Assembly (NCBI GenBank): GCA_030390025.1
Contig: CM059432.1
Coordinates: 10,478,001 to 10,542,000, forward strand
Reading direction: 5' to 3'
Length of the DNA: 64,000 nucleotides
Source of the DNA: Squalus acanthias
Lineage: Eukaryota
The notes beneath the pieces are model-generated. The model saw only the letters and a list, made by a program, of their open reading frames with translations, did no database searches and was not told the origin of the DNA. Shown here one piece after another: positions 1 to 64,000 of this stretch. The translations under genes were made by a program, and so were the position numbers. How positions within the stretch are numbered: the first letter of the stretch is position 1; each line of letters opens with the position of its first letter.

Positions 1-45
1 GAGTTTTAACATTCTCCTGAGAGAGCAGACGGGGCCTCAGTTTAG

Positions 46-1740
46 GTATCACAGGGGGACACAGGGTATCACAGAGATCACAGGGGGTCACAGGGAATCA
101 CAGGGTGTCACAGGAGGGTCACAGGGGCCACAGGGAGTCACAGGGGGTCACAGGGAATCACAGGGAATCACAGGGGTCACAGGGAATCACAGGGGGTCAC
201 AGGGTATCACAGGGAATCACAGGGGTCACAGGGAATCACAGGGAATCACAGGGGTCACAGGGAATCACAGGGTGTCACAGGAGGGTCACAGGGGCCACAG
301 GGAGTCACAGGGAATCACAGGGAATCACAGGGGTCACAGGGAATCACAGGGTGTCACAGGAGGGTCACAGGGGCCACAGGGAGTCACAGGGAATCACAGG
401 GAATCACAGGGGTCACAGGGAATCACAGGGGGTCACAGGGTATCACAGGGAATCACAGGGGTCACAGGGAATCACAGGGGGCCACAGGGAGTCACAGGGG
501 ATCACAGGGGGGTCACAGGGGGTCACAGGGAATCACAGGGAATCACAGGGGTCACAGGGGGGTCACAGGGGGTCACAGGGAATCACAGGGAATCACAGGG
601 GTCACAGGGAATCACAGGGTGTCACAGGAGGGTCACAGGGGCCACAGGGAGTCACAGGGAATCACAGGGAATCACAGGGAATCACAGGGTGTCACAGGAG
701 GGTCACAGGGGCCACAGGGAGTCACAGGGAATCACAGGGAATCACAGGGGTCACAGGGAATCACAGGGGGTCACAGGGTATCACAGGGAATCACAGGGGT
801 CACAGGGAATCACAGGGGGCCACAGGGAGTCACAGGGGATCACAGGGGGGTCACAGGGGGTCACAGGGAATCACAGGGAATCACAGGGGTCACAGGGGGG
901 TCACAGGGGGTCACAGGGTATCACAGGGAATCACAGGGGTCACAGGGAATCACAGGGAATCACAGGGGTCACAGGGAATCACAGGGTGTCACAGGAGGGT
1001 CACAGGGGCCACAGGGAGTCACAGGGAATCACAGGGAATCACAGGGGTCACAGGGAATCACAGGGTGTCACAGGAGGGTCACAGGGGCCACAGGGAGTCA
1101 CAGGGAATCACAGGGAATCACAGGGGTCACAGGGAATCACAGGGGGTCACAGGGTATCACAGGGAATCACAGGGGTCACAGGGAATCACAGGGGGCCACA
1201 GGGAGTCACAGGGGATCACAGGGGGGTCACAGGGGGTCACAGGGAATCACAGGGAATCACAGGGGTCACAGGGGGGTCACAGGGGGTCACAGGGTATCAC
1301 AGGGAATCACAGGGGTCACAGGGAATCACAGGGGGTCACAGGGTATCACAGGGAATCACAGGGGTCACAGGGAATCACAGGGGGCCACAGGGAGTCACAG
1401 GGGATCACAGGGGGGTCACAGGGGGTCACAGGGAATCACAGGGGTCACAGGGAATCACAGGGGGGCCACAGGGAGTCACAGGGGGTCACAGGGAATCACA
1501 GGGGGTCACAGGGTATCACAGGGAATCACAGGGAATCACAGGGGGGTCACAGTGGCCACAGGGAGTAACAGGGGGTCACAGGGGTCACAGGGTATTACAG
1601 GAGGTCACAGGGAATCACAGGGGGTCACAGGGTATCACAGGGGGTCATAAGGAATCACAGGGGGGTCACAGGGAGTCACAGGCTATCACAGGGGGTCACA
1701 GGGGTCACGGGGGGTCACAGGGTATCACAGGGAGTCAAAG
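46..1740. repeat. G-rich minisatellite, 9-11 bp unit TCACAGGG(AA/GG/TA), with higher-order variant blocks
   Basis: Continuous tandem array of TCACAGGG-based units. The variant block GTGTCACAGGAGGGTCACAGGGGCCACAGGGAGT recurs at 105, 272, 351, 619, 689, 986 and 1065. Confidence 0.98.
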
Positions 1741-2039
1741 CTAGCGGCCCTTGAAGTATCAGCTTTTCCTGCCATGCCTTCAGGTTGCTTGCCGCCAAAG
1801 TGCGCCTCCCCTTTAAGAGTTGCGGGTTGCCTTTAAATAGCAGCAGGAATGCCGGAAACTGAAATTAGGCGAGCTGCCAATCAACAGCGGGACTAATGCT
1901 GGCAGCCTTCCTATTTAAACATAATGAGCCACCCCACCTGACCTATTTAACAGCCTTGTCCCGCTCACGTGATGAACGACATGCTGCCGTCGTCGTGGCG
2001 ATTCAAGGCCCGAAAGCGGGCCTACACGAATTTCTACCC
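1741..2039. mobile_element. Right end of a Harbinger-like non-autonomous DNA transposon
   Basis: Ends in GAATTTCTACCC, the reverse complement of a GGG-type TIR similar to GGGCTAGAAATTC at 2045. Confidence 0.45.
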
Positions 2040-2044
2040 ATCAA

Positions 2045-3696
2045 GGGCTAGAAATTCATCTCCTTACCGACACTCGGTAGCACCATGAAATGGCGATAAA
2101 ATGGCGGCCACCGCTCTTTCGCCAGCTGGTGGCGGGTCCCACAACAGCCGCCATATTGTTCTCCCCCTTTGCGCTGCTGGTAACCGGCAGCGCCCTAGAA
2201 AAAAATGGCGGCGTGGTGACGTCAATCGGCGTGCAACGCCGTCTTAACGTCACCAACGCAAACTTCGACCCTCGCGCTGAATTCAGCACTGAGTCCTAAG
2301 CACACCAGGGTAACCGGGAGTGCAAGCAGGCCGGCAGTGGCGATGTCTGCAGTTCTTAAAGGAGCACACACATCATTCAGGTAAGTTTGAATTTAAGGGT
2401 TTGGACTGGGTTTTTTAAATTTTATTGAAGTGGTGGTTTGTTGCAATAGATGTGAAAAGTTTTTTCACTAAGTGTGTAGGGAGTGCTGCTGGATCCTTGC
2501 AAGGGCTCGGATGGTAAATGAAGGCCTTTGAGAAGACAGAACATGCTATGAATACTCAGCAGGTCACGCAACACCCGTGGAGAGAAAAACAGAGTTCACA
2601 TCTCAGGTCGACATGCTGCCTGACCAACTGAGTATTTCCAGCTTTTTATGCTGTCATTTCACATTTACAGCATCCGCTTACAAAGGGAAGAGGAAGACGC
2701 AGAAGTTGAAGATGCAGAAGAGGAGGAAGCTGAAGAGGTGGAATCAGATGGAAGGATGCATCCCAGACAAGGGTGGAGTTGTGCTAATGGGAGGGCGGGA
2801 AAGCAAGAGGTGCATGCCAGAAGGAGGATAATGTATGAGGATACCCACATCTTGTATCCTTTCAGCCCCGCTGCTGGCCAAGGGCTCAACCATGCCCCTG
2901 CCAATAATGGCCAAGATGTGCCTCGTCATTGGTGTAGATTGTTGGTTTTTGAGTGATTTGGGGCTTGTGCATTGAGCAGTGTGTGACACTAGTGGCACTA
3001 GTGGTGCAGTTGGTAGCTGATGAAGATGCATTCACTGACCTTGACCAGTGGTCTGAGGTCCTGAAGCTTCTTTGGGCACTGGAGCCAGGTGGTGGGGGCG
3101 ACACTGCTGGCAGTGACGGCCTCAGTGATGTAGGCCCACATCCTTCTTTCTGGAGGGCCTCCTGGCCCCTGTGGGTAGAGGGCCGCTCTTGCAGGGTTGA
3201 CCCCCCCTGCACAAAGCTGGAGTGCTGCGTGCGAGACCCTCGGTGCCCCTTCCCTGGCTTACTGAGCCTTTTGTGTTAGTGCTGAGGCAGTTTTCCCACT
3301 TGTTGAGGTGAGGAAGGTAATTCAGCTCTTTAAATGTTGGATATTTTTTAAAAGGTAGAAAGGGCTGAAAAACGTATTGATTCACTGCATTTTATTTTGT
3401 ATTGCTTCAGTGTGCATGGCCCCTTTAATTCTCAAACCTCTTCATTACCCACAATTCCCTGCGAGCCCCACTGCTTCGCTCCCAGAGGCTGTGAGAAGCT
3501 GCAACGTCGGACCTGGACAGGAACTTCATCCCGGATCCCTCCAGCAACGCCACCAGGGCGGCGTTGCACGAAAGGTGAGCGCTGCGCCACCTATCTCCAG
3601 GCCCCCCAGACCGATTTCACTCGGTTAGCGTTGCGGCCATTTCCAGCGGCCGTTAACTGCACCGGCAGCTTTGCTGGCGAACAGGAATTTCCCCCC
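2045..3696 (-). mobile_element. Non-autonomous PIF/Harbinger-derived element, family A, copy 1 (degenerate Myb/SANT-like remnant)
   Basis: Termini GGGCTAGAAATTC...GAATTTCCCCCC. A homologous inverted copy lies at 45433-47106. The minus strand at ~3030-3210 carries a frameshifted WLQCPKKL motif. Confidence 0.8.
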
Positions 3697-3844
3697 CTCC
3701 CCCCGCAAATGTTTTATTAGTTATTTTATTCAGTCTTTTGAGACGTGTTAAATGTGCTTCTACTACTTCTCCCCTGTGAGTCTAGAATGTTCTGCTGCCC
3801 ATGTACTGTGTAATATACAGTGACATGACAAAACAAAAGACTAT

Positions 3845-4080
3845 GGCGTTTTTCACCACCTCAGGACGTCCCAAAGCTCTTTACAGCCCAATGAAGTACT
3901 TGTTTGAAGTGTAGTCGCTGTTGTAATGTAGGAAACGCGGCAGCCTATTTGTGCACAGCAAGCTCCCACAAACAGCAATGTGATAATGACCAGATAATCT
4001 GTTTTTAGTGATGTTGATTGAGGGATAAATATTGGCCCCAGGACACCGGGGCTAACTCCCCTGCTCTTCTTCGAAATAAT
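3845..4080 (-). mobile_element. Deu-domain tRNA-SINE fragment (SacSINE1-like)
   Basis: Matches the SINE body repeated throughout the window (CCCTGCTCTTCTTCGAA, GCAAGCTCCCACAAACAGC). Confidence 0.85.
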
Positions 4081-4465
4081 ATCTCATTGAAACGTATAAA
4101 ATTCTGACAGGGCTAGACGGACTGGATGCAGGGAGGATGTTTCCCCTGGCTGGGGGGTCTAGAACCAGGGGTCACAGTCTCAGGATACGGGGTAGGACAT
4201 TTAGGACTGAGATGAGGAGAAATTTCTTCACTCAGTGGGTGGTGAACCTGTGGAATTCTCTACAACAGAAGGCTGTGGAGGCCAAGTCACTGAATATATT
4301 TAAGAAGGAGATGGATGGATTTCTAGACACAAAAGGCATCAAGTGGTATGGGGAGAGAGCGGGAATATGGTATTGAGATAGAGGATCAGCCATGATCATA
4401 TTGAATGGCGGAGCAGGCTCGAAGGGCCGAATGGCCGACTCCTGCTCCTATTTTTCTATGTTTCT
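4081..4465 (+). mobile_element. CR1 LINE 3' end
   Basis: ORF 4137-4376 has the CR1 ORF2 C-terminal motif RRNFFTQ..VNLWNSL, followed by the CR1 3'UTR hairpin (GGAGCAGG...CCTGCTCC) and tail. Confidence 0.92.
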
Positions 4466-4980
4466 AGCTGTGGTACATAAGAACATAAGAATTAGGAGCA
4501 GGAGTAGGCCGTACGACCCCCTCGAGCCTGCTCCGCCATTCAGGAAGTTCATGGCTGATCTTCGCCCTTGATTCCCGTGGTAGTGACTTCCTTCCTGGCC
4601 CCTCTTCCCTGAAGATCCCTCTACTTGCTGTTGCTGCTGCTCCTGTTCCTCCTCTTCCTGCAGCCAAATAAAGCAAGGCCAATATCGCTCCCATTTTGCT
4701 GCAGTGTAAACACCTCCCTGCGTTAAGAGAATGGTTGAAATGGCAACAACAACAAAAATGCAAAAGAGAAAAAAAGCACAATTTCAGCCAGTAAACGCTC
4801 TCAGTAAAAACCTCCTTCAACACTCCACATCGACGCCAATGATGTGACTATTTGCGGGTGTGTGTGCCCCTTTAAATACCGTCCATTACTGACCTGCACC
4901 ACCCAGCGGTACTGAGCGGAGCAGCACTGAAAGTTCACCGTGTTAAAGGTTCTAACTATCAGGAAAGACTGGGGCTCTTT

Positions 4981-5457
4981 AAGAAAGAAAGGCAGACTTG
5001 CATTTATATAGCACCTTTCACGACCACCGGATGTCCCAAAGCGCTTTACAGCCAATGAAGTACTTTTTGAAGTGTAGTCACTGTTGTAATGTAGGAAACG
5101 TGGCAGCCTATTTGTGCACAGCAAGCTCCCACAAACAGCAAAAAATGTGACAATGACCAGATAATCTGTTTTAGTGATGTTGGTTGAGGGGATAAATATT
5201 GGCCAGGACACCGGTGATAACTCCCCTGCTCTTCTTCGAAATTAGTGCCGTGGGATCTTTTACGTCCACCTGAGAGAGCAGACGGGGCCTCGGTTTAATG
5301 TCTCATCCGAAAGATGGCACCTCCAACAGTGCAGCACTCCCTCAGCACTGCACTGGAGTGTCAGCCTAGATTTTTGTGCTCAAGTCTCTGGAGTGGGACT
5401 TGAACCCACAACCTTCATGAACTCCAGAGGCGAGTGTGCTACCCACTGAGCCACGGC
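4981..5457 (-). mobile_element. Full-length Deu-domain tRNA-SINE with L2-type tail
   Basis: Minus-strand tRNA head with A/B boxes (TGGCTCAGTGG, GGTTCAAGTCC), Deu-like core, and tail GCTATATAAATGCAAG(TCTT)n shared with L2 ends in this window. Confidence 0.9.
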
Positions 5458-5840
5458 TAGAAAAGAGAAGGGTGAGAGGTGACCTAATAGAGGTCTTTAA
5501 AATTATGAAGGGGTTTGATAGGATAGACGTAGAAAATTTGTTTCCACTTGTGTGTGAGACTCGAACTAGGGGCCATCAATATAAGTTGGCCACTAATAAA
5601 TCCAATAAGGAATTCAGGAGAAACTTCTTTACCCAGAGAGCGGTGAGAATGTGGAACTCGCTACCACAGGGAGTGGTTGAGGCGAGCAGCATGGATGCAT
5701 TTACAGCGAAGCTAGATAAGCACATGAGGGAGAAAGGAATAGGAGATTATGTTGATGGGGTTCGATGAAGAAGGGTGGGAGGAGGCTCGTGTGGAACCTA
5801 AAACACGGTGCATGGACCAGTTCTACATAATTCTGTGTAA
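5458..5840 (+). mobile_element. CR1 LINE 3' end
   Basis: ORF 5436-5768 LEKRRVRGDLIEVFKIMKG...RRNFFTQRAVRMWNSLP. Confidence 0.92.
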
Positions 5841-7129
5841 AAACTGCACGAACATGGCACCGGGGACTTATTGACATCATACGACTCCAGTTGACATACT
5901 TTAATGAGGCCCCTGACCGTGTCAGGTGGCTGCTCATGTCCAGGCCCCCAACGGTGGGTCGGATTGGCAGCACCGATGGAGCAGCGAGTCCTGTGCGCCC
6001 GTTTTCAGAGCCTTACCGCCCCGTTGCCACCCGAATAAAGGGGGACGACTTTTGACCCCCCCCCCCCCAGTATTTCTGCCAAAGCGCCTTGACCTGAGGA
6101 ACAGGCAATGTCCCGGAGTGTCGTGTGGCCACGTAATTCCGAAGTGAGCTGGGGTTTTTTTTTTATTCAGGATAGCTGGTTATTTTATTTTTGTAAAATG
6201 GAGGTCAATGAAAAAGGGGAAGTGTATCAGGGAACCGATGGTCCAAGTCTTGTTTGCTTTTGGCACGTTATTGCCTGCTGACGGTTTTATTGACACTCGT
6301 CGAAATATAGAGAAGGACAAGAAATCACAAGGTCTGCACGGCTCAGATGGAGGAAGTGTTTACACATCCCCCCCACACACCCCCCCACCCGCAACCTCAT
6401 CATTTAAATATCGCATCATATTACACAAAACGTCATCTGTCTCTCTTGACTTCTGAGCGCAGCCAATGTTTCAAAGCTCTGCTCACTTTTAATTATTGGC
6501 CGAGATTGGCGTGTGGAATACATTTCCAGCCTCGATGTTTATTTCACAGTACTTGAAACTTATCTTTACAAGGAAGATTATTAATGTGGTCCAGATAAAG
6601 AGCAAAAGGAGTTCATCAACACAAGGTACTAAGTTTTATCTGGTTTTTTTTAAGAAACTTGCTGCTCGATTCGGCGATGGAGGTGGCTCAGTTGCAGCTG
6701 TAAATTAGAATGGCGTACGTTATTTTTATGCAGATTTCCAGCCTTGAAGACTGTTATTGCTGTTTGATGAACCTTTTTAGTAGCAGCTTGATCAGCACAA
6801 ATCACAGCTGGCGGCACGCAGTGTGTGTCTCTTTACTCCCAAACAGCTGTAAATTTGCATTCGTTTCATGTCGCGTTGCGGTTCACCAAAAGGCTCATGA
6901 GAAAGCTTCAGAATATTTTATTACGATCCCACCGGGAACAAGAAGATCCCGCTTATGAATGCTTAGCTGCGAGCCGACGTGACAATGGATTCATATCGGG
7001 TTTTCGCTCAGCCAGTATGGACGCTGAGAGTCAGCCTCCTGTCGGCTTCTAGCTATGCAAAAGATGCCCACGCTGTCGCTTTAATAATATCAACGCTTGC
7101 ATCAGGAGGATAAGGGGCAGTTGACAGTG

Positions 7130-7445
7130 TGAGACGTTAAACCCGAGGCCCCGTCTGCCCTCTCAGGTGGATGTAAAAGTTCCCATGGCCACTATTTTTC
7201 AGAAGAGCAGGGGGGAGTTCTCCCCCCGGTGTCCTGGGCCAATATTTATCCCTCAACCAACATCACTACAAACAGATTATCTGCTCATTAGCCTCATTTG
7301 TGGGAGCTTGCTGTGCACAAAATGGCTGCCGCGTTTCCCGACATTACGACAGCGATTGACTTCAAGAGGTACTTCATTGACAGTAAGGCGCTTTGGGATG
7401 TCCCGAGGTCGCGAAAGGCGCGACAGAAATGCAAGTCTTTCTTCA
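7130..7445 (+). mobile_element. Deu-domain SINE, 5'-truncated
   Basis: Same body and tail as 4981-5457. Confidence 0.88.
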
Positions 7446-8186
7446 CATTCGGAGAAAGGCATTCACCTCAAACCCCTGGATGTTCTCTCTCTTGTGCCCT
7501 CTTCATGTTTGCACAGCAAATTTCCACAAGTTCATTGACAGGCCGTGCGTGTCAAAAATCTGTAACCAACAGCCCGAGAAAACCAACTGTTTGCGCTCGC
7601 TGCGAAAACACTCATCCTGTAATCCTACACGCCCACCCCCCTCCCCACCCCCCCTTCCTTCACGCTGTGTCCCCACTGTGTTGCAATCAGAACCCATTCT
7701 ACAACCTCCTCCTCTAGCTCATTCGTCCCCGTGAACTCAAGCACGCGCAACTCCTTATCTTCTTCATTCTGTCCTTCCTCCCAACAATCATCAGGCTTTT
7801 AAAACCCAAGGTAGGTGTCACCTACTTCCTGATTAATGCTGCTTCTTCTCATTTTTATCCCCCCAACCTTGGTTGCCTGCACAGTGCCTCCTGACCCTTT
7901 CACCTCGGTTTCCCGGTAACATCTAAAAGGAAAAGCGGCTGCTGTTATCCGCGGCTCTGGGGCTCTGTGGCTGCAGGGCAACTGCAAATCCCTGATACAG
8001 CTCTCTTGGGAGGTTTCATGCATGATATCGTTTGTCATTGCATATATTCGGATGGGTAATTGAATCATCCCCCCCCTGCATAAAGCCTGATCATCCAAAT
8101 CCAAACAGATTATCCTTGTTTACACTCCCGCCCTGCCGTTGTGTGCCATTTTGCTTTCCACCGCACCAGACATCATTGTGGCTTAC

Positions 8187-9400
8187 TGTAGAGGTTCGCG
8201 TATCTCTGGTAAACAGGATCGACTGCAAACCAATACGGTGGGTATATTTGTGTTTAATCGGAGTTTAGGACGGAATATAACACACTAGTTATACAGCAAA
8301 AACATACGACCGTGACAAGCAGCTGGTACCAGACCCGATCGGACAGACGGCTGGCGTGCACGAACAACTCTTCTTATTCGTTCTCCTTCTGGTCTCACGT
8401 GTCTCTCTCTCTCTCTCTGAAATACCCAAGAGTGTTAGACTAGGGTCCGCATGGGTCCACTCTCTGAAGAGTGTTAGACCACCGTTTCCACTCTTGGGAG
8501 CCCCTCACTCCACGGTCTGAGCTAAGAGTTCTTTAGCTCTTCCTTTTATTCTCTTTTTAGGGGTGGGCCTGAGGTAGAATAATGGACAAGACCATTTAAC
8601 CTATAGAGGTTCCCCTTAAAACAAGGTGCCCAATGGCAGGTCGAGTTATTTGTCTAAACCTACCGATGAAGACCCTCCCTCAAGGGGTCTTCACAACCAT
8701 TACACATGCTTTCTGTACTTCTGTACTTGACCAATCATGGCCTTACAGCATGTTGAGGACTGTCCTCCCTTATCTCATCCGGCCCTTTCCTTCCAAAGCA
8801 ATAGTCTCTTATCTCATCCTGTCTTGTCCCCCCTGGTGCAGCCAGTGCGTGTACCAGGCACAGCTTTGGGCCATTAAATCAGAGGCCCAAGCCAGAGCTG
8901 TCTTACTCAACCAGCCGCCATCCAAACTATCTCCCCTTAATCGAACAGACTATTCCATCCTGGGATGGTACCTTAACTCCCATAAATTCCTTCTATTCTA
9001 TGTCCTTGATACTAATTAACTTTTAATTATCTTCGCAAGCAGCTCTGTTAAACAAACTCCAATTCCTACTTTAGCATTCTAATATGGTTATTAGTAATAA
9101 TGGAGAAACATAGGTTGGGCCTTCACTGGCCAAATTCAAGATACATTAACAAAGTCAGAACCCTAACTTACAAATAACAGACAGCTAGTCTGGAAGGGCA
9201 AGGCAATGCTATGGGCCCCTGTGTGGGATGTTATGCCTCATCTAATCTAACTAACTGAAGACATTTGGTCTCAAAGTCTAATACAAGCCTCCAGGAAAAT
9301 GAAACTTACACAGTTCCAGTAAAACACAACTTATGCATTAACCTCTTACTTGTCTCGAGCATTAATACAATCATTTGAACACAGTATTATTCGTGTTACA
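8187..9400 (-). mobile_element. Possible solo LTR
   Basis: Starts TGTAG with a candidate CA end near 9399, and has a minus-strand AATAAA (TTTATT ~8545). No TSD found, ends uncertain. Confidence 0.3.
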
Positions 9401-9603
9401 GTCTCATTCGCATAACCATATATATTTTTAGGCACCCCTAGTTTCTAGCATTACATAGAATGTACAGCACAGAAACAGGCCATTCGGCCCAACTGGTCCA
9501 TGCTCCACATGAGCCTCCTCCCACCCTAATTCATCTCACCCAGTCAACATATCCTTCTATTCCTTTCTCCATCATGTGTTTATCTAGCTTCAGCTACTTC
9601 TTG

Positions 9604-9868
9604 TGTGTCAGCCATGGCTCAGTTGGTAGCACACTTGCCTCTTAGTCAAGAAGGTTATGGGTTCAAGCCCCACTCCAGCAGACTTGAGCACAAAATCAAG
9701 ACGTACTAAGAGAGCACTGCACTGTCGGAGGTGCCGTCTTTCAGATTGGACATTAAACCGAGGCCCCGTCTGCTCTCTCAGGTGGATGTAAAAGATCCCA
9801 CGGCACCATTTCGAAGAAGAGCAGGGGAGTTATCACCGGTGTCCTGGGCCAATATTTATCCCTCAACC
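9604..9868 (+). mobile_element. Deu-domain SINE 5' part (tRNA head)
   Basis: TGTCAGCCATGGCTCAGTTGGTAGC...GGTTCAAGCCC head followed by the Deu core. Confidence 0.88.
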
Positions 9869-10387
9869 AGCTGACACTGTCCTTCAGATAAGATGTTCCT
9901 TCTATTCTGTCCTGGTTGGTTGATAATGATATCATGACACTAATCTTAGAAATAGAGCTACTTCTCTTCCACCAAGACCTAGATGTAAACAAGGCTTGTG
10001 CTGTAATTGAACAATACTTGGGTAGCTACCGCCAAATGAAATAAACCATGTTTTTACAGATCAAGTTACACACCACCACCATAAAACACATTGGAAGAGT
10101 ACTATCATATCGACAAAAGGCTGAACTACAAGAAGTTAAAAGTATGAATTAGATATTTTTAACAAAAAGCACGATACGAAATTGAACAATGCAAATTTTC
10201 CCTTGATAATTCAAATCAAAACCTGACTGACTTTAATTTGGCATGGGATCATATACAGGAACAAGAGAAACCAGTAAATTATCTGTATTATATACTGTGT
10301 GAAGAGTAGCTATGTTGTATTAAAGAAAACCTTTTCAAAGAGATTAACGATAGCCTATTATAGCATGTTCTTACAGCAAGTGAAAAT

Positions 10388-10772
10388 ATATATCGCGCCT
10401 TTCACGACCTCAGGATGTCCCAAAGCGCTTTACAGCCACTGAAGTACTTTTGAAGTGTAGTCACTGTTGTAATGTGGGAAACGCGGCAGCCAATTTGCGC
10501 ACAGCAAGCTCCCACAAACAGCAATGTCATAATGACCAGATAATCAGTTTTTGTTATATTAATTGAGGGATAAATATTGGCCAGGACACCGGAGAGAACT
10601 CCCCTGCTCTTCTTCGAAATAGTGCCATGGGATCTTTTACATCTACCTGAGAGAGCAGATGGGGCCTCGGTTTAATGTCTCATCCGAAAGACGGCACCTC
10701 CGACAGTGCGGCACTCCCTCAGCACTGCACTGGGAGCGTCAGCCTAGATTTTGTTGTCAAGTCTCTAGTGTG
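10388..10772 (-). mobile_element. Deu-domain SINE
   Basis: Homologous to the other copies. Confidence 0.88.
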
Positions 10773-10915
10773 GGGCCTCACCATTCACATTGTACCCAGC
10801 GCAGCCCAACCCCAACACCGCCCCCACCACACACCCACCCACCCACCCACCCCAGAAATGAGACGCCTGCATTTCTACCTGTCTAAGTCTGTCAGCACCT
10901 AAAAAAAAAGTTAAT

Positions 10916-11677
10916 GGGCCAGAAATTCGGCTGTTGTCGGGTGAGTACGCGCTGTGTACTCACCCGTAAGGCCACCTGAAGTGCCGGTTTCCTGCATGCA
11001 CTGCGCATGCGCGGGAAACCGGAACTTCTATTCCCCTGAAGGGAGGGGTTCAGAGGTGAACCGTTGCGCGGGAGAGGCTGCGCACACGCAGCGAACTTCA
11101 GGTTTTTTTTCAGGTTTCTCCGGGAAGGTAAGTATGGAGAAGCTGCGCTTTTAAAAAGGAGGCGCAAGGCCTGTTTTTAACAAGGTAAGTGGTTAATTAA
11201 TTACAATTTAAAAAAATTTCAACAGGTTTATCTTTTTTAGATACTTTAAAGAAAGGTAAGTTTATTTTTAGCACCGTTAAAAAGTATAATTAATTTTTTC
11301 AAAAATTTAAATTTTTGTTTAAAGTAGTTAATTTATGTAACTTATAGTTATTTTAAAAATGTGATTTAAAAAAAAAATGTATTTGAAGTTTAAGTGTGGT
11401 TTTGGGGCCGATCTCTATTCATAGATTTGACAGGTCTTCCTGTCAAATCTATGAATGAAAATGCCCTGCTAGGATTGGCTCTCCATGGCCCACGTGATCC
11501 CAGGGGACGCTTCGAACTAACTGCGCCCCTGGGACACGCAAGCACTGCGCGCCGGCAGCTGCAGGAGGCCTAGGACCCGAAGTCCTCGTGGGCCCAAAGC
11601 ACAACTGCAGGCGCGGTAGGTAAGTACGCGCGCGATGCTTGCACCCGCAGGAAGCCTGAAAGCTGAATTTCTGGCCC
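10916..11677. mobile_element. Harbinger-type MITE, family C, copy 1
   Basis: TIRs GGGCCAGAAATTC / GAATTTCTGGCCC with 3-bp TSD AAT (10913-15, 11678-80). AT-rich core homologous to 57180-57923. Confidence 0.9.
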
Positions 11678-11839
11678 AATATTTTGGGTTGTCACCATTC
11701 ATTTGTGCATCTGTAACAGTAAAATACAGTTGTTGTTATGAAACTCTCTTTGAGTGGTTTAAGTTCACTAAACTGAAGGTTACAAGAGGAACTGAATAAA
11801 TATAAACAGTAGATGCTGAGATGAACAATCCCCCATTCT

Positions 11840-12545
11840 TACATAGGATATACAGCACAGAAACAGGCCATTAGGCCCAACCAGTCCATGCCGGCGTTTA
11901 TGCTCCACTTGAGCCTCCTCCCGTCTTTCCTCATCTAAATCTATCAGCATAACCCTCTATTCCCCTCTCCCTCATATGCTTCTCTAGCCTCCCCTTAAAT
12001 GAATCTATACTATTTGCTTCAACCACTCCCTGTGGTAGCGAGTTCCACATTCTCACCACTCTTTGGGTAAAGAAGTTTCTTCTGAATTCCCTATTGGATT
12101 TCTTGATGACTATCTTATATTGATGACCTCTAGTCATGCTCTTCCCCACAAGTGGAAACATTCTCTCTCTTTCATAATTTTAAAGACCTCTATTAGGTCA
12201 CCCCTCAGCCTTCTTTTTCAAGAGAAAAGAGACCCAGCCTGTTCATCCTTTCCTGATATGTATACCCTCGCATTTCTGGTATCATCCTTGTAAATCTTCT
12301 CTGCACCCTCACCAGTGCCTCTATATCCTTTTTATAATATGGCGACCAGAATTGTACGCAGTACTCTAAGTGTGGTCTAACCAAGGTTCGATACAGGTTT
12401 AGCATAACTTCCCTACTTTTCAATTCTATCCCTCTAGAAATAAACCCTAGTGCTTGGTTTGCTTTTTTTTATGGCCTTGCTAACCTGCGTCGCAACTTTT
12501 AGTGATTTGTGTATTTGTACTCCGAGATCCCTTTGTTCCTCCACC
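11840..12545 (-). mobile_element. CR1 LINE 3' fragment
   Basis: ORFs 12205-12423 (LVRPHLEYCVQFWSP) and 11931-12161 (RRNFFTQRVVRMWNSLP). Confidence 0.93.
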
Positions 12546-12879
12546 TCCGCAACCTTCTGACTCAGCGGAAAGACTGCTACCAACGGAGTCACGTGGCTTT
12601 CTCGAAGGCATTGACTTCCATGAGTACAATGGTCAACATTCACCCTCTGACACCTCACCACAGGTGGCCATTGTTCATCTTCAGGCCTACACAGGCAGAG
12701 TAGGCAGGCTATGTCATTGTCAGCATCGCAGCCAAAAGCCCAATCCAGCCACACACATGCACTTGGCTGGCAAAGGTTGGTGGCTAGCAATCAGGGTGGG
12801 TGCCCTGGTTGGTTGTCCCTTCCTAGCCAATTATACTGCCATCACCTTAACTCGCCAGAAATTGACATTACAGAGTATT

Positions 12880-13098
12880 TACAGAACAGAAACAGGCTAT
12901 TCGGCCCGACTGGTCCGTGCCGGTGTTTATGCTCCACACCAGCCTCCTCCCACCCTACTTCTTTTCACCCTATCAGCATATCCTTCTATTGATTTCTACA
13001 CCATGTGTTTATCGAGCTTCCTCTTAAATGCATCTATGCTATTCGCCTCGACCACTCCCTGTGGTAGCGAGTTCCACATTCTAACTACTCTGGGTAAA
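12880..13098 (-). mobile_element. CR1 LINE 3' end
   Basis: Homologous to the 3' part of 11840-12070. Confidence 0.85.
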
Positions 13099-13364
13099 GC
13101 AGTTACCTCGCTGTTTCCGGTACTGGACTGGCATTAGCAATTTCTCCAGCGAGGAACGTTGTGGGGAAGCTGGTACCAGCGCCTTATATGCCTTTAATAG
13201 GCTTCCTCCCGAGTTTGCTCGTGACCCTTAGACTGGGAGCACGTTCCCCTTCTTTATCCCCTGCCCTTTACACCTGGATCACGTTCTCCCTCCCACCTAT
13301 CCCACCCCACCCCCCGATCGGGATCACATTTCAGAGTCATATCAAGGGGGGAGGCTGCTCAATG

Positions 13365-14155
13365 TGGAGACCTGTGAGGTGATGAATTTGGCAGAAGGAA
13401 CAGGGAGAGGCAATATACACTTAATGGCACAGTTTCAAAGAGTGTGCAGGGACAGAGGGACCTGGGAGTTAATGTGCATAGGTCCCTGAAGGTGGCAGGA
13501 CATATTGAGAGAGTGGTTAACAAAGCATATGGGATCTTGGGCTTCATAAATAGAGGTACTGAGTACAAAAGTAGAGAAGTTATGCTGAACCTTTATAAAG
13601 CGCTGGTTAGGCCACAACTGGAGTCCAGTTCTGGTCACCATACTTTAGGAAGGATGTGAAGGCCCTTGAGAGGGTGCAGAGGAGATTTACCAGGATGGTT
13701 CTGGGGATGGGGGATCTTAGCTAAAGGACAGGTTGGAGAAGCTGGATTTGTTTTCATTAGAGCAAAGGAGGTTGAGGGGTGATTTGATAGAGGTGTACAA
13801 GATTATGACGGGTTTGGATAGGCTAGACGGGGAAAGGCTGTTCCCACTAGTTGATGGTACAAGGACATGGGGACACGGATTTAAGGTGTTGGACAAGAGA
13901 TACAGGGGGGATGTGAGGGAAAACTTTTTTACGCAGCGAGTGGTGATGACCTGGAATTCGCTGCCGATGGAAGTGGTGGAAGCGGAGACACTCAATGTTT
14001 TCAAGGGGAGACTGGATAGGCACTTGAGGGAAATAAACTTGCAGGGCTACAGGGATAGAGCGGGGGAATGGGACTGACTGGATTGTTCTGCACAGAGCCG
14101 GCACAGACTCGATGGGCTGAATGGCCTCCTTCTGTGCCGTTATGACTCTATGACC
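13365..14155 (+). mobile_element. CR1 LINE 3' fragment
   Basis: ORFs 13444-13659 (QRDLGV) and 13733-14077 (LEQRRLRGDLIEVYK), then a (CTATGA)-type tail. Confidence 0.93.
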
Positions 14156-14364
14156 TCACTCTCCCAGCAGACGGGAGTTTTTACAGATCCCGCTGATTGT
14201 GAACCTGGAGTCACGCACGGCACACTATGAAGGGCACAAGTTGGTGCCGTCTTCCTGATGAGTATAGTGCTGGACAAATTAATTCAAGTTGGAAATGGAT
14301 CTCAAACAAATATTTAAGTTCATTTTAAAGTAACAATTATTTGCAATGATAGAAATGAGTACAT

Positions 14365-14985
14365 TTACAACCACAAGAACAATGTGCATTTATAACTCGC
14401 TTTTAACTTACCAAAAACGTGCCAAGCAATGTTCCCTCTAATTTTGGGGGGGGCGCGGCCCCTTTAACAGGCTGCACGGCCCATTCAAATTTCCACACAT
14501 GCGCGTTTTTTTCCATTTATAAGCCGGTGAGTGACCTCCACGGGACCTCCAGACCGCTGCACGGGACCTCCAGACTGCTGCACGGGACCTCCAGACCGCT
14601 GCACAGGACCTCCAGACCGCTGCACGGGACCTCCAGACCGCTGCACGGGACCTCCAGACCGCTGCACGGGACCTCCAGACCGCTGCACGGGACCTCCAGA
14701 CCGCTGCACAGCTGCGCGGCCGCACAGCTTAACGGGAGCATTGGCGCTCAACAAGAACAACATCAATGAAAACATTTTTTGACACCGAGCCACATAAGGG
14801 GATATCAGGGCAGCTGACCAAAAGCTCGGTCAAAGAGGTAGGTTTTAAGGAGCGTCTTAAAGGAGGAGAGAGAGAGGTGGAGCGGCGGACAGGTTTAGGG
14901 AGGGAATTCCAGAGCTTAGGGCCCAGGCGGCTGAAAGCACTGCCGCCGATGGTGGAACGATTAAAAACGGGGATGCGCAAGAGGG
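14365..14985 (-). mobile_element. L2 LINE 3' end, interrupted by a MITE
   Basis: ORF 14729-15007 IGGSAFSRLGPKLWNSLP, plus the tail homologous to 57062-57179. Confidence 0.8.
14427..14743. mobile_element. hAT-like MITE containing a 21-bp tandem array
   Basis: TIRs CAATGTTCCC / GGGAGCATTG. Eight copies of CACGGGACCTCCAGACCGCTG at 14539-14706. Confidence 0.7.
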
Positions 14986-15664
14986 GCAAAAGTTGAGACC
15001 GAGCCAAAAGAAGGCGATATTAGGACAGGTGACTAAATGCTTGATCAAAGAGGTAAGAGAGATATGTCAAAACAGCAGAAGAAGAGGCCAGAGGTTCTGG
15101 GAAGTTTAGGACAGATGGCGTGGAGTATTTCTTTACACAAAGAACGGAACGGGTTACCAAGAAGGTTGGTTGAGGCCAGAACTCTGGGCTGTTTTAATAA
15201 ACAGCTCGATTCTGTAACAGGAAGATGGTGGACTTGGTCTTCTGAAAGATGGGCCACAGGGTGCTTCTTCATCCGAGGCATCTGATGATTTTGTGATATA
15301 AATTTTATTCCCCAACTGCTCCTCGTGTTTCCTCAACTTTTCTAGCGGATCGGAGATACAGCTAGGCTGCCGTGAGTAACACCTTTTGGGTTTGGCTTTC
15401 GCTAACCCCTTTTAACAAGCAAGAGTTTTTTTTTAAATCAGTGTTTATTCTAAACCACCGATTTTCCCAGACATATTCCCAATACATTTCATTCTCAGAC
15501 ATCTGGATTCTATTTCTTTATTTCCCAGGAATTATAGCTCTTCAGTATCTGTGGGAAAATAGATTATCTCTGCATGTTTGTAGGTTTAAGGATCAAATGC
15601 AACGATTATGAGCATTGGAGATGGTCCTGTGGTACTTAAAGGAAAGTCACTCCAGGGTGCAGTT

Positions 15665-16070
15665 AGAATCACAGAATAGCACAGCACAGAAGGAGGCCAT
15701 TCGGCCCATCGAGTCTGCACCGGCTCTTTTGAAGAACAATCCAGTTAGTCCCACTTCCCCCCGCTCTTTCCCCATATCCCTGCAATTTTTTCTCCTTCAT
15801 GTATTTATCCGATTCCCTTTTGAAGGCTACTATTGAATCTGTATCCACCGCCCTATCAGGCAGTGCATTCCAATTCCCAACCACTCGTTGCGTAAAAAGG
15901 TTTTTCCTCATGTCGCCTCTGTTTCTTTTGCCAATCACCTTAAATCGGTGCCCTCTTATTATCGATCCTTCAGCCATTGGAAACAGTTTCTCTTTATTTA
16001 CTCTATCTAAACCCGCCATGATTTCAAACACCTCTACCAAATCTCCTCTCAGCCTTCTCTGCTCCAAGGA
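15665..16070 (-). mobile_element. CR1 LINE 3' end
   Basis: LEQRRLRGDLVEVFEIM...RKNLFTQRVVGNWNALP within ORF 15669-16256. Confidence 0.92.
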
Positions 16071-16084
16071 GTTATTCGAGTCTA

Positions 16085-16650
16085 GGGCCTGTATTTTAAC
16101 TGCTGGCGGCTTTCCTGCGGGGAGCCAGTTAATTTCCCGCCCACCCATGACTGAATGAGACCCAACCGATTTTAATGGCCGGGCCGTGTTAAAACCCTGC
16201 CATTCCAGGTGAGAAGTCAGCGGGAAGCGGAGGAACATCACACGGCCCACCGACACCAGGCAGGTGGCAGGATCAGCTTCGGCGATTGCCTTGCGGGCGC
16301 GGTCTCGCTTTCGGGAACCGGGGAGGGGAGTTGAGGGGAGGGGTGTCCTCAGCGGGGATGGCCTGAGCTTTCCTTGTGAAGCTCAAGAGGACCACTCCTG
16401 CTCCTCCCGGCCCCACAAAGAAAGAAAAACTTACCTTGTTTGAACCTCTTCTGGACCCGGCTCCTCTTCGCCACTGTCTTCCCCTGGCAAGAAAGCCGTG
16501 GCGACTTCCCGCGCAGGGCGTCCAGTTCAAATTGCGGTTGGGTCCCGATGACGCCTGGTCAGTGCAGCAGCTAAAACCTCTGAACGGACGGTTCCTCCCG
16601 TCCCCCCATGCATTACCTGGCATAACATCTCAATTGTTATAAAACCGCGA
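16085..16650. mobile_element. Harbinger-like MITE, degenerate
   Basis: Starts GGGCCTGTATTTTAAC. GC-rich body similar in layout to the MITE-like segments at ~38305 and ~30000. Confidence 0.45.
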
Positions 16651-17585
16651 ATCCTCCAACTCACTGTGAGCACCGCCATGGGAGATCTTCTGGGCCAGTG
16701 ACAAAAAGCACTGCCAACAGATACATTTCCCACGCTCTCCTGGCCGGCCTCCCACCTTGCTCCCTTCGTAAACTTGAACTCATCCAAAACTCTGCTGCCC
16801 GTCTCCTAACTCGTACCAGGTCCCGTTCACCCATCACCCCCTGTGCTCACCTCAACGCCTCGATTTTAAAATTCTCATCCTTGTTTTCAAATCCCTCCCT
16901 GTCTCTGTAATCTCCTCCAGCCCCACAACCCTCCAAGATCTCTGCCCTCCTCCAATTCTGGCCTCTTGCGCATCCCTGATTTTAATCGCTCCACCATTGG
17001 CAGCCGTGCCTTCAGTGGCCTGGGCGTTAAGCTCCAGAACTCCCTCCCTAAACCTCTCCGCCTCTCTACCTCTCCCTCCTCCTTTAAGACACTCCTTAAA
17101 ACCTACCTCTCTGACCAAGCTTTTGGTCATCTGTCCTAACATAAGAACATAAGACGTAGGAGCAGGAGTAGGTCATTTGGCCCCTCGAACCTGCTCCGCC
17201 ATTCAATAAGATCATGGCTGATCTGATCTTGGCCTCAACTCCACTTCCCTACCCGCTCCCCATAACACTTACCTTTCAAAAATCTGTCTGTCTTCACCTT
17301 AAATATATTCAATGACCCAGCCTCCACAGCTCTCTGGGGAAGAGAATTCCAAAGATTCACGACCCTCTGAGAGAAGAAATTCCTCTTCATTTCCGTTTTA
17401 AATGGGTGCCCCCTTATTCTGAAATTATGCCCCCTAGTTCTAGATTCCCCCACAAGGGGAAACATCCTCTCTGTATCTACCGTGTCAAGCCCCTTCAGGA
17501 TCCTATATGTTTCAATAAGATCCCTTCTCATTCTTCTAAACTCCAATGAGTATAGACCCAACCTGCTCAACCTTTCTTCATAAAG

Positions 17586-17805
17586 TGGACATGATGCGGA
17601 GATGCCGGTGTTGGACTGGGGTGGACAAATGTGAGAAGTCGCACAACACCAAGTTATAGTCCAACAGCTTTATTTGAAATCACAAGCTTTCGGAGCGCTG
17701 CTCCTTCGTCAGACTTCACCTGATGAAGGAGCAGCGCTCCGAAAGCTTGTGATTTCAAATAAAGCTGTTGGACTATAACCTGGTGTTGTGCGACTTCTCA
17801 CATTT
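17586..17805. mobile_element. Non-coding Penelope-derived hairpin element
   Basis: 86-bp inverted arms at 17627-17712 and 17720-17805 with a 7-nt spacer and an asymmetric tail shared with 22060-22093. TSD TTTCTTCATAAAG at 17573-85 and 17803-15. Confidence 0.9.
17716..17752 (+). ncRNA. Minimal type I hammerhead ribozyme motif
   Basis: TCAC-CTGATGA-A-GGAGC agc GCTCC-GAAA-GCTT-GTGA: both core boxes present, helix II 5 bp, helix I TCAC/GTGA. Confidence 0.82.
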
Positions 17806-20508
17806 CTTCATAAAGACAACCCTTTCATCTCCGGAATCAACCTCGTGAACCTTCTCTGAACTGCCTCCAATGCAAGTATATCCTTCCTTAAATAAGGAGA
17901 CCAAAACTGTACGCAGTACTCCAGGTGTGGTCTCACCAACGCCCTGTACAGTTGTAACAGGACTTCCCTACTTTTATACTCCATTCCCTTTGCAATAAAG
18001 GCCAACACTCCATTTGCCTTCCTAATTACTTGCTGTACCTGCATGCTAACTTTTTGTGATTCATGTAAAAGGACCCCCAGATCCCTTTGTACCTCAGCAT
18101 TCTGTAATCTCTCCCCATTTAATTAATAATTTGCTTTTTTATTTTTCCTACCAAAGTGGATAACCTCGCATTTTCCCACATTATACTCCATCTGCCAGAT
18201 TTTTGCCCACTCACTTAGCCTATCTATATCCCTTTGGATATTCTTTGTGTCCTCCACACAATTTGCTTTCCCACCTATCTTTGTATCATCAGCAAATTTG
18301 GCTATCCGAGTCATTAGTATAGATTGTAAATAGTTGAGGCCCCAGCACTGATCCCTGTGGCACCCCACTAGTTGGTTTGCCAACCTGAAAATGACCCATT
18401 AATCCCGACTCTCTGTTTTCTGTTAGTTAGCCAATCCTCTATCCATGCTAATATATTACACCCAACCCCGTGAGCTCTTATCTTGTGTAGTAACCTTTTA
18501 TGTGGCACCTTATCGAATGCCTTCTGGAAATCCAAATACACGATATCTACTGGTTCCTCTTTATCCACCCTACTCATTACATCCTCAAAGAACTCCAGCA
18601 AATTTGTCAAACATGATTTCTCTTTCATAAAACCATGCTGACTCTGTTTGACTATATTATGATTTTCTAAATGTCCTGCTATCACTTCCTTAATGATGGA
18701 CGCTATCATTTTCCCAACGACAGATGTTAGGCTAACTGGTCGATAGTTGCCTGCTTTCTGTCTCCCTCCTTTCTTAAATAGGGGCGTTACATTTACGGTT
18801 TTCCAGTCCGTTGGGACCTCTCCAGAATCCAGGGAATTTTGGTAGATTACAACCAATGCATCCACTATCTCTGCAGCCACCTCTTTTAAGACCCTAGGAT
18901 GCAGGCCATCGGGTCCAGGGGACTTGTCCACCTTTAGTCCCATTAGTTTGCCTAGTACTTTCTCTCTAGTGATAGTGATTGTTTTAAGTTCCCCCTCTCC
19001 CCCCCCCCCCCGGCCCAATAACCCCTTGATTATCCATTATTGGGATGCTTTTAGTGTCTTCTACCATGAAGACAGATACAAAATATTTGTTCAAAGTCTC
19101 TGCCATTTCCCTGTTTCCCATTATTAATTCCCCAGTCCCATCCTCTAAGGGACCAGCATTTACTTTAGCTACTCTCTTCCCTTTTATATACCTGTAGAAG
19201 CTCTTACTGTCTGTTTTTATATTTCTTACTAGCTTACTCTCAGAAGCTATCTTCTCTCTCTTTATCATTTTTTTAGTCGTCCTTTGCTGGTTTAATACAT
19301 GGTTCGGTGTCAGGTTTTGTCTGGTAACACTCCCATGCAGCGCCTTGGGACATTTTACTATGTTAAAGGTGCTATATAAATACAAGTTGTTGTTGTTGTT
19401 ACTGTGTAGAATGGCTAGTAATATCTCGCTTGGAGGTGGGAGAGATGAGATGGTAGCGTTATATATGTGGGAAAGAGAACGTGGTTCTGTTTTCCCTACA
19501 TTACAATAACAGTGACTACATTTATAAAGTATTCCATTGGCTACAAATCACTTTGGGACGACCGGAGGTCATGAAAGGTGCTTTGGAATGCAAGTTCCTT
19601 CTCCTTTATGAGCACAGAAAACAAAAATTATTCAGTTATCACCATCCTCTTCGAACTTAATCAGTCACAAGAGTCTTTACCATATTCATCATATTAACTT
19701 CACTTAGCAATCATTTAAATGTAGGTCCTCCTCTCCTATTGGCTTGACTTGCCTTGAAGTAATACTCTGAGTTCACATCGATAATGTTTAATATTTTATT
19801 TATCTCAATGTGGGTCTACCTTAAACTTCTCCCCCCTAGACTATAACCTTCTTTAATCTTTTCTCCCAACTCGTCCCTTGGGATCATTCCTGCGCTTCTC
19901 TCTATCCTCGCCAGCGTAACTATCCAAAGAGCCGGCACAGGCACAGTGGGCCGAATGGCCTCCTTCTGTGCTGTAAGATTCTATCCTCAACAACGTCTGC
20001 TCGCCCCCTTTCGAAGAGTGATTGACCAAAGCTGTAAATCATACCCCAGTGTGGTCTAAACGGTCTCCATTTGGACCTGACTTGGACTGAATATTAACAT
20101 TTTCCCCATCTGTATTATTAGCTTCAGAGAATTGAAATCTGAAGCTTCGGGGGCCAGTGACCAGGGGTTGCTGCATGTGTTTTTGGTTAATATGTACACA
20201 GCTCTAGCTTCCTTCACTTTGCAGTAATGCATTCAGGGAAGCTCCCACATCTGACGTTGTTGTTAATCTCATAGAACGATACTGCACAGAAGGAGGCCAT
20301 TCAGCCCGTCGTGCCTGTGCCGGCTCTTTGAAAGAGCCGTCCAATTTGTCCCGCTCCCCCCCCCCACCCCACCCCCTGCTCTTTCCCCCATAACCCCGCA
20401 AATTTCTCCCTCTTCAAGTATTTAGCTATATCTGATAGAACCACCACACTCCATGTAAAATGAGAAGTCGCACAACACCAGGTTATAGTCCAACAGATTT
20501 ATTTAATT

Positions 20509-20547
20509 TTACAAGCTTTCGAAGCAGTTCGCTCCTTCGTCAGGTAA
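20509..20547 (-). ncRNA. Minimal hammerhead ribozyme motif (left arm)
   Basis: Reverse complement of 21969-22007. Confidence 0.8.
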
Positions 20548-20757
20548 GTTAGCAATGAGAGAATCTCCCAGAATTCACAATTTAAACCCAGACAAATTCT
20601 ATTCACATTATTCCCTACAACAAAGAGCACAGCCAAGACAATGAGATGTGTCCCAGTGGGTACAACGTGTCAAACCACCTGCTGGCTGCATATCCTGTCA
20701 ATTTGTGTTCTTGTGTTTAAAAAAAAAACACCTGGGAAGACCGGCCATGATGTCAAG

Positions 20758-21257
20758 TCACGTTCTGTATCGTGACATGAACCCGATATCACGATTGAGG
20801 CCATCCTCATGAGTGGGGAACTTGGCTATCAGTTTCTGCTCTATGATTTTGCGCTGTCGTGTATCTCGAAGGCCGCCTTGGAGAACGCTTACCCGCAGAT
20901 CCGAGGCTGAATGCCCCTGGCTGCTGAAGTGTTCCCCGACTGGGAGGCAACCCTCCTGCCTGGCGATTGTTGCGCGGTGTCCGTTCATACGTTGTCTCAG
21001 TGTCTGCATGGTCTCGCCGATGTACCATGCTCTGGAGCATCCTTTACTGCAACGTATCAGGTAGACAACGTTGGCCGAGTCACATGAGTATGTACCGTGT
21101 ACCTGGTGGGTAGTGTCCTCACGTGTAATGATGGTATCTGTGTCCATGATTTGGCATGTCTTGCAGAGGTTGCTGTGGCAGGGTTGTGTGGTGTCTTGGT
21201 TGCTGTTCTCCTGAAAGATGGGTAATCTGCTGCGAACGATGGTACTTTTGAGGTTAG
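20758..21257 (-). CDS. Penelope GIY-YIG endonuclease, 5'-truncated ORF (left arm)
   Basis: Mirror of 21259-21758: NVVYLIRC..C...YIGET...LRQRMNGHR...E...GLN. Confidence 0.85.
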
Positions 21258-21758
21258 CCTAACCTCAAAAGTACCATCGTTCGCAGCAGATTACCCATCT
21301 TTCAGGAGAACAGCAACCAAGACACCACACAACCCTGCCACGGCAACCTCTGCAAGACATGCCAAATCATGGACACAGATACCATCATTACACGTGAGGA
21401 CACTACCCACCAGGTACACAGTACATACTCATGTGACTCGGCCAACGTTGTCTACCTGATACGTTGCAGTAAAGGATGCTCCAGAGCATGGTACATCGGC
21501 GAGACCATGCAGACACTGAGACAACGTATGAACGGACACCGCGCAACAATCGCCAGGCAGGAGGGTTGCCTCCCAGTCGGGGAACACTTCAGCAGCCAGG
21601 GACATTCAGCCTCGGATCTGCGGGTAAGCGTTCTCCAAGGCGGCCTTCGAGATACACGACAGCGCAAAATCATAGAGCAGAAACTGATAGCCAAGTTCCC
21701 CACTCATGAGGATGGCCTCAATCGCGATATCGGGTTCATGTCACGATACAGAACGTGA
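21258..21758 (+). CDS. Penelope linker plus GIY-YIG endonuclease, 5'-truncated ORF (right arm)
   Basis: Frame is open from the centre: PNLKSTIVRS...PCHGNLCKTCQI...NVVYLIRCSKGC...YIGET...RMNGHR...VGEHF...GLN, typical of the PLE endonuclease with Cys/His motifs. Confidence 0.88.
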   Translation, partial: PNLKSTIVRSRLPIFQENSNQDTTQPCHGNLCKTCQIMDTDTIITREDTTHQVHSTYSCDSANVVYLIRCSKGCSRAWYIGETMQTLRQRMNGHRATIARQEGCLPVGEHFSSQGHSASDLRVSVLQGGLRDTRQRKIIEQKLIAKFPTHEDGLNRDIGFMSRYRT

Positions 21759-21968
21759 CTTGACATCATGGCCGGTCTTCCCAGGTGTTTTTTTTTTAAA
21801 CACAAGAACACAAATTGACAGGATATGCAGCCAGCAGGTGGTTTGACACGTTGGACCCCCTGGGACACATCTCATTGTCTTGGCTGTGCTCTTTGTTGTA
21901 GGGAATAATGTGAATAGAATTTGTCTAGGTTTAAATTGTGAATTCTGGGAGATTCTCTCATTGCTAAC

Positions 21969-22007
21969 TTACCTGACGAAGGAGCGAACTGCTTCGAAAG
22001 CTTGTAA
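21969..22007 (+). ncRNA. Minimal hammerhead ribozyme motif in the PLE 3' terminal repeat
   Basis: TTAC-CTGACGA-A-GGAGC gaact GCTTC-GAAA-GCTT-GTAA. Helix I TTAC/GTAA covaries with TCAC/GTGA in other copies. AATAAA follows. Confidence 0.83.
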
Positions 22008-22509
22008 AATTAAATAAATCTGTTGGACTATAACCTGGTGTTGTGCGACTTCTCATTTTTGTCCACCCCAGTCCAACGCCGGCATCTCCACATCATGTAA
22101 AATGAGTTAGACCGGTGACTATCGTTCGCTTTTCAAAATGCATTCTGTCTGCTCAATTCACACCTCGGGGCCAAAAACCCCAAGTGTCTTTGGATCTGTT
22201 TGCGATGCTAGAGTAATTGGGAACCCTCATTAGATTTAGTGGCACAGACCTGGGAATTAGATTCCATTGATACGACAGCAATAAACACCCGCCTGTACCT
22301 GAGGCATCAGCAAAATTCCTCTCAGGGTTTCTTCCTGAATACTCCGTTGAATGGAATTACTACTGTTTCTGGAACACCTAGGACGTTTCACTGACATGGT
22401 ACAGTCAGAACGCACAGGTCACCAATAAGAGGTCAAAGTGACTCACGTTTTATTCACGTTGACTTTGTGGTTAAATTGCGATTTTCTCATTAGTTTGTAT
22501 TAAAAAAAA

Positions 22510-22963
22510 AAGAACCCTTGCATTTCTATAGCACCTTTCACAAGCTCCCAAAGCGCTTTACAGCCGATGAAGTACTTCTTTGAAGTGTAGTCACTGTTGT
22601 AATGTAGGAAACGCGGCAGCCAATTTGCGCACAGCAAGCTCTCACAAACAGCAATGTGGATAATGACCAGATAATCTGGTTTTTTAGTGATGTTGGTTGA
22701 GGGACAAATATTGGCCAGGACACTGGGGAGAACTCCCCTGCTCTTCTTCGAAACAGTGCCACGGGATCTGTTACATCCACCTGAGAGGACAGACGGGACC
22801 TCGGTTTAACGCCTCACCCGAAAGACGACAGTGCAGCACTCCCTCAGCACTGCACTGGAGTGCCAGCCTGGATTTTTGCAATCAAGTCGCTGGAGCGGGA
22901 CTTGAACCCACAAATGTTCTGGACTCAGAGGCGAGGGTGCTACCCACTGAGTCACGGCTGACA
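22510..22963 (-). mobile_element. Full-length Deu-domain SINE
   Basis: tRNA head to L2-like tail. Confidence 0.9.
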
Positions 22964-23209
22964 CGGCCATTTAATGCAACGTTGTTTATTCCATAACTGG
23001 ATTAATGAACGTTTAGGCATTTACGTGGGTCAAGTAGCTTGTTAGCTGCTCGGGAAGTGATGGAGGAATCATTACTACAGGTGTGCCGCGGTGGACCTTT
23101 TTGAATCCGTGCAAAAAAAAAAAAAACTCATTCTCAGGAATTGCACATTTCAAAACTGCACGTTTCATCGATAAAAACAGGAGATGCTGGAAAACACTCA
23201 GCCTTGCCT

Positions 23210-23526
23210 TGCCTTTATTCGCCGAGGCATAGAACATAAGAGCAGGGAGGTTATGCTTGAACTGTATAAAACACTAGTTAGGCCACAGCTAGAATACTGC
23301 GTGCAGTTCTGGTCATCACATTACAGGAAAGACATGATTGCACTAGAGGGGGTACAGAAGAGATTTACGAGGATGTTGCCGGGACTGGAGAATTTTAGCT
23401 AGGAGGAAAGATTGGATAGGCTGGGGTTGTTTTCTTTGGAACAGAGGAGGCTGAGGGGAAGATTTAATTGAGGTGTGTAAAGTTATGCGGGGCCTGGATA
23501 GAGTGGATAGGAAGGAACTGTTTCTC
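23210..23526 (+). mobile_element. CR1 LINE fragment
   Basis: ORF 23184-23402 LVRPQLEYCVQFWS. Confidence 0.9.
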
Positions 23527-24822
23527 TGTAAGACGTTTAAATTCACCCTTGTCCTTTAACCCGTTCAACAGTTTCCAAAGTCCAGACCCGTCGAACAGAC
23601 AACATAAAGCCCAAGGATTCAGGAATAAATTCCTTTATTTTAAAATCAGCAAGAGGTTACAAGTAAGCTCACACAAAACCGTTACATATAATACTCCCGA
23701 TTATATCTAAGCAGACGCAGATTTATTCCCTTACTTTAGGATCAAGCGATAATAAGCCAACACTACATACGTACTAACACCAGCGAGTGGTGGGTTCGGC
23801 GATAACTAGACGTACGACTTTAACTGGCAACTGACCAACTGACTGCAGCCCCGAGCGTCTTTTTCCAGCATCTTTTATACCTTAAAATTTGGCAAACCTC
23901 CCACAGCATACGTGTTCCCAATTGTGTGAATAATTGTCAATAGTTGTTTTTCTCTTCTTCTTATCAGTGGTCAATCAATCAGTCAGTGGGCCGCAAGGCC
24001 GATTACATTCCAAAGTCTGAGATTGTTCCTGTTTTCGCAACGCCTTAACAGTTCAATAGCTTCTTCTCCACAGAACTCTGAAGGTCTGTTTCCCTTATAT
24101 GTTAAAAGGCAGCTGGCAGCCTTTACATCTTATAACCGTAGCAGACTGTTCTACATTCCAGCAGAAAGTCTCTGTTCCTGTCCAAGTAGATCCCAGGGGT
24201 GCGGACCACCCCACCAGCCGTAGGAGATCCCAACTCCAACCGCCAGCCCACACCTCCCCCACTCCCAGCCCACACCCTCCCCCACTCCCAGCACCAGCCC
24301 ACACCTCCCCCACTCCCAGCCCACACCTCCCCCACCCCCAGCCCACACCCTCCCCCACTCCCAGCCCACACCCTCCCCCACTCCCAGCCCACACCTCCCC
24401 CACTCCCAGCACCAGCCCACACCCTCCCCCACTCCCAGCCCACACCCTCCCCCACTCCCAGCACCGGCCCACACCTCCCCCACTCCCAGCCCACACCTCC
24501 CCCACTCCCAGCACCAGCCCACACCTCCCCCACTCCCAGCCCACACCTCCCCCACTCCCAGCACCGGCCCACACCTCCCCCACTCCCAGCCCACACCTCC
24601 CCCACTCCCAGCACCAGCCCACACTTCCTTTAATGTGTCTAAAATTACAAAGCAGGTCTGACATATCCACCGAATTTTATCAACCGAGGAAAGCGTTGCC
24701 GTAGCAAACCAATCAGAAGAAACATTTCCAAAATATCAATATCTGATATACTTTATTTTCTTTTAATTAAATAAATCAAATTGAATTTTAATTTTAATTT
24801 TCTGTTTGTGACCCATTACTAC
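23527..24822 (-). mobile_element. Possible solo LTR containing a minisatellite
   Basis: Truncates a CR1 abruptly with TGTAAG and has a candidate end CTACA. Minus-strand AATAAA (~23633) and TATA-like (~23875) motifs. No TSD seen. Confidence 0.35.
24244..24623. repeat. C-rich minisatellite, 22-29 bp unit CCAGCCCACAC(C)CTCCCCCACTC(CCAGCA)
   Basis: Direct tandem array; it generates the Pro-rich and Gly/Trp-rich ORFs. Confidence 0.97.
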
Positions 24823-25041
24823 ATTGGGTCAGGACTATCTGCGTCACTCCAGCCTTGGTGGAGTGGCAGGAGCTTGACTCAACTTAACTCATTTGGAACC
24901 CTTAACGGAAGTGAATGGCAGTGACAGATTGCTGTGTATTCTGGTTATGGAATGGTTTAGTCACGGTAAAGTGTGATGCAAGACCTTTAACACATTTATG
25001 TGAATTTATGAGACTGTAAAATCCCCTTATCCGTGATATAA

Positions 25042-25362
25042 AGAAAGAAAAAAACGTGCATTTATATAGCGCCTTTCACAACCTCAGGACATCCCAAAGC
25101 ACTTTACAGCCAATAAATTACATTACAGCAGTGACTGCCCTTCAAAAGTAAGAAACACGGCAACCAGATTCGCACACAGCAAGATCCCGTAAACAGCAAC
25201 GAGATAAATGACCAGATAATCTGTTTCTTTTTAAGGTGATGTTGGTTGAGGGCTAAGTATTAGCCAGGACACCAGAAAGAACTCCTGTGTTCTTCCTCGA
25301 ATAATGCCACGGGATCTTTTACATCCACCGAGAGGGAAAGACAGGGCCTCGGTTTAACGTCT
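25042..25362 (-). mobile_element. Deu-domain SINE, diverged
   Basis: Homologous to the other copies. Confidence 0.82.
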
Positions 25363-25364
25363 CC

Positions 25365-27610
25365 CAGAACTCCATCTTTGAATCCCTCCAATCAGGTTAC
25401 CGCCCCGGCCACAGGACGGAAACAGCTCTCATCAAAGTCACAAGTGACATCCTATGTGACTGTGACAGTGGTAAACTATCCTTCCTCGTCCTTCTCGACC
25501 TGTCTGCAGCCTTTGGCACGGTTGACCACACCATCCTCCTCCAACACCTCTCCACTGTCATCCAACTGCACCCGCCTGGTTCCATTCTTATCTATCCAGT
25601 CGTAGCAGCGAATTACCTGCAATGGCTTCTCTTCTCGCCCCTGCACCATTACCCCTTGTGTCCTCCAAGGATCTATCCTTGGCCCCCCTCCTATTTCTCA
25701 CCTACATGCTGCCCCAAGACTGTTCGCAACCTTGATGTCGTATTTGACCCAGAGATGAGCTTCCGACCACATCTCCACATAGAATCATAGAATCATAGAA
25801 AGTTACAGCACGGAAGGAGGCCATTTCGGCCCATCATGTCCGTGTCGGCCAACAAAGAGCTATCCAGCCTAATCCCACTCCCCAGCTCTTGGTCCGTAGC
25901 CCTGCAGGTTACAGCATCCCAAGTGCACATCCAAGTACTTTTTAAATGTGGTTAGGGTTCCTGCCTCTACCACCCTTTCAGACAGTGAGTTCCAGACCCC
26001 CACAACCCTCTGGGTGAAGAAATTTCCCCTCAAATCCCCTCTAAACCTTCCACCAATTACTTTAAATCTGTGCCCCCTGGTTTTTGACCCTTCTGCTAAG
26101 GGAAATAGGTCCTTTCTATCCACTTTATCTAGGCCCCTCATAATTTTATACACCTCAATAAGGTCTCCCCTCAGCCTCCTCTGTTCCAAGGAAAACAGAC
26201 CCAGCCTATCCAGTCTTTGCTCATAGTTAAGATTCTCTACTCCCAGCAACATCCTTGTAAATCTCCTCTGTACCCTCTCTAGTGCAATCACATCTTTCCT
26301 GTAATGTGGTGACCAGAACTGCACGCAGTACTCTAGCTGAGGCCTAACTAGTGTTTTATACAGTTGAAGCATAACCCCCCTGCTCTTGTATTCTATGCCA
26401 CGGCTAATAAAGGCAAGCATTCCGTATGCCTTCTTAACCACCTTATCTACTTGGCCTGCTACCTTCAGGGATCTGTGGACATGCACTCCAAGGTCCCTTT
26501 GTTCCTCTACACTACTCAGTGTCCTACCATTTAATGTGTATTCCCTTTCCTTGTTAGCCCTCCCCAAATGCATTACCTCACACTTTTCCGGATTGAATTC
26601 CATTTGCCACTGTTCTGCCCACCTGACCAATTTATTGATATCTTCCTGCAGTCTACAGCTTCCTTCTTCAGTATCAACCACACAGCCGATTTTAGTATCA
26701 TCTGCAAACTTCTTAATCATACCCCCTATATTCAAGTCTAGATCATTGATATATACCACAAAAAGCAAGGGACCTCGTACTGAGCCCTGCGGAACCCCAC
26801 TGGAAACAGCCTTCCAGTCACAAAAACATCCATCAACCATTACCCTCTACTTCCTGTCTCCGAGCCAGTTTTGAATCCAACTTGACACTTTGCCCTGGAT
26901 CCCATGGGCTTTTAACTTCGTGACCAGTCTGCCATGTGGAACCTTATCAAAAGCCTTGCTAAAGTCCATATACACTACATCAAACACACTACCCTCATCT
27001 ACCCTCCTTGTTACCTCCTCAACGTATTTCCACCTCCGTAACATAGCCTGTCTCCGCCCCTTCCTCAGCTCATCCGCTGCTGAAACCCTCATCCATGCCT
27101 TCATTACCTCTAGACCTGACTAGACAAATGCTTCCCTGCCCAGCCTCCCATCTTCCACCCTCCATAAACTTGAGGTCATCCAAAACTCTGCTGCCCGTAT
27201 CCTAACTCGCACCAAGTCCTGTTCACCCATCGCCCCTGTGCTCGCAGATCTACATTGGCTCTTGGTTAAGCAACACTTTGATTTTAAAATTCTAAATTGT
27301 TTTCAAATCCCTCCATGACCTCGCCCCTCCACAACCCTCCGAGATAGCTGCGCGCCTTCAATTCTGGCGTCTTGCTCATCCACGATTTTAATTGCTTCAC
27401 CAGTGGTGGCCGTGCCTTCAGCTGCCGAGGCCCTAAGCTCTGGAATTCCCTCCCTAAACCTCTCCGCCTCTCTCTCCTCCTTTCAGACGCTCCTTGACCT
27501 CTTTGACCAAGCTTTTGGTCATCTGTCCTAATATCTCCTTTTGTTTGATAATCGCTCCTGTGAAACGCCTTGGGGCATTTTACTCCGTTAAAGGCGCTTC
27601 ACAAGTTGTC
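25365..27610 (+). mobile_element. L2 LINE split by a CR1 (L2 parts ~25365-25778 and 27022-27610)
   Basis: L2 RT motifs (LDLSAAFGTVDHTILL, VLQGSILGP) and AETLIHAFITSR...IQNSAAR, followed by the L2 tail. Confidence 0.85.
25779..27021 (-). mobile_element. Young CR1 LINE with an uninterrupted 323-aa RT C-terminal ORF
   Basis: ORF 25869-26840 GVPQGS..FADD..RDLGV..RPQLEYC..WNSL, with a (TTCTATGA)n tail. Confidence 0.96.
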
Positions 27611-27962
27611 GTCTCATCCAAAAGACGGCACCTCCGGCAGTGCAGCACTCCCTCAGTACTGCACTAGAGTGCCAGCCTAGATTGCGTGTTCAATTCTCTG
27701 GAGTGGGGCTTGAGCCCACGACCTCCTGACCCAGTAGCGAGAGTGCTACCCTCTGAGCCACAGCTGACGCCCAGTTGATTAGGTAAGCCGCCGCGTAGAA
27801 TGGACCATCTCATACCTTCGAGACCCTGAAATTTGATATTCAGTTTGCAGGCGGATTGCAATACCCACCTGTTCATGAACCAGTGGCACAACACAGGGTC
27901 TCACACAATATGTGAGCAGCCAGAATGGTTTGACAAACAGTGGGTCAGTTTTGTACGTGACT

Positions 27963-28420
27963 AAAAGAAAGAAAGACTTGCATTTATATAGCGCCTTTCA
28001 CAACCACCGGACGTCCCAAAGCACTTTATAGCCAACAAAGTACTTTTGGAGTGTGGTCACTGTTGTAATGTGGGAAACGCGGCAGCCAATTTGTGCACAG
28101 CAAGGTCCCACAAACAGCAATGTGATAATGACCAGATAATCTGTTTTAGTGATGTTGATTGAGGGATAAATATTGGCAGAGAACACCAGGGATAACTCCC
28201 CTGCTCTTCTTCGAAATAGTGCCATGGGATCTTTTACGTCCACCTGAGAAAGCAGACGGGGCCTCGGTTTAAGATCTATGTCCGAAAGACTGCACCTCCG
28301 ACAGTGCAGCACTGGAGTGTCTAGTCTAGATTTTTGTGTTCAAGTCTTTGGAGTGGGACTTGACCCCAAAACCTTCTGACTCAGAGGCGAGTGTGCTACC
28401 CACTGAGCCACGGCTGACAC
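27963..28420 (-). mobile_element. Full-length Deu-domain SINE (a second head fragment lies at 27612-27768)
   Basis: tRNA head, Deu core and tail. Confidence 0.9.
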
Positions 28421-28914
28421 TGCTGAGGCAATTAGCTGTGAAGTGTCAGTCCCACAATGTAAAGCATGACCTCCAAACATAGGTTAACAAATGTGTACTT
28501 TGAACGAGTTCCACCGGCATGCATTACAGAAAAGATTGGTGATCTGACTGAAGTGTTGGAAGCAGTGGGGTCAACTGAGCTATCAGAAAGCAGGGCAGAA
28601 GATGTGGAAAGTATGTGGTTAAATGTTAAGCAATGGAAAGTTAAATATTTAGCAACAGTGTATAATTCTTGTCATCTATGTCAATACATTTGTCATGCAA
28701 GGTAAAGCATAGCAATGGGATTGCATTCAGTAAGCTTGTCAGTGTATGCTGGACTGAAGCTAATATTAGTTTTATTGTCTATTGTGCGTGTTTATTTTTA
28801 GAAGCTCGCAGTTCAAAAATGAAATAAGAGCATTCGGTCACGTTTAGTTGATAACCTCTAATCCAAGCCTGTCTAGCAAGAGTTAGAAAATCAGCATGCT
28901 GGCTAAACCTTTGT

Positions 28915-29500
28915 GCTAAACCTTTCTGAATCACTAGTTGGGCCTCAGCTGGAGTGTTGTGTCCAATTCAGGGCAGCGCACTTTAGGAAAGGATGTCAAG
29001 ACCTTGGAGAGGGTGCAGAGGAGATTTACCAGAATGGTACCAGGGATGAGGGGCTTCAGTTATGTGGAGAGACTGGAGAAGCTGGGGTCCTTCTCCTTAG
29101 AGCAGAGAAGGTTAAGGGGAGGTTTTATAGAGATGTTCAACATTCTGAAAGGTTTTGATAGAGTAAATAAGGGGAAACTGTTTCCACTGGCAGGAGGGTC
29201 GGTAACCAGAGGGCACAGATTTAAGAGAATTGGCAAAAGAATCAGAGGGGGAGATGAGGAGCCTTTTTTTTTTATAAACACAGCGAGTTTTTGTGATCTG
29301 GAATGCGCTGCCTGAAAGGGCGGTGGAAGCAGATTCAATAATAACTTTGAAAAGGGAATTGGATAAATACTTGAAATGGAAAAATCGCAGGGCTATGGGG
29401 AAAGAGCAAGGGGAGTGGGACTAATTGGAGAGCTCTTTCAAAGAGCCGGCACAGGCACGATGGGCCGAATGGCCTCCTTCTGTGCTGTATCATCCTATGA
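28915..29500 (+). mobile_element. CR1 LINE 3' end
   Basis: ORF 28938-29315 LERVQRRFTRM...LEQRRLRG. Confidence 0.92.
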
Positions 29501-29959
29501 TTTGTCTCTTTCTCACTTCCTTCTTATTTAATCCTTATAGTGTACTGCAGCGGGGAAAGAAAGAATACTTTGTGCTGGTGGGTGATGTGAATTAATGCCC
29601 TGGAATCATACAGAACAGAAACAGGCCATTCGACCCATCAAGTTTGTGCTGGCGTTTGTTCTCCACACGAGCCGTCTAGCCCAATCCCACTCTCCTGCTC
29701 ATTCCCCCATACCCTTTAACATTCTGCTGTCTCAAACACCTCTCCAATTCCCTTTTAAATCAACTTAAGAGGGGTGAAATTCAACCTTTGTGGGGGCGCA
29801 AAATGGGCAGGAGCAAATCGCCCGCCCGTTGTACAGCCCGCTCGAATTTCCATTCCGTGCCACATTCCGAGTACCCTCTGTATGAAGATTATTTTTACAA
29901 CCTCCCTTTCATTCTTTAACCAACGTGCAACTATTTGGAAGCTTCCCTGAAGTATTCCA

Positions 29960-30678
29960 TGTGGATAAAACATGGCGACGCCCCCCCCCACCACCCCCCA
30001 CTCCCACCCTCACTACAACGGGCGGGAGAGGGTCGGTGGGGTGAGGGGTCAAATTGTTCAAATTTGTGATACCCGACCCCAACCCGCCGCGAACGCGCCT
30101 GCTTCCATTTTAACTACGGCGGGTTTGGTAGCATTACCCGCTCTGGTGAATCGGATCCGCCATTACGATATGTAAACGAGGCTCCCTTTCTGATATTTTG
30201 GCAGCGATTGAACTTAACGCTGGCCGTCCGGGTTTCCCAGTGCTCGGGAAACCCGGCAGCTGAAGGGAGGCGGGAGCTGCCAGATCCAGCAGGTAAGTGC
30301 TGATTCGAGCACTGCTTGTGGGCCGGGAGGAGCTGGAGTGCTTCCCCCTGGCCCCTCAAGCAAATCTTCTGCCGCGATCAGCCGACAACACCCCCCTCCC
30401 CCCCCCCCCGCCGCCAAAACCCTCGATCTCTCCCCGTTTCCCCCCGTCCCGATTGCCGGGAACCGTTCCCAAGGATTCCCCGGCTGCGGCCTTCTACCGC
30501 AGGCCTTCCCGCCCGGCAAGTCAATCTGGACGGCTGCCGTGCTGGAAATGGAGTAAAAAAAAATAATCATAATGAGGCCCTGCCGTTAAATTCAGCAGTA
30601 CCTTCACGTTCCTGGGTTTCCCCCCCCCCACCAACCCCTACAAACCCTCTCCCCTCTCCCCGTAAATATCGGGGCCCC
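29960..30678. mobile_element. GC-rich Harbinger-like MITE
   Basis: Ends AAATATCGGGGCCC (GGG-type TIR) and contains an internal CAGGTAAGT like related MITEs. Left end unclear. Confidence 0.45.
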
Positions 30679-31812
30679 GTTTGTCGGAGGAGAACATTCT
30701 GTAGAAATCAATCCGCAGTTGGGCCCAGAACACTGCCCTGAGGAGCTCCTGCAGCGACGTCCTGGGGCGGAAATGGCTGGCTTCGGCATCAAATGGCTGT
30801 GAAGGAGCTGGCACGGCATTGAAACAATAATTGCGTCTGTTGAAGACAGTCAATAGTTGGACACGCTCATTCTCTATACGAAAAGGTACAAAGGAAACAT
30901 TGTGAGCCACGCTGCGCGATGACTAAATCACAGAGTTATTAGATTGTCAGAACGAAGCTTGAAACGTGCAGGAAAAGATAAACTACACTTGGCTTTTTCA
31001 CCGTGTGTGGAGGTTTCCAGGATCAAGGAAATGTTGGAATTGTCAAAATAACCATGAAAATACCAACGGCTTTGAAGGTTGAAATAAAATGCAGAACAGT
31101 GGGCAGCATTTTATAGAGCAGAGGCCATTGAAGGTAACGATAGTAAATGATCAGTCATAATCACTGTTTACAAAGGCCTCAAACTGACAAGAGTAATTTG
31201 CACAGCATGTTACCCCAGCAAACCTATTCCGAGATCGCAAATAACTTCAAGCGAGCGTTGTCGATTCCTTCGGCTGCACGGCCCTGCCAAAGTTTATGAG
31301 GCGTAAAGTATTTTTCAATATTTGCTCTCGACCGGCCTCCAGCAGGCCTTGTACTTGTCAGATTAGCGACACGGGAAGCGCCAGATGGGATGGGACTGGC
31401 ACCGCACAGCGGAGACAGTGAAAAAAAAACCCACCATGTCACAATGATTGCACAGCTGTCCGCCATTAAAATCTTTTACTGCAAATATCAAATGAGCTGG
31501 CGGGTGTCAGAGCCTGGGTTTTAACTCCCGGGTGGGAAAAGCCGGGGTGGGGGGGGGAACTGCCGATCCTCTCGCACGGGAGTCCCGCCCGATTTTAACA
31601 CAGCCGGGCCTCGGTAACATCCCCGCCGACCCCAAAATGGCAGCTGACGGCCCACCCGTGTGGGGAGAGCACAGTGTGTTTGTCGGTTTGTATTATTACA
31701 CGAGGACAAGTCGTACTGGTTGAATTAAATGAGTCCGACCACACCTTCTGCTCTGTACGTTCGCTTGCTGTGAAAATAAAACAGCTTTAACATTTTGCCT
31801 CTGGCCTCCTCC

Positions 31813-31897
31813 CTGAGGAAGGGGCGATCGATAGCTCCGAAAGCTTGTGATTTCAAATAAAACTGTTGGACTATAACCTGGTGTTGTGCGACCTCTC
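31813..31897 (+). mobile_element. Solo Penelope terminal fragment with hammerhead core
   Basis: CTGAGGA-A-GGGGC gatcgata GCTCC-GAAA-GCTT-GTGA followed by ...GTTGGACTATAACCTGGTGTTGTGCGAC. The 5' strand of helix I is missing. Confidence 0.8.
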
Positions 31898-32252
31898 AAT
31901 TTTCTCCTCCTCTGGCCAGCTATTTTTTCTATGTCCACTTTCGAAAAGATTGGAGCGCAAAAGACATGAATTCAGCTTACATCGCGAGGGGGTTAATAGT
32001 GTTGCACCTCTGGGTTGCGCTGTCGTACGGTTAGATATCGGGCAGCATGGGACGCCTCGGGGCGATGCACTGCGTTATAGGGCGCTAGATAAATGCAAGT
32101 TGTTGTTGTTGTAGAGGTTGTTTCCCAATGGCAATCCCTGGCTCCCTCGGCATTGAAACATGACCTTACGTGCAAAGTATTCTGGGACAGCAAGGCTGCT
32201 TGGCGAACACTGAGCCCTTGTTACTGTTCAGATATGCACTGCAAATGACATG

Positions 32253-33150
32253 GGCCGCGATTTTCCCGACCTCGGCAGGTCCGAGGCGGGCGACGTCGGT
32301 GGCGGGTCTCGGCCCCGCTGTTGGCTCCATCCCGGCCTCCGACATGACTTTCCCCTGAAGTGGGTCTGCTGATGACATCAGCCGGTTTCCTTAAAGGGGC
32401 CATGCCCAAATTTATTTTGACAGTTGTGCTGTCACTGTTCTACAGCATTGAGGTGCTGCAGACACTGACAAGCACTGCACAAAGGTGCACGGCTGCACCC
32501 AGGCTCTCCCATGACTCCCTCCATATGCCTATGGAGGGAGTCACTGCACGCAGGGAGGTCCTCTTCTCTTCCCATGGGCGGAAGAGACCTCCCCAGGAGA
32601 TCAATGCAGCCTGGTTGCACATTGCACAGGAGGCCACAAGCAGGGATGTGGTCAGGAGGACCAGGGTGCAGTGCCGCAAACATTTCAATGATCTCAGTAG
32701 ATCACGAAACGTTACTGCAAAGCCACACTCAACCTCATCCTGCTGTGCCACTCATCACATCCCCATCACTCTGCCTTCCCTACCCTACTCCTGCACATCC
32801 TTACTCACACCAATTTACCTTGCACTTCCACCCATCCCTCTCTATCTACCTTATCACTTCCCCATCTCACTAGCCACCCCTCACACTCCCCCTCACCCTA
32901 GTCCAATCATACCAACTAACAACACACAAGGGTAGGCACTTGGGTGTTTTAGCCAATGTTCATGTGAAATTTCTGTTAATGTGCTGTCAAACTTTGAAAT
33001 CTTTATTTTCAACACTCTGGCGGACCTGAAATCGGGAAATGCAGGTGTGCGCAGTTTGACAGCCGGTTCCTGACCCACTGTCAATCATTTGAAATTTCGC
33101 AGCTGACCCGTCACCAATCAGGCTCGCTGAGCGCCGGCAGAATCACGGCC
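32253..33150 (+). mobile_element. Harbinger-derived element, family B, short copy
   Basis: TIRs GGCCGCGATTTT / AGAATCACGGCC. Collinear with 60491-62268 but internally deleted. Confidence 0.85.
32470..32710 (+). pseudogene. Myb/SANT-like (trihelix) DNA-binding domain of Harbinger ORF2
   Basis: AAPRLSHDSL...V.ARREVLF...AAWLHIAQEATS...RTRVQCRKHFNDL in ORF 32360-32935, the W..IA / QCRK.FNDL pattern of MSANTD/NAIF1-like domains. Confidence 0.82.
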
Positions 33151-33271
33151 AAGGTGTCCCAGCTCAACTCTCCAACTGACAGCAAATACTCTGCCGAAAA
33201 CTACAAATCGAGTCTATCAACACATCAGATAAGAAAGAGCAGATTGTAACTGAATTGTAACACTTCATGTA

Positions 33272-33650
33272 TCTAGGCTGACACTCCAGTGCAGTGCTGA
33301 GGGAGTGCTGCACTGTCGGAGGTGCCGTCTTTCGGATGAGACGTTAAACCGAGGCCCCGTCTGCTCTCTCTAAAAAAATCCCATGGCACTATTTCGAAGA
33401 AGAACAGGGGAGTTCTCCCCGGTGTCCTGGCCAAAAATATACCCCTCAATCCACATCACTAAAAACAGATTATCTGGTCATTATCTCATTGCTGTTTGTG
33501 GGAGTTTGCTGTGCGCAGATTGGCTGCCGCGTTTCCCACATTACAACAGTGACTACACTTCACAAAAAAGTACTTCATTGGCTGTGAAGCGCTTTGGGAC
33601 GTCCTGAGGTTGTGAAAGGTGCTGGAGAAATGCAAGCCTTTCCTTTCTTT
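33272..33650 (+). mobile_element. Deu-domain SINE
   Basis: Homologous to the other copies. Confidence 0.88.
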
Positions 33651-33734
33651 TATTAAATCCAACAGTGTTCTACACAGCGAAGCTACTCTGTCAGAGAAAG
33701 GTTCAAAGGGAAGCAGCACCATCTCTCTGAAATA

Positions 33735-34400
33735 TAGAAACATAGTAAAATAGGAGCAGGAGTAGGCCATTCGACCCTTCGAGCCTGCTCTGCCATTCAA
33801 TATGATCATGGCTGATCCTCTATCTCAATACCATATTCCCGCTCTCTCCCCATACCCCTTGATGCCTTTTGTGTCTAGAAATCTATCTATCTCCTTCTTA
33901 AATATATTCAGTGACTTGGCCTCCACAGCCTTCTGTGGTAGAGAATTCCACAGGTTCACCACCCTCTGAATGAAGAAATTTCTCCTCATCTCAGTCCTAA
34001 ATGTCCTACCCTGTATCCTGAGACTGTGACCCCTCGTTCTAGAGCCCCCAGCCAGGGGAAACATCCAGTCTGTCTAGCCCTGTCAGAACTTTATACATTT
34101 CAATGAGGTCCGATCTCATTCTTCTAAACTCTAGTCAATACAGGCCTAGTCGACCCAATCTCTCCTCATACGACAGTTCTGCCATCCCAGGAATCAGTCT
34201 GGTGAACCTTCGCTACACTCCCTCTATGGCAAGTATATCCTTTCTTAGGTAAGGAGACCAAAACTGCACACAGTACTCCAGGTGTGGTCTCACCAAGGCC
34301 CTGTACAACTGCAGTAAGACATCCTTGCTCCTGTACTCAAATCCTCTTGCAATGAAGGCCAACATACCATTTGCCTTCCTAACTGCTTGCTGCACCTGCA
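33735..34400 (-). mobile_element. CR1 LINE 3' fragment
   Basis: ORFs 33825-34064 and 34213-34401. Confidence 0.93.
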
Positions 34401-35056
34401 CCAGACGAGTAATTCAGGACAAAGCAGAGGTGCGAAGCTGGTTAAAAAAAAAAAATGGACAAACAAACTGCCGGTGCTGGAAAATCAGAGACAAAAATAG
34501 AGAAAATAAATAAAGTCACTGGGCACACTCAGCAGGTGAAGCAGAGAACAGTCAGGGTGACCATTCAGATCATCAGAACAGAACTGGTAAACAGGACCTC
34601 CTGTGGAGCCAGCCACTTCAGCGAGGAGGTTGCTGACGGCGGTTGTAAAGGAAATAGACTATAAGTACAGGGAAGATCACTGCCAGATCAATAGGAATTA
34701 CTTCTGTCACCAAGGTGAGCGATGAGTTTCCTCTCACTTGTTCGACGAGGGGACAAGAAAGATTACATTCCACGTATTTCCGCGATTGTAATAAAAGAAA
34801 TCACGAAAGAAAAATAACCCAGAACGCACTAATTACATAAATATGAGCCATTGATACAGGACCCTGATCCACTTAATATATGTCGTTCTGATATAAAGAC
34901 TGCTCCCAGCAACCAACGCTAATTTAAATGACCATAATACTGGCACACCTACAAATCACTCAAAAATATACATATGTAAAGTAGGAGGATATTAAACAGG
35001 ACAAATCTGCCCATAAATACATAAAGCAGTAATATTACCATAAATAAAGACACAAA

Positions 35057-37545
35057 TTCTCCTGAATTCCCTTTTGGATTTATTGGTGACTATCTTATAT
35101 TTATGGCCCCTAGTTCTGGTCTCACCCATAGGTGGAAACATCTTCTCTATGTCTACCCTATCAAACCCTTTCAGAATTTTAAAGACCTCTATCAGGTCAC
35201 CTCTCAGCCTTCTCTTTTCTAGAGAAAAGAGCCCCAGACTGTTCAATCTTTCCTGATAGGTATAGCCTCTCAGTTCTGATTGAAGGGATAATTACTAGTC
35301 CTAGTCCCTTTAGGGCTACCCCAGATCAGGCGTATTCCCCAGACGTTCACTTTCAACTAAAGTTTGAGGTAGCCGAATCCTAAAGATGCTTAATTGGGTC
35401 TAAAGGTCTGGACCATCTCTCCCTAAAGGAAAGGAACAACCTGAAAATGTTACCGTCCTCCAGATAGCACTTTTAATAAGTTTAGCTAGACTGTAACCTT
35501 CTGGATATTATGAGGGTCTGGAAAACTCCCCCAGAATTCTGCAACTCCTCACCAAAGAGTGTACAGAGATTGAGTTTGCGAGTTTGATACAGAAGTATTA
35601 TGTGAGACAATTCTAAAAATATACAGATTTATTAAAGAACCTACATGTAATTTACAGTTGGTGAGTCAATCACAGCATTAACAGTTCCAAAAAGAGAAAG
35701 CTTTACAATCTTATTATCAGAGATCCTTATTCTCAAATCTTAACTTTACTACAGTTTTACAGTTCATAAACTTATTCAGGATATCCACCAAAATCAAATA
35801 CAGTACCTTTGATCCCCGAGGTACAAAGAGTTGTAGACTTACAGAGCTGTCTCTGAAGCCGAGAATCGCTTTGCCCCTTTACAGCGAGTCTATTATCCTA
35901 TTCGAGAGTTCAATATTTATACCCTTTTCCAGTGGTATTCCCTTTAAGGTTTTCTGCTGATGTAAGCTAATTATCTCTAATCATTTTTCTGCTGACTTCT
36001 GCAATTCTTACAGTCACCTCAGCTGGTAGCAATACAGAATCATGTCTCTCCTCTAGGTATTCTAAGCTTACCATAAAAAACGGTGTAACAGCAGGTGCAT
36101 TTTATTTGATATCATTTTTACTAAGGCCTTCTGTTTTTGCCTCTTTACGAAGTGTAAATTAGAACACCTTGTACAGGGTGAACCTTTATTTTGTTCCGAA
36201 AGGTTCAGACTGTCGGGAGCCTTTAACCTTCTGTTTCAATAAGGTTATTGATTCAGTGTCAACAACTATCTTATCTCTATAGTCAGAATTCTATCACAGC
36301 TTTAGATTGTTGAGGCTTCCAGATTTCCAAACCCAGTCTGTCATGTTTTAATAAGGCCAGAATTCTTTCATAGAATGGTGTATTTTTCTGAATAGTTTAT
36401 ATGGCTTATTCCTTCACATGATATCATTCTCGTAAATCTTTTTTGCACCTTCTCTAGTGCCTCTATATCTTTTTTGTAATATGGAGACCAGAACTGTTCA
36501 CAGTACTCCAAATGTGGTCTAACCAAGGTTCTATATAAGTTTAACATAACTTCTCTGCTTTTAAATTCTATCCCCCATGAAATGAACCCCAGTGCTTTGT
36601 TTGCTTTTTTATGGCCTTATTAACCTGCGTCGCTACTTTTAATAATTTGTGTATCTGCACCCCCAGATCCCCCTGTTCCTCTACCCCATTTAGACACTAT
36701 CCAAGGAGTGTGTAGCCCCCTTCTTCCTACCAAAATGTACCACCTCACACTTATCTATATTGAAGTTCATTTGCCAATTACACTCCCATTCTTCAAGTTT
36801 ATTCATGTCTTCCTGTATTTTTGTCGCAGTCCTCCTCTGTAATAACTACACCTCCCAATTTGGTGTCAGCTGCAAATTTTGAAATTGTACTTCCAATTCC
36901 TCGAGTCCAAATCGTTTATGTAAATGGTGAACAACAGTGGTCCCAGCACCAATCCTTGTGGAACACCACTTCCCACCTTCTGCCAGTCTGAGTAACAACC
37001 CTTAACCCCCTACTCTCTGTTTTCTGTTTTGTAGCCAGCTTGCTATCCATTCTGCTACTTGTCCCCTGCCCCCACAGGTTCTGACCTTAGTCATGAGTCT
37101 ACTATGCAGTACCTTATCACAGGCCTTTTGGAAATCCAAATATGTTATGTCTACTACAGTACCCTTATCTACCCTTTCTGTTACTTCTCCAAAGAATTCA
37201 GTAAGATTGGTCAAGCACAACCAGCCCTTTTGAAATCTGTGCTGAGTACTCTTTATTATAATTTCAGTTTCTAGATGTTTTTCTATTACATCTTTGAGTA
37301 AAGGATTCCATTATCTTTCTTATAACCCCCATCTATTCCTCATCTTAGTCACTTCGATCTATTTGTGCTGATTGTATACCTAGCCCCTATTTATTTTGAG
37401 TGAGGGAATGTGCCCCTCATTTTATTGAGAATGAGGGTAAATTTGCCTCCATTTGTGCTGAGGTCATGTGTGTGTGTGTGTTAAGCTAACTGGTCTATAG
37501 TTCCCTGGATTTGTTCTGGCTCCCTTTTTAAATGTAGGGGTACAT
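35057..37545 (-). mobile_element. Older CR1 LINE interrupted by an LTR-like insert and a 150-bp insert
   Basis: ORFs 34992-35246, 37002-37220 (YLDFQKACDKV) and the FKKGARTNPGNYRPVSLT motif at ~37480-37540. Confidence 0.9.
35281..36418. mobile_element. Probable solo LTR (Gypsy-like) inserted in CR1
   Basis: TG...CA termini with short inverted ends (TGAAGGGATAA / TTATTCCTTCACA). 4-bp TSD TGAT (35277-80, 36419-22). The CR1 sequence resumes across it. Confidence 0.7.
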
Positions 37546-37782
37546 AGAGGCATACATACCCTCCCAATAAATAAATAAATAAATAAATAGAGGGGTACAT
37601 ACCCTCCCGATAAATAAATAAATAAATAAATAGAGGGGTACATACCCTCCCGATAAATAAATAAATAGAGGGGTACATACCCTCCCGATAAATAAATAAA
37701 TAGAGGGGGTACATACCCTCCCGATAAATAAATAAATAGAGGGGTACATACAGTCACGATAAATAAATAGAAGGGTACATAA
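37540..37782. repeat. Tandem repeat (AAAT)n-AGAGGGGTACATACCCTCCCG, ~6 units
   Basis: Direct array with a hairpin-capable core. Confidence 0.92.
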
Positions 37783-38881
37783 ATTTATTGTAAATATACT
37801 TCCACTTTAATGACGAGCTGCAGCCCTTTAAGAACTGCTCCCTTGGTGGATTTTGTGCTCACCAGCCAAATATGCTGCAAGTAAAGCTCTCTGGGCATGT
37901 TTTTAAGAACATAAGAAATAAGAGTACAGCCCCTCGAGCCTGCTCCGCCATTCAATAAGATCATGGCTGATCATCGACCTCAACTCCACACCTGCAGCCT
38001 ATTCAAGTTAAAGGCTCATATTTGCTGGCAACGCATAGGGTCAGTGTGGTCCCTCCTCCTCACCGTAAAGAAATAGAGAGAGAGACACACACATGACCTC
38101 GGCACAAATAGAGGCAAACTTATCCTCATTCTAAATAAAATGAGGGACACACCCCCTCACTCTGAATAAATAGATGTTAGGCGTACACTCAGTACAAATA
38201 GATGGAAGTGGCGAAGATGAGGAATAGAAGCTACAATGGGGAGATAGTCAAGCACAACATTGTTTAACATGAAGAAGTAAAAAGAGCTCTTTTGGGCATT
38301 GCATGGGAGGGAATTTTAACCCCCCGGGCGATTGGTTGGCAGAACGTGTGAGCCTACCGCGAGACGCCCAGTGCAATTTAACGGTCGGGCTTCATTAATG
38401 CAGATCGAGCGAGCTGTCCGCCCGAAATAGGTGCCCAGAGGATGCACACCAGGTTCCGGCTGGCGAATATTCAGCTGGCGGAGACGCCTGGCCGACACTC
38501 GGGTAAGCCATCCGGAGGAGGGGGTTGGGAGGGTTTTGTAAACGTGGAAGTGTGGGTAGACAGGGGCGACAACAGCCTAAAAGTTCTTTGTGGGATCCAA
38601 AGGTACATTCCTGCTCCTCCAAGCCCCACTTGCCTGTGAAGGTCTCCGCTTCTTGCCTGCCAGGTTTCACTGAGTGAACACTCCAACCAGTAGGCCATTA
38701 AAATAGCTTTGGGATCCCATGTGTGTTACAGGACCCCAATTTACATGTATTCACGAGGCTCCCACCTGAGTCAGGCAGGCATCTCAACCACCCAAGAGAA
38801 CAGTAACGTTAAATAGGTCACGGAGGAAGGAAAGAGAGAAAAAGAGTAAGAGAGAAAGAGAGTGAGAGTAAGAGAGATATA

Positions 38882-39835
38882 GGGCTGGATTTTCATAGGG
38901 CCGTGGAGGTGGGTTTGGAGGCGTGTGGGGGGTTAAAATTGCAAAAAGTGGCAGGTGGACCTGATCCCGCCTCCATTCCGCCTCCACGCAATTTTGATAA
39001 AATCGTGTGCGGTGTTCCCGACTCCGTCCCACCTCCAAGAGGCGGGAGAGGCCATTAAAGCCCTTAACAAGCCCTAAATTGGCTCTGTAATGCCATTTTG
39101 AAATGTTTTAGCTAGTTTAACCCTTTTCCGATGTGAAGCACGCCTGATGTGAAACACGCCAGTGAAACCTGGCGGGAGTACAAGTGGATAGCTGACTATC
39201 AGCTGCAGGTCCACTATTACAACGGAGATGTGATGAAGGTAGTAGTAGTATTAGGTCTGAAAGTCGCCTCTGATGCTGCTGCATTGAATGTCTTCAGAGA
39301 CTGCCTGGCCTTTGCTGTGAGAGGACCTGGATGCAAAAAAAATTCTCATTCTCTTTCTCTCTCTCTCTCTGGGCTGGATTTTGAATGACCCATGGAGTCG
39401 GGTTTGGAGGCGTGTGGGGGGTTAAATTTGCGGGGTCGGGGGTCCCGACCCCATCCCAACTCCATCCCGCCTCCACGCAATTTTGACAAAATCAGTCGCG
39501 GGGTTCCCGACTCCGTCCCGCCTCCAAGAGGCGGGAGAGACCATTAAAGCCCTTAACAAGCCCTAAATTGGCTCTGTAATGCCATTTTGAAATGTTTTAG
39601 CTAGTTTAACCCTTTTCTGACGTGAAGTACGCCTGGTGTGAAACACTCCAGTGAAACCTGGCGGAAGCACAAGTGGATAGCTGACTATCAGCTGCAGGTC
39701 CACTATTACAATGGAGATATGATGAAGGTAGTAGTAGTATTAGGTCTGAAAGTCGCCTCTGATGCTGCTGCATTGAATGTCTTCAGAGACTGCCTGGCCT
39801 TTGCTGTGAGAGGACTTGGATGCAAAAAAATTCAT

Positions 39836-39866
<31 letters not shown>

Positions 39867-40430
39867 CCCACCCCCCATCCCATTTTTGCATCCAGGTCCA
39901 CTCACATCAAAATCAAGCCACGCAGGTCCTCTCTCACCAACAGTCTCTGAGACTAGGCAGTCAGCAATGATGACATCATCAGAGGCGACTTTCAGACTGA
40001 AAACACTAATTAGTTCATGGGTTCCCACATGCTGGAACTCAATTGCCCAATTAAGTGAAAATTGCATCATTCATCCACATTAATCTGGAGTCGGGGGGGA
40101 ACCACGAAATGCGGATGACACGACCCCAACCCGACCCCAAGACAAAATCCAGCCCAGTCTGAGCTGCTGCTGCTCATTTTGCATCCAGGTCCTCTCACAG
40201 CAAAGGCCAGGCAGTGTCTGAAAGCCTTCAATGCAGCAGCAATGATGACATCATCAGAGGCGACTTTCAGACTGAAACCACTAATTGGTTCATGGGTTCC
40301 CACATGCTGGAACTCAATTGCCCAATTAAGTGAAAATTGCATCAATGTCCCACATCCAATTGCAGACGGGTGGATAACAGGAAATGCGGATGACACGACC
40401 CCAACCTGCCCCAGTATCAAAATCCAGCCC
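38882..40430. mobile_element. Harbinger-type foldback MITE, family D (outer copy)
   Basis: TIRs GGGCTGGATTTT / AAAATCCAGCCC with TSD ATA (38879-81, 40431-33), inside a GA-rich tract. Confidence 0.88.
39371..40155. mobile_element. Family D MITE nested in its own family member
   Basis: Own TIR pair GGGCTGGATTTTG / CAAAATCCAGCCC. Its left and right halves duplicate the outer halves. Confidence 0.85.
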
Positions 40431-40433
40431 ATA

Positions 40434-40657
40434 GAGTAAGAAAGCAAGAGAGTGAGAAAGAAAAAGAGTGAGAGAGAGAGAGTGTGAGAGAGAACGAGAG
40501 TGAGATAAAGAGTGAGAGAGAGAGAAAAAGAGAGAGAGAAAAAGAGAGCGGAGAAGAGAGAGAAAGAGGGAGAGAGAGGGAGAAAGAGAGAAAGAGGGAG
40601 GGGGAAAGAGGGAGAGAGAAAGAGGAAGGGAGAGAGAGGGGGAAAGAGAGAAAGAAA
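40434..40657. repeat. GA-rich low-complexity microsatellite
   Basis: Purine-rich (GA)n-like tract, continuing 38825-38880. Confidence 0.9.
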
Positions 40658-41639
40658 GATCTTTTACCTCACCTGAGAAAGCAGACGGGGCCTCGGTTTA
40701 AAGTCTCATCCAAAAGATGAGCAGTCAGTGGATTTCAACTCCCGTTCCACCCAGGTTCCCCTGGAAGGAGGGAGTTAAAATTCCCCCTTCGGAGTGAATA
40801 TTTTATGCTTTTTCTGATTAAGCTGGATAACTCGCACATGATTATTTTGCATTCAAAATTGTTACATGTCCTCTCTTCATTTTGCCATCTTTTCAATAGT
40901 TCATTAGGATGTCATTAATGCAGAAGAGTGATGATGCATTTCAAACATTTTAAAGCGTTATGAATATTGTCGGGGCTTTGAACCAAATCTACTTCAACAT
41001 AAGTGCATTTTGGCTTCAAATGGAAATGCAATCAGTCCTGTGCCTGGGTCTGTTTTCTGTGCTGTGTAGTGTCTCTTTGACAGAGTTCCCTATATGTCTC
41101 CAAGTGACTCAGCCCAATAATAAATCCACCAGCCACTGGCAAGCTGGATTTCTGTCAGCTTGACACAGAATATGCTTCCGTTGAACGTTTCATTTACAAT
41201 TTTTGGTTACATCAAGGCCTTTGCAATTTGGCCACAAGCTGGTTAGAACTGAAGCACCTTGAGGGGACCAATTTTAATTGCCCCCTCCCCCACCTGTTGG
41301 CAGTCTGGAAATGTCACTTACCGGCCTGTTTAGGTGGCGGGCCTGATCGCCGCCATCTTGGAAAGGGTCCTGAGATGGGCGGATGCAGCACCTGCCTGTT
41401 TCAAACGGCAGGCTGCTTGTAATATGCAAATCGGCATCCTAAACCGTCCATAGGACCCCCGATTGCAATTTGCTGCCTGCTGAGCCACAAAGGCAAGTCT
41501 GAGCGTAGAGATCAAGGCTCTCCTCTACACCCATGGATCGTGCCACTTCTGTGGTATCTCAGAGTGCAGATGAACACAGGTATAACGATGTACCTGCATT
41601 GTGCATCTACATCATAGAGCCCACTTGGTGGGGGGGGGG

Positions 41640-42240
41640 AGTCAAAAACTAGGGGCCATAAGCATAAGATAGTCACCCCAAAATCCAGTAAGGCATTCAG
41701 GAGAAACTTCTTTTACCCAGAGAGCAGTGAGAATGTGGAACTCGCTACCACAGGGGGCAGTTGAGGCGAATAAAATAGATGCATTTAAGAGGAAGCTGAT
41801 TAAGTACATGAGGGAGAAAGGAATAGAAGGTTATGCTGGTAGGGTGCAATACCACCTAGAAGGACAAGGGCAGCAGGCGCATGGGAACACCACCACCTCC
41901 AAGTTCCCCTCCAAGTCACACACCATCCTGACTTGGAAGTATATCGGCCGATCCTTCATCGTCGCTGGGTCAAAATCCTGGAACACCCTCCCTAACAGCA
42001 CTGTGGGAGAACCTTCACCACACGGACTGCAGCGGTTCAAGAAGGCGGCCCACCACCACCTTCTCAAGGGCAATTAGGGATGGGCAATAAATGCTGGCCT
42101 TGCCAGCGACGCCCGCAGCCTGTGAATAAATAAAATAAACAAAAATATGAAATAGGGTGAGAGGAGACTCGTGTGGAGCATAAACACCGGCATAGACCAG
42201 TTGGGCCGAATGGGCTGTTTCTGCACTGTAAATTCTATGT
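41640..42240 (+). mobile_element. CR1 3' end with a nested 3' end of a second LINE family (41853-42135)
   Basis: CR1 motif MWNSLPQG. The insert (RSFIVAGSKSWNTLP...GGGCAATAAATGCTGGCC) matches 48765-49215. Confidence 0.85.
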
Positions 42241-42824
42241 AAAGCTATGTAGAGCCCCAATGAACGGCACAAAAGTCCCAGGAAATTATGACATAAGTGA
42301 CTTATGCCATTACTCACACCCCGCCATAATTTCCTGTGACTTTTGTGCCACTCTGCCGTTACCCTCGCTGAAACATTATAACTCCCCCATTAAAATCAAC
42401 GGCCATCGCAAATGTGCTGAATAAAAGCTACTTTGATCGCCAGTGCCACCTAGATCATTAGAGAATTGCGCCGGTGGGCTTCTCTAACTTTAGTGAATAC
42501 TGCTACCATTCATTCAAACGCGTACACCCAGGTGTCGTTTGGGTCTTTAGACTTTCTAAGTTGTTTAAATTGCGTGAAACCTGCATCGCCATCAAAACAA
42601 ACCATTGCCTTGGGGGGGATCGGGAGCCCACTCAATCCCTGCTCACAGCTGAGGCGCACAATATTCCGTCACTCATTCTTTTCCCTCTCTGTGAGCAAAT
42701 CTTCCAATTATTCTTGATTTAGACATTAAAAATTAACGCTCGCAACACCAGCCAGGCAGCATCAGAAACTAGTGGATAGAGATTGGACTTGGGTGAGAGC
42801 ACTAAACGGGTGGTATCATTGCAT

Positions 42825-43235
42825 TACATAGGATTACATGGGATATACGGCACAGAAACAGGCCATTCGGCCCAACCAGGCCATACCGGCGTTTATGCTC
42901 CACACGAGCCTCCTCCCGTCTTTCCTCATCTAAATCTATCAGCATAACCCTCTATTCCCTTCTCCCTGATATGCTTGTCCAGCCTCCCCTTAAATGCATC
43001 TATACTATTCGCTTCAACCACTCCCTGTGGTAGCGAGTTCCACATTCTCAGCACTCTCTGGGTAAAGAAGTTTCTTCTGAATTCCCTATTGGATTTCTTG
43101 GTGACTATCTTATATTGATGGCCTCTAGTTTTGCTCTTCCCCACAAGTGGAAACATTCTCTCTCTATCCACTCTATCAAAACCTTTCATAATTTTAAAGA
43201 CCTCTATTAGGTCACCCCTCAGCCTTCTTTTTTCG
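42825..43235 (-). mobile_element. CR1 LINE 3' end
   Basis: ORF 42926-43282. Confidence 0.92.
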
Positions 43236-43727
43236 AAAGTATCACCTCGACCGCTGTTCATACTTACCCCCCCATTCCCCACCGATATTCTGATCTATTG
43301 AAGACAAAGGAACTGAATATCATGCGGGGAGTATAACAGGCAGCAGACACCATACCGCCTGTTCTGCGCAACCGTCCAAGACCAATTTCTACCGCCAGAA
43401 CATTAAAAACGAATGGAAGTTCCCACTCAGGTCAATGCCCGCTTACGTTAACGATTAATCTCAATACATCCTTTGGCGCCACGACCGCTTTGTAGCAGCG
43501 GAGGAATAAAGTACTAAACGCAAATATAACCAAACCTCTCGTTCTGCAAGAAAACTATTGCAAAATACTCAAGCAAAAGAAGACGGTAAAACGGTAGGAA
43601 TTTCCTGGCCACCTTCAGAGATCCTCGTAACCATAATTTTTCCTCAAAGCACAGGTGCCTGAACCCATTGTACAGAATACTTCAAGATTTTGTTTGAAAT
43701 TGACTTATGGGGGAGGGGTGGGGGTGG

Positions 43728-44118
43728 GGGGCAATTTTAACCTAGCCCGTCCGTCGGGAAACTGACGACATCGAGCGCAGCGCTGACTTTACACCCTGCC
43801 CGACGCCCGGGTGGCCCTGGAGATGGAGCACGCGGTGTCCGCCGGCACACTTGAGGCCTTCCGCCACCGGAGGGCGCCGCCGGGACTGGAGTGCATCATC
43901 ACCCCGGCCAATGAAATTTTAATTTAATTTGTTACGGTTTATTTAAAGTTTTATTAGTTACAGTCGTTTTGTTTAATCACCCAAACAAAAGAGTACACCC
44001 TGCCCGATATTACTGTCCGTTGAAGTCAATAGACAGTATCATTGGGCGGGGTATAAAACCGGCGTTGCACCCGATCCAATGGGTTACCCGCCCGGCAAAT
44101 TAGATGAAAATTGCTCCC
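43728..44118. mobile_element. MITE-like element
   Basis: Ends GGGGCAATTTT / AAAATTGCTCCC with imperfect subterminal inverted similarity. Confidence 0.55.
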
Positions 44119-44358
44119 GTTACCCGTTGAACGGAATCTGCTTTTATATTATCGTAAAGGAAGCCGGAGAGGCTGGAGAGGGCACCCTCGCCTCCGCAGA
44201 GACTCACTTAAAAAGAACACTGCAGAAAATGCGTTCATGGTTCAACGCGTGAATACTAAAGCTGGCGGGAGGTGCCGAGATCACCAGACGAAGCCAAGAG
44301 TACGTTGACCTGTGAGTTCTAACTGAGCATGAGGAAGCAACATCTGTCTTTCAGGAAA

Positions 44359-44519
44359 AACAACAGAAAACGCTGGAGAAACCCAGCAGGTCAGGCAGCA
44401 TCCGTGGAGAGAGAAACAGAGAGTTAACGTTTCAGGTCGAAGACTGCTGCCTGGCCTGCTGAGTTTTTCCAGCGTTTTCTGTTGTTATTTCGGATTCCCA
44501 GCATCCGCAGTATTTTGCT
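44359..44519. mobile_element. Hairpin element of a second Penelope-like family with a partial hammerhead
   Basis: 42-bp inverted arms at 44359-44400 and 44445-44486 with an asymmetric 33-nt tail. The spacer reads on the minus strand TCGACCT-GAAA-CGTT. Confidence 0.65.
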
Positions 44520-45052
44520 ATCATATCTGTCTTTTAGGAGTGTGACCAGGGCCAAGGAACAAGCTTTAATCCACTTCAAAGTGGAAGGAACACGACTGCT
44601 ATCAACAGATGAATGGGAAGATTACCGGGCGGGAGATGAAAGGAAGAAACAAATCGCTGATAAGATAAAGGCAGAAGTTGGAGGCTTTAAATTGAATGTC
44701 AAGATAGCATTTAAATGCCAGTTAAATCATATGGTACTGCACCACAGGGGGACAATCCTGGCCTTGGTAGGAGGACAAATGAGTTGTTACTGGGATTAGG
44801 TAACTGAGCTTTGAGGAAAAAGTATGGTTACTAAGAATGTTTATATTGGAAAAAGATGGTTTGAGATACTTAGGTACTGACTGTCTGGTAATCTCCCTCC
44901 ATGCTACTTATAACCACTGAGTTCTGGAGCATCCTGTCTTGGGTTCTTACCCTTACCCTCTCCTTACCCTTATCTCTGCTGGCAGTACAGCCACGGGAGC
45001 ATCCTTGACTTTGGGGGCTCTAGTGTCACAGCAGATGCTCTTAACATTCAAC

Positions 45053-45386
45053 TGTGAGTCAACCTCCTCCCTTGAATGGTTCACAACGACACACTTTGAG
45101 TAAGCGCGAGACACTTGATGTGGAGTATATGGAACAGACTTTATTGATATCTAGTACAGGTGATCGATCTATACTGTACACAGAGAGTGGCTTTCGGTTT
45201 CTGGTTCTATCTTCCAAGCCCTCTGAAGAACTGTTGAAAACTTTACTCCTTTATACATCTTATTTTGTCTATTTCAAAGGTACATGTCACGGATAAGACC
45301 TCATGATATATCTGTTCCTGAATCCTTAGAACACAGTCTATTTACATAAACAGTTGTAGTTGTTTACTTCAAAGATACTTCTCTCA
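45053..45386 (-). mobile_element. Possible short solo LTR
   Basis: TGTGAG...CTCTCA termini and a minus-strand AATAAA (~45140). TSD imperfect. Confidence 0.35.
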
Positions 45387-45432
45387 AACAAGACTTCCTG
45401 ACTTAACTGTTCTTGAATCCTTTGAAGAGTAG

Positions 45433-47106
45433 GGGGGAAAAATTTGTGTTCGCCAGCAACTGCAGTTAACGGCCGCTGGAAATGGCCACAAAGCTAACCA
45501 AGTAAAATTGGTCTGGGGGTGTGCGTGGAGGTAGGTGGTGCACTGCTCACCTTCCATGTTGGTGGCGTTGCTGGAGGGATCCGAGATGAAGTTCCTGCCC
45601 AGGTCCGGCGTTGCAGCCTCTGAAAGCGAAGCTGTAGAGCTCACGAGGAATTGTGCGTAATGAAGAGGTCTGTGAATTAAAGGGGCCATGCACACTGAAG
45701 CAATACAAAATAAAATGCAGTGAATCAAAACATTTTTCAGCCCTTTCTGCCTTTTAAAAAATATCCAACATTTAAAAGAAGTTCCAAATGTGAATATTCA
45801 GCTCTTAAAGCTGAATTACCTTCCTAACCTCAACAAATGGGAAAACTGCCTCAGCACTAACACAAATGGCTCAGCAAGCCAGGGAAGGGGCACCCATGGT
45901 CTCACACGCGGCACTCCAGCTTTGTGCAGGGGGTCAACACTGCAAGAGTGGCCCTCTACCCACAGGGGCCAGGAGGCCGTCCAGAAAGCACGATGTGGGA
46001 GTACATCACTAAGACCGTCACTGCCACCACCTGGCTCCAGTGCCCAAAGAAGCTTCATGACCTCAGACCACTGGTCAAGGTCAATGAATGCATCTTCAAA
46101 AGCCGTCACTTACCAACTGCACCACTAGCCTCACACACTGCTCAATGCACAACCCCCAATCACTCACCTACCAACAATCTGCACCAATGACGAGGCACAT
46201 TCCTAGCCTCACCTCATCCCCTTGGAGGAGACAGTGCAGGCCATTCTTGGCAGGGGCACGGTTGAGCCCTTGGCCAGCAGCGGGGCTGAAAGAATACAAG
46301 ATGCTGGTATCCTCCTACGTTGTCCTCCTCCTGGCATGCACCTCCAGGTTTCCTGCCCTCCAGTCAGCACAACTCCACCCTTGTGCCTTCCTCATTTCAC
46401 ACACCCAAGAAATGCAGCCTGCCCAGCCAGTGGGACCACAGGCGGATGATTCCATCCCGGATATCCTGGCCACAAAGGAGCTGTCTGGGATGCATCCTTC
46501 CATCTGATTCCTCCTCTTCGGCTTCCTCCTCTTCTGTGTCTTCCTCTTCCCTCTGCAAGTGGATGCTGTAAATGTGAAATGACAGCATAAAATGCTGGAA
46601 ATACTCAGTCGGTCAGGCAGCATGTCGACCTGAGACGTGAACTTTGTTTTTCTCTCCACGGATGTTGCGTGACCTGCTGAGTATTCGCAGCATGTTCTGT
46701 CTTCTCAAGGACCGTCATTTACCATCTGAGCCCTTGCAAGCATCCAGCAGCACTCCTACACACTTAAAAAAAAAAATTCACCTGACTTCACCTGACGAAG
46801 GAGCAGCGCTCCGAAAGCTTGTGATTTCAAATTAAACTGTTGGACTATAACCTGGTGTTGTGCGACTTCTCACATTTGTCCACCCCAGTCCAACACCGGC
46901 ATCTCCACATCTTGGTGAAGTTAAGTCGGCGTTGCACGCGGATTGACGTCACAATGCTGCCATTTTTTTTCCAGCAGCGCAAAGGGGGAGAGGAATATGG
47001 CGGCTGTTGTGGGACCCGCCACCAGCTGGCGAAAGCGCAGCGGCCACCATTTTATCGCCATTTCATGGCGCTACGGAGTGTCAGTAAGGAGATAAATTTC
47101 TAGCCT
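45433..47106 (+). mobile_element. Harbinger-derived element, family A, copy 2
   Basis: Reverse-complement homologue of 2045-3696 with probable TSD TAG. Myb/SANT-like remnant in ORF 45924-46190 (MWEYITKTV..TWLQCPKKLHDL). Confidence 0.85.
46784..46910 (+). mobile_element. Solo Penelope terminus with intact hammerhead motif (46788-46824) and tail
   Basis: TCAC-CTGACGA-A-GGAGC agc GCTCC-GAAA-GCTT-GTGA ... GTCCACCCCAGTCCAACACCGGCATCTCCACAT. Absent from copy 1 of the host element. Confidence 0.88.
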
Positions 47107-47544
47107 TAGGTTTATTAACCGCTGATCTTTCCATAATATAGTTAACGGATCCCTCTGCCTACGTTTATTACACTAGCCACTAAAGTTATGCCTTAATCAC
47201 TCATGCTTGGTGTCTTTCCAGTCACTCATTTCCTTGCACAAGCATTTCTCATAGATAATAAGCTGACATCAAAAGCAGAAGACAAGCCATGCTTTCTTCT
47301 CATGGCGCGCCAACGCTATCTTGTTTATCTTGGAAAGCCTGTTGTTCCAAGATACAAGGAAGTTTAATTATTAACCCTTAACTCTCCAAGATGTCCAACA
47401 GATGCCCACGATGCTCCTCCTTCTGCCACCTCGAGGTCTTCTCATATTTGATGCGATTCTGGCCCCCTTTAAGCAGCTGCAGCCTTTTAATTGTTGCAGC
47501 ACCAACGCATTTCCCTCTCCGGAGTGAGAAAACCGACCTGTGGT

Positions 47545-47838
47545 ATGGTAGCATAGTGGTCATGTCACTAACCCAGTCAGGCGTGAGTTCAATGGCAGTT
47601 TGAGAATGAGCATTCAGGTTTTTTTTTTAATCTGGAAATCCATTTTTTTTAAAGCTGCTATCAGTAAAAGTGAACATGGAGCTGCTAGATTATTGTAAGA
47701 ATCTAACTGGTTCACCAATGTCCTTTAGGGCAGGAAACCTGCCGTCCTTACCTGGTCTGGCCTTTATATGACTACAGTCCTACACCCATGTGGTTGACTC
47801 TTAACTTCTCTCTGAAGTGGCTTAGCAAGCCAGTCAGT
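47545..47838 (+). mobile_element. Degenerate tRNA-derived SINE of a second family
   Basis: A-box-like TAGCATAGTGG and B-box-like GAGTTCAA, with a body unrelated to the Deu-SINE. Confidence 0.5.
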
Positions 47839-47904
47839 TGTTTCCTACATTACAATAGTGACTACACTTCAAAAGTACTGTCCGTAGCTGAAAGCTGCTG
47901 TAAA

Positions 47905-48373
47905 AATAAAGACTTGCATTTATATAGTGCCCTTTCACAACCTCAGGACGTCTCAAAGCACTTTACAGCCAATTAAGTACTTTTTGAAGTGTCATCACTG
48001 TTGCAATGTAGGAAACGCGGCAGCCAATTTGTGCACAGCAAGCTCCCACAAACAGCAAGGTGATAATGACCAGATAATCTGTTTTTTGTGATGTTGATTG
48101 AGGGATAAATATTGGCCAGGACACCGGGGATAACTCCCCTGCTCTTCTTCGAAATAGTGCCATGGGATCTTTTACGTCCACCTGAGAGAGCAGACAGGAC
48201 CTCGGGTTAACGTCTCGTCTGAAAGACGGCACCTCCGACAGTGCAGCGCTCCCTCAGCACTGCACTGGAGTGTCAGCCTAGATTTTTGCACTCAAGCCTC
48301 TGGAGAGGGACTTGACCCGACAATCCTACTGACTCAGAGGCGAGGGTGCTACCCACTGAGCCACAGCTGACAC
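47905..48373 (-). mobile_element. Full-length Deu-domain SINE
   Basis: Head, core and tail. Confidence 0.9.
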
Positions 48374-48764
48374 TCCAAAATGCAAGTCTTTCTTTCTTTC
48401 TGCATCGAACCAGGGAAACCAGGGATGGGCAATAAATGTCGGTCTTCACAGCAATGCCCACATCCTGAGAATGCAAAAAAAAATTAGACCACCCCCCGAA
48501 AATTATGTGGGCAGAAGTCCCACTCCTTAATTTCCCAGTGGGCAGAGGAGAATCCAGCCCCATGACTCAGTAATACTCCAGGGAGGGCCTTTGCCCACTG
48601 AAGATTTGGCTTTAAGTTTCCCCTGATTATACAAAATTTATAGCAAATGCAGTTGAATCGCAATTATAAAATACATTTGACGGCAAGTGCATGACACTGC
48701 AGCTTTAAACACAAATAGTTGCTACATTACAACCGTGACTACACTTCAAAAAGTACTTCGTTGG

Positions 48765-49215
48765 CATGCAAGACAAAGCAGCCCGTTTGATTGGCACCCC
48801 ATCCACCACCTTAAACATTCACTCCCTCCACCACCGCGCGTACCGTGGCTGCAGTGTGTACCATCTACAAGATGCACTGCAGCAACTCGCCAAGGCTACT
48901 TCGGCAGCACCTCCCAAACCCGTGACCTCTTCCACCTAGAAGGACAAAGGCAGCAGGCGCATGTGAACACCGCCACCTCCAAGTTCCCCTCCAAGTCACA
49001 CACACCATCCTGATTAGAAGTATATCGGCCGTTCCTTCATCGTCGCCGGGTCAGAATCCTGGAACTCCCTCCCTAACAGCACTGTGGGAGAAACCTTCAC
49101 CACACGGACTGCAGCGGTTCAAGAAGGTGGCTCACCACCACCTTCTCAAGGGCAATTAGGGATGGGCAATAAATGCTGGCCTTGCCAGCAACGCCCAGAT
49201 CTGAGGAACGAATTT
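48765..49215 (+). mobile_element. 3' end of a second CR1-group LINE family, inserted in a SINE tail
   Basis: QDKAARLIG..SLHHR..AAVCTIYKMH..SWNSLP-like translation. Second copy at 41853-42135. Confidence 0.75.
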
Positions 49216-49864
49216 AAAAAAGCGCTTTGGGACGTCCGGTGGTCATGAAAGGCGTTGTAGAAATGCAAGACTTTTCTTCCTTTTTCGTTTCTCAGCCATA
49301 ACAGGAGGCGTTAAGCTGCAATAAATACCACTTCTCCTCAGATGAGAACCACATGAATTGGGCATTCAAATGAATCCAATTTGTCCTCCGAGTCCTTTAC
49401 ACGGTGTCAAATTTTTGTCTGATAACGCTCCTATTTAGCGCCTTGGGACATTTCTGCCACGCTATATTAAATGCAACTTGCTGATAGTGCAATACATGCC
49501 CCTTTGTTGTCCACTCATATAGCAAGTGCCCCTCAGTTGACTCCTGAAGACACAGCAGAGGTGAAGATTAAACACATTTTGAAGGTGCTAATACTGTCCA
49601 CATTTTCAGCTACAGAAACTGAGAGTTGCAACTGTCAAGATCCCTTCAACTTTCAATGCTTGCTCGCTGTCAAACTGAAAACAATAAGGTATTTTCACTG
49701 TGTGAAGCTTGTTGAGATGTTCTGATGACTTGCTGAGATATTGTCTAAGTTCTCAAGTGGTACTTCCATATATAATTCTTTAATCGTGCTGTGCACACAA
49801 CACAAAAGCAAATGTGCACGCTGGCTGGCAAAGATCTGTACCGGCCCACAATAGCAACACTTAC

Positions 49865-49920
49865 CTTTTCTAACATGCTTCTCATGTAGCGAACAGCGTC
49901 TCAGAATGTTTCATAGACAT
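49865..49920 (-). other. Candidate non-coding exon (56 nt)
   Basis: Minus strand: pyrimidine tract CCTTCTCATTTCCTTTCCTACCTGCTAG | exon | AAG-GTAAGT. Stops in all three frames. Confidence 0.4.
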
Positions 49921-50017
49921 CTAGCAGGTAGGAAAGGAAATGAGAAGGCGGAGGAATTTTTGGGAGGGGATTCCATGTAAGATTGCCATCTCTGGTTGAA
50001 CATATTCCTGATCATTT

Positions 50018-50488
50018 CATAAGAACATAAGGAATAGGAGCAGGAGTAGGCCATTCGGCCCTTCGAGCCTGCTCCGCCATTCAATAAGATCATGGCAGAT
50101 CTTCTACATCAACTCCACCTTCCCGCAACTATCTCCATATCCCTTAATTCCCTTAATATCCAAAAAAATCTCTGCCTTGAATATACGCAACGACTGAGCA
50201 TCCACAACCTTCAGGGGAAGATAATTCCAAAGATTCACAACCCTTTGAGTGAAGAAACTTCTCCTCATCTCGGTCCTAAATGACCGACCCCTTATTCTGA
50301 GACTGTGACCCCTGGTTCTAGACTCCCCAGTCAGGGGAAACATCCTCCCTGCATCTACCCTGTCAAGCCATTTAAGAATTTTATATGTTTCAATGAGATC
50401 ACCTCTCATTCTTCTAAATTCTAGGGAATATAGGCCTAGTCTCCTCACTCTCTCCTCATAGGACAATCCCCCCATCCCAGGAATCAGT
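50018..50488 (-). mobile_element. CR1 LINE 3' end
   Basis: ORF 50104-50475. Confidence 0.93.
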
Positions 50489-51285
50489 CATCTCACCTTA
50501 ATCGTCCTGCTCGATCAAACAGCATTTTTTCCCTGCCCCCCACCCCCCGCCCCACTCCCCCCGCACCCCCCCCCCCCCCCGCCATCTCCAATATTTCTGT
50601 AACGAATAAACAAATGTGTTCAAAGATGTTCAAAATGTTCCAGCACTGACTAGTTGGGCCGAATGACCTGTTTCTGTGCTGTATATTCTACATTCTACAA
50701 ATGATTTTCCTCCCACAGCAGTGATTAACCTTTCAGTCCTGAAGACTCCAGGACAATCCTGGAGGTTTGGTGACTCTGGGTTCCAGACAACATGGGCTTA
50801 ATGGCTGAAGGAACAGCAATTCGGGCCCCGATTTTAACTCCAGGCGCATTCCCCGCTCAGCTTGGGAAAGAAGCTGTTTGACAAGGAGGGACGGTTGAAG
50901 GCAGGAGGTCGTGTGATGTGACCTCCAGGAATACGTCCAACCAGAGTTGGCAACCGTGCCGCTGGGAGACTTTTCTTGAAACAATTCTACGATGTTTAAC
51001 CCGAGCGATCTCAATTCTCGCTTGGACCGAACCTTCCGCACCTACGAAGCACATTGTACAATGAGTTCTCCAAGGTGTCAGCACTGCAAACTCACTCATT
51101 ATACAGCTGCCATTCCCCTTCCGATGCCTGTGGCAGTAGTCTCCCTGGTAACAGCACTATCACGCACATTTAAGTTCTCGAGTGCCCACCCGCTCTTGTA
51201 TCTGCGGCACGCTCAAACTTCACTGTTGCCCCAGGCACCAGATGCTCTTCAACCAGTGACACAGGAAGTAAAAGTTGTCCGCTAC

Positions 51286-51363
51286 CTTTCTGTAGCATTA
51301 TCTGATTTTCTTCATGCATTCCCCCAAATCTTCTAGTTATTCTTAAGTGATGCTTCTGTACCT
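51286..51363 (-). other. Candidate exon (78 nt)
   Basis: Minus-strand acceptor TCTTTTTCTTCACAG and donor AAG-GTAGCG. One frame is open (VQKHHLRITRRFGGMHEENQIMLQK), not recognised. Confidence 0.3.
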
Positions 51364-51387
51364 CTGTGAAGAAAAAGACATTTGCAT

Positions 51388-52125
51388 TAGCCCAGATCTT
51401 GCCTCTCGCGGCGTGCCCCGTTAGTTAGACATTTTCCCTCACCCTTCAGCTCGAAAATTGCTTGCCCTTTAAGTTGCTGGAAGTGCGCGCTGATAACGGC
51501 GCAGCGAGGGCAACGGGGCATCTGGGACCTTGGTGAACGACGGGACCAATGGTCTATCTCCTTAACCAATGGGATTTACAGAGTAAGAAAAAGGCAGAAG
51601 AACGACAGAGAAGGAGGGTGAATTGGAGTCAAAAAAGGTACAGCAAGGGAAATAAATAGAGGGAAAGAAAGATTGGATTAAGAATAAGAGAGAAAAGAGA
51701 CAGAATGGAAAAGTAAGAAAAAAAATTACATTTTAAATTCTAAAAATCTCTAACAACAATTTATTACCTGCAGGAATGAGACTCCTCAATTTAAATTGTA
51801 CCCTTTCTGGGCCAGAGAGGTTGAGTGACAGAAACCTCCTCATTAAAAAGGTACATGCGCTGTCTAGTACTCGCCCTTTCTTTCTGTGGCGAGTTTAATG
51901 GGCAATTAACGCGCAAATGCAGCAATATCTTGAAACTCACGGGGAGGTTGAGGGCGAGCTGGACCTTTTTGCGAGGCTGACGGTGGAGCGGCGCAAATCT
52001 CCCAGCCACTGGTGATGATTCGCAACTTGCGGGGCAGCTCTTCCTCGCCACAAGTTGCTGGACGATTTACACGTTAATAACGGCGAGCGCCATGAAACCC
52101 GCCGTCGCTTTGCCAGCAAAATCTA
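51388..52125. mobile_element. MITE-like element
   Basis: Imperfect termini (CAGATCTTGC / GCAAAATCTA) with GC-rich subterminal regions and an AG-rich core. Confidence 0.4.
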
Positions 52126-52489
52126 TTTTCTAAACGTACTGTCTGAGCACAGCTTAATGTGGGCTTCAACTGGCAACCAGATGAAATTTGCTCAGCTCTT
52201 TACGAAGAAGCCACATCCACCCAATTATAATCTTCCAGTGTCCTTATTACATTTTTTATTTGGAAGAATAAGCACGTTGATTTTTGAAAGGTTAATTACA
52301 CAGACTTCTGCCAAGAAAATCCTAAAGTGCGCGGCGAAAAACTCTCCAAGTGTCATTTCCAATTATTTTTCTCTACTTGCTCTCTAGTTCCTCATTTTCT
52401 TGGCACAAAGTGTGTTGAACAGGGGTCATCATTTCGAATACCCATGTCTATGGAATAAGGCACTGACAGCACAGCTACCAGTGATTGAA

Positions 52490-52983
52490 CATAAGGACAT
52501 AAGGAATAGGAGCAGGAGCAGGCCATTCGCTGATCCAATTTTGGCCTCAACTCCACTTTCCCTGCCCGCTCCCCATACCCCTTGACTCCCCTGTGGCTCA
52601 ACAATCTGTCTATCTCCGCCTTGAATATATTCAATGACTCCGCCTCCACATCTCTCTGGGGTAGAGAATTCCAAAGATTCACGACCCTCTGAGAGAAGAA
52701 ATTCCTCCTCATCTCCGTCTTAAATGGGTGACCCCTTATTCTGAAACTATGCCCCCTAGTTCTAGATTCCCCCACGAGGAGAAACATCCTCTCAGCATCT
52801 ACCCTGTCAATCCCCCTCAGAATCTTATATGTTTCAATAAGATCACCTCTCATTCTTCTAAACTCCAATGAGTATAAGCCCAACCTGCTCAACCTTTCCT
52901 CATAAGACAACCCTTCCATCCCAAGAATCAACCTAGTGAAGCTTCTCTGAACTGCCTCCAATGCAAGTATATCCCTCCTTAAA
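52490..52983 (-). mobile_element. CR1 LINE 3' end
   Basis: ORF 52392-53030. Confidence 0.93.
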
Positions 52984-53304
52984 TTGTTACAATGATACGT
53001 CACGCCAAAGAGCAAGCCAGTCGCCAGCACTCAGAACCACAAATATTGGAGCCAATGTTACTTAACGCTTTGAATTTTGAATGTTATGAAGGGCTTGCGA
53101 TAGTAAATGCCCCTTGATATTTTAGAAATGATAGAATGAATCTTGTGGTCTGCCAGCAAACAGATTTTCCTCCAGTGCAGCAAAGGAAACTGAGCCGTAA
53201 CAAGTGGGCAGCTCCAGAATTTAAAGAATACCTATTTAAGGAAACGTCTGCATTCGTGACATTATGTAGTGGACATCTGTGTATTGAATTTTGATAACTT
53301 TATT

Positions 53305-53665
53305 CTCTCCCTATTGCTGTAACCTCCTCCAGCCCTACAACCCTCTGAGATCTCTGCGCTCCTCCAATTCCGGCCTCTTGCGCATCCCCAATTTTCTTCG
53401 CCCCACCATTGGCGGCCGTGCCTTCAGCTGCCTGGGTCCTAAGCTCTGGAATTCCCTCCCTATATTTCTCTGCCTCTCTCTCTCTCTCCTCCTTTAAGAC
53501 GCTCCTTAAAACCTACCACTTTGACCCAGCGTTTGGTCACCTGCCCTATAATCTCCTTATGAGGCTCGGTGTCAAATTTTGTCTGATAATCGCTCCTGTG
53601 ACGCGCCCTGGGCACGTTTTGCTGCGTTAAAGGCGCTATATAAATGCAAGTTGTTGTTGTTGTGT
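53305..53665 (+). mobile_element. L2 LINE 3' end
   Basis: PLRSLRSS..IGGRAFSCLGPKLWNSLP, tail GCTATATAAATGCAAG(TTG)n. Confidence 0.88.
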
Positions 53666-53707
53666 TGCGAACCTCAGCTTCAGTGATTCAAGCTTGTTGC
53701 ATTAAAT

Positions 53708-54003
53708 TTGCTACATCACTTCAACGATTTAAAACGGAGATGAGGAGGAATTTCTTCTCTCAGAGGGTCGTGAATCTTTGGAATTCTCTACCCCAGAGAG
53801 CTGTGGAGGCTGGGTCATTGAATATATTCAAGGCGGAGATTGACAGACATTTGAGCTTCAGGGGAGTCAAGGGTTATGGGGATAGTGTGGGCGGGAAAGT
53901 GGAGTTGAGGCCAAGATCAGATCAACCATGATCTTATTGAGTGGCGGAGCAGGCTCGAGGGGCCGAATGGCCGACTCCTGCTCCTAGTTCTTATGTTCTT
54001 ATG
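53708..54003 (+). mobile_element. CR1 LINE 3' end
   Basis: RRNFFSQRVVNLWNSLP and the CR1 tail. Confidence 0.92.
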
Positions 54004-55004
54004 ATTATATTGTTCATAATTAAGTTGGTTACTAACTTATGAGGTTCTTCATTCCAATAAGTAAACAGGTGGCAGAGTGGCTTTAAGATCCCATTATTCA
54101 TAATTCATTGTTGATTTCTGTAAAAATTACTATTTGATTTTCTATAGGTAACTAATAAATTCGGATCTGCTGTCGATACCTTCTCCAGTTCAATGGCATC
54201 ACTCAGCCCCATAAACAAGTCACGCCGTTCAGTACCTACTGGCGGACCTACTACCTAACAGCGTAACCCAGGGGATGTAACTACGTGACGCCCTTGAAAT
54301 ACAAACCGGATACTATGGGGGGGGGGGGGGGCGGGGTAGAAATTTGACTTGGGTGGTTGCACAAAACGGGCGGTAACGCATCGGCAATAGGCGTCTCTGC
54401 CCGATATTCAGGTCCATTCACTACTCTGGTGCTGGAATTAATTCCCTGAGCAGTTTCCGAGAAGACGACTCCAGACGCAGGTGTAGAGCACTACTCGCTG
54501 CTGGTGGGTTCTTTAGTGCTGGGAACTATTTCCGAAGTAATTAAGTGGGTTTAAAGCACAAGCTGGTGACTCACTGCTTCGCAGAACTCTCTGGCACTCT
54601 GGCTGAAAAAACCATCACGCCAACACATTCCCCGCGGGAAAGATGACTTAATGCAGCACAAAGCTTGACTTGTGTGGAATAGGTCACTGCCTGTTTCCCA
54701 ATGGCATTTCAGACCCACAGATTGCTCTCCGTGATTCTGCAAGCAATGAGGATGTCAATTATTGGGTGCTGCCGGTCCGCTGTTTATTAAATAATGTGCA
54801 ATGAGAAAAGCTAGCTCCTTAACTTCTAGTGCCATTGACTGGTTTCTGATGAAGTAGTTTATTAATTTACAGATGATTTCCAAAGGCCTGACGCAGACAC
54901 ATATTAATTTTCTGCAGCACCCACCTTGCGTTGATCAGGGATTATCCATTAGAAAAAGAAACATACCACGTTGTCTTTGTACAATACCTTGGTTAGGCCT
55001 CATT

Positions 55005-55373
55005 TCATAGAATGATACAGCCATTCGGCCCATCGTGCCTTTGCCAGCCCTTTGAAAGAGCTATCCAATTAGTCTCACTCTCCCTGCCCTTTCCCCATTA
55101 CCCTGAAAATTTTTCGCCATTTTGAAAGTTTCTATTGAATCTCCCTTTCAGGCAGCGCATTCCAGATCACAACAACTCGCTGCGTAAAAGAATTCTCCTC
55201 ATGTCGCCTCTGGTTCTTCTTCCAATTATCTTAAATCTGTGTCCTCTGGTTACCGACCCTCCAGCATTTGGAAACAGTTTCCCTTTATTTACTCTATCAA
55301 AACCTTTCATGATTTTGAACACCTCTATCAAATCTCCTCTTAACCTTCTCTGCTCCAAGGAGGACAACCCCAG
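55005..55373 (-). mobile_element. CR1 LINE 3' end
   Basis: ORF 55167-55427. Confidence 0.9.
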
Positions 55374-56179
55374 CATTTGGTTATTAGATTCAGTCTTAAA
55401 TAGTGTGTCCAATTTAGGTCTCTTCACGTGGTGGGTGAGACTGAGGCTTTGGAAAGGGTTCAGAGAATGATTCCCAGATTAAAACACCTTAGCTACCCAG
55501 ACAGACTTAAAGAGCTGGGTATGTATACTTTAGAGAGGCGTAGACTCAGCGGCGATTTGATTGAGGTCCACTAAATAATGAAAGGACCAGTTTGTGTGCA
55601 CTCTGACAAATTATTTCAATATGATAGGTTGGAGAGGACTATAGGGTCATGTGTATAAATTTCACAAGGGAAGAAATAGGTTAGATTTCAGCCATGATCT
55701 TATTGAATGGCGGAGCAGGCTCGAGGGGCCAAATGACCTACTCCTGCTCCTACGTCTTATGTTCTTATGTATGTTCTTATATTAAGGGGTTCTTCTTTTC
55801 CTGTAGAATAGTAGACCTCAGGACCAAGTTGTCGGCTTGTGTGGTGAGCGCTGATTCACTGCACATATTCTAAAGAGAGCTGGACCCATTACTAGCTCGA
55901 GCAGAGATCACATCATACAAGAGTTAGATACCAAATAATAGAAGTCATTGTCAGGGTGACCTTCTGGACTAGTTTCAATCGCCTAGATGGATTGGAGATG
56001 AATTTTCCAGATTTTTTTTCCCCCCCACTAATTAGCCTTTGATCTGGTTTGATTCTTCTCTCAGGAGACTACATGGCGCCCGGGGGGTTTGTGGTGGGGA
56101 GGTGCAGGGGTGAGGGAGTCTCTTGCCGTGATGCATAAGGCATCGCAACTATATGGGGCAGTCTAGATGGACCAGCATG

Positions 56180-56787
56180 TCAATAACCAGGGGGCATAGA
56201 TTTAAAATAATTGGTGGAAGGATTAGAGGGGAGTTGAGAAGAACTTTTTTCACCCAGAGGGTGGTGGGGGTCTGGAACTCACTGCCTGAAAGGGTGGTAG
56301 AGGCAGAAATGCTCATCACATTTAAAAAGTACTTGGATATGCACTTGAAGTGCCATAAGCTACAAGGCCAAGGATCAAGAGCTGGGAAGTGGGATTAGAA
56401 TCATAGAATCATAGAAAGTTACAGCACGGAAGGAGGCCATTTCGGCCCATCGTGTCCACGCCGGCCAACAAAGAGCTATCCAGCCTAATCCCACTTTCCA
56501 GCTCTTGGTCCGTAGCCCTGCAGGTTAGAGCATCCCAAGTGCACATCCAAGTACTTTTTAAATGTGGTTAGGGTTCCTGCCTCTACCACCCTTTCAGGCA
56601 GTGAGTTCCAGACCCCCACAACCCTCTGGGTGAAGAAATTTCCCCGCAAATCCCCTCTAAACCTTCCCCCAATTACTTTAAATCTGTGCCCCCTGGTTTT
56701 TGATAGGCTGGATAGCTCTGTGTCGGCCAGCACAGACACGATGGGCCGAATGGCCTCCTTCTGTGCCGTAAATTTCTATGATTCTAT
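56180..56787. mobile_element. CR1 3' end (+) interrupted by an antisense CR1 3' end (56398-56703)
   Basis: ORFs 56153-56398 (+) and 56485-56739 (-). The plus-strand 3'UTR resumes at ~56704. Confidence 0.88.
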
Positions 56788-57061
56788 GGTCTTTCCCTGT
56801 CGATGTTTTCGTATGTTCGAATGTAAGTTGCCACATAGGAGACTTGTTGATAAAATTAAGGCTCATAATTAGATAAACATTTGAAGCAGAGAAAAATATA
56901 GGGCTATGGGAACAAAGCACGGCAGTCGGATTCTGTGCTGTATGATAGTAAAGACAGTGTGGGAGGCATTGATAGGAAGTTTGTTAAAGGACAGAAAAAA
57001 GAGAATAGTGGTTAATAAGTTGTTCGAGAGATGGAAACCTGGATGACTCGCCCCTCCCCCT

Positions 57062-58205
57062 CAACAACAACAATAACTTGTATTTATATAGCGCCTTTAA
57101 CGTAGTAAAACGTCCCAAGGAGTTTCACAGGAGCGATGATCAGACAAAATTTGACACCGAGCCACATAAAGGAGATATTGGCCCAAAAATTCGTGAGGAA
57201 GCCTTCGTGCGAGGGTAAGGCCTTCCCGCGATCTCTCACTCCGCGTTGGCTTTTTCAGTTCCAGCTCGCACGAACTTGATGTTCTGGACAGCTGCTGTGC
57301 TGGGCTTGCGTATCCCACCGGCGTAGTTAATTCGTGCGAGCTGTGGGATCACGTGACTCAGTTAGAGCCAATGGCAGCACACCATCTTCCATTCATAACT
57401 TTCACATAAGTGCTGTGAAAGTTATGAATACTATAGCCCCCCAAAAGAACCGCTAAACCTCAATTAAATTTTTTTTAAAAAACCATCACATTAATAAAAT
57501 AAGTATAGTTAAATAAATTAACCATTTTAAATAAAAAATTAAATTTTTGAAAAAATTTAAAATCTTTTAAAAAGTTATAAAAATAAGCTTACCTGTCTTT
57601 AAAGTCTCTAAAAAAGATATACCTGTTAAAAAAAATTCAAAATAATAGTTAATTCACTACTTACCTTGTTAAAAGTGGGTCTTACTCCTCCTTTTTTTAT
57701 GTCTAGAATCTTCCGTACTTACCTGCGCGTTGAAACCACTAAGTGCACAGCGTGCGCGCAGCCTGTAGCGTGCACGCGGTTCACTTAGGACCCGCCCCCT
57801 TTTCCATTCACCAAGTGCGGTTTTCAGCGCATGCGCAGTGCATGCAGAAAACCGGCAATTGGAGACAGAATACGCGAGAGTACACAGTGCGTACTCTCGC
57901 GTAGCGGGACTAATTTTTGGGCCATTAGGACAAGTGACCAAAAGCTTGGTCAAAGAGGCAGGTTTTAAGAAGCATCATAAAGGAAGAGAGAGAGATGGAG
58001 AGGCGGAGAGGTTTAGGGAGGGGATCCCGGTGTTTAGGGCCTAGGCAGCTGAAGGCATGGCCGTCAATGGAGGGGCGAAGGAAATCGGGGATGCACAAGA
58101 GGCCGGAATAGGAGGAGCGCAGAGATCTCGGAGGGTTGTAGGGCTGGTGGAGGCTACAGAGAAAAGTAAGGGTGAGGCCGTGGAGTGATTTGAACAACAC
58201 AAGGA
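57062..58205 (-). mobile_element. L2 LINE 3' end split by a MITE
   Basis: (CAA)n tail and ORF 57925-58248 motifs. The L2 sequence GGAGATATT|AGGACA is continuous across the MITE. Confidence 0.88.
57180..57923. mobile_element. Harbinger-type MITE, family C, copy 2 (inverted relative to copy 1)
   Basis: TIRs GGCCCAAAAATT / AATTTTTGGGCC with TSD ATT (57177-79, 57924-26). Confidence 0.9.
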
Positions 58206-58299
58206 TGATCATTTCCAGAGTCAGTGTTGGTACCATTTCTCTTCTCATTGCTTATATATAAGTGATGAGGAACGACATCAGATTTTTCATATCATACAA

Positions 58300-58880
58300 A
58301 AATAGGGAGCAAAATGAATTGTGAAGCTGATCTGATAATTGATTTCAGTTTGGTAGATTGAACAGATGAAATTTAATGTGGAGAGGTCTGGTGATATATT
58401 CTAGGAGGAAGAATAAGGAGAAGGAATATACAGTAAATGCTAAAACCTTAAAAGGGTTAGAGGATCAGAGAGACGTCAGGTAAACAAATCTTTAAAAATA
58501 AGAGGACAAGTTCATAAAGCTGTAAAAATAAATATGGGATCCTAGGTTTTAATAAGTAGGCATATAGAAGGACGTCAAGGTCATGGAGAAGAGATTGACT
58601 AGAATGAGAGGCTTCAGTTATGAGGAGAGAAACTGGGACGTTTTTCATTAGAACAGAGGTTAAAAGGTGTTCAATATTTAAAGTGGCGTAAATAAGGCAA
58701 ATTGGGAAAAACTATTTTCCTGGTCAGGAAGCATTAAGATCATCGTCGAGGAAAAAAAATTATACAGAGGATTGCTAGGCCGTGGAATGCCTCATCAGAG
58801 ACAGTGGTGGGAGCAGAATCCATAACAGCTTTCAAAAGAAAAGTCTATAAATATCTCAAACAGAACAATTTAAAAGGGTT
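58300..58880 (+). mobile_element. Highly degenerate CR1 LINE
   Basis: Remnants of QMKFNVE, QRD and WNA motifs with many stops. Confidence 0.6.
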
Positions 58881-58884
58881 AAGA

Positions 58885-59682
58885 GCATAAGAAATAGGAG
58901 CAGGAGTCGGCCATTTGGCCCTTCGAGCCTGCTCCGCCATTCAATGAGATCATGGCTGATCTTCTGCCTCAACTCCATTCACCGGCCCTATCGCCATATC
59001 CCTTAATGCCCTTACTAGTCAGAAATCTATCGACTTCTGTTTTGAATATACCCAATGACTGAGCCTCCACAACCCTCTGGGGTAGAGAATTCCAAAGATT
59101 CACCACCCTCTGTGTGAAGACATTTCTTCTCATCTCAGTCCTGAATGGCCTACCCTTTATCCTGAGGCTGTGGCCCCTGGTTCTAGACTCCCCAGCCAAG
59201 GGAAATATTCTCCCAGCATCCATCCTATCAAGCCCTGTAATAATTTTGTTTGCTTCAATGAGATCCCCTCTCATTCTTCTGAATTCAAGAGAATACAGGC
59301 CTAGTTTACTCAATCTCTTCTCATACGACAGTCCCGCCATCCCAGGAATCAATCTCGTGAACCTTCGTTGCACTCCTTCTATGGCAAGTATATCCTTCCT
59401 TAGGTAAGGAGACCAAAATTGTACACAGTACTCCAGGTGTGGTCTCACCAAGGCCCTATATAATTGGAGTAAGACTTCTTTACTCCTGTACTCAAATCCT
59501 CTTGTAATGTGGAAAGATTGGGGAATGTGGGATGTGGAGGCTTCTCTATATCTAGACTCTCCAGCCAGGAGAAACAGCCTCTCAGCATCTACCCTGTGAA
59601 GCCTGCTAAGAATTTTATACCTTTCAATGAGATCACCTCTCATTCTTCTAAACTCTGGAGGATATAGGCCCATTCTACTCAA
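58885..59682 (-). mobile_element. Two fused CR1 fragments
   Basis: ORF 58969-59703 contains EFRRMRGDLIE twice. Confidence 0.9.
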
Positions 59683-60490
59683 TGCACATCTACTTTTGTT
59701 CATAGAGACCCTTGGATAACCAAGATCAGGAATTGGCTGTGTAGGTGCTGTAGCTGAGCTGAGAGTGTTTGATGGGACAATGTGGAGGGAGCTTTACTCT
59801 TTACTCTTTACATTTAAGCATGCAAATTCATCTTGAGCATAAAATGTGTAAATAATTGTTTTAAAAAATACAATAACTTGCATATTATGCTCAGCCTTTT
59901 CTCTCCTTGCGGTTTCCTGCTCCAATTTGCTAGCACTGTTCCTCATAAACCCCAATCCTAGTTGCGTTTTCCAGCCTTTGACGTCAATCAGAGAGTCTGG
60001 AAACCAAATATTCTGGGGCTCCTGAGAGGAGACACTCCCATCAAACACTCCCAGGTCAGGTACAGCACATACAGAGCCAATTCCAGATGTTGGGTACCCA
60101 AGGGACTCGATGAGCCACAGTAGATGTGCATTGAGTAGACTGGGCCTACATTCTCTGGAGTTTAGAAGAAGGAGAGGTGATCTCATTGAAACAAGTGACA
60201 CTCAGAGAAAGCCTTACTCTCGCTAAAGAAAAAGTAAAAATGGCCGACCTTGCTACATAATCGAGGGGCACGGAATCAAACAGATTTGTTTCAAGCAAAC
60301 AAATTCTCCACTCTGCATTCATTGGGCAATTAATGCCATCAGTAATTTTAGAAATGTTCATTAAGGTCTACAGTCCATTACCCTCTGGCCCCCTGCATTA
60401 GCTTTGGTAGAATACAATTCACAGTCCCTGGTTCTGTACAAACTATCTGACTGCTGCCCTCCTGACTGTCTTCCTGATTTTAAACACATG

Positions 60491-62268
60491 GGCCGCGGTT
60501 TTCCCGACCTTGGCGGGTCCAAGGCGGGTGAAGTCGATGGCGGGTCTCGGCCCCGCTGCTGGCTCCATCCCAGCCTCCGAAATGACTTTCCCCAATTGGG
60601 CTGGTTAAGCCCCGCCCAACGAGTTTCCCGGGCCAATTGAAGGAAGTGGATCTGATGACGTCACTTGATGACACGTCATCAGCTGGTTTACTTAAAGGGG
60701 CCATGCCCAAATTTACTTTGACATTTGTGCTGTCAGTGTTCTACAGCATTGAGGTGCTGCAGACACTGACAAGCACTGCACAAAGGTGCACAGCTGCACC
60801 CAGGCTCTCCCATGACTCCCTCCATGTGCTTATGGAGGGAGTTGCAGCACGCAGGGAGGTCCTCTTCCCTCCCATGGGCAGAAGAGACCTCTCCAGGAGA
60901 CCAAAGCAGCCTGGTTGCACATTGCACAGGAGGGCACAAGCAGGGATGTCACAAGGAGGACCAGGCTGCAGTAGCGCAAACCTTTCAATGATCTCAGTAG
61001 ATCATGAAACATTAGTAGAAAGCCACACTCAATCTCATCCTGCTGTGCCACTCATCACATCCCCATCACTCTGCCTTCCCTACCCTACTCCTGCACATCC
61101 TTACTCACACCAACTTACCTTGCACCTTCACCCATCCCTCTCTATCTACATTATCACTTCCCCATCTCACTAGCCACCCCTCACACTCACCCTCATCCTA
61201 GTCCAATCATACCAACTAACAACACACAAGAGTAGGCACTTGGGTGTTTTAGCCAATGTTCATGTGAAGTTTCTGTTAATGTGCTGTCAAACTTTGAAAT
61301 CTTTATTTTCAACACTTTGCTTTCTTGGACTGATTTGTGTGCACCTTTGGAAGTGGCTTAGTGAGTTGCTGTGAATGGTGAGACATAACGGTACCCCGCC
61401 CCCCCCCCCCACAATGGTGATGAATGTGAAAGGAATGGCTTGGGCATTGTCGGGATGCTTTCTGGTGTTGGTGTGGGGTGGTGCCAATCTGGCACATCAT
61501 GTGGCAGCCAGGGTGTGCAGTGTCACGTGAAGTACATGTGGCCATGATGAGGCCATCCCTGGCGTCCCGGGCAGCAATGTGGTCGGGTACTGATGCCCTC
61601 TGTCCTGTGCAGCATCAGTTGATTACGGAGAAGGTTGGTGTGGTTGTTGGTGCTGCTGGTGTGCCTGGTGATGCTGGTGTTGGGGCTGATCATGGTCAGA
61701 TTCTGAGGACCAAGGTGAGAAAATATAAAGTGCACCCATGCTGATGGAATAGATGGCAGGTGAAGTAGAGATGACAGAAGCATTCTGTCAATGGTGGGAG
61801 AGGTAATGAGGTCAGACTGGATGGAGACTTGTGTAAAGACTTGCAGCATCCTGAATCTGTAGTGGAAATGCAGTTTAGAGAAGCTAGTGCTTAAGGGAAG
61901 ATATCTGAATCAGCTGGGAGCTTTGACTTGACATTTGAAGCTGTCAACTCATCAGCTGATTCAATGGCCACTGACCTCCCGCCTCAGCTTCACTGACGAG
62001 GTCCATGCACAGCGGGAAACCGGTGGGAGACCAATGAAAGTTAAAACGCTGAAAAAAAAAGCATTGTTAAGTGGCTGTAAACAAGCCCCTAATGATTTAA
62101 ATTGGCTCCCCCGCCTGTCGGGTCTGCTCAGCGCTGGCAGATCCGACATCAGGAAATGCAGGAGTGCGCGTTATGACAGTGGGTTCCCGACCCCGCTGTC
62201 AATCATTTTCAATTTCACAGCTGACCCGCCACCCATCCCGTCCGCTGAGAGCCGGCAAAACCGCGTCC
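60491..62268 (+). mobile_element. Harbinger-derived element, family B, long copy
   Basis: TIRs GGCCGCGGTTTT / AAAACCGCGTCC with TSD ATG (60488-90, 62269-71). Frameshifted Myb/SANT remnant at ~60780-61005. Confidence 0.88.
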
Positions 62269-62754
62269 ATGGGTCAGGTTGCCCAGCCCTGACCAGGAGT
62301 GAAGCCCGAGATGAGAGATGGAGCCACACTTGACTTCCACCAGGTCGCTCGGCTTGTAGCTGGGGTGACCCTAACCTGACCTTCTTCATAAAATGGTTGA
62401 TCGTGGGCTCCTTCCGCAAACAGCGCACACAAGCCATCCCCTTATGGGTGGGCTGATCGTTCTCCCCTCTCTTGTCTGGGGGAATATACTTTGAAACGTC
62501 GCTCTAGGCCAAGGACCATGGACTAGACTGGGCCAATAACCATAATTCTCACTGGGAGTACCAGCTGTCAATCCTCCTTGATCTGCTTCTAGGCATGGGA
62601 TTCAGGAAGTCCCAACCTAGAGGGTCTGTGGCTCTAGCTTCACCCCCCCCCACCCCCCCACCCACCACCCCTCCACCCACCCAGACTTTTCCTCCTGTCG
62701 CCTCTGGCTCTTTTGCCAATCACCTTAAATCACTGCCCTCTGGTTATCGACCCT

Positions 62755-63580
62755 TATATTCGCTGGAGTTTAGAAGAATGAGAGGGGATCTCATTGAAAC
62801 TTATAAAATTCTAACAGGACTAGACAGACTAGATGCAGGAAGGATGTTCCCGATGGCGGGGGAGTCCAGAACCAGAGGTCACAGTCTAAGGATAAGGGGT
62901 AAGCCATTTAGGACTGAGATGAGAGGAATTTCTTCACCCAGAGAGTGGTGAACCTGTGGAATTCTCTACCACAGAAGGCAGTTGAGGCCAATTCATTAAA
63001 TATATTCAAGAAGGAGTTAGATATATTTCTTAAGGCTAAAGGGTTCAAGGGATATGGGGAGAAAGCAGGGACAGGGTACTGAATTTGGATGATCAGCCAT
63101 GATCTCATTAAATGGCGGAGCAGGCTCGAGGGGTCGAATGGCTTACCCCTGCTCCTATCTTCTATGCTTCTATGCTTCCAGCCACTGGAAACAGTTTCTC
63201 TTTATTTACTCTAGCTAAACCCTTCATGATTTTAAACACCTCGATCAAATCTCCTCTTGGCCTTCTCTGCTCCAAGGAGAACGATCCCAGCTTCTCCCCA
63301 GGTCTATCCACGTAACCGCAATCCCTCATCCCTGGGTCCACTCTAGTAAACCTCTTCTGGACCCTCTCCAAAGCCTTCACGTCCTTCCTAAAGATACTGG
63401 AAGCGAGCTGCATTTAGGGAGAAGCGGGATAAACGCACGAGGGAGAAAGGAACTGAAGGTTCTGCTGATAGGGTGAGATGAAGAGGGGGGCGGGTGGAGG
63501 CTGGTGTGGAGCATAAACACCGGCATGGACCTGTTGGGCAGAAGGGCCTGTTTCTGTGCTGTAAATTCTATGTAATTCTA
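62755..63580. mobile_element. Cluster of CR1 fragments (+ 62755-63175, - 63180-63395, + 63410-63580)
   Basis: ORFs 62595-62951 and 63162-63413, plus CR1 3'UTR tails. Confidence 0.88.
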
Positions 63581-64000
63581 TGTAGCTGGCCTCCATGTAA
63601 ACACAACCCAACAGAATGTCATTGCTTTGCGGGGATGAAAATTGGATGGTAGAAGGTAAAAGGGGAGCTACGTTGGAGCAGCACACTACTGCTTTGATGT
63701 ACTAATTCAAAGGTGGTGAGACACTGAGAGGTATAAGAGGAGAGTGAGTCGCTTGATGCTGCTTTTAGACCAACTCTTTGAACGAGACGCTTGCTTTTCC
63801 TTATCTCCTTCAGGGAATAAATTGAATAACAGATCTGTGAACTCAATTCATAATCAAAAATAAATGCGTATTTCAAGAGGCATTTCAAAGCTGGAAGGCG
63901 CGGCAATTATGTAGATTGTTAATTTTGACAAAGTGACATTTAAATCAACAAATACCAGAACAACACAATATCGTAGAGGATAGACAAATACTTACCTGAA

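What the first reader, a model, noticed from the sequence alone, without database searches (positions are those of the whole stretch)
17573..17815. ORF-less ribozyme hairpin retroelement (retrozyme-like) with a 13-bp TSD inside a CR1
Seen: a ~220-bp insert made only of the PLE terminus twice in inverted orientation (86-bp arms, 7-nt spacer) plus the tail, flanked by TTTCTTCATAAAG. It has the same architecture and TSD length as the 1.6-kb palindrome, but its helix II loop differs and matches 46784-46910. Inference: either an extreme truncation product of a sister PLE subfamily or an independently amplifying non-autonomous ribozyme element mobilised by PLE proteins.
Basis: partly seen in the sequence, partly recalled or inferred. 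Interest (0 to 1): 0.7.

Follow-up and report, generated by a model that had tools for sequence, protein, structure and literature searches.

The report
Minimal inverted Penelope-like retroelement insertion
This 220-base hairpin is most likely a one-off, extremely shortened insertion of a very common Penelope-like jumping gene, laid down in the head-to-head form already described for such elements, and not a retrozyme, because its two ribozyme motifs face opposite ways and are predicted to block each other.

Summary
In detail: 86-bp arms (2 mismatches), 7-nt spacer, one-sided tail and a 13-bp duplication inside a LINE copy. The arms are the terminus of a Neptune-type Penelope-like element (PLE) with a minimal hammerhead motif; the 1.6-kb palindrome nearby carries the GIY-YIG end of the shark PLE protein. 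The spacer is no linker: it is the family's ordinary upstream sequence. An inverted 5'-truncated copy with a tail at one end is the published standard PLE layout, and hammerhead pairs on opposite strands 100-700 bp apart were reported in 2014. 'Retrozyme' fails: there are no tandem direct units, and the hairpin leaves the hammerhead helices a pairing probability of 0.0. Contigs from four runs show a very abundant family with two 3'-end classes and varied, low-depth joints; no shared hairpin junction appeared, but this locus's own junction was not displayed either, so that test is inconclusive. Likely mechanism: both target strands primed at the two tail-bounding sites and the cDNAs were joined head to head. 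Open lead: two short copies start at the same base, possibly the RNA's 5' end.

The parts
17573..17585 (.). Left copy of the 13-bp target-site duplication
   Evidence: present once in the paralogous LINE stretch
17586..17589 (-). Four extra bases beyond the usual tail end (origin unexplained: untemplated, slipped, or rarely copied downstream sequence)
   Evidence: family tail ends cluster at 17590-17592 (tables 5 and 7); absent from the two other tails in the window
17590..17626 (-). PLE 'tail', about 37 nt, present on this arm only
   Evidence: 30-40-bp one-sided tail described in PMC8557442
17627..17712 (-). Left arm: PLE terminus starting exactly at the hammerhead CUGA
17680..17712 (-). Minimal hammerhead motif lacking the 5' strand of helix I
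   Evidence: helix I positions read U-G, G-U, A-G, A-A
17713..17719 (+). Spacer = native upstream sequence of the right arm; its last four bases are the 5' strand of helix I
   Evidence: same 7 bases at 46785-46791; loose ends behind 17712 begin GTGAAGT in three DNA runs
17716..17752 (+). Complete minimal type I hammerhead motif: helix I 17716-19/17749-52, core CUGAUGA + extra A, helix II 17728-32/17736-40, GAAA, palindromic AGCU without helix III, predicted cut between 17748 and 17749 (after U17)
   Evidence: sequence; descriptor in PMC4209133. Cleavage not tested
17720..17805 (+). Right arm: tailless PLE terminus; last 3 bases shared with the duplication
   Evidence: tailless ends of other copies at 17622-17634 in mirror coordinates
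17803..17815 (.). Right copy of the 13-bp target-site duplication
17140..19036 (-). Host: decayed 3' part of a LINE (CR1-type by recalled motif)
46785..46911 (+). Single short copy of the same subfamily, with tail, starting at the same base as the right arm
20452..22106 (.). 1.6-kb palindrome of a sister subfamily: two back-to-back GIY-YIG ends, 1-nt native spacer, one-sided tail, 13-bp duplication
31798..31917 (+). Tailless short copy of a third subfamily between 9-bp direct repeats

Best explanation
A dead-on-arrival, extremely 5'-truncated, head-to-head insertion of a Neptune-type PLE. That identity I put at about 0.85; the number below is for identity plus the following route. The PLE protein (RT + GIY-YIG) cut both target strands 13 bases apart. 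One 3' end primed reverse transcription at the outer initiation site (giving the arm with the tail), the other at the inner site about 37 nt upstream, helped by 3 bases of A:U pairing (giving the tailless arm). Both cDNAs stopped at the 5' edge of the hammerhead, 7 bases apart, and were joined end to end with at most 1 base of homology, so the longer cDNA supplied the spacer. SHOWN here: anatomy, duplication, native spacer, two family-wide 3'-end classes, kinship to coding PLEs, predicted sequestration of the ribozyme. FROM PAPERS: a purified PLE protein cuts and extends both strands and starts at two sites that bound the tail. INFERRED: that both arms came from such paired priming, and how they were joined.
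For: Of 15 joints displayed (10 more hidden), 11 join a LINE flank to this terminus, 4 at the tail end (17590-17592) and 7 at the tailless end (17622-17634), each in one contig per run at depth 9-59: the locus uses exactly these two ends. PMC11167929: both strands cleaved and extended, predicted dimer, tail = stretch between the two initiation sites, hammerhead cleavage not needed for insertion in vitro. PMC8557442 and PMC3846280: inverted 5'-truncated copy, one-sided tail, 8-10-bp duplications. PMC4209133: dual minimal hammerheads about 100-700 bp apart on opposite strands. The three head-to-head junctions seen all differ: 7-nt spacer here, 1-nt spacer 800 bases upstream in the palindrome, and a 39-nt tail arm joined to a copy at the hammerhead (17629-17712, run X5). 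Fold-back of a single cDNA cannot make this locus: the loop reads antisense only on the strand whose cDNA lacks the tail (sequence, inference). The palindrome's protein hits shark proteins with RT domains (best 87%, E 4e-89) and shows the CX4CxxC linker before the GIY-YIG motif (motif as).
Against: The two 5' ends lie 7 nt apart here and 1 nt apart in the 1.6-kb palindrome; independent truncations would not coincide, so an extra assumption is needed (both cDNAs ran off one RNA end). PMC3846280 reads such junction palindromes as self-priming on an antisense template. The four extra bases at the tail end are unexplained. No genome was held, so no autonomous parent with this exact helix II was seen; kinship to a coding element rests on the 86%-like sister terminus. 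In one search this locus's own junction was not displayed.
Confidence: 0.62

Rival explanations
1. Same element, other route: the hairpin arose by self-priming (fold-back), for example on an antisense transcript, and the endonuclease then resolved the two ends, one with and one without the tail.
For: Near-perfect symmetry of both palindromes (7-nt and 1-nt spacers); proposed for rotifer PLEs in PMC3846280; arms almost identical (2 of 86; 7 of 801).
Against: No priming stem is visible at the junction (first spacer base differs from the native continuation); a 1-nt loop is hard to fold; the loop-donating strand is tailless here but tailed in the 1.6-kb palindrome; a junction with unequal arms exists; in vitro data show priming on both target strands.
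Confidence: 0.2
2. Collapse after insertion: it began as a long palindrome like the 1.6-kb one and lost its centre.
For: Long perfect palindromes are deletion-prone (general knowledge); a slightly asymmetric centre is what such deletions leave.
Against: The non-palindromic copy at 46785 starts at the same base as the right arm, and the copy at 31813 also starts within about 6 bases of the hammerhead; the 801-bp palindrome has survived 3 kb away; no homology beyond 1 base at the junction.
Confidence: 0.1
3. One reading: the hairpin itself is a non-autonomous unit that is transcribed and re-inserted by PLE proteins (retrozyme-like).
For: It keeps both cis ends and has a clean duplication; pLTR sequence alone can be mobilised in trans (PMC3846280); depth over the spacer bin is not zero and bounds such a class only at 0.7-2.2% of peak terminus depth (my arithmetic), which in so abundant a family could still be many copies.
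Against: One copy in 64 kb. No tandem direct units. Hammerhead helices have pairing probability 0.0 in transcripts of either strand, with or without 200 nt of flank, so no self-cleavage or circle is expected. No high-depth joint among the 15 best-supported of 25. The spacer-bin depth is 0.065-0.070 of the previous bin in all four runs, as expected if only its first position (the end of the ordinary arm) is covered.
Confidence: 0.06

Closest known systems
EN+ Penelope-like elements, Neptune clade; inverted-pLTR insertions with one-sided tail (PMC8557442; PMC3846280; PMC2377424)
   Same: Head-to-head terminal copies, 30-40-nt tail on one arm only, target duplication, hammerhead in the terminus, neighbouring C-terminal GIY-YIG with Cys linker
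   Different: No ORF at all: both arms end at the 5' edge of the hammerhead; duplication 13 bp against 8-10 bp in the rotifer examples
Minimal hammerheads of metazoan PLEs, including dual motifs on opposite strands (PMC4209133)
   Same: 4-bp helix I, extra base between positions 9 and 10.1, G10.1-C11.1, palindromic 15.2/16.2, no helix III; inverted pair at short distance
   Different: Helix II is 5 bp (7-8 bp in the schistosome families); the two cores are 7 bases apart, closer than the 100-700 bp quoted; U at the cleavage position
Animal non-LTR retrozymes (PMC7229834; bioRxiv 10.64898/2026.07.22.740005)
   Same: No ORF, type I hammerhead motif, PLE-terminus origin, size in the 150-450 bp range, long duplication
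   Different: Units are inverted, not tandem direct; motif is the minimal form; structure blocks cleavage; no circle shown
L1 twin priming (recalled, no call)
   Same: Both target strands prime, giving an inversion between duplications
   Different: In L1 the inverted parts are different segments of one RNA; here the same segment is copied twice from two nearby start sites

Membership tests
EN+ PLE insertion (Neptune type) | Terminus belongs to an RT + C-terminal GIY-YIG element with CX2-5CxxC linker | tested here: met
   Met through the sister terminus only: it follows a GIY-YIG end with CX4CxxC whose relatives carry RT. A coding parent with this locus's exact helix II was not seen; no RT tree was built, so Neptune against Nematis rests on motif and host group
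EN+ PLE insertion (Neptune type) | Inverted 5'-truncated copy | tested here: met
EN+ PLE insertion (Neptune type) | 30-40-nt tail at one end only; two 3'-end classes | tested here: met
   4 tail and 7 tailless ends among 11 LINE-to-terminus joints
EN+ PLE insertion (Neptune type) | Target-site duplication against an empty site | tested here: met
   (paralogous, not orthologous, empty site)
Minimal type I hammerhead | Conserved core, extra base at 9/10.1, palindromic 15.2-16.2, helices I and II | tested here: met
   34 of 36 cells paired (94.4%; slid controls 19-53%), one both-sided change; only 4 sequences and not above shuffles (245 of 500), so covariation is weak
Minimal type I hammerhead | Rfam hammerhead model match | tested here: not met
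   0 hits at gathering score in the window; 15 E-value hits on the insert, none a hammerhead, mostly hairpin-driven miRNA models below cut-off
Minimal type I hammerhead | Self-cleavage (as dimer or protein-assisted) | not testable with these tools
   bench assay needed
Non-LTR retrozyme | Two or more tandem direct units, each with a complete hammerhead | tested here: not met
   units inverted; left motif lacks helix I 5' strand; definition
Non-LTR retrozyme | Hammerhead can fold in the transcript | tested here: not met
   pairing probability 0.0 on both strands; about 0.001 even for the right arm alone, against 0.99 for the 46.8-kb copy (predictions)
Non-LTR retrozyme | Canonical type I motif with helix III and loop-loop contacts | tested here: not met
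   minimal form without helix III (sequence)
Non-LTR retrozyme | Accumulates as linear and circular RNA | not testable with these tools
   only contigs available
Self-propagating non-autonomous unit | Identical junction in many copies with different flanks | tested here: inconclusive
   not among 15 of 25 joints displayed; own junction not displayed; upper bound 0.7-2.2% of terminus depth

The most novel reading that the evidence does not exclude
The short copies are not random truncations but 'strong-stop' products: the PLE mRNA starts 7 bases before the hammerhead core, at the A of an initiator-like YCACTTC, and reverse transcription primed at the 5'-proximal tail sites runs off that capped end, giving 95-130-nt hammerhead-plus-tail cDNAs that insert singly or, as here, in pairs. 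Basis: both short sense copies of this subfamily (17713, 46785) begin at that A, and both have G before it where the family's upstream sequence has C, as a copied cap would give. Against: n = 2; each G has another explanation (end of the left arm; a small duplication); the motif occurs at 1.0% of window positions; the D. virilis start site lies further upstream with an intron. If true, such stubs would be a genomic record of the in vivo start and initiation sites of PLE RNA and a ready source of ORF-less hammerhead families. None of searches listed a paper that, by title or abstract start, proposes this; that is a thin check.
Probability: 0.2. Interest if true: 0.55.

Novelty: new member of a known kind. 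Interest (0 to 1): 0.2.

Why it matters
As it stands it is an ordinary product of a known element class, useful as a clean, minimal example: it shows both published initiation sites used on opposite strands of one 13-bp staggered target, and its loop polarity argues against simple fold-back of one cDNA. It would matter more if the shared start point proved general, because how PLEs make inverted ends, and where solo hammerhead stubs and retrozymes come from, is still open; a count of junctions in one shark assembly would test both.

Tried and rejected
No whole genome is held, so the direct junction count could not be run. A 25-base terminus motif found 0 stretches in metagenome and viral contigs; the palindrome's protein found no confirmed locus among 141 candidate stretches in metagenome contigs. 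Rfam gave no hammerhead match; the miRNA hits only reflect the hairpin and are below cut-off. Pfam did not recognise the GIY-YIG fragment (best E 0.2). No RNA holder was listed; run X16 is only guessed to be RNA and holds contigs, so nothing is concluded on expression. Summed contig depth (peaks 4.9, 6.0, 3.1 and 0.35 million against 9-59 for single joints) is read only as 'very abundant family', not as a copy number. The reference laid ended at 17719, so contigs crossing this junction may have been counted among those running over the end (177, 119, 216, 41, both ends together); this is why the junction test is inconclusive. Loose-end lengths at 17712 (median 12-14) were not used to estimate how many copies stop there, because short copies leave too few alignable bases. 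One search used a structure misplaced by one column and is superseded. Free dimer folding of two motifs swapped helix II and did not show the 4-bp helix III: no support either way. A splice acceptor before helix I, as in D. virilis, was considered and not found by eye. Look-ups of earlier findings by sequence, long word list and relatives gave nothing. Chance origin rejected. Supplements of the bioRxiv preprint are closed and may list shark retrozyme families; supplements of the other papers were not opened.

Full report
Observation. The anatomy is as described. The 13-mer TTTCTTCATAAAG occurs at 17573 and 17803 only. Between them lie 41 unpaired bases, an 86-bp arm (17627-17712), 7 bases, and the reverse complement of that arm (17720-17805) with 2 mismatches; the RNA fold is -167.5 kcal/mol, z -22.3. 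Each flank aligns without a break to a paralogous LINE stretch at 52822-52984 that has the motif once, so the duplication is real. One extra A relative to that paralog stands in both copies and so predates the insertion. The host's name, CR1, is recalled from its ORF2 C-terminal motif; RVT_1 hits the same strand further upstream.

What the arms are. Six copies of the terminus lie in the window at four loci: the two arms, a single tailed copy at 46785-46911, a tailless copy at about 31807-31903, and both arms of the 1.6-kb palindrome. In the palindrome the terminus follows a 166-codon frame with CX4CxxC and a GIY-YIG-type motif. A search among longer proteins gave 36 hits of 135 candidates; the best is a shark protein at 87% (E 4e-89) with an RT domain, and two unnamed 881-882-aa relatives show the whole RT-EN frame. 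So the host is very probably a cartilaginous fish and the terminus is the pseudo-LTR of a C-terminal-EN PLE of Neptune type (linker motif as in PMC8557442; no tree built).

The ribozyme motif. All copies carry CUGANGA, an extra A, a helix II closed by G-C, GAAA, a palindromic AGCU without helix III, and a 4-bp helix I. This is the minimal PLE hammerhead of PMC4209133, thought to work only as a dimer and weakly. On four aligned copies 34 of 36 cells pair, against 19-53% when slid; there is one both-sided change, not above shuffles. Rfam does not call it. The spacer's last four bases are the 5' strand of helix I of the right arm; the left arm lacks that strand. In a transcript of either strand, with or without 200 nt of flank, helices I and II have pairing probability 0.0; even the right arm alone prefers another fold (about 0.001), whereas the 46.8-kb copy forms both helices (0.99) (predictions only).

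Evidence from other data. No genome is held. Twenty-one runs from 9 studies hold part of the region. I laid contigs of 4 of them on 17480-17719: two DNA runs of organism A (one may be the source sample), one run of organism B, one guessed RNA run. The family is very abundant in all. Loose ends behind 17712 begin GTGAAGTG in the three DNA runs (75, 53 and 113 contigs; agreement 0.54, 0.51, 0.70), so ACTTCAC is the ordinary upstream sequence, preceded by C. Of 15 joints shown (10 hidden), 11 are other insertions into LINE paralogs, 4 ending at 17590-17592 and 7 at 17622-17634; one is a head-to-head joint of a 39-base tail arm to a copy at the hammerhead; three are internal skips. All are single contigs at depth 9-59. 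This locus's junction is not among them, but the reference ended at the spacer, so the control failed and the test is inconclusive. Depth over the last bin is 0.7-2.2% of the terminus peak and 0.065-0.070 of the bin before in all four runs (my arithmetic), which fits coverage of its first base alone and caps, but does not exclude, a hairpin class.

Mechanism. PMC11167929 shows a purified PLE protein cutting and extending both target strands, starting at two internal sites that bound the tail, without needing hammerhead cleavage. The locus fits: one strand starts at the outer site, the other at the inner site with 3 bases of target homology (8 bases in the 1.6-kb palindrome). The spacer reads antisense only on the strand whose cDNA lacks the tail, so one cDNA folding back could not have made the tailed arm; in the palindrome the polarity is the other way. 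Paired priming with end-to-end joining allows both. Its weak point is that the two 5' ends nearly coincide (7 and 1 bases), which needs both cDNAs to stop at one RNA end; PMC3846280 explains such palindromes by self-priming on an antisense template. I give paired priming 0.62, self-priming 0.2, later collapse of a long palindrome 0.1, a propagating hairpin 0.06.

Comparison with what is known. An inverted truncated copy with a tail at one end is called typical in PMC8557442, PMC3846280 and PMC2377424. Dual minimal hammerheads about 100-700 bp apart on opposite strands, read as truncated PLEs, are in PMC4209133. Animal retrozymes are defined as tandem direct units expressed as circles and are themselves proposed to derive from PLE termini, with sharks among the hosts sampled. 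The locus works like a PLE insertion and meets the tested PLE features; it fails three tested retrozyme features. A search for Penelope + shark + hammerhead ribozyme listed one review only, so this family's motif may be undescribed, but as one more member.

What was read. bioRxiv 10.64898/2026.07.22.740005: parts 1-3 of 5 (abstract to discussion), supplements closed. PMC11167929: parts 1-2 of 4. PMC4209133: parts 1-2 of 4. PMC2377424: parts 1-2 of 4 and passages. PMC3846280: passages and Discussion. PMC8557442 and PMC7229834: passages only. Others: search listings. L1 twin priming, the initiator and splice-donor consensus, and cap copying by RTs are recalled.

Open lead. Both short sense copies of this subfamily start at the same A, seven bases before the core, inside an initiator-like motif, with G in front where the family has C. 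That could mark the capped 5' end of the element's RNA and make these stubs run-off products (probability 0.2); two cases, each with a mundane alternative, do not show it.

Verdict. Real, tidy and ordinary: a minimal inverted PLE insertion; new member of a known kind; interest 0.2.

Noticed in passing
window 46776-46912: The single tailed copy has no duplication; against the paralogous repeat at 2256-2457 about 200 bp of host sequence are missing at the site, and the 5' junction shows a 9-10-base duplication starting at a TTCAC shared with the target.
   Followed up: partly
   Followed up: partly
window 20452-22106: The palindrome's 13-bp duplication overlaps the tailless arm by 8 bases and the tail end by 4-5 bases, so the target resembled both initiation sites; its 1-base spacer is native to the right arm; 7 mismatches in 801.
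   Followed up: partly
window 20541-20549 (+) and mirror near 21967-21975 (-): The antisense strand across the palindrome subfamily's hammerhead start reads CAG|GTAAGT, a perfect splice-donor consensus (recalled); several shark gene models contain the PLE segment fused to host proteins, which may be exon capture or annotation error.
   Followed up: no
window 17586-17589: Four bases beyond the family's usual tail end; origin unexplained.
   Followed up: partly
window 56172-56711: Inverted repeat with 227-nt arms, 86% complementary, 86 nt apart.
   Followed up: no
window 1-1650, 14494-14745, 24180-24670, 37514-37769: Tandem arrays with units of about 10, 21, 23-28 and 35 bases; the first keeps two reading frames open for over 500 codons.
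   Followed up: no
window 39884-40300: Local direct duplication with 275-293-base spacing.
   Followed up: no

Follow-up and report, generated by a model that had tools for sequence, protein, structure and literature searches.

The window, a 64,000-nucleotide stretch of Squalus acanthias DNA, contains six copies of the motif CUGANGA-A-helix II-GAAA-GCUU, all at the coordinates and on the strands claimed for them in the original prediction. The six motifs amount to only four insertions, however, named A to D (Table 1), and two of these are two-armed and inverted (motifs at 17712(-)/17720(+) and 20543(-)/21973(+)). The core CUGANGA...GAAA...UH is present in all six. In two copies, 17712(-) and 31813(+), 5' truncation at C3 means that helix I cannot form and is absent; the residual pairing comprises two wobble pairs in the former and one pair in the latter. 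A target duplication was also looked for at insertion D (46785..46911) and none was found.

Table 1. Features of insertions A to D in the window (PLE, Penelope-like element, a retrotransposon; pLTR, pseudo-LTR; min-HHR, minimal hammerhead)
Feature	Position	Strand	Description
Insertion A, tail-bearing arm	17593..17712	-	pLTR piece from hammerhead core C3 (helix I 5' strand missing) to ~39-nt PLE tail
Insertion A, tail-less arm	17713..17800	+	complete min-HHR 17716-17752, predicted cut 17748/17749
Insertion A, target duplication	17573-17585 and 17803-17815		13 bp
Insertion B, tail-less arm	20457..21257	-	801 nt, 99% complementary to other arm
Insertion B, contents of tail-less arm	21258-20758; 20547-20509	-	mirror GIY-YIG frame; min-HHR
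Insertion B, 5'-truncated PLE frame	21258..21758	+	166 aa; C-x4-C-x2-C linker and GIY-YIG-type endonuclease (VVY...YIG)
Insertion B, complete min-HHR	21969..22007	+	U-A form of pair 2.3:1.3; predicted cut 22003/22004
Insertion B, PLE tail	22056..22094	+	
Insertion B, target duplication	20452-20464 and 22094-22106		13 bp
Insertion C	31812..31898	+	pLTR piece truncated at core, long loop II, no tail
Insertion C, duplication	31798-31806 and 31909-31917		9 bp
Insertion D	46785..46911	+	solo pLTR piece and tail; complete min-HHR 46788-46824, predicted cut 46820/46821

The assignment of the motifs to PLE minimal type I hammerheads was upheld by the GIY-YIG frame, the tail, the target duplications and the existence of full-length relatives. 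The frame lies immediately 5' of the hammerhead copy at 21969 and is 99% identical to full-length genomic copies, with 150 scored genomic matches at 99-100%. Intact relatives of pLTR-ORF-pLTR structure encode, in a single frame, a reverse transcriptase-endonuclease of 892 aa, and in eight tandem elements the two same-strand motifs are spaced 3026-3046 nt apart. By inspection, the 892-aa frames contain DKG, YIDD, C-x4-C-x2-C (residue 753) and VVY..YIG. Pfam identified RVT_1 in the 892-aa protein (E 2.3e-8) and nothing significant in the 166-aa frame; the Pfam GIY-YIG model matched neither, and a PDB sequence search with the 892-aa protein gave no match at E 0.1. The Atlas neighbours of this protein at 0.98 carry both the reverse transcriptase (RT) and GIY-YIG families. 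Judged by its sequence, the element is likely of Neptune type, a label that rests on the CX2-5CXXC linker present between RT and endonuclease (EN) and that must be read with the knowledge that Nematis shares this linker. Partial tandems, inverted 5'-truncated copies and a tail at a single end, which are features of EN+ PLEs, are all present. Exactly one tail was found in 39 of 40 head-to-head pairs, which matches the two start sites described in PMC11167929. The arms of such pairs do not, as a rule, come from different subfamilies: in 19 of the 40, the two arms match completely where they were compared, and in 4 others all differences lie at CpG sites.

The family is very abundant. The core pattern is matched 76,285 times in the genome, against 24 for the reversed control, and exact pLTR anchors 99,227 times, against 0. 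A sample of 65 motifs was used to assess conservation. In every one, the G10.1-C11.1 pair is present and GCU, at positions 15.2-16.1, directly follows GAAA with no loop III; in 64, an extra A follows A9, between 9 and 10.1. Position 4 is U in 62 and C in 3, while N7 is variable (C29, G25, A10, U1). Together with the rest of the architecture, all four features given for minimal hammerheads in the 2014 paper (PMC4209133) are found. The palindrome proposed to replace helix III was correct in part: AGCU is self-complementary and sits in helix III, but the A and U that flank it in AAGCUU are the core A14 and the cleavage-site U17.

Helix pairing is well preserved. Across the sample, 97.2% of helix cells are paired, a value equalled in 0 of 500 shuffles and falling to 25-47% when the helices are slid. 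The pairing of helix II around a varying loop was borne out, with loops AGC (n=3), GAACU (n=2) and GAUCGAUA (n=1) in the window. Two pairs, one in each of helices I and II, show changes on both sides, and this count was reached by 47 of 500 shuffles. The compensatory change reported for helix I is real and maps to pair 2.3:1.3 (44 C-G, 19 U-A, 2 U-G and 0 C-A among the 65 motifs), but a tree of 28 long copies, computed from non-helix sequence, places it as a single evolutionary change. The fourth pair of helix I, 2.4:1.4, is broken in 10 of the 65 motifs. Conservation does not single out catalysis, as the motif is barely more constant than the pLTR downstream of it.

Quite probably, a young, very abundant PLE, likely of Neptune type, left the six motifs behind in four 5'-truncated insertions as minimal type I hammerheads of its pseudo-LTR ends, and their cutting, after CUU or CUC, is predicted to be slow and to take place only when two copies pair through AGCU. 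This agrees with the earlier view that cleavage is predicted after CUU and that helix III should be formable only between two copies. Within RNA transcribed from a tandem source element, both motifs would share a 4-bp helix III (A15.1-U16.1, G15.2-C16.2), and the element's own protein may well assist this, as for the anole PLE. RNA that is uncut, or re-joined, would be the likely template of new insertions, in line with the 111 of 115 sampled copies that run upstream past the predicted cut. On one target strand, reverse transcription would begin at the end of the tail, and on the other ~39 nt deeper into the element; two such staggered starts would yield inverted pairs carrying a single tail. 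The copies in the window itself are probably inert, since helix I is missing from two of them and, in a read-through transcript, the inverted arms would anneal to each other. For neither of the window copies tried did ViennaRNA give the active form as the lowest-energy dimer; for the copy at 21966-22013, the lowest-energy dimer consisted of a 6-bp AAGCUU duplex without helix I.

A further role for the motif is possible, although doubtful. In the subfamilies with C-G in helix I, a capped RNA would start 7 nt before the core, on an initiator with a TATA box 30-32 nt upstream. The ribozyme would then sit at the mRNA's extreme 5' end as a switch that slowly removes the cap, and the thousands of solo pLTRs would be short tail-to-cap cDNAs with the cap copied as an extra G. 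If true, a vertebrate PLE start site could be read from genome sequence alone. The corresponding prediction for the U-A subfamily, a start at the A 13 nt before C3 and 30 nt past a TATA-like motif, failed: 52 junctions fall at the predicted base (12 with G), against 37 lying a single base upstream and 125 a single base downstream. No AG precedes the 5'-end pile-up, so an intron acceptor there, of the kind found in Drosophila virilis Penelope, was rejected.

Two other explanations accept the motif and differ on what it does. It is fairly unlikely that the motif is kept as a pLTR fold or protein-binding site near the reverse-transcription starts, with U17 lineages that scarcely cleave. This would fit the upstream extension of 111 of 115 sampled copies across the predicted cut (0 of the 115 start at the site and 2 start within 2 nt of it), the competing A14-U17 duplex that U17 makes possible, and the spread of Naiad PLEs without hammerheads. 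It would also fit the anole PLE, for which in vitro insertion was unaffected by core mutants and the cut was not marked by the start or end of any RNA-seq read (PMC11167929); the same hammerhead nevertheless cleaves with the protein present (PMC11167929). Against a mere fold, the upstream DNA of two clades has diverged by ~0.46 changes per column, yet neither shows any variation in the core, G10.1-C11.1 or AGCU, and N7 and loop II vary freely; a purine at position 17 occurs only 82 times genome-wide and no G17 lineage was seen there. That both tandem motifs are cut and the unit-length RNA is circularised as template, so that genomic copies cross the re-joined site, is quite unlikely. Circles were proposed in PMC4209133, and the two motifs are identical in 7 of 8 tandem elements compared and copies of more than unit length exist (L066). 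The two pLTRs of element L068, however, are distinguished by loop II and a 9-nt gap, which is not expected from one circle copied twice, and many short copies terminate just upstream of the motif, which fits a linear RNA with its 5' end there.

The remaining two explanations concern what the motif is. In the original prediction, CUU was regarded as atypical and the motif as possibly a poorly characterised variant. It is very improbable that the motif is a distinct, lineage-specific hammerhead variant whose CUU chemistry is unusual and whose palindromic helix spans 6 bp, even though U17 is the majority state (56 of 65 sampled motifs) and Fig. S3 in PMC4209133 includes no cartilaginous fish. CUU is not an atypical triplet: a tally from the text of that figure gives U17 in 24 of 56 representative minimal hammerheads, and the same GAAA-GCUU occurs in the rotifer Philodina roseola and the turtle Chrysemys picta. 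Here, C17 subfamilies of the same architecture coexist with U17 (16 among the first 100 genomic matches listed; 9 of the 65 sampled motifs). U17 is present in near-identical young copies and in every full-length element retrieved, so decay of CpG after insertion was rejected as its main cause. The chance that the repeat merely resembles the hammerhead consensus is negligible. The Rfam check proposed for the motif did come back negative, with no hammerhead family among 11 covariance-model matches in the window at E up to 10, and a loose core pattern matches the window 17 times, of which 11 are unrelated to the six motifs. Such a coincidence is refuted by the full-length elements, the genome-wide core counts against control, the conservation of the 65 motifs and the shuffle test; the pairing kept in 97% of helix cells, the presence of all four published features and the location of the motif, which as in PLEs described earlier lies in the pLTR immediately ahead of the tail and start codon, also speak against it.

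The motifs are the already described PLE minimal hammerheads, and nothing new as a ribozyme class. Like those in the pLTRs of PLEs (Cervera and de la Pena 2014, PMC4209133), they are of type I with no loop III, a palindromic 15.2-16.2, an extra base between 9 and 10.1, G10.1-C11.1 and a short helix I, and they occur in both pLTRs, in thousands of solo copies and in opposite-strand pairs. They differ in the 5-bp helix II, in their host, a shark, whereas the 40 species listed there include no cartilaginous fish, and in number, as the 76,285 cores exceed the 4,000 of coelacanth and 9,000 of Xenopus. With its intact frames, some 76,000 cores and naturally occurring U17 and C17 lineages, this young family offers a test system for whether, and to what end, PLE hammerheads cleave in vivo. 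Animal non-LTR retrozymes, which are non-coding PLE-derived units with type I hammerheads, were reported in the sole chondrichthyan sampled (bioRxiv 10.64898/2026.07.22.740005); the window copies fall outside the definition of an active retrozyme given there, as they are solo or inverted and not head-to-tail arrays.

Close counterparts are the Neptune-clade EN+ PLEs (Craig et al. 2021, PMC8557442), which likewise combine RT with a C-terminal GIY-YIG and a Zn-finger-like linker, and form partial tandems and inverted 5'-truncated copies with the tail at one end only. Another is PAc, a Poseidon element from Anolis carolinensis (Frangieh et al. 2024, PMC11167929). In contrast to PAc, the protein here carries the C-x4-C-x2-C linker of Neptune and Nematis; the PAc frame begins inside the hammerhead, whereas the start codon here lies past the tail, ~90 nt beyond the predicted cut. 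The two elements share a pLTR hammerhead and a tail of 30-40 nt between two reverse-transcription starts, and in both the uncut RNA is the likely insertion substrate. The two-site priming observed in vitro with the anole element gains support at the genome level from the rule of one tail per inverted pair.

The six minimal hammerhead motifs (min-HHR; CUGANGA-A-helix II-GAAA-GCUU) that had been predicted in the window were all recovered by a scan, each at the position and on the strand claimed. A loose core pattern has 17 matches in the window, and in these six alone the core leads into GCUUG and a common downstream sequence of ~85–125 nt. They belong to four insertions, listed in the table, and two copies, 17712(-) and 31813(+), start at the core without the 5' strand of helix I. 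The motifs are real, were correctly recognised and are of an already known kind; no Rfam hammerhead family was detected anywhere in the window. The copies in the window are probably inert. Insertion A is located inside a broken LINE-like reverse transcriptase fragment, one of many in the window (17235-19547, 25869-26846, 50104-53030 and 58969-59793), which we take to be CR1-like. There are also tandem repeat arrays with units of ~10, 21, 23-28 and 35 bases at 1-1650, 14494-14745, 24180-24670 and 37514-37769.

Hammerhead-bearing insertions in the window
Insertion	Position	Form	Target duplication
A	17593-17800	inverted pair	13 bp
B	20457-22094	inverted pair	13 bp
C	31812-31898	single piece	
D	46785-46911	single piece	

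The link to Penelope-like elements (PLEs) that had been proposed is borne out by an endonuclease frame, by relatives in which an ORF lies between two pseudo-LTRs (pLTRs), and by a reverse transcriptase (RT) match. Both a Cys linker and a VVY...YIG motif occur in the 166-aa frame carried by the arms of insertion B. When this frame was searched against the source genome, there were 54,913 candidates, and the 150 that were scored are all 99-100% identical. pLTR-ORF-pLTR elements are present in twelve stretches taken around the longest frames. One of these PLE loci, L061, has a frame of 892 aa whose ATG is directly behind the ~39-nt tail, and its protein contains DKG, YIDD, C-x4-C-x2-C and the endonuclease motif. 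This protein matches Pfam RVT_1 (E 2.3e-8) and its nearest Atlas clusters carry RT and GIY-YIG families; Pfam GIY-YIG was unmatched by both the 166-aa frame and the 892-aa protein, and a PDB sequence search gave no match. Judged by the C-x4-C-x2-C linker, the element would belong to the Neptune or Nematis clade, as these are described in the portion of PMC8557442 consulted. The motif-to-motif distance is 3026-3046 nt in eight tandem elements. Genome-wide, there are 99,227 exact pLTR anchors (0 in the control), 76,285 hammerhead cores (24 in the control) and 18,600 matches to the subfamily with a short loop II. Two full-length elements, L062 and L065 (G000:C5, 60.60 Mb and 60.13 Mb), share one junction and its flanks, in opposite orientations; a segmental duplication is the likely origin.

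Constraint on the motif was examined in 115 pLTR copies from 65 clusters (contig C1 up to 3.25 Mb), mostly selected by the downstream anchor. Here, 92 copies match the full pattern, 84 have at least 5 of their own bases before C3, and 65 motifs are left once identical motifs within a cluster are merged. Among these, pairs 2.1:1.1, 2.2:1.2 and 10.1:11.1 and the GCU do not vary, pair 2.4:1.4 is broken in 10, N7 is found as all four bases and N17 is either U (56 motifs) or C (9). In the 39 distinct motifs, 97.2% of helix cells are paired, a level reached in 0/500 shuffles and falling to 25-47% when slid. The compensatory change originally seen in helix I holds insofar as pair 2.3:1.3 is C-G in 44 of the 65 motifs, U-A in 19, U-G in 2 and never C-A, but one change suffices on a tree of 28 long copies built from sequence outside the helices. 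A second compensatory change, 10.5:11.5 to U-A, occurs in a small subfamily with C4. This subfamily (CCGACGA, with the U-A ending helix II) was seen at L138:4698-4739(-) and at G000:C1 906684, 1072575 and 2004976. Covariation is thus real but thin, since only two pairs change on both sides (a count reached by 47/500 shuffles of the 39 distinct motifs) and that in helix I did so by one change. A purine-17 pattern has 82 matches genome-wide.

In the short-loop subfamily, 5' junctions rise just before the motif, both genome-wide and at 17713 and 46785 in the window. There are 394 junctions 9 bases before C3 (40 G, 32 A and 28 C among the matches listed, the first 100), 2,040 purine junctions 8 bases before it (87 G and 13 A among the matches listed) and 1,604 junctions 7 bases before it. 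The 5'-end step lies at an A 7 nt before C3, mostly with G ahead. Long copies with a C-G pair at 2.3:1.3 mostly have TATATAT 30-32 nt upstream of this A, which itself falls on a match to the initiator. A copied cap adds a G in other retroelements, and a capped start at this A with the cap copied as G is a possible, if doubtful, source of the short-loop junctions. Against it, 30 junctions were inspected, and of the 24 with G, 7 are templated, overlapping by one base, while several others end in the same partner-arm sequence; in addition, the prediction was not replicated in the U-A subfamily. A search of the PLE literature found no paper describing a capped start with a cap-derived G, and Drosophila Penelope has an internal, TATA-less promoter in the part of PMC2377424 consulted. 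In run X18, from another organism, a single low-depth contig compared with L061 (joint 3003 to 2809) contains a junction that opens with this same 5' end, G-ACTTC.

Of 40 head-to-head neighbours, 39 have the tail on exactly one arm, 1 on neither and 0 on both. Aligning 115 copies to long copies located their 5' ends with an uncertainty of a few bases: 0 started at the predicted cut, 2 lay within 2 nt, 2 further downstream, and 111 extended upstream across it. Insertion templates would then be uncut or re-joined RNA, with a different priming site for each of the two target strands. The two motifs of a tandem transcript would have a 4-bp AGCU helix in common and the predicted cut after position 17 would be slow and likely protein-assisted. 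U17 copies can, in the folding model, form an alternative 6-bp AAGCUU duplex that would tie up A14. Because this duplex was the lowest-energy dimer for 1/2 copies folded, U17 lineages may be slower cutters than C17 lineages. Loop II length is unequal between the arms of 4/40 inverted pairs (G000:C1 1085495/1085626, 1932335/1932453, 2306826/2306924 and 3084582/3084678), two of which have a private downstream variant in common; the mismatch stems from two pLTRs within the same source element or from loop slippage.

A search for openly readable papers on shark PLE hammerheads found none on the present family; the portion of a 2026 preprint consulted (bioRxiv 10.64898/2026.07.22.740005) describes hammerhead retrozymes in one chondrichthyan. 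For the anole PLE, the sections of Frangieh et al. 2024 (PMC11167929) drawn on here report a tail bounded by two reverse-transcription start sites, two target strands that are both cut and extended, hammerhead cleavage only with protein present, and core mutants that leave insertion unaffected. Cervera and de la Pena 2014 (PMC4209133), in the parts used, define min-HHRs as lacking loop III and name as further features an additional base following position 9, the pair G10.1-C11.1 and a palindromic 15.2-16.2; these motifs sit in pLTRs, opposite-strand pairs are noted, and a monomer did not cleave while dimers did so at a low level. Cartilaginous fish are absent from the species listed in their Fig. 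S3. CUU had been regarded as an atypical variant. By our own count U17 occurs in 24/56 rows of that figure, and GAAA-GCUU is present in Philodina roseola, a rotifer, and Chrysemys picta, a turtle; CUU is therefore no new variant relative to these published rows.

Follow-up and report, generated by a model that had tools for sequence, protein, structure and literature searches.

Head-to-head insertions of a Penelope-like element in Squalus acanthias and their possible origin by priming from both target ends

The long palindrome in the stretch of Squalus acanthias DNA analysed here (64,000 nt, hereafter the window) is a head-to-head insertion of a Penelope-like element (PLE), an already known kind of element, and its palindromic shape is the normal product of the element's family, in which the locus itself is ordinary. 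It is moderately probable that the insertion arose from a staggered 13-nt cut whose two 3′ ends each primed reverse transcription on the same RNA, the far ends of the new strands then being joined. The locus is of value because it gives access to a family that is both very large and young, where junction counts can test how PLEs acquire their inverted repeats and tails; these counts favour two-ended priming over the published self-priming and show target–RNA microhomology unreported in vitro.

The two arms of 801 nt pair without gaps around a single nucleotide, a C, with exactly seven mismatches, confirming what a previous sequence-only reading had described with an approximate count (Table 1). 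Among the 292 inverted-repeat pairs of the window, this palindrome is by far the longest, the runner-up measuring 373 nt. Positions along the element are given as q, the distance from 21258. When the arms were aligned to family copies, the centre exhibited a 1-nt microhomology and a 1-nt loop, the tailed arm being 2 nt longer there. Three of the seven mismatches lie at CpG, and all seven look like later mutation. The tail is restricted to the right arm, as read earlier, with 34 nt at 22060–22093, or 38 nt including the CATG common to tail and target site duplication (TSD), and its last bases are the ATG (22095–22097) that opens the ORF in tandem copies. Within the window, the 13-bp TSD occurs at the two ends of the insertion only. 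The overlap of the TSD with the left arm end amounts to 8 nt, and an overlap with the element was additionally found at the other end: the final 8 nt of the left TSD match, in reverse complement, the priming zone of the tail-less arm, and the 4 nt with which the tail ends also begin the right TSD.

Table 1. Features of the insertion and their positions in the window
Feature	Position	Strand	Remarks
Left TSD copy	20452–20464	+	13 bp, CATGTAAAATGAG
Left, tail-less arm	20457–21257	−	3′ end of element, q1–801
AATAAA, left arm	20498–20503	−	
Minimal type I hammerhead motif, left copy	20509–20547	−	Descriptor of PMC4209133
166-aa frame, left arm	20758–21258	−	Linker with Cx4Cx2C motif and GIY-YIG endonuclease, without RT
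Centre	21258		Against family copies, right arm from 21257 and left arm to 21257
166-aa frame, right arm	21258–21758	+	Linker and GIY-YIG endonuclease
Right arm	21259–22059	+	q1–801
Shared variant, Arg to Pro	21700	+	Left arm 20816; nowhere else in the assembly
Second shared variant	21919	+	Left arm 20597; nowhere else in its sequence context
Minimal type I hammerhead motif, right copy	21969–22007	+	Descriptor of PMC4209133
AATAAA, right arm	22013–22018	+	
Tail	22060–22097	+	38 nt including CATG common to tail and TSD
Right TSD copy	22094–22106	+	13 bp, CATGTAAAATGAG

Judged by its sequence, the element is a 5′-truncated PLE of the Neptune/Nematis type. A CCHH motif in the EN and a DKG motif before the RT define EN+ PLEs (Craig et al., 2021; PMC8557442); the window peptide carries YLIRC-x3-C...YIG, NGH, and EHF, corresponding to the former, and L031, a family copy elsewhere in the genome, carries the latter as ADKGG. 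The open frame of linker and GIY-YIG noted earlier in each arm was recovered, and the right-arm peptide matches the C-terminal end of the RT-EN frame of L031 at 99% identity. The copies L031 and L036 match RVT_1, and the locus itself lacks RT. The linker finger Cx2-5CxxC, a trait of Neptune and Nematis as opposed to Penelope and Poseidon, is present as CHGNLCKTC in the RT-EN linker, its outer positions C27 and C32 being invariant in 97 sequences, and the tandem unit L053 reads from the tail into the ORF, in keeping with the pLTR and 30–40-bp tail of EN+ PLEs. From the vertebrate distribution, the clade is presumably Neptune rather than Nematis. A Pfam search with the 166-aa peptide, a check suggested by the sequence-only reading, gave no GIY-YIG match; Pfam GIY-YIG matched 6 of 15 aligned family members. 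An alignment-based model of the peptide reached a pLDDT of 89.9 (29.7 for the single-sequence fold) and had I-TevI as its best PDB match (TM 0.84 on the target, rmsd 2.0, E 0.012); the fold predicted for the right-arm frame is an I-TevI-like GIY-YIG. The PLE identity, read earlier from GIY-YIG, minimal hammerhead, tail, and TSD, is supported by the RT-EN relative, the I-TevI-like model, and hammerhead stems in 128 arms, and the insertion is, as had been proposed, fairly young. The truncated copy at the locus, without RT and ORF start, is likely inert.

The hammerhead motif and AATAAA reported earlier are present in both arms, the hammerhead cores lying at 21973–21999 (+) and 20517–20543 (−). 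The right motif comprises a 4-bp stem I, CUGANGA, stem II, GAAA, and a palindromic helix III, and cleavage is predicted between 22003 and 22004. As in the minimal hammerheads of PLEs (Cervera & de la Pena, 2014; PMC4209133), the CUGANGA/GAAA core has an extra base after position 9, positions 15.2–16.2 are palindromic, and stem II is variable; the core and stems occur in the 128 family arms with stem II variants. Unlike those hammerheads, the two copies at the locus lie on opposite strands, and each transcript would thus contain one sense ribozyme, with no dimer in cis, while a read-through RNA of the palindrome would bury the ribozyme in duplex. An Rfam search yielded no hammerhead match, and an Rfam sRNA match was rejected as a chance match caused by the palindrome.

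The 3′ motif of the element has 64,776 exact matches in the assembly. The rarity that the first reading implied for this shape did not hold, head-to-head being the commonest form of the family (58 of the first 100 motif matches), and similar 700–900-bp near-perfect palindromes were present at all four positions tested. Thousands of inverted repeats of 0.1–2 kb per genome may affect the stability of shark genomes, their dsRNA load, and the quality of their assemblies. A centre hot spot at the locus, where four palindromes (locus included) are centred within approximately 16 nt compared to two, two, and one at three control sites, was considered and rejected.

It is scarcely credible that the palindrome is a fold-back chimeric read or an assembly artefact. 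No bridging of the centre or of the filled junction was present among the contigs listed for three DNA runs (Logan), as an artefact would predict, though these samples may lack the insertion; however, the flanks differ on the two sides, the TSD, the one-sided tail, and the mismatches are at odds with a chimeric read, the same build recurs in dozens of loci, and contigs of other samples diverge from the assembled sequence precisely where the TSD ends. Contigs of samples X1, X2, and X4 (Logan) match 20359–20464 and then continue for 337–442 letters, and for X2 and X4 the lengths agree with how far away the next repeat of the right flank lies; an empty site appears to be present in contigs of these two samples. 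No transcription of the locus was seen in one presumed RNA run (X8), in which the unique left flank was not covered, and no host gene was found in 59 of 73 frames of at least 110 aa, a scan that short exons would escape. An acceptor-like stretch was noticed by eye in the tail, with no RNA joint for it among those listed.

We propose the following scenario for the formation of the head-to-head insertions. The GIY-YIG endonuclease, probably as a dimer, would nick both strands 12–14 nt apart, leaving 3′ overhangs. At the locus, the RNA would pair at q794–801 (8 nt) with the top-strand end and at q836–839 (4 nt) with the bottom-strand end, and both RTs would copy the same RNA, halting at nearly the same place (q1 and q−1). 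The two cDNA 3′ ends would then anneal, or the RT would jump between them, via 1–4 nt (1 nt at the locus), each cDNA would template the second strand of the other, and fill-in would leave a palindrome with a tail on one side, flanked by the TSD. Such priming would oblige the PLE RT to displace the leading cDNA or to use a second RNA.

Junctions were sampled from the first 90 loci of one contig, chosen by exact tail, and were mapped against a library of copies, which may overstate microhomology (two values, 8 and 10 nt). Among the 45 head-to-head insertions whose TSD was 11 bp or longer, 43 had one of 12–14 bp. The overlap between TSD and element was 2.2 nt on the tail side and 1.6 nt on the tail-less side, compared to 0.70 and 0.82 when TSDs were swapped among loci (maxima of 1.33 and 1.22 in 2000). 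The family has two fixed 3′ end zones, q795–804 and q836–848. Across 46 junctions, the arm reaching further 5′ was the tail-less one in 27, by up to 958 nt, and the tailed one in 15, the two being equal in 4; in those 27, neither arm thus contains the other. Tail-less single copies with their own 12-bp TSDs (L009, equal to L035, and L014, with L036 by eye) indicate that first-strand synthesis can start independently at q~800. The 5′ ends lay at most 30 nt apart in 27 of 51 pairs, compared to 7.3 by permutation (maximum 16 in 5000), and were also coupled among longer arms (12 of 33 pairs, 4.0 expected). The 53 centres comprised 35 with microhomology, 15 with inserts, and 3 blunt, the null for microhomology (mean 0.68 nt) being taken from a mapping to one reference copy that subfamily differences had distorted. 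The loop was shorter than 3 nt at 8 of 31 centres, three of these having no loop, and the arms within one insertion were 98.8% identical, compared to a median of 93.5% to other loci. The TSD lengths, the outer and centre microhomology, the longer tail-less arms, the tail-less single copies, the coupled 5′ ends, the small loops, and the similarity of arms within an insertion argue for priming from both ends, as does, by analogy, the in vitro behaviour of the anole Poseidon protein (PMC11167929).

In the fold-back from one 5′-truncated cDNA favoured by the sequence-only reading, or in self-priming on the antisense template, a published hypothesis (Arkhipova et al., 2013; PMC3846280), one arm would be a copy of the other, closed by microhomology at the far end. 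At the locus this could apply, since the tail-less arm is contained in the longer tailed arm, both arms share two unique variants, and the left-end microhomology exceeds any of the 45 sampled on the tail-less side (maximum 5 nt); even there, however, the loop would have to be 1 nt. Most sister insertions contradict it, because at the 27 junctions each arm has something the other lacks, upstream sequence in the tail-less arm and the tail in its partner, because tail-less single copies have TSDs, and because a copy would have no reason to end always at q795–804. Simple fold-back as the general mechanism of the family does not fit the junction counts, and we regard explanations of this kind as improbable.

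The two shared variants, both unique to the locus in 3.7 Gb, stand against priming from both ends, under which they must either have come from a source copy that the assembly does not contain or have arisen afterwards by gene conversion, whereas copying of one arm from the other explains both directly. A combination in which both ends prime, one long cDNA turns back, and its sense copy anneals to the short cDNA from the other end, the centre representing one truncation plus a snap-back, is possible but unlikely. It would allow either arm to be longer, account for coupled 5′ ends and same-subfamily arms, and render the shared variants mirrored RT errors. However, a loop of at least 3 nt is required, and the 8 centres with shorter loops, the locus, and a zero-loop palindrome on C12 fall below this unless trimmed later; furthermore, shared-private variants show no concentration around the centre (mean relative position 0.59, n = 13). 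These variants tend to occur in symmetric palindromes (10 of 13, p = 0.02), a tendency that falls to 3 of 6 (p = 0.42) without the locus and two divergent loci, in a test of conversion versus same template that is underpowered. This tendency weakly favours an origin from two RNAs or in two independent events, followed by homogenisation of the arms through gene conversion, in which case the shared variants would be converted mutations. We give this explanation very little credence, considering that a single TSD spans both arms, that the arms are of one subfamily even if short or far from symmetric, that the 5′ ends are coupled, and that seven differences are left unconverted.

EN+ PLEs are known to have an inverted pLTR, a tail, and a TSD (Arkhipova et al., 2013; Craig et al., 2021). 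The insertions described here likewise have an inverted 5′-truncated copy at the 5′ end, a 30–40-bp tail at one end, and a TSD, and inverted-junction palindromes and head-to-head tandem forms are shared as well; the locus differs in the nearly coincident truncation points of its two arms, from which a stem of 801 bp results. These authors proposed antisense self-priming or EN resolution, and the origin of the inverted repeats and tails is described as unresolved (PMC8557442); in contrast, the junction counts favour priming from both target ends. In the literature searched we found no such model for PLEs, though Arkhipova (2006) and Evgen'ev and Arkhipova (2005) may discuss it. The Poseidon protein of Anolis carolinensis, a predicted dimer, cuts and extends both strands in vitro, with RT starting at two sites bounding the tail and the steps after priming left open (Frangieh et al., 2024; PMC11167929). 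The family resembles it in the two RT starts bounding the tail, the cutting and extension of both target strands, the hammerhead near the ORF start, and the AT-rich targets. It differs in that the anole start sites lie 111–118 nt inside the ORF, whereas the distal start here is at the ATG; in that the anole element belongs to the Penelope/Poseidon clade without the linker finger; and in that no homology of the initiation site to the cleaved DNA was reported in vitro (PMC11167929), whereas the genomic junctions have 1–4 nt, and 8 at the locus.

It is about as likely as not that, in PLEs generally, a dimer of the RT-endonuclease starts synthesis from both strands of a 12–14-nt staggered cut on a single RNA, the two start sites lying approximately 38 nt apart and being guided by 1–4 nt of target–RNA pairing, with each cDNA templating the second strand of the other. 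If so, a single step would account for inverted pLTRs, for the tail on one side, and for the palindromes at junctions, the antisense self-priming model would be replaced, and the process would have left roughly 19,000 inserts able to form hairpins in the genome. In LINE-1 twin priming, both target strands likewise prime on one RNA and the cDNA ends are joined by microhomology with the TSD kept, the second primer landing far inside and inverting a different part of the RNA. In contrast, the sites in the present family are approximately 38 nt apart, so that the same part of the RNA would be copied twice, resulting in a palindrome.

The two arms of the focal palindrome differed at exactly 7 positions and were separated by a single base, and each carried an open 166-aa frame, a hammerhead core and AATAAA, with only the right arm continuing, for 34 nt, up to the 13-bp target-site duplication (TSD). 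The near-perfect palindrome, the content of each arm, the one-sided tail and the TSD described in the sequence-only reading were thus all recovered. An assembly or chimeric-read artefact, against which that reading had argued, is unlikely, given that the two flanks are not alike and that TSD, tail and mismatches follow the family pattern. A single-copy contig (three DNA runs, two samples) matched 20359-20464 and then diverged for 337-442 letters, a length fitting the distance to the next right-flank repeat in two of the three runs; the diverging contigs suggest a putative empty site. The filled site was seen in no contig among the matches listed, and no host exon was found among the scanned frames of at least 110 aa in the window.

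Coordinates of the focal palindrome and of other pieces of its family in the window
Feature	Position	Strand	Length	Remark
Focal palindrome, left arm	20457-21257		801 nt	ungapped versus right arm
Focal palindrome, right arm	21259-22059		801 nt	ungapped versus left arm
Focal TSD (direct repeat)	20452-20464 and 22094-22106		13 bp	no further copy in window
Second, small head-to-head palindrome	17573-17815			2.7 kb upstream; 13-bp TSD; within dispersed repeat
Small palindrome, tailed arm	17586-17712	minus
Small palindrome, tail-less arm	17713-17802	plus
Short 3' family pieces	46782-46914 and 31812-31918

The closest named proteins to the window element were from the sharks Heptranchias (91%) and Scyliorhinus (84%), and longer family copies contained a reverse transcriptase (RT) frame (RVT_1), the end of which is the window peptide (99%). 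The frame had been taken for a Penelope GIY-YIG endonuclease; Pfam gave no GIY-YIG call for the 166-aa window peptide but recognised the domain in 6 of 15 aligned family members, and the peptide contains both the CCHH motif and the linker Cx4Cx2C motif, as defined in PMC8557442. For the predicted endonuclease model (pLDDT 89.9), the best structural match was I-TevI (TM 0.84 on target, rmsd 2.0, E 0.012); UvrC, EndoII and Eco29kI came next, and none of the matches reached E 0.001. The hammerhead motif, missed by an Rfam search, was of the minimal type presented in PMC4209133. On the RT-frame continuity, the motifs, the I-TevI-like model and the minimal hammerhead, the focal arms are the 3' portion of a Penelope-like element (PLE) of Neptune/Nematis type, an assignment that extends as far as this type. 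In a tandem family copy (L053), the ORF starts at the ATG closing the tail. Within 22050-22097, the tail looks by eye like a splice acceptor region (branch point, pyrimidine tract, AG) immediately ahead of the ORF ATG, and a retained 5' UTR intron is possible.

An exact 35-nt motif from the family 3' end had 64,776 matches in the 3.7-Gb assembly, and its first 100 places held 29 head-to-head versus 4 same-strand pairs, besides 2 tail-to-tail pairs; by extrapolation, the genome would hold ~19,000 head-to-head pairs, provided that the beginning of contig C1 is representative. For a 55-nt tail motif, exact matches numbered 5,154, and 90 loci covering its first places on C1 were analysed, with five flagged rows (three internal inversions, one mis-paired, one duplicate) excluded; 51 held a simple head-to-head pair and 37 a single copy, 51/88 being a lower bound because the locus edge truncates some of the singles. 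Palindromes having arms of 700-900 bp and a centre no more than 30 nt away numbered 4 at the focal site, including the focal one, and 2, 2 and 1 at three control sites, and 6 of the 8 non-focal ones had 12-15-bp TSDs. The pair counts and the palindromes at control sites thus indicate that the head-to-head palindrome is a routine product of the family, and the general structure, inverted PLE copies, is already described in PMC3846280 and PMC8557442. The focal locus is real but ordinary, and its value is as a handle on the integration mechanism. In a 4.5-kb head-to-head insertion elsewhere (L031 1577-6138, C7 25.43 Mb), the 1967-bp arms are 99.9% alike and the centre holds a 34-nt repeated insert.

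TSD length was 12-14 bp in 43/45 head-to-head insertions (45 of the 51 loci had a TSD of at least 11 bp; one two-tailed pair was excluded), and element ends clustered in two zones, q795-804 and q836-848, where q is the distance from the palindrome centre (21258) along the sense strand. The TSD-element overlap was 2.2 nt at the tailed end and 1.6 nt at the tail-less end, compared with 0.70 and 0.82, respectively, when TSDs were swapped among loci, and the SD of TSD length was 0.97 with overlaps counted versus 1.75 without. The focal overlaps were 4 nt (tail side) and 8 nt (tail-less side), so that together they match the RNA at 12 of the 13 bases of the target. Furthermore, tail-less single copies ending at q~800 with 12-bp TSDs occurred at L009 (identical to L035) and L014 among ten earlier loci checked, and L036 was, by eye, a further tail-less single with a 12-bp TSD; no TSD was found for those among L146-L175. 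The TSD lengths, the two end zones, the overlaps and the tail-less singles with TSDs thus suggest that the target is cut with a stagger, leaving 3' overhangs that can each prime at their own RNA zone. Some tails in the C1 sample (L047-L136) include as much as 13 nt of the ORF, which shows internal priming.

We propose double priming on one RNA as the likeliest, and a somewhat probable, mechanism. The two target ends would use the same RNA as template, starting from sites about 38 nt apart, both RTs would halt near the same RNA base, and the two cDNA ends would join via 1-4 nt, each cDNA templating the other. This scenario agrees with the anole Poseidon protein, which, in PMC11167929, cuts and extends both target strands, has two RT start sites bounding the tail and is a predicted dimer; the in vitro initiation without target homology reported there counts against it. 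No double-priming model for PLEs was found in the literature searched, the coverage of which excludes key older reviews.

The sequence-only reading had proposed fold-back second-strand synthesis from one 5'-truncated cDNA. At 46 centre junctions, the arm reaching further 5' was the tail-less one in 27 and the tailed one in 15, with 4 equal (29, 16 and 6, respectively, by BLAST ends, n = 51). In the tail-less-longer class, each arm has sequence absent from the other, so neither was copied from the other; simple fold-back thus fails for 27 sister junctions and is kept as a quite improbable explanation. A hybrid of double priming and snap-back is a rather unlikely but weightier alternative, and snap-back would demand a loop of <3 nt in 8 of 31 centres, and of 1 nt at the focal locus. 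Arm 5' ends were coupled (within 30 nt in 27/51 versus 7.3 by permutation), and the centres (n = 53) showed microhomology of at least 1 nt in 35, inserts in 15 and blunt joins in 3, the null mean of microhomology being 0.68 and the mapping method being able to overstate it. Arms of one insertion were 98.8% alike versus a median of 93.5% to other loci, although the best other copy matched just as closely (98.7%). In the same C1 sample, tailed-arm 5' ends clustered at q705-720, just before the hammerhead (11/88), and a few others fell at the ribozyme cut predicted for q741-746; these clusters may mark an RNA 5' end behind the many ~200-bp palindromes. A perfect palindrome at L140 (C9 134.74 Mb) is centred on the element's natural 12-bp palindrome, where snap-back would be feasible.

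Two variants common to both focal arms (21700/20816 and 21919/20597) count against double priming, and exact 29-30-nt patterns placed neither anywhere else in the whole assembly. Each of three origins would explain them: a source copy that was lost or not assembled, RT errors mirrored between the arms, or gene conversion. As an account of the palindrome, conversion is quite improbable and ranks, with simple fold-back, below double priming and the hybrid. Across 66 pairs (18,282 sites), 13 shared-private variants were found versus 89 arm differences, and the lean of the former to symmetric pairs was not robust. Relative to the family majority, the focal mismatches fell 4 on the left and 3 on the right arm, 3 of them at CpG. 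With a divergence of about 0.4% per arm, the insertion is young, as first claimed, though not new.

Elsewhere in the window, the frame at 32348-32935 has a Myb/SANT-like domain (PF13873, E 1.7e-4) and possibly derives from a DNA transposon. Tandem arrays at 1-1650, 14494-14745 and 24180-24670 (units of 10, 21 and ~23 nt, respectively) give long open frames, and a 227-nt inverted repeat, 86% complementary with an 86-nt spacer, lies at 56172-56711 within a LINE-like repeat.
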